Shown in pieces: positions 1-64,000 of a DNA stretch of 64,000 nucleotides; position 1 is the first letter of the stretch; each line of letters starts with the position of its first letter. The notes beneath the pieces are model-generated. The model saw only the letters and a list, made by a program, of their open reading frames with translations. It was not told the origin of the DNA and did no database searches. Where the stretch lies: assembly GCA_951406725.2 (NCBI GenBank), contig OX597830.1, forward strand, positions 68,882,001 to 68,946,000, given 5' to 3'. Made by a program: the position numbers and the translations under genes. This stretch comes from Octopus vulgaris (taxonomy: Eukaryota).

Positions 1-1010
1 CATTATACGTGCTCATTCAATTCCCAAAAATCTAGCAATGGTTAGACTTTATTCTTTATCGGTTGGACCCTAACACACTAGTGGGAGGACTCCATTCTTC
101 ATTTCCTTTCTGCACTGTGGTAAAATGCCTTATTTTCTCTGTCTGTCCAGCCATGTAGCTTTGGCATCTTGTTAACAGGAACGACAAAGTGTTCACTGCC
201 AATATAGACAAAATTACCGATAGAATATCGCCCTGGAATGCGCCTGTTGATAGCTTAATCCTGTTTGTACCAATAGGTGTTGCATTAATAGTTGTCAGTG
301 ATAACTGTGTAGACCACGTTGTGGTCATCCATGAGTGAGCACAGATTCAAACACCTTCTTGCAGTCTAGCCATATTGTTAAGATGTTCCAACGATGCTGC
401 TTAACTTCTTTCAGGGCAACTTTGTTAAAGAGGACCTGTCCAGTACAGCTGCAAACTCCTTTCTTTCCCCCTGCCACTTCGTGAGTTATCACACCATTTG
501 TTTGATAATGGTCCTGGGGAAATTTATTCAGGCAACCTGCGTAAAGTTCAAGCCTATAGTTTTTGGTCACATTGGACTCTTCGTTCTTGCGGGCAGTCGT
601 ATTACGTGCGAACGTTAGCCAATCTGGTATATCTAGCTCTGCATTCGTTCTTTTTTGCAGCAAGGCCATGAGAATTTCTCTGAAGAATGTGAGATTTCTG
701 TACCTGTAGCATGTTACCAGGTCTCTCCCAGATGGTTTTCCTTTCGGCAGTTACATAATAACCATCAGGAGTGTTTCGCTGATGATGTTAGATGTTTGGG
801 AGAGGCATTTACACAATACTCCCTTCGTATGTCGTTTAGCTCTGCTGCATCATGGTTGTGTTCTTTCTTTATATACCGGATTTCCCGCCAGAATGACTCT
901 AGGTCTTCCGTGCGAAGAGAATTTGCTGCTTTGATAGTGCAACGGTATGCGAAATCGAAGTCAGTGGTCATCAATTGTCACAGTAATTGTGTAATGATAT
1001 ATGTTGATTG
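1..1010 (-). mobile_element. Degenerate R4/Dong-clade non-LTR retrotransposon RT fragment
   Basis: Minus-strand ORF pieces IWLDCKKVFESV and IKLSTGAFQGDILS resemble the R4-clade RT motifs WIDYKKAYDSV and GIFQGDSLS; frameshifted. Confidence 0.7.
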
Positions 1011-2304
1011 TTGGCAGTTAACGATTGTAACGGATATTGATGTTGTAGATGTGCAAAATAAAAGAAGATGCAAGAAGAACAGAGATTAAAGTTATGTTGG
1101 CTTCAAATTTTTTTATTTACCGTTACTTAATATAATGCCATGCCTCGACGGGCAGGTGTGTGTAATAATATAAGTGGAAAAGCATGCAAAGTTAAGAGAG
1201 TTAATTTCTTCTTGTATAGGTGTGTTTGTGATCTCGTCATTATGTAGTAGTAAAAGGATAGAGATAGGGTAATGTTGTAGAAAACAAAATTGAGTTAGTG
1301 GATGTCAGAGAGTAGTGGGAAGTTGTATGTCTCATATTGTTTTCTTTCTTCCCCTAGCAATTTGTCTCAAGTGGCTGTCTGCCGGTGGCCATTTCTAGTT
1401 GCCTCTGTTCACTAACTGATATTTCCTTAGCAAATTCTAGTATTTATAACTATACAAAACTAGTTAGAAAGATAGCTATGCTGCAAAGACAATGGATATA
1501 CTTTGAGGGCTTGACTGTTATCTCAATTCAACTCCCCATCGCATACAAAAGGTTAGAAGAGTCAAGTGGCAAAGACATAATTCAACTTAGCAAAAGCCAT
1601 GTGTTCATTTTATTGCTGTCAACTTAATGTCTCTTTATGACAAAAGTGCTGTTGAAATGTGAAAGGAAATTTGTCGATTCAGGTTCGAATCTACTCTATG
1701 CCTAAATGAAGTCCACTACAATAATATCACTGATCATACTGCGATATAGAGTTTGTGGGTTTCGGGAAAATTGTGTGCAATTTTTTACAATAGCAGCGTT
1801 GTTCATTTACTGCTCGTAAATCGTGTTTGAGGGTGACCAGTTGGCTTGTGAGTGTTTCTCGATGACAATTCTCATACCATTTGGAGAATCTATCATGCTG
1901 TTGTAGCTAGTGATTTGTGAAGTCATTTTTAGCTTTGGATTTCATCATAAAATCCAACTGTTCTATTTTTTCTATCTCCATTATGTTATTGGGGTGCGGT
2001 GAGTTAATCCATTTTGGATTATCATTATCCTTTGGATCAGTCTCTTTGGATCAGCCATATGTGGAAACAAAGTTACTGCGGCAATATATAGCAGGACGAC
2101 ATTTTTTTGTCCAAAAGCAAGGAGCTTGAATTTGAGTTACTTGTTCTCTTACAAATTCGTCACTCGTAGATTACATCATGTCAGTGGTGCTTTTCCAAAC
2201 TCTTGTCGGTATTGTTATCCCTTGCAGTACCTTATGTATATAAGACGTGAAGTTCTGCTTGAACTCGATGTAAGCTGTGATTTTAGTATTCGATGCCATA
2301 ATGT

Positions 2305-2400
2305 GTGTGTGTATGTATGTATGTTTGTATGTATGTATGTATGTATGTATGTATGTATGTATGCATGTATGTATGTATGTATGTATGTATGTATGAATTA
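2305..2400. repeat. (TATG)n microsatellite
   Basis: Direct tetranucleotide repeat; a homologous tract lies at ~38480-38520 in copy B. Confidence 0.9.
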
Positions 2401-2751
2401 TGTGTCTGTGTATGAATATGTGTGTGTATGTACTGATGTGCGTGCATACACATACGCATGCATGCACACCCCCTTGCATGCGTGCAACTTGGGCAATAGT
2501 TTATTTTACTCTTGTGATGTTATGAATTATATTAAACTGGAGTGAATTATACTAATTCTGAGCTGCATATGACATTGATATTCGAAATTTACTCTGTTGT
2601 GACGGAATGATTGAAATAAGTATTACAAAACAGGAGAGAGATAACATAATATTTTCTTGTAAAGAATTGTTTAAAGAAATCACTAATTCTAAATATTATA
2701 TTTATGGCTAAACTCTATGTATGATAGAAAAATTCAAAAGTGTTGCAATAT

Positions 2752-2923
2752 AGGCGTAGGAGTGGCTGTGTGGTAAGTAGCTTGCTTACCAACCACTTGG
2801 TTCCGGGTTCAGTCCCACTGCGTGGCACCTTGGGCAAGTGTCTTCTGCTATAGCCCCGGGCCAACCAATGCCATGTGAGTGGATTTGGTAGACGGAAACT
2901 GAAAGAAGCCTGTCGTATATATG

Positions 2924-2971
<48 letters not shown>

Positions 2972-3178
2972 TGTGCCTGTGTTTGTCCCCCTAGCATTGC
3001 TTGACAACCGATGCTGGTGTGTTTACGTCCCCGTCACTTAGCGGTTCGGCAAAAAGAGACCGATAGAATAAGTACTGGGCTTACAAACAATAAGTCCCGG
3101 GGTCGATTTGCTCGACTAAAGGCGGTGCTTCAGCATGGCCGCAGTCAAATGACTAAAACAAGTAAATGAGTAAGAGTA
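2752..3178 (+). mobile_element. tRNA-derived SINE with internal (TA)/(TG) tract and LINE-derived 3' tail
   Basis: Head with A-box (tggctgtgtggtaag) and B-box-like (ggttcagtccc) motifs, internal microsatellite, tail ggcggtgcttcagcatggccgcag. Absent at the homologous site in copy B. Confidence 0.8.
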
Positions 3179-3466
3179 TAGAAGATATTTAACATAAGAT
3201 ATTAAACATATTATAATAAGTAATTATTACAATAACATCTGTGGATAATATTCATTGAAATTGTTGCTTGAATTTTCTTGATTTCATCTGTGACAGGAGG
3301 AACCTCTAAGTTTTCAAATATTTATTGTTAATTCTCTATATTATGGATACAAGCAATAACTCTAAACAATAAATTTATTCACCAAATTATCAGTAACTGA
3401 ATTATTTTTTCCATTTTATTAAACATTAGGTTACATTAATACAATGTTTCTTTTTTCTACATATAG

Positions 3467-3644
3467 TTTGTTCGTGTGGATCACCAAACCCCTATGGAGA
3501 TTATGATGTGTTTGGTAAGATCTACATGGAATATTCGTTTACCAAGTTTGCTTATTTCTGTGATTGGGGGAAGAAAAGAGATTCAGTTGAACCCACATAC
3601 TGAAGCTGTTGGGCGTGGTTTATACAAAGCAGCAAGAACCATAG
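3467..3644 (+). CDS. TRPM: TRPM-like exon A1 (SLOG copy A)
   Basis: atatag|TTT...ATA G|gtataa; [59 protein letters not shown] matches the TRPM 'YVRV...W.L..P.LLISVTGG...GL.KAA' pattern; ends phase 1. Confidence 0.92.
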
Positions 3645-3670
3645 GTATAAAGTTTTATTTAATAATAATA

Positions 3671-3751
<81 letters not shown>

Positions 3752-4940
3752 TGCAGAATATGTGGGAAGAGAATGTGTCAAAGTGTGACTCACATTGTTA
3801 GTGCTTGTGAAAGTCTTGCACAGAAAGAGTACAAGCATAGATATGACAAAGTAGCCCATAGCCTCCACTGCTGGAGCACATGACCTAATGGTTAGAACAG
3901 CGGACTCGCGGTCGAGGGATCGAAGGTTCGAATCTCAGACCGGGCGATATGTGTGTTTATGAGCAAAACACCGAAGCTCCACGTGACACCGGCAGAAGGT
4001 AATGACGAACCTCTGCTGACTCTTTCGCCACAAATTTCTCTCGCTCTTTCCTCCTGCATCTTGCAGCTCATCTGCGATGGACCGGCATCCTGTCCAGGTG
4101 GGGAACCTATACAACAAGGAAACCGGGAAACCGGCCCTTATGAGCCAGTCATGGCTCGAAAAAGGAACAAAGAAAATAGCCTTCACTGGCTACTATGTCG
4201 TAAGTAAGGATATGAGGCTACGGGTGCTTGGCGCCAACATACACCAGAAAAGGTAATGGACGATAAGGGGAACTTTGATTTGCAGACAGACAAGGTGTTA
4301 CAGCACTGAAGGCCGGATATAGGAAGGACAAACAAGAGTGCTTAATAATCGACGTAGCAGTGCCAAGAGATCAACACATCATCATGAAAAAAAGAGAAAA
4401 AGTTGATAAATATGGAGACCTGAGAATTGATGTCGCTAAGATGTGGCAGCTACGAGAGTCAAACATAAAGGTTACTCCTGTTGTCAAAAAATATCTGAAA
4501 AACTTTTAAATACCCAACAATCTCGGTGTATTGCAAAAGTCGGCATTACTTGGAAATGGATGAATATTGCGTAAAGTACTGTCTGTCTGAGGTCCTTGTT
4601 GTGACTTGACAAACAGTGTCATTATTTTAATAGCCTACCAATGTATACAGTGCGTTTCTCTGCTCTGAGTATCAGGAAGAAACTCGGCAAGAAATTGAAA
4701 CAGAATCGAAAGAAGATTATAATAATAATAGCAATAATAAAAGTAATAACAATCCTTTCCACAATAGGCACAAGGCCTGAAATTTTGAGGGAAGGGACTA
4801 GCCTGTTACATCATGCCCAATGTTTCACTGGTATTTAATTAATCCACCCCGAAACAATGAAAGGCAAAGTCGACCCCAGCAAAATTTGAAATCAGAACAT
4901 AAATAGGAACCAAATGCCGCTATGCAGTCAGCTCGATGTC

Positions 4941-4986
<46 letters not shown>

Positions 4987-7900
4987 GAAGGAGGGTGGTG
5001 TCATCAAAACTGAAAATCGTGTAATGAAAGAAAAATTTAAAGAAGAAATGAATAAGAAAAAACATGGAATGAAAAACTGTACGGTCAGTTTCCAGAGATA
5101 TGAACGCCAAGACAGATACAGAGGACCGGTGGCTGTGGATGAGGAGGATTGACCTGAAAATAGAGACAGAAGCACTCATGTTTGCAGCTCAAGAACATGC
5201 GTTAAGGACCAAGTATGTGAAGTGCAGAATAGACAGCACCATCGACAGTGAGAAGCGTAGAATGTGTGGTGAGGGGGGTGAAACAGTATGGCACAACACG
5301 AATACAAAATCAATAACTTCTTCAATTACTTGTTTAATGTCATCAATTACTTCTTCAACAATAAATTTAGTGTTGCTCTTCTGAACAACAGTGACGTTGA
5401 TGAAGGGCGTACGTATCTGAGCGTGTGACTGTTGGTCAATTTGTCAGTTGTTTTGTTTTTTGTTTTCGTGTTTTTTTTTGCGGTTGTGAACGTGTTTTAA
5501 AAATTGGTTTCCTTGTGATGAAGGTGTTGATGTTGGCGTTGGCGTTGATTTGTTTTTTAATCAGTGTTGTGACGGATTTTGTTGTTTACAGTCATGCCTT
5601 AGAGCCTTCAATTTGGACTGTTCTCCGTTTGCTTCAGATTCAGTTTTTTTTTCTCTTATCTGCTACAAAGACTTTTTGGTGCGATGTCAATGAAGTCTTT
5701 GCTTTTAAGAGGACTTAGTAGGACGAAGGAGGCAGATGTGAGATAATAGCTTTATTCATACCTTGAAGAGTTGGTAATAACAGCGGAGATATTCGTGCTT
5801 ATTCCTCTACGGGGCAAAAGGCTTTGAGGTGGTTCGTATACACACACCTAGAACACTTCATTTCTTTCGCTTCTATATAAACGGGCATCTGTTCGCATTC
5901 CCCGGCACAGAAAAATCATGAGTAACATTTATTTCCTATGAAGAAACTAATATCTGGAACTGCATCAGATTTCCATATCTATTGAGTTGTAAGGTGGACT
6001 TCACCTTCACCATCTCCCCATGCTCCTCCTAAATCTCTCGCCGGATCACGGTGAATCGGTTCTTGACTCGAATACGAGTCAACCATTTATTCATGTAACG
6101 GGAATCATCACAAAAGCCTGGAACCTGCAGGCTATAGTAACCATTTTTCTGGCTTCTTGCTCAGTGCTACATATAGCAGTTAACGTCCCGTAGTGCATAC
6201 TGTTGCATATGTGTAGTATTGGGGAGGGGGCACAGTTCTTGCAGGCGTCTTTCGGTCTCTGCTGGAGTAGGAAATTTAAGTTTCCCCTCTTTGCGAGAAA
6301 CATATTGGCAGACAATTCTTTGTCGCTCGGTAGGTTTTCTTTTTCATCCTCACTGGTTGCGAAATGTCACTTTGGTATTGCTGTGCTTTATTTTTCAAAT
6401 CTTCAACCGAATGGACGGTCCACTAGATTACTGCTCCCAAAAAAGATAAAGCGTTGTTGTGCGTCCTTATGTTATTGTTGTTGCTGTTGTTTTTTTACAC
6501 AGTTGCCATTGGCAGATGTATTGGTCTTTTTGTTATTGCTGTTGTTTTCAATGTAGTTGTTTATGTTACTGTTGTTATTATCAATCTTGTTCATGCTGCT
6601 GATGTTGTTGTTGATATAGTTACTATTATTGTTGTTTCTGCCGCTTGTGCTGCTGCTGTTTCTTTGTTTGTTTGTTGAGCGAAGCGGTCTTCGTCCTGTA
6701 GTGGGAGAAGTCCGAAACATAGTCCTTTGCTATTCGTAAGACCCGCAGAAGAAAAGGCAGGTCAACTCCCGACACCGAGAGCATCGATGGATGGGTGAAT
6801 GCGCATCCAGGCTCAGCGGTTGCGTAGGAAGTCGGGGACAAGAAACAGGAAGAAAGAGTAAGAGAAAGTTGGAGCGAAAGAGTACAACAGGCGTTTCAGA
6901 GTTTTTATTTTCCAGATGATACCCATTAATCCTGTTGTAGCTCTTATCCTATTGTTTGTTCACTTATCCATGTTGTTAGCCTTCAGCATTCTCCTTTCCA
7001 AGGGTCTTTGTGTTGATATAAATTTATATAATGTTCTTGTGGTTAGCCCAGTAGCACACACTAGTTGAAGTTCTTTTTTTACACACATGGACACGTTACT
7101 ACTCACGATGTGATTCAATTTACCAAAGGACGCTCATCCCAATTGTTCAATATTTAAAAATGTTTATCAGTATTTGTCCAACATAAGTTTATTGATTCAC
7201 ATGTCTTACTATTTCATCATCTATTACTACACTTCAGCTGTGATTAGATGGAATTCTGAGTGATTTAGCATACAACCATTTATGTTCAATTTCTGACCAA
7301 TATAAGTTTTGAAAAACCTTTTCTAATACAGATGTGAATAATTTGAGTGATATAGTGTCTCTTTGTTTGAATCCTTTGCCAGTTTTCATTTCAATCACTT
7401 TGTTGTTTATATTGGGTTGGCAAGTAAGTTCCCGCCATTTTTTTAAATTAAAATTTTTTAAAAGGTTTAATAAAAAATTACAACTAATTAATCAATAATG
7501 TATTCACCCTTGTTATTTGCAACTTCTTTCCAACTTTCAACATGATTTTCAATACCTCCTTGGTAGAAATTACCCGATTTCGATTCGAAACATTGATCCA
7601 ACCAAGCTCTCATTTCTGCATCACTATTGAACGAAACTCCAAAAGACGTGGAAATCTGTTGGTACCAAATCAGGAGAGTACGGCGGGTGTGGCAGTACTT
7701 CCCAGCCATGCGTTTGAATGACTTCCTTGGTCATATTGGCGATATGAGGGCGGGTGTTGTCGTGCAGCAGAAGAACTCCATGCTGCCGATTCGGTCTTTT
7801 CTCATGAATAGCCGTGTTGAGTCGTTCCATCTGTGGAACGATGTATGAGGCAAAAGTTGTTATAGATAGATCCCTCAAGAACTACACAGGTTTGAGTATT

Positions 7901-10471
7901 CCTGATACACTATCTGTATCTTGCATCAATCTCTCTGTGAATATCTAAATTTATTGACTACACCCTCCTTGTCTGAGTCCTTCCTCCTCAGGGCCCCCTC
8001 TTCTCACTAACACAGGCGGGTGTACTGACAAAGCTTAAATGAACAAACCTATGTTGAAAATCATTCCAGCAATGACCATCCCAACTTATAAAGGGTTTTT
8101 CAGACTATTTCCTTCAATGTGTTCTCTCCTTTTCAAAGACAGTAGGGAGAGAGGGAGGAGATATAATTGCTATTTTCTGAAGGTCCAGTGACCATGTAAA
8201 GGTTACTTGAGGAATTGTGAAATGGAAAGAGTGACAGTCATGTACTATTTCAGAGCATTACTAGACTTGAGCCAATAAGTGAAACCAAGTCACACTTCCA
8301 TCTAAGACTTTACTCTTGCTCTCTAACAAAACACATTTCAAGTTAGCAATATGGAATAAAAAATGCAGGGTGCTGATGATTATAGCTGAAAAGGGCTGAA
8401 TGAAGTATATTGTTGTATTTAGGTTTTGGTTCTTTCCGTTATGAGTTCAAATTCTACTTGGGTTGTATTTTTGATTTATATGTCTTGTCAAGGATTCATT
8501 GAAAAATTAATAATTGAGTTTCATTTAGTTCATCATATCTTTGTTTCTATAATGAGAAATGTATCAATATTTGAATCACCTCCAGTTAGTGACTGGTGCC
8601 TATTTCATCAAGTTTACATGGACAAAGGAAATTCAACCATTTTGTGTGAAGTCAGAATGTGAAGCAATATAACTAAATACCAGAAGGTATTTTGTGCAAA
8701 AATCTACAGTAGTTTTAGAATAAGAAATCAATATTTGAATATAATTCTTGATCTCTTGTTTTGCAGATGCTTGGATCATAACTGAAGGCTTACATACTGG
8801 AGTTGCGAAATATATTGGGAAAGTTATGCATAATAAGGAAAATAAAGTGGATGCCATGAATGAAGTGACAACTCTTGGTATTGCACCATGGAACTGTGTA
8901 CTGAAGAAAAAATCCCTAGTGAATAAGGAGGTAAATTTCTGTTTCAGATATTTTCCTTTTTTTAACCTCTTATATATCCTTTCTCCATATTAACATTAAG
9001 TATCGATTTATATCATTTTACTGTTGGTGTTTGAAAGTTCAATATTAATTATAAAATGGTAACATTTAATTATTAAATTACATCAAGACATAAAGAAAAA
9101 TCCATATGATTTCCATTTATGATACATTGCTAATTTTGTGATAAGAGAAGTAATATTTTCAAGGGTTCTTGACTTTCGTGTGTGTATTATTTTTTTCTAT
9201 TTTATTTGAAACGAAAAAGTAAATGGCCGGGTGAATGAGATATTTGACTACCTGATCATAGAGAATGAGTTCTGTTTCATTGTTTCTGGGGAAAATACTA
9301 TGTTCTACATTGCCTCAGTTTTTTTTTTGTTTTTTTTTGCTTATCAAGATAAAAAATATCAATTTGACAATATTCCATCACTTCTCAAAGATTATCAATC
9401 ATCTTGGTTTCTTGCTTGACATTTTGATCTAGTTTCTGGTTTTGGTTAGAGTTTGTGTGCAATGGATATAACTCAACAAGTCATTCTATATTAAACTTAT
9501 TGTTTCTTCCTTTATGCAGTGTAACTATTTGACAGAGATTAAGATTTAATGTGGTTATATAGCAGAGATCTCTTGCCAGGAGCCTGGTTCTGGGAGTCTT
9601 TCGTGCTTTGCTGACTCTGATATCCAGTTGAATTATTTACGTGAATCGAAGTAGTGGTTAAAGACAACACATGGGTTATGGGTTTTTACTCTGTTTCCAC
9701 CACCAGTTGTTTCAAAAATTCTGCAAATATCCTGAATACTTCACTTGTTTCCCTTTCCCCAAGCTAAAAATATAATAACGAAAATACAAAACGTGACTAT
9801 CACAACATAGAGAAAAAGATACCCTGAGGTTGTGTGAGATTTGGATTAAATCACCTTATAGCAAATGAGTAGTGTAAGATCCGCAGAAAGTCAATATAAT
9901 TGAGCAGCCATATCCATGGATCTTCCCTGGTTATTTTAAAACTAAAGATTGTGAAAATACATAATTTCTTTGCATTATGTTTTTCTGAAGCAATTATTTC
10001 TCGGATTTGTGTAAAGTTCTCTTAGAGAAAACAATATTCTTTCTTATAGAATTGTTATCTCTTCATCTTTAGGAGTTACTTTCTTTTATTTTTGTCCTTA
10101 CGTCAGAAAGTAAAAACTTCGTAGAAAAAGCTATACGCACTTGTTCATGAGGAATCACTGGTTTAACGTTCTTCCCTTTTGTCTAGTGACAATATCATAA
10201 AACTATTTTAAAGTTATTGAAAGGTTTAAAGATTTAAATAATCTTAACAGTGTAATGAAATCAAAGACATTCTATAGTATCATTATGCTATGATACGACT
10301 ACACTGAGACCAGTGTTACAAATCTTAATACATTTTCTATTTTAGAGAATAGTGCATACGACTAGAATTGAGATCGCTAACCTAGTGAACAAAGTACTGC
10401 ATCTGTCACGCTGCAGTATGGATTCTAAATTTGTGTATGTATGTATGTATGTATGTATGTATGTATGTATG

Positions 10472-10531
<60 letters not shown>

Positions 10532-13500
10532 GGGGCCTCTAAATTGCGCACAAATGAAAACAACTCTCGCATCTCGTTTTAACAGATATTTTAACAAACT
10601 TTCATTAAAATATCTTGAAATGCTAAAGAGTAAATTTATTATATAGATGAACCACTCACTGCAATTCTTCAGGCCAGTCGTTTTGTTTACGCTGGTGAAT
10701 ACTGCCATACTCCTTGCTTTCAGTTCATTTTTGGTGTCACAAGAAGTTTCATTGGTCTCTTACTCAACTGCGCCCCGCACATAATAATGAAGCGGGTTGC
10801 TGTCTGGGAAGTTAGGTAACCAGATGTTAAGTGTGATGTGGTTGCGGAAATTGTCTGATATCCATGACTGGGTTCTACAGCTTGTGTAGTATGCTGCAGA
10901 GTCCTGTTGCCAGACATGAGGTCTTCCAGCAGCCACCCGCTTGACCTAGGGCAGCACTACGTCCTCCAAGCACTTTATGTAGGGCTCTGTACTGAGTCTG
11001 GAGCCATGTGGGAAGATGAATGGAGGCATAATGTCGCCATCACTAGTGATTACACCAAACACTATGATGTTGAGGGGATGTTTGATTTTCATCTCACTCG
11101 GTACATATCAAATTGCACTGTCCTCAGATTGACACCCAAACAATCTGAAATATTCGTATTGGAGCTTCCAGCGCGAATGCCAAGCAATACAGTTTGTCAT
11201 TTCCAAATGTTTGGCATAGTGAATTGCGTCATGGTGCTGCTTTAATCACAGACTGTGCCCAACTGACCCTACTATAGTGTGTAGTCGACAAAATCAAAAA
11301 CGAACAATGCACATAAGCGAAAGCAAAAAATTAAAAAATAAAATGGTGACAATTTCTGATATTCAACACGGAATTCTCTGTATTTGAGTGCGGAACTCTC
11401 TGTTATTCAGATTATTATTATCATTGCTTTACTTCTCAGAACGTTCAGTCTCGTTTTTTCTGGTAGATTCTATGAGAGAAGACAGCAGCCTGCAGTCAGA
11501 GATCTCACAAAATCTCTTTCTGCACATTATATGATACTTGGTTGTTAATTATTGTAGGAAACTTTCAATATACAAGTACCAATCTCAAAATCCTACCTGT
11601 CCCCAGTAGATCAGTTTTTTGGCCTTGCTCTGCTTTCATGTCAATTCCGATTTCTTTGACATATTTCTCGAACTTGGTTGTTAGTGCTCGGAGTGCCCTT
11701 AAAACTACTGGAATGACAGACACTCTCCTCGTAGTCTATATTCTCGCAATTTCGTCTTTTAGAAGTCTGTACTTTTCAATCTTTTCTAGTTCTTTGTCAC
11801 TTATGCGTGCATCTCCGGATATTGCAATATCTATAATCTTGGTTTCCTTTTTCCCTTTATCTACCACAACAATATCTGGTCTCCGAGCCTTGATCAAGGA
11901 ATCACATTGGATCGTAAAATCTCACAGTATCTTATGTTCCTTGTTCTCAGTGACTACTTCTGGTTCGTGTTCGTATCATTTCTGTATTCAGTTCAGGTCG
12001 CACTTTTCACACAGCGTCCAGGAGACAAACTTATCCGCATTATCGTGCCTCCTTTTGTAGTGCCTTTGAGACAGCTTGCTACACTCACTCACAATATGTG
12101 AGATTGTTTCGTTTTCGCTTGCACACATCCTAAAAAGAGGCGGTTCGGAATTTGGTGTAATTAGTTCTCAGAGCTTGTTCCTAGGTGCTACATATAAATG
12201 CCTCACTGCATCCTTTCAGATCACTTTTTCTTAACCATCTGTAAGTATTGATCTTGTCTTTTCCTTCGATTTCTCTGAGGTATTGCCCATGCAACGGTTT
12301 CATTTTCCAGTTGTGTACTCTTTTTTCATTTTGTTTCTTAAATGCTTGTGGGTGCCCTCCTGTTACAGGAGAACTTATAGGCATAATCGAGGAACCGCAC
12401 TGTCCGAAATTTCCCCGAACACCAAGAGCAAGTGCCCACTCCGACTTACAGGTCTACACTGAGAGAGGTACCATCCACTCTTGCCATTTTTGCAACTTTC
12501 ACCCACCTTTCAATACACTCAGTCAAGGACAGAACTTCCCTCTCCACTCGCAATTTCATTTTTCAAGTGAAAATCCACTTCCTTTCATAGAGATTTTTAT
12601 TTTCCTGTAGCCAGGGGAGACGTTTACGCTGGTCTATATTTATCGACTGTGTGATGTTTAGTTCTTCAACTTTTGTTATTTCTTCAATTGGTTCGTCTCC
12701 CTCCTCGGTTTTAGCTGGTGTGTGTTATTTTGTTTGTTGTTTTATGCTTCAGTATTCGCCTGTCTATGTGTGTTGTTTATGTGTATGGAGTGTCATTATG
12801 CATCTGTATACCAATTCATTAGTGTTCTTTTTTTATGTCTGTAAACATTAAAATCTCCCTAACACATTCAGTATAACACAATCCATATTCTGATACTTTC
12901 TCTCCCTATTTCCAAAGCTATCTCTCTCTTTCTCTTTTTCCCACTTTTCCCTGCTCTTTGTTACTCCCCCCATCTCTCTTAGCTGTATATTTTTCTGTAT
13001 CAGAACAAACAAAACACATATTTTTATGTGACAATGGTTTTTATAATATGTATAACAATTAAAATATTGATTTGATTTCTAGGGATCGTGGCCTGCAGAC
13101 TATTCCATACAAACTAATTCTAAAAAAGAAAAGTATGCATTGGATCCTAATCATTCACATTGTATCCTTGTTGATGATGGTACCAAAGGCAATTTTGGAG
13201 AAATAATTGAATTCAGAAAAAAGTTAGAACATACTATTTCACAAGAGAAAATCCCAGGTAAGTTGTTATTACTGAGAAATCTAAACATATCATACAGAAC
13301 AGAGATGAAATATTATTGAGAATTCCTTGTTAAATTGACACATACATCATATCAAATGTCTCCCTTTAATATGGAACCGATCTTTTATAGGTTTTAGTTA
13401 AATTATTTTTAATATTTAAGACCTAAGCAATTCTATTTTTCTATGGTATCCAATCAACATTTACTGAATGATTCTTTTATTCCAATGTTGACCGGTTCAG

Positions 13501-16500
13501 TGGTGTCACTGCTTTGCTAATAAAGTCACAATGAGTTTGGAACATGTCTGGATTTTCTCTATGAAGTTTTGTTCTCTTTATTGTTCCTATCATTATGTTT
13601 TCTCCAAATGTATTCCTCATTGTTGTACATATTGTGTTAAACTTTGTGTAGGATGCTATCGTCACATTTGGGCTGGTGTCCCAGTTGCTATTCATCCTCT
13701 CCTTCATTGACTTTAAAGCATGTTTCTGACGTTATTGGTCCTGTTTTGGTAGCTAAACTCCAACCTCACTTTTATCATTGTGATATGACTTCCTTATCTC
13801 TTTTCTCCCATTGTCATTTTTCTCCCTAACTCCCTAACTTTCCCTTCTTGTCCCTTCTCTTAATGTGGCTAATTGAGTGATTCATCTATTTGCTACTTCT
13901 CATCATTTCCCTGTTCTTATTCCCTCCAGTCAGAAATGTTTTTTTAATCTCATTTTTTTCCCCTAACTTTTTCTTGTTTTTCAGATAACAACGATTTTCC
14001 TTTTTAAATTTTGGGTTTACTATTTTGTTTTATTTTTATTACAGTTTCTCATTAGATGAGACAGTTGATCTCCTGAAAGATTAGCTCTCATGTTTCTAAG
14101 CACTTTAAAGATTTTAATTTTGTTTTAAAGTGATACCAAATTAAGGCAGGCATAGATTTCATTAATTCTTCTTCCTTTTTGGGATCACTGGTTGGGTCTG
14201 ATGGAAGCCACTTGATAACAACAAGGCTACTCTACCTTTTTCGAGATATATTGTCATGTTATCCTTCATTGATTTACTCAGAGCCTCCAGAATTCACTTG
14301 TTTTTCATTAAACATTAATCCATGGCAATCATTTGATATCTCTAAAGTACATCTCTAAATTTTGAAATTCATGGCAATGTGTCACCCAGGTGCATCAAGT
14401 CTAAAAAGGGTTTGAAAACAGAATTTGCTGTATAGCTCCCAGGAAGCAGTGTGGAAACAACAACAGAAGGAAAAAACCAGCTGTGATTGCTGAAGCATTA
14501 TGTTGATAGTCATTGCATGCTGTGGTGGAGGGTTTGTGTGGTCCAGTGACTCTGAGTGCAATCTTGTAGGGCCATTCATAATGATAAATCAAAGAAGGGG
14601 ACCCAGATAGAACATAGCCAACCCTTTCAATACCTCAGTGACAAAACAAGTAGATGTAGACAACAACAATATCATATTTCAATAGTGTTTGAACAGGTAG
14701 AAGTAGGCAATGTCAAAATGGACTGTCTATGATGGTGTCATTCAGAAGTATAAATGAGTTAGTGGCTATCTACCATTTCCCTCAGCTGATACTGTCCATC
14801 TGATTCTACATACTCTGTAGAGGATGGTCCTGAAACCATAATGCATTGGTCACTCCCTAACAAGTTAGGTTCCACAGAACAAATTCTTCTTGCTAATATA
14901 CTGAGCAACAGACTGAAACAAGAATGCCTTTAAAGATCTGCCATTAACTTCCAGGAAGCACGTTTCAGATCCTTGCAAATGAACCTTGTCAAAACTAGCA
15001 GAAATCACTGCCCTTTGGTCAGCAGTGAGTTTGGAGTCATTGATCTCTGCTGTTAATATGTCAATATTATATTTTTGTTTCCAGAAGCTTTACTGGTCAA
15101 ATAACTTTTGTACTGTTTCCTTCATGCAGCTTTTATAAAACCATAAACATTCTAATAATTTGGCTTCAAATTCCTTCTCATTGAAAGTTATCCAATCAGA
15201 CACCAATCAAGCACACCTGGTACTATTTCATTAATCACTACCAAGAGAAGTATTTCAACAAATTGATATTACAAAGGTGGAACTTTACATATTTCCACTC
15301 TCTATTCATTTTCAATTCATTAACTTTGCTTGGTAGTCAATGAAAACAGTCACATCTAGAATATTCTATTGATAAAGAGTCTTTGGTGAATTTCCATGGC
15401 CACCCATCATTAATGAGAGAAACACAATAAGAAGATTAATTATAAAATGAAAGATTACATATGATCAATTACCATAATTTCAAATTTGCACAATTTCAGT
15501 TTCATAAATAAATTTCAATCACCTGATATGTCAGTATTAGGGGTTGATGCACATAGCAACGTATTCAGCAGAAGCTCTACATTAAGTGAGTCTTAAACTA
15601 AATTGTTACCTTTCTATTTAGGTTTTAGAAGAAGAGAGATAAAGTAAAGGTAAGAGAGAAGTGAGAAAAAGGTATTGATAATATTAGATTGGCAGGGGAA
15701 ATGAAAGAATGAGAAAGAAAAAGAAGGAAAATGACGAAAGTAGAAAAGCGTTTAATGAGATGAAGGAAGAAGCAGAATAGTAAATGGGAGCGTTGTGTTG
15801 GCAGCAGAGATCAGGCAATAGTTATATATGAAAGAAAGAGAAGTAAATGATAGAAACAATAACTTCTCAAGTATATGATAGATATATATTTGTTGTATTT
15901 TTATATGCTTTCTATAATGATGAAGCAATTAATTAATGACATTTGTTGATTGCTTAAGATAGATGTGGCTAATGTTCAGGTTGATCAGCTACAAGTTAAT
16001 GCCAGTTTGAATAAGTGTTACAAGAGTAATGTGTGTGAATATGATTTTGAGAGATTAACATCTTGAGGAGGAAGTATTTGGAAAAGTGGTTAGTTTGGAA
16101 ATGAGTGGGAACACAAAGAATTGTTAATGAGAGGAATAATTACCATTGTATTATCAGCAAATGTATAAGAGTCAGGAGACAGAGCTTTTGCAGACAGAAA
16201 TCTTGACCAGCCAGATGCTTGGTGTTCATTTCTGTGTAATATAGGTTATTTCTGATGTTTAAGTGCAGTCCCTTTCCTGTTGTGGAGACCGTATCAATTG
16301 AAGGTTTCTCAATGAAGAACTTTGTAGAAAGTTGTACAGCACTGAAGTATGATCTGGTTCAAAAAAGGAAGACAACACCTTGACACACTTGTTTGATATA
16401 TTATAGATTTGAGATTGCCAGGAGAGATACTCAGTAATTTAGAAGCTTAGAATGTGTGGTGACCTTAAGGATTTAGTTGTATGCAGTTTAAGACTAGAGG

Positions 16501-19500
16501 GGGTAAGTGGTTGGAGAATGTTTCTTTGTTATGAGCATTATGTCCTTATTATTCTGTTGAAATAAAAAAGATTATAGAGGTTATATAGAATTTATATAAA
16601 GCATCTGTGTTGCTAACACCTGCATGTGGAAGTTAAAAAGCAGTGAAGAACGCTGTCACCTGAGTATTAAGCATTTCTGTCTTTTCTGTTTTAACATATC
16701 TGTACAGTTTTATATTTATTACAGTTATGTATGTCTATTGTGTCTGTAATATTTGGCAGATGGATTTAGCATTTAACTATATATATTTCATTGCATCTGG
16801 GGAGAGTCATTCTCTTTTAGCACTTTATTAATTTAACACACTCACCAGTCCAATTTCCAATAATTTATTTATACTAAAATTTTCGTTGCACCTTTTCAGT
16901 AGTCGGAGAGTCAATGGCTATTGAAATGATTGCAAGACACAATGAAAATTTGAGTAAAACTAAATAAATAAATGAATGGAAATTGGGCTGGTGAGTGTGT
17001 TAAATTGATAAGGCACTAAAAGAGAATGAATCTCTCCAGACACAATAAAATTTGCTTCAACACAAGAATTCACATAAAGAATCTTGCAAACCAAATACAA
17101 AAAAAAACAACAAAAACAATGAAATATATACACTTTGTATTAGTGAAAGAGTATTAGCTTAGTGTAGTAATATTTTTATGAGAGATGAGGTAGTTGTTAT
17201 GTAATATATAAAGCAAATTCAATTAATTCCAGTGGAAATTAATGTTAATTAACATGTGTATGTCTTTGTAAAATATATACATATCAAGGTGGACAGAACC
17301 TGAGAAAGAGAAAGACCTAGGAAGACCTGGGTCAAAGTGGGGAAAAATTACCCTCACATTTTGTGCTTTACAGGTGAGGTGACAAAGAACTGAGATGATT
17401 GATGATTTGGGCTTCAGGAGACATGTCCATCCAAGTAAAACTGAGACCCTAAAGACATATTGCCTATGTCTGTACACCTGCACACAATCCATGTCTCTGA
17501 TGAATCTCTCCCCAAAGACATATCTTCTTATGCCCCTCCCTCCACCCATGTTCACCTCTCACTGCAATCTCCTCCCCTCCATCTCACCTTTCACACTCTT
17601 ATGAATTTTCCTACCCACTCACCTTACCCAATCCTCTGTACCACTTGCCATATTCACACCTTTCTCTCTGAGGGAATGCCCCAACACATCTTCATCACCC
17701 TCTTCTTCTCCGTTTCCACCTGGGGCAGCCATGCATCTTCTCTACTGCAACATACCTGCTTCTGTCCCCTTATTCATACTCTAACTTCTCATCACCTGGC
17801 ACAAAGCCACCTCCCTCAATACTAATTTCTCCTTCAGTTAAGGGGTCTTGTTTTACAACTCACTTGGTCCCCTCACCAGTGTTAGTACCACATAAAAGCA
17901 CCTAGTAAACTCTGTAAAATGGTTGGTGTTAAGAAGAGCTCCAGCTGTAACCTTGTTGAAAGAAATGGCAGAGCTTGGCATGGTCTTCTGGCTAACCATC
18001 TCAAACCAACCAGCCCATGCCAATATGGAGGGAAGGTGTTAAATGATGATGATGAGGATGTTGTTATTTTTGTAGTTGATGAAAATGATGATGATAATAT
18101 GGATGCATGTTTCTAAAAACACAACGTGCTTAACTCATGCTAAATTTTATACTCCAGACAAGTCATGTTTTATACATTAGTCAAATATATTTCCTACCCT
18201 AATATTCTAGACCTAAGTGAGGTTACATTTTATACCTAAATCAGGTATATTTTAGAACTTATACCATTTATTTTTACCTTAATCAGGTATGTTTTGTACC
18301 TTAATCAGGCATGCTTTTTTATATCCTTGCAATGGATATATGATATAACAAAGCAGTGAGGAAGAAAGTATATGCCTGATGCATTACTATTACAAGATAC
18401 CCAATGCTCAGTATTAAAAGGTTCACAGTGAACTGCTTACCAACATCAACTGCCAATCTCACACAGTTCTTTGTTTTATAACAATGAGACAGTCCACCTT
18501 TAGTCACTTGGGTGTGGTCAGAATCTTTCCCCAACAACTTTACAGCTTGATCAGATTATACTTCATACTTTAAAAGGTATATATTTTAAATTTAATCTGG
18601 TATACTTTTCATACATTAATTAGGTATTTGTTGCATCTTAGTCGGGTATATTTTATAAGTTAATCAAATATATCTTGTATCTTAAATATCATATTTTCTC
18701 TCACAATTTTAGAGCAAGAAAATTTCAAGATTCCAGCTGTTGTAGTACTGGTTGGAGGTGGACTTGAAACTCTGAAATCAGTCTTGGATTCAATATCACA
18801 CAACATCCCAGTTATAACAGTAAAGGTCAGTAAACAGACTATTCTGTGAAAAGGGTTACTGGAAGTTCATATCTTTTATGTATCTAAAGAAACTTGTGCT
18901 TAGGGAAACTAAATAGGACTACATGAGTATTTTGCTGGTGTAGAATTTTATATCAATATTTTATTTAATGATCTACATGGTTGCTGGTTTTATAGTCAAC
19001 TGCTTAAATCTTATGACAATTTCTATTGGATGAATGTAATTATATGTATTCAATTCAGAGTATTTTATAACCAATATTCTTTTTAAAAAATCTGTCTCTA
19101 AATTGAACCATGGAGAGTAAGTAGTATTCTTGATATTAACAGCTTAATAAGAAAATGCTCTGACAGACACTGTGGCTCCAACATGTTGAAAGATAATTAG
19201 AGGTAATTAGAAAACTCTAATACCTTCTGTTTTGAATAAGACAGAGGACTTGTTCTTCCTATTAAATATTATCAACAATACCTTCACTACATTTACAACA
19301 CATCCTAAAAGAAGGCAAGAGTTTAGCTGAAAAAAATATATAGACAGTAAATGGCCCCATATTTGACCAGCACAAAGATCCAACCTGCATCATACCAGTC
19401 CTGTCTGGACCCCTAATTTCTTAACAATCAATTTCAACAATCTACAAAGTACATTTTAACCGCCATGGACAGACAACAGGCTGTACACAGCACTCAGAAG

Positions 19501-22500
19501 TAAGCAGGAGGCAGCAAAACTAGCAGCAGACCAGAGCACTGTCACAACACTAAAGCAATGGACATCAACAGTGGCAACACACCATGACCAGCTAAGATTA
19601 AGAAGCTCACAACTACGACTATAATCATACCTATTGCAGGAATAATAAGCTTTGGATTAACATATTTGTATACGATAAAAGTAATATTTCTTATTAAAAC
19701 CACAAACGAATTTAAGTGTTTTTATCATAACAAAGTTGATAATTAAATGAGCCTGTAAGAAGGAGCAGCTAAATTTACATCAAATCACATCTTAAAATGC
19801 AAGGACATATTGGATATTATAGTTACAGTACTCAATATCCTAAAGAATATCCTAAAGCACTGTAATAGTCACACTCCAAGTAAGGTCATTATCAAACTTT
19901 GCTGGAACCCAGAAATGAAACGATGGAAGAAATGCAACCTATCCAAACTGATACTCTGAAACCTGTATTACAAAGCTCTGCAGGTCAGATTGCACATTAC
20001 AGTCCTCAGATTAGTGAAACAACCACAAACTAATAACAGCAACACAGGAGGAGTTTACAACAACTTATTTGGATTGAAATTTGATGTTAACTAGAGACTT
20101 TTACCTCTTTGAATGAATGAATGAATGAATGAATGAATGAATGAATGAATGAATGGATGGATGGATGGATGGATGGATGGATGGATGGATGGATGGATGG
20201 ATGGATGGATGGATGTGTTTCTTTATTAGCCACACAGGGCTGCACACAGACGGGACAGATTACAAAGTAGAGCTTTTCCTTTTTTTAGAGAGAAAAATAA
20301 AGGGGGGGTAGGTTTTCGATCAAAAGGAATCGTAAAAGGGAAAAAAGAAAAAAAGGAAAATAAACAAAAGAAGAGAAAACAGAAAGAAAAGAAAAAAGAA
20401 AGGAAAAAAGGGAGAAAAGAAAAAAACGATCAATAGGGATCGTGTATCACAGTATCATGATGTACGGTGGAAAGGGGGAAGCACATAAGGTTTATCCGTG
20501 GGAAGAAAAGCCTACGGAAAAGACCACGATAACCTCGGTCAACATTGTTACATGTTACCAGATTTGTTTGCAAGTGGGTAACCCTCTGTTTTCAATTTCT
20601 GGGTTCATTGGATTATGCTCAAGGTGGCTTCGTCATTCATACGTACCATCCTTGCTACATTCACCCATCTTTTTTTAAAACATTTGCTAGACAAAACTTG
20701 CCTCTCTACTCTCACTTTCCGTTTCAAGTGATACCTGAAGAAGTTGATGAGAGATTGACCAGAGAGGAAAGTGTTTGTCTCCAATCCTTTCAGACGCGTC
20801 CACCAGATACATTCTTTCGCCATAGCCACAAGGATGATGAAAATAGCTCTTCCTTCTCGTTTGAAGGAAGGAGGCGTGACAATATTGACGATAGACTCAG
20901 CTGATAAACCGACTCGTCCCACACGTGACAGCAGTTGTTCGACATAAGCCCACAGGTCAGAAATTGTTGGACACTGCATGAGTGCGTGCAGAACGGTTTC
21001 GTCGCTCTGACCGCATCTCGGGCAGGTCGGCCCCGTGTTTCTCGAGCCGTGTCTGTAGAGCTTATCCCGAACGGGTAGCACTGCCAGGAAGTTGTCCATG
21101 GGCCCTGGCCCGAAAGTCGTCCCGAACAAGCGGGTCAGGTATTCCTCGTCAACGTCCAGGTTCGCCCCGAGCTCGTCGTCGTACCTCCCCTCCACTATTC
21201 CCCTATAGAATGCTTGGGTTGTGTTGGAGTCACTCAAGGTCGACCAGGGACGGCAGAGTTGCTTGAGAGCAACCCGACACTCGCGGTGCCATTCGCCTTT
21301 CCTCGGCCTTTTTTTATCCACGACTGCAGTTCGGTCATGGATACGAGTTGCGGTAAAGCGTGCCTCACAAACGGCGACCACACCTGTTCACCGTCGTCTA
21401 CGTAGAGCCTGAGGTGTCGCAGTCTCAGCGCGTGTCTGCCCATCATCAACCGCGGCATGCCCAGTCCTCCTTTTAACAGGGGTTGACAGCAAATGGATCG
21501 CCTGACCATCGGGACGCATCCTTTCCACAAGAAGCGAAAGAGAATGCGTTCTAGTTTGGTGGTAGTAGAGTCGGGACAAGGCACGACGATCAGGCGGTAG
21601 TAGATGACGGACGCGATGTACGGGTTCGCCACCTCCGCCCGACCTTTTAGGGACAGTTTCCTTTCGGCCCATTGCCGGGCGAGAGTGACCACCCTACTCG
21701 TTATCTCGTTCCAGTTCTTCCCCATTTGGAGGTCCGGACCAAACCAGACCCCGAGCAACTCGACTGGACCGTCGGTCCAGCGTCCCACGACGGAGGCGCT
21801 GGTGGACGGCATGGGCTTGCTTCTCCAGGTGCCGAGTCGCAAGTCCACTGATTTTTCCCGGTTGATTTTCGCTCCTGTCACCGCTTCGTAGTTTTTCAGT
21901 GTCTCGCCGACCTGCTAGATGTGCTCGTGGCTAGACACTATGACGGTGACGTCGTCCGCGTATGCAGACACGCTCGTCCCACATCCCAGTTCTCGCGGGA
22001 TGCCCTTCAGAGTTGTCCAGCTTCCGCAATAATTGCTCGAGAGTCAATACGTATAGAAGCGACGAGAGGGGGCATCCCTGACGGACCAAACGTGCGATGT
22101 CGAAAGGTCTCGATAGATGTCCATTTATGCGAATTACTGAACGGATGCCTCTGTACAAAGCGGCTATCCAGCTGCGGAAGACGGGACCGAAACCAGCCGC
22201 TCTGAGGACAGCCTCCAAGTATCGATGGTCTACCCTATCGAAAGCTTTCGATTGATCCAAATTTATCCGCGCCCCACCCATGCCAGGTTCCTTAACTACC
22301 TTGTCTATGATATAGTGCATCAGGTGGAGGTTGTCATGGATGCTCCGGCCCGGCACGGCGCACGTTTGTGCCTTGTCGACCAGTTTCTCGATGACAAGCA
22401 CCAACCGCTTGGCTAACACCTTGGCCAAAATTTTCAAGTCTGCATTAAGCAGGTGATGGACCTAAAGTTATCTATTACATTCCCCTTGTTTAGATCTTTC

Positions 22501-25500
22501 TTGAGCAGTGTTACGGCTCCTCGGCTCACAAAACCAGGAATGCTCCCGTTTTGCTGCCAGTTGTAGTACACCGCTGCCAAGACGTCTCCAAACAAGTCTG
22601 GCATACAACTGTAAAGCTCGTAGGGTAGACCATCCAGACCCGGCGATTTGTCCCTCGAGCATTCTGCCATCGCGTCCTGCACTTCCGCCGCCGTGATGGC
22701 ACCTTCGTAGCGCCCTGCCTTTCTTGTCGAGAGTCGTGGTAGGCTGTGTAGGTAGGCACTGAAGTCCACCCTACGTTCTTGCCCGCCACTCGTCCCGAAC
22801 AGTCGGGCAAAATGCTGTTGGAACACCTCACACATTTTACTTGGCTCGAGCAATTCGCGCCCCTGTTCATCTACCAGAGACCGAATGGCGGCTTTGTTGC
22901 CCTGTTGCGCCTCTGCCACCCGGGCCTCTCTCGCGGCTCCAACACCTTCGTTCCTTAGAGCACGCATCCTAGCTCTGACAACACACCCTTCGTGTTTGGC
23001 GTTGAAGTGTTGGTCGAGGGCCAACCTCGCCGCCAAAACGTCGGATGCGATGCCGCTTCTAATTGCCTCTTCTAGCTTCTTAACTAGCTCACCCTCAACT
23101 CTATTTCTATCTATGGCTAGTGCTTTGCTGTACCTAATCGCTTCTGCTTTTACTGCTCTCTTGAGGGCAAACCACCATTTGTTGTTGATGATGGCTCCCG
23201 TCAAAGCCCTCTTTACTAGTGTGCTAATCCGGTCTCTGAAAACCTGTCTCGAAGGGAAAGACGCGTTTAGTTTCCAGTATTCGGGACCCTGCCTATGTGT
23301 CTTACCTAAATCTAGCGTACATGTCACAAGTTTGTGATCCGTGTAGCTGACTATGTGGAATTGTGGACATCCTATGCTATCTCTATCTACTGTCCTACAC
23401 TGTATCCTATCTAGATACGATCTCGACGACCCGATGCGGTTGCTCCATGTCCATGTTGGTGCATTCGGGTGGTCTAGTCGGAACCTGTCAGACAGTTGAA
23501 AGCGTCTGAGCAGGTCTCTGAGGCATTCTATCTCTGCATCCCCCAAGGTACTTCCATTCCTATCTACCAGACGTTGAAAGAAATCCGCCCGACCTGTTAG
23601 TGGTACATGCGAAAAGCGCACCCATTGCTGCCGTCGAATCCAGGTAGTCTATCCGGCTCTAATATTGTCCCCACTAAAAGAGTGCCACTAATTCTTGGCA
23701 GACAGAGACGAACTTCCCCAAACATACTTCTAGATGGCTATGATTTCGTTGAAAGTCAAATCCCTTGTTTCCTGGGGACCCCAAGCCACACGCATTTACA
23801 CAACCAATCTTAATAATAGAAGATGGTAAAGTGGTTAACATCCAGGGGTTATGAGTTCAAACCCATTGTGACATTTGTTATGTTTCTATGTAGATAGTTA
23901 CATTTTATATTGTCACAACTCAGCTCTAAAGAATTAGTTCCAGAACAATTCGGTTCAGTCTCAGACCAGAACAACAGTTGACTCTATCTACTTTGCTCTT
24001 GTCTCCCCAACACGGAGACATCTTTATTGGATTGTATGTGTATTTTAAAGGAATTTTCAAAATATTTGTTCATTCTTAGATTGCTTCTTATTTGCAGATT
24101 TAGTTTTAATTCTTGAATTTTTTTCTTTTTATTATCAGGGATGTGGTCCAGCAGCAGACTTTATGGCATTTGCTAACCAAACAGAATTTGAAAATGTAGA
24201 CGAAGATGATGGGTATGTTATTTATTTGATAGTATGATAGTTTTATTATTGCATTTGTTGTCATTTCTGATTCTATTGCTATTAGATATGTTATTGTTTA
24301 ACACCTTTTAATCCCGATAAAACAGGTGTATGAACAAAACGAGACTTTATTATTCCACTGTGTCTGTCTATATTTAGGGTATGATTTGGGAGAGATTTAG
24401 GTCATACTTTTAACAAATTGAGTGACAAGGTAAATTACTCCCTTGTTGGCTTGCAACTCACCTATTACTAAAGTTGATAGTTTGATTTTAGAGCTGGTAT
24501 TCATAGCTTTGTAGATATTCATACCTTTGATTGGAACTTGTCAGATTTCTATTACTAAAGACTCAAATTTAAGGCAGTATGACATGACACTGCTAATAAT
24601 CATAATATTGATTTCTTATGTTGACCCAAGGTTCCATATTTGCTGGGGAAAGATAGTGGATCCAGTTCAGAACTGTCTGGATTTGTCTGTTTCTTTTTCC
24701 ATCCAATTTAAGGGATCAGATCAAGCAGTAGGTATCATGACTTATTCTTATGAAATAACACTGAAATTTATTGATAGAAATGGTAAATATGAATTAATCA
24801 AGCATGGGTTTAATCAATTCTGGGCACACTCTCTCAGGTTGTAAACTTAATTCATTCCATCATTAAATACTGAAGTACCTGGTGGGGATTCAACAAGACC
24901 ACTTAGTCCTTCACTACCTTTAACATAATCCACAAGATTGCAAGCATTCAGACCAGGTCGTTGGTGTGAGGATAACATGATGTCATGATTCACAATACTT
25001 TCATTGTATAGTGTCTGTTTGCTTGTGAACTGATATGAAAGTGGTTCTCCAAAAGAGGCCTACCACCATATATGACAAAAGGTACTGTTGCTAACATCTA
25101 TAGACACAACCCCATTTCTTGTCATGTCTACCACATTATGACTTCCAGCTTAATTATTTGCAAGATTGGAAACTTGATTTGCAGCTACCCATAAGTTGTG
25201 GTTCATTCATGTCTTTCCCTCATCAACCACAGATGTCCTGTAAAAATTATGGGTCGTATCCTTCCTCCTTTAATTAAGCTCTGTTCATCAAACATGAAAT
25301 CCCTCAGCTAACACTATTTGTTATCTGTATCACTAATAGTGTAGCCTGATTAACATCATTTCTCATTTGAGCTCCAAGGTAGCAGTCTAGTTAATATATC
25401 TTGTTTGTGGCGCCAATATAGACCTTATGTTATTCTTTGTCTCTACCTTTCTTTTAATCACTATTAAAAGTGTTACGTATTATTTTCTGAAATAACTCTT

Positions 25501-28500
25501 CTTTCTACATCAATTCTAAGGAAACTTAAAGCTGATATCAGAGAGAAAATTATTAAAAAATATGAAAACGAATTGGAAGATGTGATAGATAACATGATTG
25601 ACTATGTGTTGGAGTTCCTAAAACGACCAAACTTGATAACTGTTTATGATAAAGACTCAGTTGAAGACTTTGATCTAGCAATTTTCAAGGCTGTGTTCAA
25701 AGGTAAGACATATTTAAAAATTATATTTTCAGCTTTTGATATTTTCCAATCAATTTGACTTTCATTACATATGATTTTAATTTAAATTAGTTGTTACTAA
25801 TTACACTAATTTATACACCAACCAAAAAGTTCAGAGTTAGTTTTAGCATGAAACATTAAAAAACTAATTTAGGATGAAATATTTAGGGAAACAATAATAA
25901 TATTATGTGAGGTATATTTTCCATCTCAATATGGCTAACCACTAAGGGTGGGTGTTTCTGTAGCTTGTAGCCCCAGGAGAACATCTTCTCCAGCTGGCTA
26001 TTGACACACTTTCTGTGATCTATCGGTATTTGCAAAGGGAAGCCATCCTACAGTAATTATTAACCCTAACCCTGAAATCTATTTTCTCTTGTCACTACTC
26101 TCTATCTAAACACCCCTAACCCCTCTTCATAATACACTTAGTTCTCCAGAAAATCATTCCATCTTTAAACTTCATCCTGTCAATACCTCAAATACCTAAA
26201 ATTCATCCCTGAAGACGGGGGCGGTGTTATCTGATGATAGAACCAAGTAACTATCATTATTCCGGACCACCAGACCCAGAAACAGCGGTTAGGCTCATAA
26301 AACTCAATCCATTTAACTCCTGATAACATTTATACTCTGTGGAAGTCGTACTATATCCATACACATGTACATTATTTGTATTAAATTTATTTAATATTCT
26401 GTGTAAATCGACTTCCTAACTTGCTTGTCCTTAAATTTTCTCTCTCACACACACATATATGTTTATATAAATCATAAATGTCAGTAGGTATAGGAGCTGA
26501 ATTTATTTAACTTTTAGTAATCTTTATGATTACGCGAGCTTTTTAGCCTTCTTCATATATTAAGACTATTCTCGTGTTGTTTTATTACATGCAGTAGTCA
26601 TCCACTCTTTGTGTCTAAATACTTTGCTATTCCAACTGTCGTTGTTTTATAGTAATTATCTATCTGTATAAAGGCCACGGCCTCCTTCTGAGCGGGGTAG
26701 ATATATTCTGTTTGAGTTTGCTTTGGGGTGTGACTTCGATACGCTGTTAGAAGTTTTCCAGCTTTTCTATCTAGGTTTCTCAATTCACTGATCTTCCAGT
26801 ATATTTTGTCAAAGCTGTAGTTTATGACTGGTATCGCTTGCCCGTTTATCTCTATTATCTTATTTTTAGTATTAAGTTCAGAGTTTAATATTGGTCTAAT
26901 TTCCTCTCATTTCGGTGTGCTGCGTTTTAGCTGTTTCGTTTATTCCTAGATATTTGTATGGGTGCTTGTAGTCTAATTCTCTAATTTCTGTGTCTATGTC
27001 GAGTGCAGGGTTTTCAATGCTGAATAATTTACCTCTTCTCAGTGGGATTCTGGTACATTTGTCCAGCCCCATACTCATTCCGATATCATTGCTGAAACAC
27101 TGAGCAATTTTTCTAAGGTTTCTCTGTTTCCATGGTGATTTTAGCAAAACGTTTTAGGTCATCCATGTACAGGAGATGGCTTATTTTTTGTACATAGCAC
27201 CTGTTACACATGGTGGTTTCGTGTGACACGTTTGTGAGTGGGGTCAGAGAAAGGCAGAAAAGTAGGGGTGATAGTAAATCTCCTTGGAGAATCCTTCTTT
27301 TTATGGGTATAGGGTAGGTTTTAATAAGTTGTGAATCATATTTTAAATGTTATATTGGTCTTCCAGTTTGCCATTGCATGTTTAATATATTTTAGCGATG
27401 GTGGAGCTACCTTATTTGTGTGGAGAGATTCCAGTATCTATGAGTGTGGAACACTGTCGAATGCTTTCTGGTAATCAATCCAAGTCATGTTCATATTTGT
27501 CTTTCTCCTCTTACAGTTCTCTATTATGGTTCGGTTTTCTAGAAGACCATACATCCTTACAACCATACATCCTTCTCCAGCATCCTTTTTGTTTTTCTGG
27601 TAAAACGTTATTTACCATGTGATTTATAAGTCAGTTATAGATGACTGATGTTAGGGTTTTGTAGAGTGTTGATAGACATGTTATTGGTCTGTAATTTCAT
27701 GAGTGTATGGTGTCGTTGTTTTGGAGAATTAGGATGTTTTGTCCTTCCAGCATACAGTTTGGGGATGATTCTGGCTCACTTGTCAACAAATTCAGTACTG
27801 TGCTAAGTGGTTATGTGTATTGGTGAGGTGTTTCAACCAGAAGGTGGGGATCTTGTCTATCTCTGGAGTTTTCCAGTTGATGATACTCCTCAGTGTATCC
27901 ATGGTATCGTGGCCTGTGATGGTGGACCATATCTGTTGTTCTATTGCGTTCTTTCCTTTTCCCTATTAATCCACTGAACATTTTTGTTGTGCTTTATGGG
28001 TTGCTCCATATTGCTTGTTGTTGGCGTGGCATTTCTTGCTATTTTTTTTTGTTTGACTTTATGATAATAATTATTATTATTGTTGTTGTTGTTGTTGTTA
28101 TTTTGGTTTGGCTCAAGTTCGGTTTTATTTTGGTTAGGAATTATACAGATATCGAGTTACTTTCTGTAACGTTCAGTAGCCACAATTTTTACAGCAGTCT
28201 TTCAAGTGCTTAGAATCCTCCTGATAATTCTTGCTGTCCCTTAAAAACAAACCTACTGTAGGAACTCTACCAGGCATTATATTTCAATCTCCCTCAGTCA
28301 TTTGTCTATAGCTTGGCTTACTCTTCCCAAAGAACCAATTATTATATGAACGACCTTTACTGTTTGCATGCTCCAAATTCTTCCTATTTCTAATTTTAGG
28401 GGATTGTATTTTTTTGTTTTTCTTCAACTTTTTTTATGAACCTGGAATCAAACGGGCATGATGGGTCAATTAGTAAGCAAAGTCACTTTTCCTTATCTAT

Positions 28501-29889
28501 AATATTTATGTCTGGTCTATCATTTTAAATTTCTCGTCCCTTCGAATAGGAAAGTCCCACAAAGCCATACATTTCTCCGGCTACAGTACTCTTTCAACTC
28601 AATGATTATACCATGTGTTTCCAGGTTCAAAATCCCCATTTCTGTCACAGTTTCCAGTGTATAACATTTACAACTTTGTCGTGCCTCCATTTCTTATATT
28701 CTTACTGTGCCAAATTGGGGCATTCTGTCTTGTTCCAAGTTTCACAGGCTCTACACATTTCTGACAAATTCTGTACATATATATTTTTTTTCTCAAATTG
28801 TTTGTCTCTATCACTTGATTTTAGGCTGCTATAATTAGGCTCCCTGTTTCTTTATTAACATCCTCTTTTTAAAAAAAAGCCCAGGATTTTGTTTCACGTA
28901 TGACTTCAGTGGCTCTCTAAAATTAGCCATGCAGAGTTTATTAAATATTTGGATTTAATAAAAGAACATTTAAATATCGACTGACTGTTTGTTCTAAAAT
29001 CTATATTACAGCGCAGAACAACAACTTAGAAAATTTGAGGCTCGCATTTGTGTGGGACAGAAGTTATATCGTAAAACGTCTAATATTTGAAAAGACTCAG
29101 CAGAAAGTAAGATAATATATTTTTATCACTTCATGTTGTGAACCATTAATAAATCGACTTTTACTTCTGCTAGAAAGGAAGGAAAGTATTTCAAATACAT
29201 TCCTAACTAATGTTATGAATGTATTTCAAAAATTTTTTAATGGTAAATTTTAATAATTTGAATGCTTGTAAAATATTTATTGTTTATTTCTCTATAGTTT
29301 TCACCATTCTTTCCCCACTATTTCACTCTCCATACGTATATAAATATATATATGCACCTGCACATAATTATAAATGTTGCAAATATTACGAAGAAACAAA
29401 ACAAAAGCAACGTAAAACATATACACTGAGTTGGTATTAGTTTGGTGGAAAAAAGAAAAAGAAAGTATTTATATTTCAAGTATTCGCTCTTCTTCTGAAA
29501 GATAGGATAGACATGGAAAGAACAGAACGTAGCAGGGTAATTTGAGAAATTGAAATACACATATGTCCAACAATCATGGAAGGGTGGACGACTGGAAGAA
29601 TTAGAAAGATCGCTTTAGGCGGGAGTGACGTGAGGGAGAACTATGCACCTGGCATATGTTTCTGTGTGAGTGGGGGCCGAGCATGTTTAGTTGTTAGTAT
29701 GTGTATGACGCTATGTACGTTTGCGTGTGTATCTGTATATAATATCTTGTTAATGATGTGTGCATATGAGTAATAAGTGGAAAAGTGTGAGGTGGCAGGT
29801 ATATGTAAGAAGTGGTAAAAAAAGGGAAGGGTTAAATGTAGAGAGGTTGGGAAATAAGATCATTGGGGAAAGAAGCCTAGAAAGTGCAA

Positions 29890-29963
<74 letters not shown>

Positions 29964-32900
29964 ATGTGTGCAGCACGATTAAAATGCAACCTACATGTGT
30001 TTCCTAATCAGCTGATCCTCTGATGTGATAATTACTCAACGAGACATACTTAACGTAGATAATAATCAGGCTGAAAATACCTTAATCACCTGAAGGTTAC
30101 TTTGTCGCCTGGAAATTCCAAGTTACCTCACCACAGACCGTTAACTCACATTTGTAGCGTATTAATCTTGAATTCCCAAGCGGCAATGTAACCTTCATAT
30201 AATTAATGTATTCTTAGTTTGATGAACAGCTTAGATGAGTACCATTTTGAGTAATTATTACATCAGAGGTTATGTAGACTGGATTTCCACTCTCTTAATT
30301 TGGATTTTATACGCATTCATAACAACTCTATTTTCTAACCGTGAGCTGTACAGAACGTTTCAGCTTATTGAATTTCCTCGTAACTTTAATATGGGAAAAG
30401 TGTGTAACATTCAACACCAATAAATTGATATTATTTCTAATCATACACTGTCCACTCTTTGCATTCTGTACCTGCTATGGACCGTTTGATGGTTAAAAAT
30501 TTCCGACACTTTGATTCCTGGATCTTACCCTTATATAACTGTATATATACACATAGGTACTCAAATCAATATTAGCTGTAGATCCAACCTAGTGATGTCA
30601 AACTGTATCCTATGTATAACATGAAAAAAGCGTGGTTCAAAATTCACAACGGCTGTTTCGGTAGCATTTCATTTACGCATTCTTAGACTAATATCAGTGC
30701 AAAGCCCTGTCAACTTCAGGTAGATTTCAATCATACAAACAGGTAATGCAGAAAGATCACGTGTAGTCATACAAAATAAAATAAGTATACAGAAAAAATG
30801 TTGTTTTTTTCTGTATTCCGTATTTCTTACTGTTATACAAATTATATAGGTAAATATATTCACTCAGTCATATATCTATATACACATAGACATAGACACA
30901 TATTTACAAATATATGTACATATATGAACATATACTTACACGTGTGTGCGTGTATATATATTCATGTGTGTGTGTCGGGCGCCTACCAGCGCTCTGTGGA
31001 TCAGTTGGACTTTTCCAAGCGTCCCCAACATCTGAACATCTCCCAGCAGAACTCTTGGCTCTTTGATATCTCTGATGCCGCAAAGACATCATCATAAAAC
31101 CGGCCAACAAGGGTGGAGCCGCTGTGGTGTGGCGCACGGACCTCTACAAGGCTGAGGCTCTCCTGCCAACTTCAAGACAACTCCTCCTACGGCCCTCTGC
31201 CCTCCAACCCCACGCCTAGCAACCAACAGACGGTGTCCTCCACTATCCATGACCTCATCTTCAACTCCTATCTCCCCATCGCATCCAACTTCATCCCCAC
31301 AATTTATTTTCTTCCTAAAATCCACAAACCTAGCAACCTTGGCCACCCATCGTCTCCGCCTGTAACTGTCCCACGGAACTCATCTCAAAATATCTTGATC
31401 GTGTCCTTGGTCCCCTAGTGGCTTTTCTCCCTTTACACATCCATGACACTAATCAACTCTTTCTCCTTCCCTCTTGGCCCCGCTAAACTTCTCTTCACTT
31501 TTGACATCAAGAGCTTATTTCCCACACCACGAGGGGCTTCTTGCCCTCAAAAACTACCCAGACCTTCAAGCTAACCCCAACCTTACACATCCACTTATCT
31601 TCGTCTGGCCGAACTTGTTCTCTCCCTTACCTGCTTTTCGTTTGCGGGGGATTTTACGAACAGATTTCGGGAGTGGCTATGTGATCGACAATTGGCCCCA
31701 ACTATGCAAACCTGTTCGTTGACTATGTTGAGGCCCAAATATTTTCAAGATTCACTGGTCCCACTCCCGAACTATATAGTTGCTATATTGATGACTGTAT
31801 CGATGCGACCTCGCTCTCCCGCAAAGAACAAGACTCCTTCCTCTCTTTTGTCCAATATTTCCATCCTGCGCTATTCCCAACACTTCCTGTCTCACCATTT
31901 CGGTCAGCATTCATCACTCCAGTGTTAACACCTCCATCCACTACAAACACACCGACTCACACTCATACCTCAACTTCTCCTCCTCCCACCCTAAACACAC
32001 CAAGCTCTCCATCCCCTAGGCCCAATTCCTCCGTCTGCGCAGGCTCTGCAGTGATAACCATAACTTTGAGACTCACTCTCAACTCCTGTCTCGCCACTTC
32101 ATCCTTCGTGGATATCCCCTCACTACTATCCACACCGCCCTTGCCAGAGCACTTCTGTGTGCCGTGCATCTGTTCTCTTTCCCCACAACCGCCCTGCCAT
32201 TACTTGTCTCCCGTTTCCCTTCACCTACCACCCCTCCACCCTTCCTCTCCAATGCGCCATTCTCCGTGCCTTCGAGTGACTCCAGTCCGATCCTTCCACT
32301 TCTCACATCTCCCCTAGTATATCCTTTCCCTCCTTTAAACGAGCCCACAACCTACGTGACCTCCTGGTCCATAGTTTCTTCCCTAGCCCCACCTCCCAAC
32401 ACGGCTCGTTCCCTGCTCCTGCCCCCGCTGCCGCACTTGTCCTTACCTCTCCAACACCACCATCCTCACAGACACACATCATCGTCCCTATCATATCACT
32501 GACTCCTTCACCTGCACTTCTAGCAACGTCACTTACTGCATGTCCTGCTCTCTCTGTCCTTCTCTGTACGTCGGTCAAACGGAACGCCGCTTGGGTGACC
32601 GGTTTGCGGAACACTCGTTTATTCATACGAACGTAACTGAGATGAAATATGTCATAAATAACAGTGACAAACGAAATATACACCGCCGGAAGTTGTTGTT
32701 GACAAACAACAGCAGTAATTTTGAGCTGAATACACGTCGCTGATTGGTTGAAATTACCGAAATACGACAAATTTAACACGAAATAACTTTGAAAATAGAA
32801 ACTTTTCTCAACAACGCTAAGAGTAAAAGATGGAGGCCAACAAATCATCCATGTTAAAACAACGTTTTCTTTGATTTTGTACAAACAAAAAGATAAAAAT

Positions 32901-35900
32901 AATTGAACGTCTAACGCAATCTTCGAACAACTCGTCCCCATTTTTAAATCCTTGTATGTTGGATAAGTAATTAAACGAAGCAGAGGAAAAAGTATTTACA
33001 TGAAGGAATACTATTACTGTTACAAGCGGGTAAACGATCTCTGCCACAGACCACAGTTAATTGCTTACCAATCAATCGCTGTCAATCAACTGCTAATGAC
33101 TGGGCAGTTGTCTATTCTATTTAATAGAAATGAGCCTGTTCACCTTTATTCATCGGGTGGTGGAGTCGGAATCCAGCTCCACAAAACCAAGTTTATAAAG
33201 TTAAAAGTTCAATTTATTTTTGTGAAGGCTGCAGAATATTTAATAACAGAACCACTTTGTCTGTACTCCGTCTACCCTTCTTTTTAGTCATTTTTAGAGG
33301 TCTCATATAACTTTCCCAGTCTGACATTTGTTACAAATTTTACACAGAAGTTTAAATTGGTCAAATGAAGTTCTTTTGACATCATGTGGAACTGTTTCTC
33401 ACCAGAAGATTTCATCCATTCAAATCCTGTGTGAAATGCAATGTACCATAGTAAAACTTATAAATAAGAAAAGAAGAAATCGTGTATATCTGTGTTAATA
33501 TGGATAGGATAATTGTGGTTACTCTCATATCTTGTACTGTTTATATTCAGTTATGGCTTCTCTGTATAATTTGTTGTAAAATTTAAAGACTCTGCGATAT
33601 TGCATCAATGTGAAAAGTTGAAACTACATCATTCCTTCTAAAATTCCATATCATTTCTTTTATTTTCAGGAAGATGATGTGGACACTTCAGAAGAAGCGA
33701 GGTAATGCAAGAAATATATCCCTAAATCTGGTAACATATAAGTGCATATATGGAAGGGTTTCAGTAAAAATATATAAGTGATCAAAATTTTTGATTTGCT
33801 GAGATTATACTGTAATTAGTAGATAAAAACTTCTGGGGATGTTAATAAACCCTAATGGCCAAGGGAGATAACTCTTACGATCAATTGTTGATTATTATAC
33901 AACACTATTCTCGTAATTTGTTGGAAATATACCAAATTGCTACACTTTGAAACCTTACTCTGTTTCATCATTGGTATTATTCATGAATTGTCGAAGGATT
34001 GAAACTAACAGTGGGATCAAAAATGCAAAGTTTGGTTGGCACCCATCATTTGTCTACACTTATCTCTCTTAAGATAGCTATAGCATTAATAATTTTAACA
34101 ATCAGACTAATTTTTGGGGGGGTGGGATGAAAGAAGTTAAATTTTGTGATATTGATTTCATTCTCTATTCTGTAAGAAACAATTCAATGTAATTTAAGCA
34201 AAAGTTAAAACTGGTTTGTGAACTTAATGAGAAATCCATAACATCTGCTAATGATGTTCCTAATTATATTCAAGCATAGAATGAGTGAGAGAGAGAGAGA
34301 GGGGGAGTCAGAAAGAGATGCAGAGTGACAAAGAGAGAAACAGAAAGAAGGAGAGACCGAGTGACAGAGCGACAGGAAAAGACGGAGAGAGAAAGCGAGA
34401 GAGAGAAGGAACGAGAGAGACAGAAAGAAAAAGAGAGAGAGATTTATTGATTTTGAAATTTTACTTTTCTGGCAAGACATTTGATTGTAATTTTGTGTGA
34501 AGAAACTAAGATGACCTCATCATGGATGATGAATGAGAGCCACCACAACATATATAGTTGTGAGAACTTTATTATTTTTTCTTACTTATTATTAAATATG
34601 AAAAAATCTCAAAAGGTTACATGAAACCCATGCTACTTTGGCAGTTTGGGATGAAGATCAAAATGTCTAGTTTATTGTTACTTAACAATTCTATAGATTC
34701 CAGTTTCCCCTCCTTCCTAAGTTATTGTGGCTAAGCAGCAATCAAAGCATGAAATCCTCTTAGTCCACATCAGCAAAAATAATTCAAAGAAACAAAAATA
34801 TGATAATATAAAGCAAAGTCAGTGTTTTAAGCCAAGTGGAAATGGAAAAAGACAACAAAGATTGAAGCAAAAGACTTCTTCCAAGAGAGAGAGAGAATAT
34901 GAAAGGAAGAAGAAGAGGATTATCCATGTTTTATTTCAGATAGTTATCATGGCAATGGATACAGGAAGTGATAGTAGGTATGTGATTTCTAGTTGAGGAG
35001 AGTGGAGATGAGTTGTTGATGTCCATGTGGAACTCAGGTAAAAAGAAATAAGGTAAGAGTAAATAGTAACAGGTGTGTGTCTCTATACAATATGCATATG
35101 GGAAAGGGAAGGAGTAAGATTCAAGTAGTGTGAATATGTGTGTATGTACATCTGTGGTGGATGGGAAATGAAGGAAGGACTTGGAGAAAAACAGAAATAA
35201 ATTTAAATTCCAGTGGTGGATAATAGCCACAAAGGGAGAGTTAATCAGGTTTAGCAGAAGGGATGGGGGAAAGAGAAAGAAAAGAATTAGGGGAAACTAA
35301 TTAATGGTTAATTATAAAATTTGATTGGTGTATGAACTCTAGCATTGGAGAAATTTGTAAACTCCACCAGCATGTTGACAGGCTCTGTGCATGTGGATGT
35401 GTGTATGTGTGTGTGTGTGTGTGTATGTGTGTGTCCATAGATGAATATATTCATTAATTTTGATGTTGTACTTGTTTGTCAAATGACTTTATCTGAGGCT
35501 GAATGTTGAACCCCGAAACAATTGCGTCAAGGAAATGTCATGATAGTCATCACATCACACATCTCCTAACTCTAATCAGGATGAAAACATTTTCTAATTT
35601 AAACATAAGGCTAACAATATTTAAGAGAAGGTCTTAATCTATACCATGAACCTCAGTACTTGACTGCTATTTTATTTTATCAATGCCCAAGAGGATGAAA
35701 GATAATGATAGCCTCAGCAGGATTTGAACCCAGAACATTAAGGATCAGAAGAAATATGCTCAAACAATTCTACCACCTCATTGCCTTATTTCCATTATAT
35801 TTAAAATACTGAGAAAAATTTAATTCATTTTAATGAATATCAAGAAATCATTAGCTCATTGTCTGATACTAATTTAATGCAATTTCTGGTTCCTGGCTTA

Positions 35901-38900
35901 CTTTTCTCTTTCTCAGACAAACATAACTTTCTTCATACTTATACAATGAAATATAAGAGAATCATTATGCTGATTTACAATGCTCTACATGAGAAGACGT
36001 CAAAACATTTTTATTATAATGATTGAAGGAAATAACACAGAACTCCATAACTACAGAAAATAGCAATCAAGTTAATGATACAATAATGTAGTGATGAGAA
36101 ATTTGCTTCTAACTTAAGTATAAGGCCAACAGTTTAAGGTGAAGGAATTAGTCAATAACACCAACTTCATTACTTAACTGGTACTTTATTTTATTAACAC
36201 CAGAAGGATAATAAGCGAAGCTGATCTCAATGGGATTTGAACTTAGTATATAAAAAGCTGGAACTAATACCACAAGACATTTTTTGTGACCCTCTAATGA
36301 TCCTACTACAATAACTGTTTACATATTCTGGTCTAATTAGATTTCTTCAGCAAAGCATAGCCTTCTCTGCATATCTTTTCTCTACTTACTATATAAGTAT
36401 TATTAACAACTGTTTAACCCATCATTTATCTATTTCTGGATATGGATTTATGTCTCTATATCTGTAAATATTTATAGTTTTCACTAGGGTGGTTCTTTAT
36501 CTCTTGATTTTGTTATTTACCATTTTCTACCTTCCCTATCAGAATTTTACTTCAACTGTTTATTTGGTTTAGATCTGTCTATGAAAAAAGAATTAGTTCA
36601 TGTGATGAATTTGGTAAGGTAAAGTTTGAAAAAGGTGACCGGAAAATTGCAAAGGTAATTGTTTTTAATGTTCTCTTTATTTTTATTGACAACATCTGTT
36701 TGTAGAAATTTTATCCAATAATCAGTTCATTATTTTGTCATTGGATTTCTATAGCAGCAACGTTTTACACGGTTTTTGTGAATATTTTTAGATACTTTTT
36801 CATTTTTTGTACAGTTGGCTATTATTTTTCATGTTGGTGTATATGGATGGATAGCAATGCTCTTAGTGATTCTGAAAAGAAAAGACTTAAAAGTGCTACC
36901 ATTAAAGGTTATTATATGTGGAGATTACATGAAATAAAGATCTTCCCAACATTGATCCAGTAGAGGGCCTAGTGATTCTAGTTGGTAGCAATATGATAGA
37001 CAAAGTACTGAAGAATATGAAAGCAGGAGAAACCCCATGAACCATTAGGAATTGTTGCTATAATGTTTAAAATACTTGGCAGTGTGAGATATGGCTTTGT
37101 TATTTGTTACAGTCAATCGAATTTTACAGAAAAGTGGTATGCATAAGGACTTGCATTGTAGCATTACAGTGAACTGTTACAAGAATAAAGGAGATGCTAG
37201 AGAAAGTATAAAATTGCTGGACAAGAGCACAAAAGTTATGGAAACAACCACAGCTTAAGTAATTAGAGAAAAAGTTACACTAGACGAGATATAGTTTGGT
37301 TTTGTGCCATGGACAAGTACTAAATATGCCCTGCTTTTGGTGAAGTAACTGAAGGAGAAGTATCTGGGTAAAAGTAAGCTGCTGTATTTGACATTCATTA
37401 ACCAGCGGAAAACCTTTGACAGAATTCCTTACTTTGGAATCTGGTGGTCAAAAATGGGACTAGCAGCAGATGAATGGTTTATGAAAGCCACACACACCAT
37501 ATCGGTAATTTGTCATAGTTGTTTGCAAATAGTGAATTAAGACTTGAAATGTAAACGTCAGCTTAGAGAATGAGAGATTTTGCAAATGAAAACGGAAAAT
37601 GTCGCCTTTGCTAAGTCAGTACCGAAAGTTGACATTGAGAAACCTTTTTAAATAAGTGAATCATAAATATAAAATAATATTTATTTATTTTTAATTATAA
37701 AAATAATAAAAACCCTATTATATACCCGAGGTCAAATTATTTATGCATCTCAAGTATGGAAGTAATTCGTGCAGCCGTTTTCGCGTGAAAAGCGAATAGA
37801 CACACACGCACGCACACGCACACACACATACAGGTCTATTTTATACAAGAAGATGATACGTTTTCCTAGTTCATTTGAATGTTTTCAAGGGAAAATCTAA
37901 TAATTGGAGTTCACGCTTCCACAAATCTTTTAGCTTTTGCATAAAAGCGATCTTCCTGTGCTCAGATTGTACATATGCTTCATATAAATCTTTGTTCAAA
38001 TCGTATGTCCAATGTACACAGTGATTGTAGTCACGATTTGGTTGAAGGAGACTTATACGTCTAGCCATCAGGATTTTGTTAATTCATTGATATTTGTATT
38101 TGTTTTTCAAAATAGACAGTGATCTTTATTAAAAATTTTGACAATTTTTTGTCAGGATTAAATTAAAAGTTATTCACAGCTTGATTAATCTTTCAGGTTG
38201 TTTTTAAATCTACAATTGCATTGAAACGTACTTATTGAAATGTTACTTGACTTATTTCGTTATGTGTGTAACGTTAAAAGGCTGTGTTTACAAAAATGTG
38301 TTAAGATGTATAATAATGCTGCAATATCCGTAATATTCAAAACACTTATGAAGAATTAATCTTAAGTGATTTTACCGCACTCTGTAGCTTAACTTTTCCA
38401 ATATTTGGTACGTTGCTTTCATATGAGCAGGAATTACACACGTCTCGAGTATCGCTCTGACCATAACGGCCACCATGATGTATGTATGTATGTATGTATG
38501 TATGTGTGTATGTATGTACATGCAAGCACACATGCATACATGTACTTATGTTTTGTATCTACCACTTGGACAATAGTCTATTTTATTCTAATGATGTAAT
38601 GAATATGTTGATCTAAACTGAATTCCAATATTTCTTAACTGTATACCTCATCAATATTAGAATTGTATTCTGTTGTGGCAGAATTATTGGAATAAATATT
38701 ACAATATAGAATAGAATAATAGAATATTATGTAGAAAATAATTGTCTCGAGAAATGACTAATTCTAAATTTTATATTCTAAATTTTAAATCCATGGGTCT
38801 ATATTTGTGGTGAGGGGACTTGTGTGTTCCTTAGGTCTGAGAGAGCGTAACCATCTGGAGCTTCGCTCCTGGTAGGGCTGCATTAGACTGACAAGTCTTC

Positions 38901-41900
38901 CGGGGAGGTTCCAGATTAACGGCGACCCACAGCGCGTTGGCTCATCTCCAAGATGTCAGTACTCTCATCTGATTATCCCGTGGAGAACCTGCATGTTCCC
39001 GACCAACGAGAAATCAACTTATACTACAGAATGTGTATTGATATATGGAATTTCCTGTCACTCCATCGTCCCAGGTCACACACTCTGTTGTCCTGATAGC
39101 TACTCTGCTACAACATCACCTTGGCGGACTCAGCGTGACACGCTGTCCTGGCAATGATAATTTCATCGAAGGTGATTGTTACTTTATCTGGAGCGATCCC
39201 AAAGACCCAATGAGCCTCTACAGCATGGCACTTACCATGCCCAAGCATGTCAGCAAGTCACCCAGTTTTCGGAACCCGGTGACTGATAATTTGCTGTCCA
39301 CTCTTTTCGACCGACCGACTCCAGACTCAGCCTATTGGTACAACCTTTGCCGACCCAGTCACCAATGACAGTGGTAATCACCTCTGCTCCGATGCCGTTA
39401 CAACAACCTTTATATTGCAGACACATGTTTCTCCCGCAAACTTAGCCATCACTGGACTTGGTACAGTCCGGACGGTTACACCCAGAAGTCGATTGACCAT
39501 ATCATCATCTCCCGCCGCTGGAGGTCATTTGTTACTAACTGCCAAGTCTAGTCTACAGAGGTGCTTAACTCGGTAATACCGATCATCGATTGCTGGTTGT
39601 GACCCCGCCACCAAATGCCAGCTACACCCTAACTTATCCTGTCTCCGTGGTCCCAATATCGCCTCAAAATGTGTGTACTCTAGCACCAATCATTTCAGCA
39701 TCCTAGCTATGAATGAAACTGATAACTGGGAGATCTTCAAATCAAGTGTTAACCAGTATGCATGTAACGTCCTGGAATGTTCAAGAACTCTTCCTAAGCG
39801 GCGCTGGATTTTTACTGTGAGCGCATGAGATAATAAACTACCGCTGCAAGGTTTGCCTTTGTGGTGTATCATGAGGGTGTATCACCGGCTCAAAGGGTAT
39901 GCAACAATGCCATATCAGACGACCAAGAGAAGTTCTGGGTGGGAAAAATTGAGCGCCTGCATGCAGCAGCAAAGAACAACGACAATCAGTCGGGTATTCA
40001 ACTTGCACCACAGAGCTCGTGATGGTCTCCAGTTTAAGATAGCCCCGGCAAGGGGTACCAATAGCAAAGTCATCACCACGGAGAAAGTCTATCCGAACTC
40101 TGGAAGGAGCACTCCAGCCTTCTTCATCACCGCCTGTCCCAATTGATCCCAGCCTAACCGTCACTGCAGTCACAGATGCAACCAATGACGCTTGTAGACT
40201 CGATCCTGTCACCCTCAACGAAGTCATTGCCGCTCTAAAGATGACGCTCAATGCTCAATGCCAAAGGTCTTGGAATCTGCTCTACCACTGCGGAGATATT
40301 GAAGCCTGGCGGAGAAAACATGACACAGGGATTCACTTGCATCACCAAACATGTATGAGTGTCAGAGCAGCTCCTAAATGACTGAACCCATTCTCCCCTT
40401 CTTGAAGTTAAAGGACAACAAACTCGCCTGTAATGACCACAGGGACATCATCCTCCTCCCTATCCAGAGCAAGCTCTTCACCAGCATCTTTCTCAGTCGT
40501 GCTCTTCATGCCATTAGAAGCAGACGCCACTCACAACAATCCGGATTCATGCAGAATCGAACTATCACAGATCATAGTTTTGCCCTTCGTCTCATCATTG
40601 AAAGATTTCAGGAGTTTCGCAAAGATCGCCAACTCTACATCGCCTTTATCGATTTCCAGATGGCTTTAAACACAGTCGATCATGCATTCTTGTGGAAAAT
40701 TCTCGAGCTCATCGGTGCCTCTCCCAAGATCACAACTCTGTTCCAGCAGCTCCATAACAGTGCCAAGAGCTGCATCTGGGCGAACAGCAAAGATTCTGCC
40801 TGGTTCCTCATCAACATTAAAGTTCAGATGTGGCTGTGTGGGCGTGCTTGAACACTTTAACTGTGTTACCGATTATCAAGGTCTGTGAACGAGTTTCTAA
40901 AAATACCACCTTATCAATTTTGTGTATGCAGATGACACCACCTTATTCATTAAATTAATCGACCAGCTAAGGGGACGTACTCACCAGATTCCGAGAAAAA
41001 TCAGCCAAACTTTGCTTTCTGATAAGTTTGGCGAAGACGAAGCTGATGCATGTTTGGGATGGCCTGGAACTTCTCTCTCTCCATACTGGCCCCGACGTCG
41101 TGAAATTTGTTAGCTCCCTCATCCCCTGGGCTCCATAATTATCAACAATGAAACCTCTTTGGAGCCACTGCTCTGTCTCCCAGAAGATGAAGCTCTGCAT
41201 CTACAATGCATCGGCCCTCGCCATTCTCCTCTATCGAGCAGAAACCTGGCCCCCCTCGAAGACCCTGGCAAAGAAGGTCGGCGGCTTCAATAGCAGAACA
41301 TTTAAGTACATCAGGTGGTACCATCATGTTTGCAACAAAGAATTAAGTGCGCGCATGCATCAGCACCCAGCTTCTCATCTCACAGTTCTCTGTCATATTC
41401 CCTGATACGGACATGCTCTCCATTTCCTGTTAGATCATTCTACATGGGCTTTACTCTCATTCGAAGCTGAAGCTGAGGACAAGGAGAGGCTTTATGGCAG
41501 GCCCCGCACCGTATGGCTGCACGTGATTGGCGAATATTTCTAGAATCTTGATGCCACAGTGGAAAATGCAGAGGGGCTGGTACGGGGCCACCAGCGATAG
41601 AGAACACTAGTGACCTCATCGGTTCTATGCATGGTGATGTCTCCGTAACCACTTACCTGGGAGGATCTCAACTACTTCAAGCAAGAGCTTGAAGCATCCA
41701 ACCATGACTAAACTCTACATATGAGGGAAATATTCATATCTGTTACACTATTGAACATATATAGCAAGATAATAAACATATTATAATAAATAATTATTAC
41801 AATAACATTTATGGCTGATAATCCTTGAAATTGTTGCTTGAATTTTCCAGATTTCATCTGTGACAGGACAAACCCATAACATCTGAAATACTTAATGTCA

Positions 41901-44900
41901 AATACCACAATTCTCAATATTATGAATACAAACAATAAATCATCACAATGAAATATGTTCACAAAACTGCCAGCATTTGAATGTTTTTATTTCATTGTAT
42001 CACACATTAAGTTACATTAATTAAATGCATTTTTCCTCACATATAGATTGATTACAAGATTCACCAAACCCCAATGAAAGCAATAATTCACTTGTTAATG
42101 CATCGATGGTCGAGATCCTCATTGCCAAGCTTACTTATTTCTGTGATTGGCGGAAGAGAAGACGTCCAGTTGAATCCATTTACTAAACAAGCTCTTGGGC
42201 GTGGCTTGGTTAAAGCAGCAAGAGACAATGGTATAAAGTTTTATTTAATAAAAATAATAACAACAATAACAGCAACAGAAACAACAACAACAACAGTAAT
42301 GTTTTATTAAACATCCTTAAACAAACCTTGTGCAGGGACCTTTTGAATGGGACGGGCTACTCGACCTCAAAAAATTTTAACTGGACCCCACCTGCAAGGT
42401 GTTTATCTTGATATGAGATCACCTTGTGCCGTACATATGGTTGTGATACACGTTCCTAGTGCACCCTTTTTAGTCGGGTAGTCATGATGGGTATATTGGG
42501 TTTCATATATTTGTACCCCAATGTCACTTTGATGGCATGCACCGTTCTCTCACTCAGTAATAATGATGATGGTGATGATGATGATGATGATGATAATTTC
42601 TTTATTGATCACAAAGTGTTTACATTACGAAAAACATTATGGACAGTACATGGCAAAGCAAATAATTTCTGTATGTGAATGATGGTGTGTTGTGAGAGTT
42701 TTGCGTGTAAACAGCTTTAGCATAATGGAAGGAAACGAAACAAATTTAACAACGTATAATCCTCAACAGTGGGGAGACGTTCAAGAACTGCTCATGGAAA
42801 AACCTTATAAAAACCATGGGTACCCTGAATTTTGGGGCAGAGAATTCTGTTTCTTTCCTTTTCTCCAATTAGAGGCGTGTGCTCTGCGCAGACCCATTCA
42901 CTCGCATCATTCACGCCACTCTCATCTACCTTTCAGTAGTCCAGAGCTGATCGTCATTTTGACAGGCTTACTTAAGTATAATATTTCTCTTTGCACTCTT
43001 CCATCTCTCTTTGAATATTGCTTGAAAAACTCCTATTTTTGAGGCATTGGGAAATGGAAAGAGTACATTCATTCATTATTCCAGAATATTACTAAACTTG
43101 AGCCAATAAGTGAAACCCTGTCACACTTTCATCTAAGATTTAACTCTTTCTCTAACATACAACACATTTCTAGTTTGCAATATGGAATAAATCAAATATG
43201 CTGGGAGAAGACGTCTGTGTCTGGAAAAAGCTGGACTCGTAAATGTATTTTAGTATTTAGTATTTTATTTCGTTTCGTTACAAGTTCAAATTTTGCCAGC
43301 GATTCATCTTATTCTACCTATCTTGTCAAAGATTGATTTAAAAATTGATAACAGTAGATTCTGGGTTGATTCAATACATCATATCCTTGCTTACATAATG
43401 AGAAATATATCAATAGTTAAACCGACCTCAGTTAACGACAGGTGCATATTTCTGCAAGATTATATGGAAAAAGAGAAAATTCCAGCCCTTTCAGTTGTTT
43501 TGAAGTCACTATGTGAAGGAATATAATTAGATATCACAAAGCATTTTCTCCAAAACTCTTGTGTAATTTTAGAATAAGAAACCAATATTTAAATATAATT
43601 ATTGATCTCTTGTTTCGCAGATGTCTGGATCATAAGTGAAGGTTTACATACTGGAGTTGCGAAATGTGTTGGGGAAGCTATAAATGACTATACATCTAGG
43701 AGTAACTGTCATAGTATTGGTATTGCAGATCGGAACTATGTAAAAGACAAGAAATTGAGAGTGAGTAACAAAGTAAAGTTTTGTTAAATTTTTTTCCTAT
43801 TCTTAAAAAAAATGTTCTAATCTTATCCTTTCTCCGTAGTAACATTACGTATTGATTTATATTATACTGTTGGTGCTTGAAATTTTGATATTAATTATTG
43901 AGGTGGAACATTTAAGTACCAGATTACAGCAAGGGATCAAGAAAAGACCCATATAATTTATGATGAAATGCTAATTTTATGATAAGTGAAGTAATATAGT
44001 CAAGGTTCGTGACTTTCATGTGCGTATTTTTTTCTGTTTTACCTGAATTATAAAAGCAAAACCAGCTGAGTGAATAAGGTGTTTGTCACCTGACGATAGA
44101 AAATGAGTTCACTTCTACTGCTGGTATTTCATTGTATCTGGGGAAAACCTTTTATTCTACTTTGCCTTAGTTTCCTTACCTTATTATAAATAAATCGCAG
44201 TATATATGTGTAATGACTAATGCATACATTTCCACAATTTTCAACCGATTTTCACCAAACTTTATACTCATATTACTTATGTCCCAGGGATTGTCATGCA
44301 CTATAACACTTTGCCCAGAGCTCCCACATAAATGGATGTAAATGGACATAGTTCTTTGTATGCAGAGTCTTCCATACTTTACTAATCGTTTTATAAAAGT
44401 GAAAGGATTTGTCTATTTCCACTGTCCACCAGCGACGGTGATTAAATTGACAAGGAACATTGAACGCATACATTTCCACAATTCTCAACCAATTTTGACC
44501 ATACTTTACACACGCATTACTTATGTCCTGAGGATGGTCATGCACTAACAAATTTTGCCCAAGTTCCGGCGTAAATGTACCTAAATTGACATGGTTTTTT
44601 ATATGTAGGGTTTTCCTTTAATCTTTTTATAAAGATGAAGGGTTCGTATTTTTATTTATTTCGACTGTCCACCAGCCACGGCGATTAAATTGACTAGGAA
44701 CACTGTACGCGATGAATATCCAATACCAAACAAACTTAATCTCCATATTTAAAATTTGGCAATCTTACCTTTACCTATTCTGAGTTACTTTAAAGGTAAT
44801 GTTCCCTTCTCTCTCTGCTACTTGTTGATACATTTGTTTACCTACCAGTGCGTTGTTTCACTTTAAAGATGCTTATTTACCCATCCATTATGATATTTTG

Positions 44901-45758
44901 ACTGTTGTCCATTGTTTCAAATACGTTTTAGCATTATCGATCTAGCCTTTTTAAAAACAATCACATATGATTCATTCTAAAAAAATCAACCTTTAAATAA
45001 GAGTTTCGCTTCCACTAGCGAAAGCTATACATATCTTTCAAAAAACTCCATACCAATTTAACTTTATGCATCATTCGCTGCTAGTTTATGCGCAGGCTAC
45101 GTGGGAGGACAGAATAAAGGGGCTTTTCTTAGCTTATATCTCAAAAATAGCTCCTTTTGCTGTGGCAAAAAAAACTTGCAGAGGGAAGTTTCAACGTCTT
45201 CCTTCAAGTTCATTATACCATTTATGTGTCTCTATCTGACAAGAAATTTCGCTTTCATGTAAAACAACTATATTTTGTAGTCATTATCCTTAATCTACTC
45301 CCAAAACACTTCAGTAGCTCTACTTTACATCGCTTTCAAACTTATATGTTCGACGATCAGTAAAGTGCAACAACCGCCACAGTAATCAGCCTTCAATCTG
45401 ATTTTCCATTCCTAGATTAATCGGAAACATAGATTGCCATGCTACACATAAACCTTCTTGGTTGTCCAATTATTTGGTAAAAAAAATACCACCAAAGCAA
45501 TGTTTGCTGGTCTAGATATATATAAAACAAAGGATGTGTGTTTATGCATTTCTACAGTTTTCAATTGATTTTCATCAAACTTTATACACACATTCCTTAT
45601 GTGCCAAGGATAGGCATGCACTATAACATTTTACCCAGAGCTCCCGCGTAAAGCGAGAAACCGGGATAAAAAGGGGTTTTACACGAGTTTTTCTCTAAAC
45701 ACTGCAGTTTCCAACCGATTCTCTGCCTTTTACTTCTGCAGGTTTCAACCTATTCTCT

Positions 45759-45801
<43 letters not shown>

Positions 45802-45905
45802 ATTTCTCCCTTCTTTCTCTTTTTCGCATTCTTTGTTTCTCTTGCTTACATGTATTCTCTCACACCTTCTGTAATAGTTCCTCTCTTTTAGTTTATGTCT
45901 GTTTC

Positions 45906-45944
<39 letters not shown>

Positions 45945-46377
45945 CTCACTAACAATCACCGAACCGGACAGTACTGCAGCGTAACAAAGGTCTCATCATC
46001 TCCATCGAGGATACGAACCAAATGTTGTAATAGCTTAGGATAACTTTATAATGCCCTACCACAGAACATGAGGGATCTGCGAGATGTAGAACGGAAGTCT
46101 TCAAAAAACGTCTAGAGAGGTTTTTGTATCTGAAATACCAGATGAACACATCGCGGAAGGAGGCACAAAGAAGAGTGACAACGTCCAAATTGCTTCTTCA
46201 CCAGAAGCAATACTGGAAAAATCCCCGGATACTATAAAGGCGGTGCACCAGCATGGCCTCAGCCTCTGGTGGAAGCCTTAAAAAATATACATACATATAT
46301 ATCTATATATGTGTGTGTGTATATATACATATATATGTATATATATATTTTTTTCTCTCCTTGTTTTCGTAAACTCT

Positions 46378-46433
<56 letters not shown>

Positions 46434-46505
46434 GTATATATATATGTATATATATGTATATATATGTATGTATATATATGTATATGTATGTATATATATG
46501 TATGC

Positions 46506-46541
<36 letters not shown>

Positions 46542-46567
46542 GTATATATATATATGTATATATATGC

Positions 46568-46653
<86 letters not shown>

Positions 46654-46794
46654 GTATATATATATATATGTATATATATATGTATATATATATATGTATA
46701 TATATAAAAGAGTAAAAGAGTAAAGAGTATATATATGAATATATACATGTATATACTCTTTATATATATGTATATATATATATGTATATATATG

Positions 46795-46825
<31 letters not shown>

Positions 46826-49800
46826 GTATATATATATGCATATATATATGTATATATATATGTATGTATATATATATGTATGTACATATATATGTATATA
46901 TATATATGTATATATATATATGTATATATATGTATATGTATCATCATCATCATCATCATCATTTAACGTCCGCTTTCCATGCTAGCATGGGTTGGACGGT
47001 TCAACTGGGGTCTGGGGAGCCCGAAAGCTGCACCAGTCCAGTCAGATCTGGCAGTGTTTCTACAGCTGGATGCCCTTCCTAACGCCAACCACTCCGAGAG
47101 TGTAGTGGGTGATTTTATGTGCCACCGACACAGGTGCCAGACGAGGCTGGCAAACGGCCACGCTCGGATGGTGTTTTTTATGTGCCACCGACACAGGTGC
47201 CAGACGAGGCTGGCAGACGGCCACGCTCGGATGGTGTTTTTATGTGCCACCGACACAGGTGCCAGATGAGGCTGGCAAACGGCCACGATCGGATGGTGCT
47301 TGTTACGTGCCCACAGCACGGAGGCCAGTCGATGCGGTACTGGCTACGGCCACGTTCGGATGGTTTTCTTGTGTGCCACGTGCCAAGAAGGAAGGTATCA
47401 CAAGAAGGAAGGTATGCACAGGTGGACTGACTACGTCCCAGGTAGGGGCCATGGGTTATGGCCTGACTAGTCTTGCCGGGTCTTCGGATGGTGTTTTTAT
47501 GTGCCACCGACACAGGTGCTAGATGAGGCTGGCGAACGGCCACGATCGGATGGTGTTTGTCATGTGCCCACCGCACTGACTACAGCACTGATGGATTTCT
47601 TGTGTGCCACAGGCACTGGTACCACAAGATACAAATTCCATTGATGTTCATCTATTTTGTCTATTTTGATTTGATTTGATTTGATTTTCACTTGCCTCAA
47701 CCGGTCTTCACAAGTGTCACAAGAAGGAAGGTATGCACAGGTGGACTGACTAGTCTTGCCGGGTCTTCGGAAGGTGTTTTTATGTGCCACCGACACAGGT
47801 GCCAGATGAGGCTGGCGAACGGCCATGATCGGATGGTGTTTGTTACGTGCCCACAGCACGGAGGCCGGTCGATGCGGAACTGGCTACGGCCACGTTCGGA
47901 TGGTTCTCTTGTGTGCCACCGGCACTGGTACCACAAAGTGTGTGCCACCGGCACTGGTACCACAAAGATACAGATTCCATTGATGTTCATCTATTTTGAT
48001 TTGTTTTGATTTTGATTTTCACTTGCCTCAACAGGTCTTCACAAGTGTCACAAGAAGGAAGGTATGCACAGGTGGACTGACTACGTCCCAGGTAGGGGCC
48101 ATGGGTTATGGCCTGACTAGTCTTGCCGGGTCTTCGGATGGTGTTTTTATGTGCCACCGACACAGGTGCTAGATGAGGCTGGCGAACGGCCACGATCGGA
48201 TGGTGTTTGTCATGTGCCCACAGCACGGAGGCCAGTCGATGCGGTACTGGCTACGGCCACTTTCGGATGGTTTTCTCTTGTGTGCCACCGGCACTGGTAC
48301 CACAAAGATACAAATTCCATTGATGTTCATCTATTTTGATTTGTTTTGATTTGATTTTGATTTTGATTTTCACTTGCCTCAACAGGCCTTCACAAGTATC
48401 ACAAGGAGGAAGGTATGCACAGGTGGACTGACTACGTCCCAGGTAGGGGCCATGGTTTATGGCCTGACTAGTCTTGCCGGGTCTTCGGATGGTGTTTTTA
48501 TGTGCCACCGACACAGGTGCTAGATGAGGCTGGCGAACGGCCACGACCGGATGGTGTTTGTTATGTGCCCACAGCACGATGGCCAGTGATGCGGTACTGA
48601 CTACGGCCATGTTCGAATGGATTCTTGTGTGCCACCGGCACTGGTACCACAAGCGGTACTGACTACTTTTTATGTGCCACCGACACAGGTGCTAGATGAG
48701 GCTGGCGAACGGCCACGACCGGATGGTGTTTGTTATGTGCCCACAGCACGATGGCCAGTGATGCGGTACTGACTACGGCCACGTTCGGATGGATTCTTGT
48801 GTGCCACCGGCACTGGTACCACAAGCGGTACTGACTACGGCCACGTTCGGATGGATTCTTGTGTGCCACCGGCACTGGTACCACAAAGATACAAATTCTA
48901 TTGATGTTCATCTATTTTGATTTGTTTGTATATATATATGTATATATATATGTATATATATATGTATATATAGATATATATGTATGTATATATATATATG
49001 TATATATATATATATGTATGTATATATATATGTATGTATATATATATCTATGTATATATATATCTATGTATATATATATGTATGTATATTTGTATGTATA
49101 TATGTATGTATATATATATGTATGTATATATGTATATATGTATATATATATATATGTATATATATATATGTATATATATATGTATATATAGGTATATATA
49201 TATGTATATATATATATATATGTATATATATGGATTTCGACCAGGTAGAGGCTGCCTAACACAGCTCCTGCAACACTATGACTGGGTGTTGAAACAGCTA
49301 CTAAATGGCTCAAATGTGGATGTAATATATCTTGACTTTGCAAAAGCCTTTGATAAAGTCGATCATGGTATGATCTGTCACAAACTGCGTGGTCTCGGCA
49401 TAGGCAGGAAACTTGGAGAGTGGCTGCACAACTTCCTAAAAGACAGAAAACAGACAGTTGTGAGCAATGGAGCCACCTCCAGGGAAACGCAAATAACAAG
49501 CGGTGTCCCACAGGGCACTGTCTTGGGGCCACTGATGTTCATAGTGGCCCTTTCAGACATGCCTTCAGTTGCTACGATGACCACCCTTGCTAGCTATGCA
49601 GATGACACAAAAGTCTCCCACGCAATACCAAACCCTGAAAATATTGCGCATCTGCAACATGAGCTGGACACAATATACAGGTGGGCTGAGGACAACAACA
49701 TGCAGTTTAATGCAGGTAAGTTCCAGGCCCTGCGCTACTGGCACACAAAGGTAAATGACGTGAAGACTGGATACACTGGCCCAGGAAGAATTGCAATCCC

Positions 49801-50627
49801 TGAGTCAAAATCAGTGCGTGACCTGGGCATTGACATGAGCAATGATGCATCTTTCCAAATGCATATTGCTAATCTGGTGATAAAATGCAGACGGCTAGCT
49901 GGATGGATTCTCCGAACTTTCAGAACAAGAGAGAAGGAGACACTGATGGTCCTATGGAAAACATTTGTCCTCAGCCGCTTGGACTACTGCTCCCAACTTT
50001 GGTCACCACACAATATAAAACAAACAGCAGAACTCGAAGCAACTCAGAGAAGCTACACAAAGAAAATCGTCTCAATGCAAAATGTCAGCTACTGGGAAAG
50101 ACTGAAGGTATTAAACCTCTTCTCCCTGGAGCGGAGGCGGGAGAGATATGCAGTGATATACATCTGGAAAATCCTGGAGGGTCTTGTCCCAAACTTTGGC
50201 ATTCAAAGTTACTCCAACCGCAGAACGGGGCGCCACTGCATGGTGCCAAGGATTCCAACATCACCATCAAAATACAGGTCCAGATACTGCAACAGCTTGG
50301 GTTTCAGAGGACCACAGCTCTTTAACATCCTCCCTAAATGCCTGAGAGACTTACATGGTGTGAATGTGGGTTTCTTTAAAACTAAACTGAATCTCTTCTT
50401 GTTGGGAGTCCCAGATGAACCTACCTCACGACAGGAGACGAGGATGCGGGCAGCGGCATCGGACTCCCTTGTTGATCAAGTACCACGTATCAGAGGTGGA
50501 TTCACAAATTAGTGTAGCTCATTCAGCGGTGGTGCCCCAGCATGGCCGCGGCCTTCGGGCTAAAACTTTTTTAAGGATTTAAGGATTTATATGTATATAT
50601 ATATATGTATATATATGTATGTATATA

Positions 50628-50682
<55 letters not shown>

Positions 50683-51243
50683 GTATATGTATATATATAT
50701 GTATATGTATATATATATGTATATATATATATGTATATATATGTATATGTATATATATATGTATATATATGTATGTATATATATGTATATATATATGTAT
50801 ATATATATATGTATATATATGTATGTATATATATATGTATATATATATATGTAGGTATATATATGTATATATATATGTATGTATATATATGTATATATAT
50901 ATGTATGTATATATATGTATATATATATGTATATATATGTATATATATATGTATATGTATATATATATGTATATGTATATCATCATCATCATCATCATCA
51001 TCATTTAACGTCCGCTTTCCATGCTAGCATGGGTTGGACGGTTCAACTGGGGTCTGGGGAGCCCGAAAGCTGCACCAGTCCAGTCAGATCTGGCAGTGTT
51101 TCTACAGCTGGATGCCCTTCCTAACGCCAACCACTCCGAGAGTGTAGAATATATATATGTATATATATATATGTATGTATATATATATATATGTATATAT
51201 TTATATGTATATATATGTATATATATATGTATGTATATGTATA

Positions 51244-51304
<61 letters not shown>

Positions 51305-51327
51305 GTATATATATATGTATATGTATA

Positions 51328-51362
<35 letters not shown>

Positions 51363-51384
51363 ATATATATATATGTATATGTAT

Positions 51385-51438
<54 letters not shown>

Positions 51439-54400
51439 TTATATATATATATATGTATATATATGTATATGTATATATATGTATATGTATGAATCTTCAA
51501 GCTCCTTTGTGAATTTTTCCATTATCCTTTGTTGAGGAAATTTGAAATCTCCTTGTCTATTCTTCCAGCACGGATTCCAAGGAGGAATCCATGCGGGGTA
51601 TGTATGTTATTGGGTCTTCATCCCCATGTGCATTAATTTTACCTCCATGTTGTTCCATTGATTAGAACAACTGGAACACCTGTTCTATCCGAGTGCCAGT
51701 TTAATATACGTGTATGCATTTATATATGTGTACATATTTATGCATGCATGTATACATATAACCGTATGTATATATGTATCTATATATGTTTGTATTGGAA
51801 GGGAGAATGTATGTGGGTATGTTGTCCTTATGTTGTGTGATTATGCATTCCTATAGCAATTCACTAGTGTTCATTTTTCTAATGTCTGTGAACATTAAAA
51901 CGACTCCCACCAACACATTCAGTATAACTCAATCCATATTCTGATACTCTCTCTCTCTCTATCTCTCTTTCTCACTCCTTCCATCTTCCCCTCTTCTCTC
52001 TCTCTCTCTCTCTCTATCTATCTTATCTATCTATCTATTTCTCTGTTTCCCTTTCCACCAATCCTTCATTGTTTTATATTTTACTATGTCAGATCAAACA
52101 CAACACATATTTATATGACAATGATTTTGATAACATGTATAATTTCTAAAATATTGATTTGATTTCTAGAGATCGCAGTTTATAGAGTATTCTAGAAGGG
52201 ATGATCCTTATACAGGGCTGTATGACTTGGATCCTAATCATTCACATTTTATCCTTGTTGATAATGGTATTCAGGATGAGTTCAGAAGAATGTTTGAAGA
52301 TACTATTGCAGAAATGAATATTCCAGGTAAATTGTTATTACAGACAAATCTAAACATAACATATGGAGCATAGATGATACACTAAGGATACCTTGTTAAT
52401 TTCATACACGCCATATTATTTTTTTTAACAGGGAATCAGTCGGTTATAAGCAATAGTTAAATTATTGTTAATATATTTATATCTAACTTAAAGCAGTGAG
52501 CAGGCAGAATCATTAGCATGCTGGTCAAAATACTTAGCAACCTTTCGTAGCTCCTATTTGTTCTAACTTAAAATTCCACTAATATTGACTTTGCTTTTCC
52601 TCATTTGGGGTCTACAAATTAATTACCAGTTGAGCACTGGGATTGATAAAATCAACTTATCCCCTCCTTCGCAGTTACTGGCCTTTTACCAAAATTGGAA
52701 ACCAATATATTTACATCTAAACTATTCTATTTTTTTAAAGCCAACCAATTAACATTTACTCAGTGATTCTCCTATTGTGATGTTGATATATTCAGTAGAG
52801 TCAGTGTTTTGCTGATGAGGTTACAATAAGGTTGAAATATATCTGGATCTGTCTCCAGTACCTGCCACTATGTAGCTTTGTCCACTATACTGAAATAATC
52901 ATTTTCTCTTTTTCCAAACATATTCTTCATTTTCCTAAATATTTTATGTAACTTTTATTTAGGGAATGCTGATGTCACCTTTGGGCTGGTGTCCCTTCTG
53001 ATATTCTTCATCTCCTTGGTTGAGTTTAAAGCACGTATCTGGTCCTGTTTTTGCAGCTAAACTTCAATCCCATCTTATTACTGTGGCAATGCATTTTTTT
53101 TTATCGCTATTTTATAAATACTTCCATGGTCATTCTTCTGCCTCACTTTCTCCTCTTGTCCCTCTTCTAAATATGGCTAATTGAGTGATTCATCTATTTG
53201 CTCTTTCTTATCCTTTTACTGTTCTTATTCCCTCCAGTCAGAAATGTTTGTAATTTCAGTGTCCCCCGCCCCACTATCTATCTTACAGAATTCTATTTTT
53301 TCTTGTTTCTCAGATAAATATCATTTTCAGTTTTCATTTCTTGCACTGATTCCTTTTTTTTATTCTTATTACAGCTTCTCATTAGACCAGAAAGTTGATC
53401 TCCCCAAAAGATTAGCTCTCAAGTTCCTAAACACTTTAAATATTTTAATATTGGTTTAAAGTGATGCCAAATTAAGGCAGGCATGGATTTTATTGGCTCT
53501 TGTTACTTTTGGGATCACTGGATGGGTCTGATAGAAGTCCCTTGACAACAACACAGCTACCCTTTTGAGATCCGCTGTCATTCTATTCTTTATTGATTTG
53601 TCCAGAGCCTCCAGAGCTCTTTTGTTTACAATTGTGTAACAATCCAAGACAATAATTTGGCATCTTTTAAGAATTTGTCTGACTTCCAAACTCATGGCAA
53701 TTTGGCACACAGGTGCATCAAGTCCTACAGGAACTTGAAAACTGAATTTGCTGTATTTCTCCCTGGAAGAGTGTGGAAGCAAGAGCTGAAAAACAGCTGC
53801 AATTACTGTAGTATTATGTTGATAGCCATTTCATGTTGTAAAAGAGGGCTTGAATGGTCCAGTAACTCTGAGAGCAATCTATTACTCTTGTATGGTCACT
53901 CATGTTTCATAAATCAAAGACGTGAACCCAGACAGAAATATAGACAACCTTTTCAAGACTCCAATGACAAAACAAGCAGATGTAAACAGCTACAATGATT
54001 GATTTCAATACTGTCTACGATCGTGCCACTCAGAATTATGAGTTAGTGGCAGTCTACCATTTCCTTTATCTGATTCTACATGTTCTGTAGAGGATGGTCC
54101 TGAAACCACAATGTGTGGGTCATTCCCTATCAAGTTGGGATCCACAATAAACTAATCCTTATCAGCATTTCCTTTTGATGATATATTGAGAGACTTTGGC
54201 AAGCAATAGACTGAAACAAGAATGTCTTTCCAGTTCTACTATCAAGTTCCAAGAAGCCAGTTCCAGAGTCTTGTTCTTGAACCCTATCAAAAATAGCAGA
54301 AGACATTTCCCTTTGCTCTTCAGTGAATTTGAATTAATATATCAACATTATATTCTTATTTCTTAAAGCTTTATTGTTCAAATAAGTTTTGTACCATTTC

Positions 54401-56588
54401 CTTCATTCAGATTTAATAAAACCATAAACATTCTAATACATGGCTTCAAATTCCTTCTCAGTGAAAGTCAGTACCACCAATCAGACACACTTGGTACTAT
54501 TCCATTAGTCATTACCAAAGGAGATATTAATCTCAGGGCTTTATTCCAACAAATGACTTACAAAGATCGAACTTTACATATTTCTGCTCTCTATTGATTC
54601 TCAATTCATTAACTTTCCTCAGTATTCAATGAAAAGCGATACATCCAGAATATTCTACTGATAAAGTGTCTTTGGTGCATTTCCATGACCACCCATCATT
54701 AGTGAGAGAAACACAATAAGAAGATTAATTATAAAATGAAAGATTACATATGATCAATTATCATAATTTCAAATTTGCACAATTTCAGTTCGATAAATAA
54801 ATTTCAATCACCTGATATGTCAGTATTAGGGGTTGATGCACATAGCAATGTATTAAGCAGAAGCTCTACATTAAGCGAGTCTTAAACTAAATTGTTACCT
54901 TTCTATATAGGTTTTAGAAGAAGAGAGATAAAGTAAAGGTAAGAGAGAAGTGAAAAAAGTATTGATAATATTAGAATGAGAAAGAAAAAGAAGGAAAATG
55001 ACGAAAGTAGAAAAGCGTTTAATGAGATGAAGGAAGAAGCAGAATAGTAAATGGGAGCGTTGTGTTGGCAGCAGAGATCAGGCAATAGTTATATATGAAA
55101 GAAAGAGAAGTAAATGATAGAAACAATAACTTCTCAAGTATATGATAGATATATATTTGTTGTATTTTTATATGCTTTCTATAATGATGAAGCAATTAAT
55201 TAATGACATTTGTTGATTGCTTAAGATAGATGTGGCTAATGTTCAGGTTGATCAGCCACAAGTTAATGCCAGTTTGAATAAGTGTTACAAGAGTAATGTG
55301 TGTGAATATGATTTTGAGAGATTAACATCTTGAGGAGGAAGTATTTGGAAAAGTGGTTAGTTTGGAAATGAGTGGGAACACAAAGAATTGTTAATGAGAG
55401 GAATAATGACCAGTGTATTATCAGCAAATATATAAGAGTCAGGAGACAGAGCTTTTGCAGAGAGAAATCTTGACCAGCCAGATGCTTGGTGTTCATTTCT
55501 GTGTAATATAGGTTATTTCTGATGTTTAAGTGCAGTCCCTTCCCTGTTGTGGAGACCGCATCAATTGAAGGTCTCACAATGAAGAACTTTGTAGAAAGTT
55601 GTACAGAGTTGAAGTATGATCTGGTTCAAAAAAGGAAGACACCTTGACACACTTGTTTGATATATTACAGATTTGAGATTGCCAGGAGAGATACTCAGTA
55701 ATTTAGAAGCTTAGATTGTGTGGTGACCTTAAGGATTTAGTTGTATGCAGTTTTAAGACTAGAGGGGGTAAGTGGTTGGAGAATGTTTCTTTGTTATGAG
55801 CATTATGTCGTTTTTATTATACTGTTGAAATAAACAAGATTATAGAGGTTATGTTGAATTTATATAAAACATCTGTGTTGCTAACACCTGTGTGTGACAG
55901 TTTAAGAAGCTGTGAAGAATGGTATCACCTGTAAATTAAGCATTTCTATCTTTTCTGATTTAACATATGTGCCCCATCTTAGTAGGGTGCTAAGAGCACC
56001 ATCCAAGCATGATCGTTGCCAGAGCGGCTAACTGTCTTCCATGCTGGTGGCATGTAAAAGGCACCATTCGAGCGTGATCGCTACCAGCGTCGCCTTACTG
56101 GCACCTGTGCCAGTGGCATGTGTAAAAAGATTCGAGTGAGGTCATTGCCAGTACCGCCTGACTGGCCCCTGTGCCGGTGACATGTAAAAGCACCCACTAC
56201 ACTCTTGGAGTAGTTAGCGTTAGGAAGGGCATCAAGCTGTAGAAATTCTGCCAGATCAAGATTGGAGCCTGGTGCAGCCATCTGGTTCACCAAACCTCAG
56301 TCAAATCATCCAGCCCATGCTAGCATGGAAAGCGGACGTTAAACGATGATGATGAACAATTCTAAATTTATTACAATTAAGTCTCTCTATTGTTTGTAGT
56401 ATTTGGCAGATGGATTTAACACCTACGTATACATATCTTGTATTAGTGAAAGAGTATTAGATTTGTATAGTAATGTTTTCTTAAGAGATGGGTTAGTTGT
56501 TGATTATGAGACAAACTGAATTAATTAACATGTGTGTCTTTCTAATATATATATATATATACATATATATATTAGAAAGACACACATG

Positions 56589-56648
<60 letters not shown>

Positions 56649-56691
56649 TATACACACATATATATATATACACACACATATATATATATAT

Positions 56692-56734
<43 letters not shown>

Positions 56735-58124
56735 TATATATATACACACACACATATATATATACATATATAAAGGAGGATGGAACTTGAGGAGGAGGAA
56801 GACCTATAAATATGTGGGAAAAAGTATGTAAAATGACCTTCAGATTTTGAGTTTCACAGAGGATATGACAAAGAACTGGGATAATTGATCATTTGGGCTT
56901 CAGGAGATCTGTCTATCTATGTAAAATCGATGTCCTAAAGGCATGTTGTTTATTTCTATACCCCTGCACACAATCCATGTCTCTGAATCTCTCCCCCAAA
57001 ACATATCTTCCTGCCCCCTCCCTCCACTCACATTCACTGCATTTTTCTCCCCTCCATCTCCTACTCACCTTTCATAAACTTACCTACCCACTCACTCTAG
57101 CCAATCTTCTGTACCAATTCCTATAGATACACCTCCCTGTAATTTGATGGAATGCCCCAATACATCTTCTTCACCCTCTTCCCTCTCCCTCTGGTTCCAC
57201 CTGGAGTAGCCATGTATCTCTTCTACTGCAACATATCTGTTTCTATCTCCTTATTCATACTCTAACTTCTCATCAGCTAGCACAAAGTTACCTCCCTCAC
57301 TACTACTCCCCCCACTCAGTTGCAGTTTCTTGTTTTGCAAGTTACTTGGTCACCTCTCTAGTGTTGGTGCCACATAAAAAGCACCCAGTAAACTCTGTAA
57401 AGTGGTTGGTGTTAAGAAGAACATCTGGCTGTAGAAACCATGCCAAAGCAAATGGTAGAGTCTGGTATGGTCTTCTGGCTTACCATCCAACCCGTACCAC
57501 AATGGAAGAAGGACATTAAATAATGTTGGTATAGACGACGACGACGATGATGATGATGATGATGATGATGATGATCATCATCATCATCATCATCATCATC
57601 TTCATCATCATGGTATTGATTTATGTTTTCTAAAACCTGAAGTTATGCTAAACTTTATATTCTAGTCAAGTCATACTTTATACATTTTAGACCTAAATGA
57701 GGTTATACTTAATGTGAGATGTATTTTAGAATCAGTTATATTTTATTATTAAGATATAATTAAAAAGATATACATTTTACTTTAATCATTTATATATTTT
57801 TACCTCAATCAGGTATGTTTTGTACTTTAACCAGGTATGCATTACACCATGATCTGGTTATACCTTCTACTTTAACCAGGTATATTTAAAAATTTAATCA
57901 TGTATATGTTTTATACACTAACTAGATATGTTTTACCTTAATCAGGCATATTTCATAATTTAATTAGATATATATTTTTTCTTAATCAATTTATATTTTC
58001 TGCTATAATTTTAGAGACAAAAGTCAAGATTCCAGCTGTTGCAGTAATGGTTGGAGGTGGACCTGGAACTCTGAAGTCAATGCATGATTCAATATCACGC
58101 AACATCCCAGTTGTAATAGTAAAG
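3467..58124 (+). CDS. TRPM: Partial spliced CDS of a TRPM-family (TRPM2-like) gene with two tandem N-terminal SLOG/MHR1-2 modules; open at both ends
   Basis: Exons 3467-3644, 8767-8930, 13083-13257, 18713-18825, 24139-24212, 25521-25702, 29012-29106, 33670-33701, 36573-36654, 42047-42230, 43621-43772, 52170-52326, 58015-58124 total 1698 nt (566 codons) with no stop. All introns are GT..AG and the phases match. TRPM MHR1-3 motifs seen: [40 protein letters not shown], VGGGxx[20 protein letters not shown]. Confidence 0.8.
3661..3750. repeat. (AAT)n microsatellite
   Basis: About 30 AAT units immediately downstream of the exon A1 donor. Confidence 0.95.
3751..4715 (+). mobile_element. 3' part of an R4/Dong-clade LINE (Zn-knuckle and restriction-like endonuclease), interrupted by a SINE
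   Basis: CRICGK...[27 protein letters not shown], resuming at 4176 as HWLLCRK, then RPDI, IIDVAVP and DKYGDL motifs; contains stops and frameshifts. Confidence 0.8.
3871..4175 (+). mobile_element. tRNA-derived SINE with 13-bp target-site duplication
   Basis: A-box tgacctaatgg and B-box ggttcgaatc; flanking near-direct repeats atagcctccactg (3858-3870) and atagccttcactg (4176-4188). Confidence 0.85.
4752..4940 (-). mobile_element. Degenerate tRNA-derived SINE; related copies at ~35590-35790 (-), ~36110-36310 (-) and ~52493-52706 (+)
   Basis: Shared motifs gaaaggcaaagtcgacc...atttgaa and actggtatttaatt; the plus-strand copy at 52493 shows the tRNA-like head. Confidence 0.6.
5000..5295 (+). 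mobile_element. R4/Dong-clade LINE fragment
   Basis: [31 protein letters not shown]...[12 protein letters not shown]; preceded by (AAT)n at 4943-4985. Confidence 0.75.
5400..6895 (-). mobile_element. Decayed ORF1/gag-like region with CCHC zinc knuckle and structured 5' leader (probably L1/Tx1-type)
   Basis: The minus strand at ~5810-5860 translates as [14 protein letters not shown] (C-x2-C-x4-H-x4-C); GC-richer, hairpin-rich upstream segment at 6670-6895. Confidence 0.45.
7410..7860 (-). mobile_element. Mariner transposon 3' half with one terminal inverted repeat
   Basis: LLHDNTRPH...[18 protein letters not shown] and C-terminal GEYIID; terminus ta-ttgggttggcaagtaagtt at ~7410; frameshifted. 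Confidence 0.9.
8767..8930 (+). CDS. TRPM: TRPM-like exon A2
   Basis: ttgcag|AT GCT TGG...GAG|gtaaat; [55 protein letters not shown]; phase 1 to 0. Confidence 0.93.
10433..10529. repeat. (TATG)n(TA)n microsatellite
   Basis: Direct repeat. Confidence 0.95.
10560..11350 (-). mobile_element. Degenerate Tc1/mariner-superfamily (maT/DD37D-like) transposase remnant
   Basis: Minus strand ~10700-10950 reads [28 protein letters not shown]...[16 protein letters not shown], compare QQDSAPxH and WPPNSPDxNPLDY. Confidence 0.7.
11410..12340 (-). mobile_element. R4/Dong-clade LINE 3' fragment
   Basis: [14 protein letters not shown]...WLRKSDLK, followed on the minus strand by endonuclease motifs RRPDIVV and IDIAI; ends at an (ATT)n tract near 11410. 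Confidence 0.75.
13083..13257 (+). CDS. TRPM: TRPM-like exon A3
   Basis: ttctag|GGA...CCA G|gtaagt; [58 protein letters not shown]; carries the [14 protein letters not shown] hallmark. Not in the ORF track. Confidence 0.93.
14130..14900 (-). mobile_element. Helitron Pif1-helicase remnant (copy A)
   Basis: Collinear homology to 53440-54150, which translates to a Pif1-like helicase segment. Confidence 0.6.
16779..17130. mobile_element. Foldback/MITE-like insertion with long inverted arms
   Basis: 16786-16900 is an inverted repeat of ~16945-17050; outer termini tatatttcattg / caatgaaatata; absent at the homologous site in copy B (~56420-56440). Confidence 0.7.
17860..18060 (+). mobile_element. 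RTE-type 3' end/SINE-like element ending in (GAT)n; homologue at 57340-57610
   Basis: aaaagcacc..gtaaactctgtaaa..ggttggtgttaagaag...gttaaatgatgatg, the same tail family as 55975-56355 and 61510-61685. Confidence 0.6.
18150..18700. repeat. Degenerate ~23-nt palindromic minisatellite (ATACCT-taatc-AGGTAT) upstream of exon A4; homologue at 57640-58000
   Basis: Repeated variants such as tatacctaaatcaggtata, taccttaatcaggtatg and tacattaattaggtat. Confidence 0.65.
18713..18825 (+). CDS. TRPM: TRPM-like exon A4
   Basis: ttttag|AG CAA...AAG|gtcagt; [38 protein letters not shown]; phase 1 to 0. Confidence 0.92.
20110..23815 (-). mobile_element. Tx1/L1-clade LINE ORF2 (APE, RT, C-terminal Cys-rich domain), frameshifted, with polyA signal and (ATCC)n(ATTC)n tail
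   Basis: ORF pieces 22434-23621 ([26 protein letters not shown]), 21931-22437 ([18 protein letters not shown]), 21234-21881 (GGLGMP) and 20605-21381 ([13 protein letters not shown]). [11 protein letters not shown] at ~23810 marks the APE start. AATAAA on the minus strand at ~20222-20227. Confidence 0.92.
24139..24212 (+). CDS. TRPM: TRPM-like exon A5
   Basis: tatcag|GGA TGT...GG|gtatgt; [24 protein letters not shown](G), matching the TRPM GSGxAAD motif; ends phase 2. Confidence 0.88.
25521..25702 (+). CDS. TRPM: TRPM-like exon A6
   Basis: ttctaag|G AAA...AAA G|gtaaga; [60 protein letters not shown], matching the TRPM 'LITVF...D.D.AIL.AL.K' pattern. Confidence 0.88.
25900..26450 (+). mobile_element. 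Penelope-type terminal-repeat-like fragment carrying a hammerhead-like motif
   Basis: CTGAAGA (26209-26215), a long hairpin, then GAAAC (26279-26283); the surrounding sequence resembles Penelope terminal repeats as recalled. Confidence 0.4.
26590..28050 (-). mobile_element. R4/Dong-clade RT fragment
   Basis: [14 protein letters not shown]...YKYLGI; minus strand also gives HLLYMDDLK at ~27160-27180 and [10 protein letters not shown] at ~27270-27295. Confidence 0.8.
28190..28810 (-). mobile_element. R4/Dong-clade endonuclease fragment
   Basis: Minus-strand [15 protein letters not shown] and RPDI-like motifs; degenerate. Confidence 0.6.
29012..29106 (+). CDS. TRPM: TRPM-like exon A7 (start of MHR3)
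   Basis: ttacag|CG CAG...AAA|gtaaga; [32 protein letters not shown], matching the TRPM 'QL.LA..WNR.DIA...IF' pattern. Confidence 0.87.
29897..29958. repeat. (TG)n microsatellite
   Basis: About 30 TG units. Confidence 0.95.
30975..32625 (+). mobile_element. Penelope-like element (RT and GIY-YIG), degenerate
   Basis: [48 protein letters not shown], and [29 protein letters not shown]; many frameshifts; C-rich strand. Confidence 0.88.
33670..33701 (+). CDS. Putative 32-nt linker micro-exon ([10 protein letters not shown])
   Basis: Pyrimidine-rich tract then tttcag|GAAGATGATGTGGACACTTCAGAAGAAGCGAG|gtaatg. Phase 0 in and phase 2 out, exactly the phases needed to join exon A7 to the 36573 exon. 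No homology support. Confidence 0.6.
36573..36654 (+). CDS. TRPM: TRPM-like exon B0 (start of second N-terminal module)
   Basis: gtttag|A TCT...AAG|gtaatt; (R)[27 protein letters not shown], matching the TRPM 'TDAFG.I.F......K' motif that precedes YVRV; phase 2 to 0. Confidence 0.8.
36830..37500 (+). mobile_element. Old RTE-clade RT fragment
   Basis: [25 protein letters not shown]...LYLTF...KTFDRIP, compare QFGFVPGRST...QEKYL...DLEKAFDRVP. Confidence 0.65.
38810..41700 (+). mobile_element. Near full-length degenerate RTE-clade LINE inserted only in copy B
   Basis: APE motif WTWYSPDG...[12 protein letters not shown]; RT motifs [13 protein letters not shown] and YADD; [20 protein letters not shown]; RTE-like 5' UTR at 38810-38935; the flanks join up relative to copy A at ~2700. 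Confidence 0.85.
42047..42230 (+). CDS. TRPM: TRPM-like exon B1 (paralogue of A1)
   Basis: atatag|ATT...AAT G|gtataa; [61 protein letters not shown]; flanking intron sequence is homologous to that of A1. Confidence 0.9.
43621..43772 (+). CDS. TRPM: TRPM-like exon B2 (paralogue of A2)
   Basis: tcgcag|AT GTC TGG...; [51 protein letters not shown]. Donor is either the homologous site at 43773 (gtaaag) or an in-frame gtgagt at 43761. Confidence 0.88.
44180..45745 (+). mobile_element. Non-autonomous Helitron-like repeat with internal ~240-nt tandem units
   Basis: Unit 'catttccacaattttcaaccgattttcaccaaactttatac...catgcactataaca' recurs at ~44225, ~44470 and ~45545; a ctag|atatatataaaa junction at ~45512; absent in copy A. 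Confidence 0.5.
45950..46285 (+). mobile_element. Diverged CR1-type LINE 3' end
   Basis: Similar to the C-terminus and 3' tail of the element at 49230-50590 (CNSLG...RDL...PDE; ggcggtgcaccagcatggcc). Confidence 0.65.
46286..46962. repeat. (TA/TATG)n low-complexity tract ending in (CAT)n
   Basis: Direct reading; the YI/MY ORFs here are artefacts. Confidence 0.95.
46963..48925 (-). mobile_element. RTE-3'-UTR-derived element expanded into a modular tandem array
   Basis: 46963-47105 is the reverse complement of the RTE-type tail family (compare 56185-56350), followed by ~60-70 nt modules that form ~300-360 nt higher-order units. Confidence 0.7.
49230..50590 (+). mobile_element. Young 5'-truncated CR1-clade LINE with open RT/C-terminal ORF
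   Basis: YGFRPGR...[13 protein letters not shown]...[11 protein letters not shown]...YADDTK...[10 protein letters not shown]...SLERRR, uninterrupted to the stop at 50512; 3' tail ttaaggatttaaggattt; embedded in (TA)n. Confidence 0.93.
50590..51490. repeat. (TA/TATG)n tracts enclosing an exact copy (50980-51147) of 46940-47105
   Basis: Direct comparison of the two segments. Confidence 0.9.
52170..52326 (+). CDS. TRPM: TRPM-like exon B3 (paralogue of A3)
   Basis: ttctag|AGA...CCA G|gtaaat; [52 protein letters not shown]; 18 nt shorter than A3. Confidence 0.9.
53440..54150 (-). mobile_element. Helitron Pif1-helicase remnant (copy B)
   Basis: ORF 53456-53782 reads [28 protein letters not shown]...[26 protein letters not shown], compare Helitron Pif1 IVWDECTM...LEALDR...GDFRQTLPVIP...ACLK. 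Confidence 0.75.
55975..56355 (+). mobile_element. RTE-tail-family non-autonomous element with (GAT)n end, copy B only
   Basis: ggtgacatgtaaaagcacccactacactc...aggaagggcatc...catgctagcatggaaagcggacgttaaacgatgatg; absent at ~16700 in copy A. Confidence 0.7.
56545..56772. repeat. (TA)/(CA) microsatellite
   Basis: Direct reading. Confidence 0.95.
58015..58124 (+). CDS. TRPM: TRPM-like exon B4 (paralogue of A4)
   Basis: ttttag|AG ACA...AAG|gtcagt; [37 protein letters not shown]; canonical GGPGT motif. Confidence 0.91.
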
Positions 58125-59329
58125 GTCAGTAAATAGACTATTATGTAAATAAGGTTACTGAGAGTTTATTCAGTTCATAATGTTTACATATCTGAAGAAG
58201 CTTGTGGTTAAGAAAACTAAAAGGAAGGACTATATGAATGTTTTGTTGGTGCAGAATTTTCCATAAATATTTTATTTAATGATTTACCGGTTTTTGGTTT
58301 CCTGGTCAACTGCTTAAATCTTATGACTGTCTCTATTGGATGAATGACTTTATATGTACTTAATTAAGAGTATTTTATAACAAATATTCTTTTAAAAATC
58401 TGTCTTTCAACCAAAAATAGTAATTTATTTGCCATTGCTAGTGGTCAACCTCTTCTGTTTTCCTTCTTGTTGCTACTTTATATGAACCCCCTCGTACATT
58501 AATGGTCCTTGAAATTATACCACTCGCTAATTTCCATGTGTAATGAAATGACCAGCAAAGTGTTGCTTCTTCTTCACCTTAATTATACATCATTCATCTC
58601 TTTGCATTTCTACCTTACAAAACACTAACCCACCTGTAATTGGATTTCATTTCTCATAATTTTGTTGTTCATTAGATGTGTTCCTTGGCCTTTGACCCAT
58701 CACTTTAATTTTTTGCACCACCTAATTCATCTTCTGTGTACTACCTGTAACTCTTCCTCATCTCGAATTAACATAATTGTAGGCCTACCACAATTTCCAA
58801 TCTTTCTTCTCTGATTTCTCTGTTCTTCCTTTGTCTCCTTATGGCTCAGAAAAGTGCAGTCTTTCTGGCCTTCCTTATACACGATGTGCCAAACTATTCC
58901 TGCTTCCACCACAACATATTACAGAAATCTCTCCTTTGTAACAGAAACACCTCATGCCTCTGCCTCCACCAGTTGTCTCATCCACATTTATGCATGTACT
59001 GAAATGAGACCTTGTTACTTTTTAGTCAATTAAGAAACTACCTTTTTCTTTTCTTTCTACTTGTAATGAATTAACCAATTAGCTGTTTTCTTAATTTTCA
59101 TTATTTACCCATTTATGTTTGTATTAATGGTGCTTATAATGACAATGCTTGTACTACACTTACTTCCAGTAGAGACAGTCATTTGAACATGAATGAATGA
59201 TAATATATTAATGCGAGTGGAACTGATACATGTCTGCTGGTAAATGCTCAATGAAACCTTCTTTTCAAATGTTGAATGTCATCCCTCCTTTCTAAGTTCC
59301 ATGTCATGTCCCTTTCCACACCTTATGTA

Positions 59330-61690
59330 GGTCTGGCGAGATTGTGGAGGGGTGCTTCATACAAATTCCTCATGGGTAAGAAACAGATTTAAAATCATCT
59401 GGAAAAGTAACAGTGATGAGGTAGGTAGCATGGGATTACTTCTAACAGACAAATGGGATGGTAAGGTGATTGAGGCAGTCACAATTTGCAATAGAGAATT
59501 TAAGCTTAGACTAGTTTTGCAGAGAAGTAGAGCAATATCTCTAACTATGTTCCCCAGGCAGGTCTACCAATGAACAAAAGGACCGTTTTATGATATTCTT
59601 CTGCTAGCTACCTCAAAGACAAATGACAATAACCTCATCTTTGTTGGCTGATGCTTTCAATGGACATGTTGGGCAACACCCAGGTATCTTCTGTGGTATA
59701 CATGAGGGCCATGGAATTGGTTCTCAAAACAAGGAGGGAACAAGGCTACTGGAGTTCTACAATGTGAATAACCTAATGATCTGCAACACCAACTACAGAA
59801 AGCCAGCCAAACACCTGATAACTTATCAACTAGGTGATCATGCTAGCCAGATTTATTACATTCTCAATTGTAAGCAAGATATATGGTTGCTCATAAATGC
59901 AATGGCCTTACCTGGTGAAGAATGTGACCACCTCAGCATAGATTAGTCTTTAGTGATTTTATACTTCAGGCTAGAAATATTCCAAGAAGCAGACCAATCT
60001 AGAAAAGAAGGATTTGGAAGCTTAAGAGTCCTTTATATGTTCAAACTTTTAGAGACACCCAAATTGAGAAATCTAAGGAGAAGGAGGAGAAATTACAAAC
60101 TTGTAACAACAAGGGTGAGTGGGAGTTATTGCAGGACAGCTTGCTGAGTACCACAACCCAAATCTGTGTCTGGTGTAAAGTTCCAATCAGACCTAGGATG
60201 ATGTGGTGCTGGAATGATGTTGTAGATAAGGACATGAGAGTGAAGAAACAAGCCTGGAATGACTGAAAGAATTACAGTACCAGAGAATCATATCAGGTAG
60301 CATGGAAAAAGGCTAAAACAAAGGTATATTTAGACTGGGGACAAGCAGAGAGGGGAAAGTATGCAAATGTTCTGTATCATGAAGATCAGAGGCTTCAGAT
60401 ATTTCAGAACACAAGGCTATGTCAGAGATCATTATGGTGTGGTAGGAGAGAAGTGTATTCACATGGACGATGGTTCACACGTAGTTAGGGATTCTGCAAG
60501 GAAGGAAACTTGGAAACACTTTTATGAAAGTTTGCTAAATGTAGAGAATGCATGGAAGAAGAGAAGCTCACCTAATGCTGATCCAACAGAGGGGATGGCT
60601 ATCTGAATTGACAGTAATTTGGTAGGTAAAGCAATTAAAGTTACGAAGACAGGGAAAGCCTTTGGCTCATTAGGAATGACTACTAAGACGCTTCACATAT
60701 CTGGTGGAGTGGGATATGTCCTCATCTCTGATATAAATAAACCAAGCAAGAGGGAGCCAAATGCAATAGTTGGTGTAGCAGTGTTATAGTCAACAGGTAC
60801 AAAGGTAAAGGTGAAGCTTTAGACAAAAATAATTACAAATGCACCAAATTGTTGGACCAGGTGATGAAAGTTGCAGAAAGAGTCGTAAGTCAATTAATAA
60901 GGAAGAGAGTTAGTGTAGATAAGATGCAGTTTGGATTTGCACTAGGTAGAAGCACCACCAATGCTTTCCTCCTGGTGTGCAATTGCAGAAGTACTTTGCC
61001 AAAAGTATCTGGTTTTTGCTGACATAAAGAAGATCTTTGACAGGGTTCTCCACACAAGGTGGACAAGGCTGAAGACAGGGATAGATAAGAGGTTGGATGG
61101 GTAATGTTAATATGCATATGCAACAGAGTGTAAGTGATTTGAGAGAAAAGCTGGGGGTATGATGCATGGAACATAGTATGCAAGAGATAAGTCTGTGCTG
61201 GTGCAGTCATTTAATGTGTATGAGTGAAGAGTTGCATGGCGAGGTGCTGATCTCTAATTGTGGAGGGAACGTATGGAAGGGCTAGGCCCATGAAGATGTG
61301 CGACAAAGTCATGAGAAAGGAGCTATGGATGTTGACAGTCACAGAGGGAATGACAGAGGATTGGTATTCCAGGTACTTTGGCGTGCTTGTGAAAATATGA
61401 CAAGCTAAGTAAAACTGAGGTTGTACTTGTTCCCTGCATTACTCTTCAGCTGAGAATTCACAATCCTGCAGGTTCATGGGTACTAATTCCAGGTAAATGT
61501 ACCTGTTTTGGTGTTGCATAAAAGCACCCAGTTCACTCTGTAAAGTTGTTGGCATTAGGAATGGCATCCAGCCATAGAAACCATGCCAAAACAGACATGG
61601 AGCCTGGACAGCTCTTAAGCTGGCCAGTTCCTGTCAAACTATCCAACTTATGCACACATGGAAAATGGGTGTTAAATGATGATGGAAAAT
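59330..61690 (+). mobile_element. Degenerate RTE-clade LINE (APE and partial RT) with 3' tail
   Basis: DAFNGHVG...HGIGSQNKEGTRLLEF...LMICNT; MQFGFALGRSTTNAF; tail ending gttaaatgatgatg at ~61670-61684. Confidence 0.8.
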
Positions 61691-63599
61691 GTTCTCATAA
61701 ACACTGTGGTTCCAATATGTTGAAGGACGTGAGGTAATCAGGGAACTCTCTTTTTATAATAAGACAGAGAACTTGTCCTTCCTCCTAAAAACTACCAAAA
61801 AGACCTTCACTACATTCACAACATATCCTAAAAGAAGGCAAGAGTTAAATTGGAAAAAGCTATAAATAGTGACTGGCCCCATATTTGACCAAAACAAAGA
61901 TCCATCCTGCATCATACCAGTCCTGTCTAGACCCCTAATCTCAGAACAATCAATTTCAACAATCTACAAAGATCACAAAATAGTACACTTCATATTCTTT
62001 CGAATTTTGTATAAACCATTTCCACAGTCCATGTGAATAAGCAAGTTAGTTATTAGATAAGACTGCTGGAAATAGCAGCTAAATCTCTCTGAACAGCACC
62101 TGACTTTCTTAAAAATGAACGGACACACTTTCTTAAAAATGTACGCACACATAAGACATTGTAGATGTCAATATGCTAAAAGAAAATGAACATCGCTTTA
62201 ATTCTCTCTAATCACAAGTCAGCTTGATCATGGCTGATGTTGATCTAAACAACAACAACAACATATACAATAAAGCTAAAATGTTTAAAATGAAATAGCC
62301 ACTTCAATGCGTGTAGGCAGAGTTTGTTACAGCAAGATGAAACACCACACAATCCTTGCTGTTACATGTTCAGTGAAACTAAAACTACCAAACACGTCAT
62401 TAGCCTCTTTAGTCTCAAACTCTGTGCTGAGAAACAAATCGATAGAGACAAGTGCAGAAGCACAGTGATTGTCACACTGCAAGAAGGGGTTCATTCGACG
62501 TCTGTTGGTGCCCAGAAATGAAATGATGGAAGATATGCAATCTATCCAAACTGATACACTGCAACCCATATTACAAAGCTCTGCACATCAGATTGCACAT
62601 TACACAGATGGGAAGAATATGGTATATCTACAGATCACATCCAGTCATTTCACTAACTACATACATACTATAACTATACAACAACAATAGCAACAAGTAA
62701 AACAACCACAAACTCATGATACTTTATAGATTGCAATGAAGGTAAGAGCAACACAGGAGGAGTTTACAACAGCTTATTTGGATTGATGTTTGATGTTAAC
62801 TGGGGAATCTTCTCTCATTGATTGAAATTAATAAAGAGAGAAAATCATGGATAGATAAATAGTTTTATATATATGTGTTTGTGTGTGTGGGGGTGTATGT
62901 GTATTTGTATATACGTATATTTATACATATATATAGGTGTGTGTATATTTATATGCCTATGTATCAATGCATGTGTTTGTGTGTGTGTGTGTATATATAT
63001 AGTTAATCCAAACATGAAAACACAAAGAGAAAACACAACAACGCGAGGACATGGAACAAATATAGTATTATTGGACGCTCAGGAAGGAAGGGAAGAAGGA
63101 GGGCTTAATGTTTCAAGCGGAGCTCTTCGTCAAAAACATAGGAGAAGGAAAGATCCAGAGAAGGGAAGACAGAGGAAAAAAATCGCCAATGGTACACACG
63201 TGGTCACATTTTGTATGACCGGAAGGAAATAGGTGAGGAAAAGTTCTTTCAAAGACAGGAGAATGCGCAAGAGGAGGTATGTGTGTGTAAGTGTGGATAT
63301 GTGCATGCGAGAAGGTCTGCGTGTGCATGTGTGTGTATGTGTGTATGTGTGCAATGATAACACGTGTGTGTAAACAGAGTGAGAGAGAGGAGATGGTAAA
63401 GTGTATAACATTCATGGGTTATGAGTTCAAACCCACCATTGACAATTGTTGTATTTCTTTGTCAATATCTTTATTTTATATGGTCACAACTCAGCTCTAA
63501 GGAATTAGTAGCAGAATAATTTGGTTCAGTCTCATACAAGAATAACACTCTATCCACTCAACTATTATCTCCACAATATAGTTCTGATAATGCCACTGT

Positions 63600-64000
63600 A
63601 TATCTTCCCTGGATGTGTTAAAGCTAAGTTCACATCAAAAATTCCTTGGGACAACCTGGTGAGATCTGTGACCAGATCTGTGGATGGTGCAAAGTTCCCT
63701 CTCAACCCAAGGTAACATGGTGGTGGAACAACGTAGTTGACAAGGCCATAAGGGAAAAGAAACAGGCATGGAAGGACTGGTGGTAGCAGGGAATTGTATC
63801 AGACTGTCAGCTAGGAGACAGGTTTATTTAGTCAGAAGGGTAGCAGATAAGAAAAAATTTGCCAATGTCCTGTGTTGTGAGGACCAAAGACTTGAGGTGG
63901 TTTGTGCTGCAAGACAGTGTGTGAGAGAGAATCATGATGTCATAGGAGAGAAATGTATCCACATAGATGATGGTTCACTTGCATTTAATGAGGCTGCAAA
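63600..64000 (+). mobile_element. RTE-clade LINE fragment running off the window end
   Basis: WWWNNVVDKAIREKKQAWKDW-like translation, similar to 60200-60500. Confidence 0.7.

Follow-up and report, generated by a model that had tools for sequence, protein, structure and literature searches.

In TRPM channels, ligand binding to MHR1/2 reaches the gate via MHR3/4, and pore-less TRPM1 isoforms may regulate the channel. The Thoeris protein ThsA is a SLOG domain fused to a Sir2 NADase effector and has a TIR enzyme as partner. A 2026 survey that includes Octopus bimaculoides describes, in its accessible part, the four-part melastatin region as consistent in TRPM and TRPS and mentions no repeats there (PMC13143021). 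In nvTRPM2, the substitutions Y264A and R329A raise the EC50 for ADPR more than 1000-fold, and T143, T179 and T307 weigh less, according to the accessible part of PMC7201885. The accessible part of PMC7179873 does not show regulation of the channel by pore-less TRPM1 isoforms.

Here we describe a genuine multiplication of the sensor domain of TRPM, spliced and found in the Octopus lineage, within this known family. Each repeated module resembles MHR1/2 plus the start of MHR3; its best PDB sequence match is nvTRPM2 (6co7, E 1.7e-56), with the human TRPM2 structures 6puo and 6puu as a further reference, and the best fold matches of the modules are MHR1-3 of TRPM2 and TRPM7. Whereas TRPM-beta and TRPM2-like proteins have one SLOG module, the octopus family has up to five; compared with TRPM2-like proteins, modules A-D include no more of MHR3 than its first helix, and erosion has affected the ADPR pocket. 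Unlike the TRPM2 chanzyme, the octopus channel is devoid of NUDT9-H and ends after the coiled coil, and the gene copy studied here is poreless as assembled. Multiplication of MHR1/2 up to five times, with four copies off the gating path, would be a departure from the four-part layout. The modules share a domain superfamily with ThsA (LSDAT_prok also matches), but derive from animal TRPM, and Pfam scans of the models detected no Sir2 or other effector domain, LSDAT being the sole strong match in array models. The Thoeris link drawn in a previous reading of this DNA, made from the sequence alone, is one of shared domain family only.

No repeated SLOG modules are described in the accessible portions of the open-access literature on octopus or cephalopod TRP, TRPM and SLOG/LSDAT proteins, nor in those of PMC7306681, bioRxiv 2021.11.14.466824, PMC7201883, PMC7201885 and PMC7179873. 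The TRPM section of PMC13402157, as far as its accessible text goes, contains zero uses of SLOG, MHR or tandem, and the locus and protein identifiers of the array have no mention in the literature searched. This agrees, for the accessible texts, with the sequence-only reading, which knew of no description of the architecture. Because annotation splits the array into 'uncharacterized' proteins, pore-based TRP surveys would miss it. The array offers a natural series of MHR1/2 pockets for asking which ligands besides ADP-ribose SLOG domains bind, an issue for most TRPMs. For octopus biology it is a new candidate sensor or immune gene family that evolves fast and varies in copy number.

Exon Architecture of Modules A and B

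The window is a stretch of 64,000 nucleotides of the 2.8-Gb O. vulgaris genome (C17, OX597830.1, 68,882,001-68,946,000); coordinates are those of the window unless given in Mb. All 13 exons that had been proposed are present at their positions with AG/GT ends (Table 1). The spliced frame has no stops and comprises 562 codons (1,686 nt), not the 566 reported, a difference that comes from a B2 donor placed 12 nt downstream of 43760. The donor at 43760 is indicated by the end of an RNA contig piece and by RefSeq models, and the B4 acceptor is corrected to 58015.

Table 1. Exons of the two SLOG modules in the window. Residue positions follow nvTRPM2.
Feature	Position	Strand	Remarks
Module A exon 1	3467..3644	+	SLOG strand 1 and Gly loop; Ile at the T143 position
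Module A exon 2	8767..8930	+	
Module A exon 3	13083..13257	+	Phe at the Y264 position; R271 kept
Module A exon 4	18713..18825	+	T307 kept; Gly loop altered
Module A exon 5	24139..24212	+	Pro at the R329 position
Module A exon 6	25521..25702	+	One codon shorter than in the 44.6 and 67.4 Mb paralogs and RNA contigs
Module A exon 7	29012..29106	+	First MHR3 helix, module end; RNA joint to linker
Linker micro-exon, 32 nt	33670..33701	+	Like the short first exon of other modules and the D-E acidic-linker micro-exons
Module B exon 0	36573..36654	+	RNA joint to B1
Module B exon 1	42047..42230	+	RNA joint to B2
Module B exon 2	43621..43760	+	
Module B exon 3	52170..52326	+	6-residue deletion; Y264 loop gone
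Module B exon 4	58015..58124	+	

The frame encodes two TRPM modules, each consisting of MHR1/2 and the start of MHR3 (SLOG), and the computed distance from A1 to B1 is 365 aa, as had been claimed. Also in agreement with that reading, copy A ends after the first MHR3 helix and is followed by the linker exon and B0. The PF18139 (LSDAT_euk) profile matches the window exons. Neither tblastn nor the PF25508 profile detects an MHR4, S1-S6 or TRP-box exon between the copies, in line with the earlier reading, which also saw none. With eight TRPM-family proteins as queries, tblastn gave no match to MHR4, S1-S6 or the TRP box in a region reaching from 100 kb before the window to 300 kb past it, and a PF25508 search of the genome gave none at the window gene or its flanks. 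A full cassette is made up of nine exons covering SLOG/MHR1-3-start, and its end phase equals the start phase of the next cassette.

The A/B duplication is seen in the introns as well, at 70-80% identity with an offset of about 39 kb; A and B are an old genomic tandem duplication. The deletion in B exon 3 is common to the B modules of O. bimaculoides and O. sinensis. The A intron at 13412-16702 and the B intron at 52707-55971 are about 80% identical overall, and a part of the latter matches the A introns of other copies at 89-92% identity. These intron identities suggest gene conversion between modules.

In intron A4-A5, a GC-rich insertion with interrupted ORFs lies on the minus strand (21237-23648); the ORFs presumably resemble those of a LINE retrotransposon, and two pieces of the insertion gave no Pfam matches. 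A nested tandem repeat in intron B2-B3 (47108-48927), with (TA)n tracts on either side, has periods of 63, 172 and 351 bp. Fragments weakly resembling a DDE transposase and a reverse transcriptase lie in introns at 7627-7881 (minus strand) and 40378-40848 (plus strand). Rfam has no match anywhere in the window.

The Gene beyond the Window

Further repeats outside the window had been predicted, and modules C and D are indeed found downstream. On the upstream side there are N-terminal repeat exons, with A-1 at -7380 and A0 at -2248. Downstream, positions 66425-172393 contain B5-B7, a complete module C and D0-D4, the last exon D4 ending at 172393. The D0 exon is duplicated in this gene, and D2 has 163 nt instead of 164, so that the frame stops 1,227 codons after A0.

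As assembled, the window copy is missing D5 and everything onward, and no pore exons lie within 300 kb downstream. Similarity of the copy to its paralogs in the D4-D5 intron extends to about 184,850 and breaks off 1.5 kb before D5 would be reached. From there the sequence runs on uninterrupted into DNA rich in mobile elements, and a gap (100 N) is first met at 240,222. The 68.1 Mb copy likewise leaves the D4-D5 intron before D5 without a gap. Other copies are interrupted here by large insertions, so a tail may be concealed beyond the 240,222 gap, and the odds between a truncated copy and one split by the assembly are about even. As the assembly ends after D4, the window copy would encode a soluble protein with three and a half to four heads, unless the gap hides the tail. 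A D5-bearing contig at 67.70-67.80 Mb is a candidate continuation of the window copy; the two share only a local mobile-element family.

The Array Family on C17

A genome search with PF18139 gave 81 exon matches. Seven head arrays lie on C17, at 44.6, 67.4, 67.84, 68.24 and 68.5 Mb, in the window copy and at 79.6 Mb; besides these there are a fragment on C60, E-type modules and single-module TRPM genes. The arrays were read in part, the sequence excluding 68.50-68.60 Mb, most of 68.12-68.24 Mb, 67.91-68.00 Mb and C60. D5-D7 segments were found three times and E-type channel segments four times.

The paralog at 79 Mb (C17:79.2-79.65 Mb) is gap-free over 440 kb with all parts on one strand. Its order is N-terminal exons, A0-A3 fused to B4-B7, C, D0-D7, ten acidic micro-exons and module E, followed by MHR4, S1-S6, the TRP box, a coiled coil and a stop. 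From D4 to E7, 23 AG-GT exons give 665 codons with no stops. The 44.6 Mb paralog contains A, B and C0-C3 with no frameshift from A0 to C3, then a 100-N gap and, on the same strand, exons from S1 to the C-terminus. The 67.4 Mb array ends at a gap beside gap-flanked contigs with an inverted E-channel and a D5-linker piece, a neighbourhood that looks like mis-ordering. Single-base deletions, most of which fall in short base runs, occur in four of five copies compared (D2 in the window copy, A2 at 67.4 Mb, A3 at 67.8 Mb, and at 79 Mb A2 twice, C4 and one MHR4 exon); these may be read errors or decay.

Models of channel-bearing paralogs match PF25508 and Ion_trans. No NUDT9-H or Nudix domain is present in models P0009 and P0123, and in the genomic channel sequence the stop follows the coiled coil. 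A genome search with PF23317 was uninformative, as it gave no matches in the controls either. Pfam LSDAT_euk matches RefSeq models of the gene family three to four times (E 1e-180 to 1e-232), far from chance.

RNA Evidence for Splicing

The RNA contigs come from four runs, representing at most three samples and two studies; the runs have no RNA label on record and were taken as RNA-like since their contigs skip GT..AG introns. The joints 25700>29010 (A6>A7) and 29106>33670 (A7>linker) occur in three of the four runs, and 36652>42045 (B0>B1) and 42229>43620 (B1>B2) in all four, each with GT..AG ends. Two of the junctions predicted from the sequence, 29106>33670 and 36654>42047, are thereby seen in RNA, whereas the third, 33701>36573, is not among the 15 joints listed, beyond which there are 23 more. 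The match of one RNA contig to the genome stops exactly where the linker ends, leaving 12 letters unmatched, and two species have RefSeq models that contain the linker>B0 join. The joints 25703>42119 and 42175>43618, which have no GT..AG ends, were rejected as paralog artefacts.

Exons A7, linker, B0 and B1 are identical between the window copy and the 44.6 Mb paralog. At exon A6, the three runs with cover all carry the codon that is absent from the window copy. Run X2 has all three substitutions and the extra codon of the 44.6 Mb copy, and the other RNA is of the 67.4 Mb type. The contigs show expression of the family and cannot be tied to the window copy: lack of expression of the copy A exons, named earlier as a point that would count against the tandem protein, is not observed for the family, and the A6 allele of the window copy is never seen in RNA.

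Contigs on D5 have at one end a 19-nt piece matching an exon-4 3' end in three of the four runs, which is shorter than the 31-letter bridging standard and falls where the exon-4 ends of B, D and E are alike; they continue into D6. Run X3 has no contig on D5, which was not counted as absence. For the D7>linker>E join, the support comes from RefSeq models and from the reading frame of the genomic sequence only. Contigs at L098:2415-2505 (runs X1 and X4) show expression of several diverged D5-D6 variants, which resemble the D5 copies at 67.72 and 68.02 Mb. The latter have only about 60% protein identity to the O. sinensis model over D6-D7, and the DNA around these D5 copies is 96-97% identical to the 79 Mb copy.

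A Probable Channel with Several Heads and Possible Soluble Forms

The sequence-only reading left two alternatives, a channel with a multiplied sensing head and a channel-less multi-SLOG protein. The in-frame tandem architecture and this pair of alternatives hold, and the evidence favours the channel as the full form of the family. The order of parts in the 79 Mb paralog, together with the orthologous modules of O. bimaculoides and O. sinensis, indicates that the ancestral gene was most likely a five-headed channel. We consider it probable that this is an Octopus TRPM-beta whose full form is a channel with up to five heads, with A-D acting as tethered binding or decoy domains and only E coupled to the gate.

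Unequal crossing-over would have multiplied the cassette before the split of O. bimaculoides and O. vulgaris; whole arrays would later have been duplicated and recombined, the window copy being a putative young mosaic of such arrays. In the channel, only E would run on into MHR3/4, with A-D hanging on an acidic low-complexity tether of about 140 residues. Truncation of A-D after one MHR3 helix and the acidic tether point to tethered, diversifying binding or decoy domains rather than ADP-ribose gating sites. The channel may be gated through E and calcium; calcium-site motifs, as we take them to be, look present in the octopus channel. Pore-less copies such as the window copy might supply free heads. 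That no single read or cDNA runs from array to channel counts against a many-headed channel.

Conversely, the main product might be a channel-less multi-SLOG protein whose transcripts end at D4, with the E-channel as a separate gene downstream and the array buffering nucleotides or binding and modulating TRPM. We regard this as rather unlikely. It would fit the excess of seven arrays over three D5-D7 and four channel segments, the gap-free departure of the window and 68.1 Mb copies from the D4-D5 intron, the stop reached within 3-7 codons on read-through of exon 4, and the models that end at D4 (one for O. vulgaris and, in RefSeq, that of O. bimaculoides). RefSeq gives array and channel as separate genes in both other species. 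Gaps flank the tails, however, so that tails may be collapsed or misplaced. Moreover, RNA contigs show splicing at either end of D5, and the models from O. bimaculoides and O. sinensis have conserved, open D5-D7 and linker sequences. No AATAAA occurs within 2 kb after D4 in the window copy, and a stop at D4 deletes the helix with the R329 position.

Divergence and Selection

Up to position 20,000 the window copy differs by 0.6-2.3% from the 67.4 Mb copy, and over 30,000-101,800 by 0.1-1.3% from the 44.6 Mb copy, with several bins at 0.1-0.4%. Judged from these divergences, the window copy appears to be a recent mosaic duplicate, and it may in part be the second haplotype of the 44.6 Mb locus.

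Between modules, Nei-Gojobori dN/dS (D2, linker and short first exons left out) is 0.93 for A-B (0.72-1.26), 1.00 for A-C and 1.23 for B-C, at dS of about 0.3. Between the window copy and its paralogs it is 1.27 for 67.4 Mb (0.80-2.28), 1.86 for 79 Mb (1.02-4.58) and 2.99 for 67.8 Mb (1.44-10.4), values that share the window copy, are non-independent and rest on few synonymous changes. When a neutral 355-codon frame was simulated 2,000 times at this divergence, it remained open in 0.4% of cases, suggesting that the modules are retained as coding while their residues change freely. Cross-species identity is 76-81% for modules A-E versus 85-93% for paralogs with one module. Rapid change extends to the MHR4-S2 part (75% versus 89% for a paralog), which suggests that the acceleration is gene-wide.

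It is conceivable, though improbable in our judgement, that the extra heads are near-neutral and tolerated in a redundant, relaxed TRPM paralog, the window copy being a decaying duplicate or partly the 44.6 Mb haplotype. The between-module intervals include 1, and values near 1 also fit relaxed constraint; erosion of pocket residues, the D2 frameshift, the duplicated D0, the mosaic with its least divergent bins against 44.6 Mb, and RNA at A6 of 44.6 Mb (X2) or 67.4 Mb type point the same way. On the other hand, open frames and splice sites persist in three species and between modules at dS of about 0.3, traits specific to one module, for example the deletion in B, are conserved, spliced transcripts of the family exist, and the intervals of two of the three paralog comparisons lie above 1, although the window copy is common to them.

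A diversifying receptor system is likewise only a tentative possibility. SLOG cassettes of matching phase would be multiplied and shuffled among copies by recombination, possibly with cassette-skipping splicing, giving channels with one to five heads of different tuning and soluble, pore-less forms under positive selection for new small molecules or pathogen products.

The ADPR Pocket

The pocket set used here is T143, T179, Y264 (aromatic), R271, T307 and R329 in nvTRPM2 numbering. At these positions, in order, window module A has I, L, F, R, T and P, and module B has I, L, a gap, R, T and R; C, D and E of this genome are without both the Y264 and R329 equivalents. No module in this genome holds both key residues, and the pocket changes differ from module to module. 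In O. bimaculoides, A keeps F and R329, and C keeps F. The parental paralog (XP_036366346 type) has T143, F264, R271, T307 and R329, that is five of six with Phe counted for Tyr. The R329 rule is not absolute, as a Branchiostoma TRPM has Gly at this position.

The eroded pocket predicts that canonical ADPR binding is weak or lost in the window copy. The earlier term 'nucleotide-sensing', understood as ADP-ribose sensing, is unsupported, since no module of this genome keeps both of the residues critical for EC50.

Other Species and Phylogeny

In O. bimaculoides, XP_052830016/17 (A-D4) are followed by XP_052830018-21 (E-MHR4-S2) with consecutive accessions, and three of these four latter models begin in D6. 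In O. sinensis, accessions of the array models and the E-channel gene are also consecutive. The models of both species are automatic annotation. Isoforms X1-X4 of O. sinensis XP_036366250-254 join A0-A3 to E4 and the channel, and X5 uses E1-E3; these are possibly alternative head cassettes, or an annotation artefact.

In a quick IQ-TREE phylogeny (53 rows; SH-aLRT only), modules A-E group in a single clade (SH-aLRT 98) whose neighbours are the Octopus TRPMs with one SLOG, among which it is nested, and each module groups across the three Octopus species. This indicates that the array is older than the O. bimaculoides split. XP_052830018 and the Octopus proteins among which the clade nests are TRPM-beta in Table S1 of PMC13143021. 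Nearest in the tree are the Octopus single-SLOG TRPM-beta proteins (XP_036366346, XP_014781149, XP_014774531), which lie on the same chromosome beside the 44.6 Mb array, have one module and evolve more slowly than A-E. The named cuttlefish relative that was found has a single module.

Two word-seeded searches, cluster look-ups and the best 150 of 2,310 matches from a scan of 1.84 billion proteins gave 294 proteins. The module profile matches 291 of them, and 20 cover it more than once: 14 from Octopus, two XP_072049890-92 isoforms, one Sanderia model, two probable artefacts and one partial repeat. Among the 294 proteins, ordered four- to five-fold arrays occur only in Octopus. The non-Octopus multi-module models suggest that SLOG doubling occurs elsewhere, at least in gene models. 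XP_072049890-92 (P0162, P0294) and Sanderia malayensis gene9475-10465 have two SLOG regions before MHR4 or the channel, which in the former, an unrelated animal TRPM, stand back to back; they are automatic models with two copies only, and fall in separate clades, that is, independent duplications. In the Sanderia model a longer MHR region is repeated, and it may be two fused genes. Multi-SLOG models from Crassostrea, with SLOG after the channel, and from sturgeon, contaminant-flagged and jumbled, were rejected as fused or faulty.

Predicted Structure and Minor Features

The AlphaFold prediction for P0005 (mean pLDDT 67, pTM 0.55) contains two similar alpha/beta units, and Foldseek ranks TRPM first (E 1e-20), but with TM-scores of about 0.2 and rmsd above 20 A. 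For the structure check that had been suggested, this prediction, which is of middling confidence, gives weak support.

The D-E acidic linker (C17:79,406,813-79,369,214, minus strand) consists of five micro-exon pairs. Its 32-nt members resemble the linker exon of the window in length and flanks, and from their sequence these micro-exons look like shrunken copies of the short first exon of a module. At 79.60-79.57 and 67.85-67.88 Mb, A3 is directly followed by B4 in an in-frame hybrid module, consistent with a genomic deletion between homologous introns.
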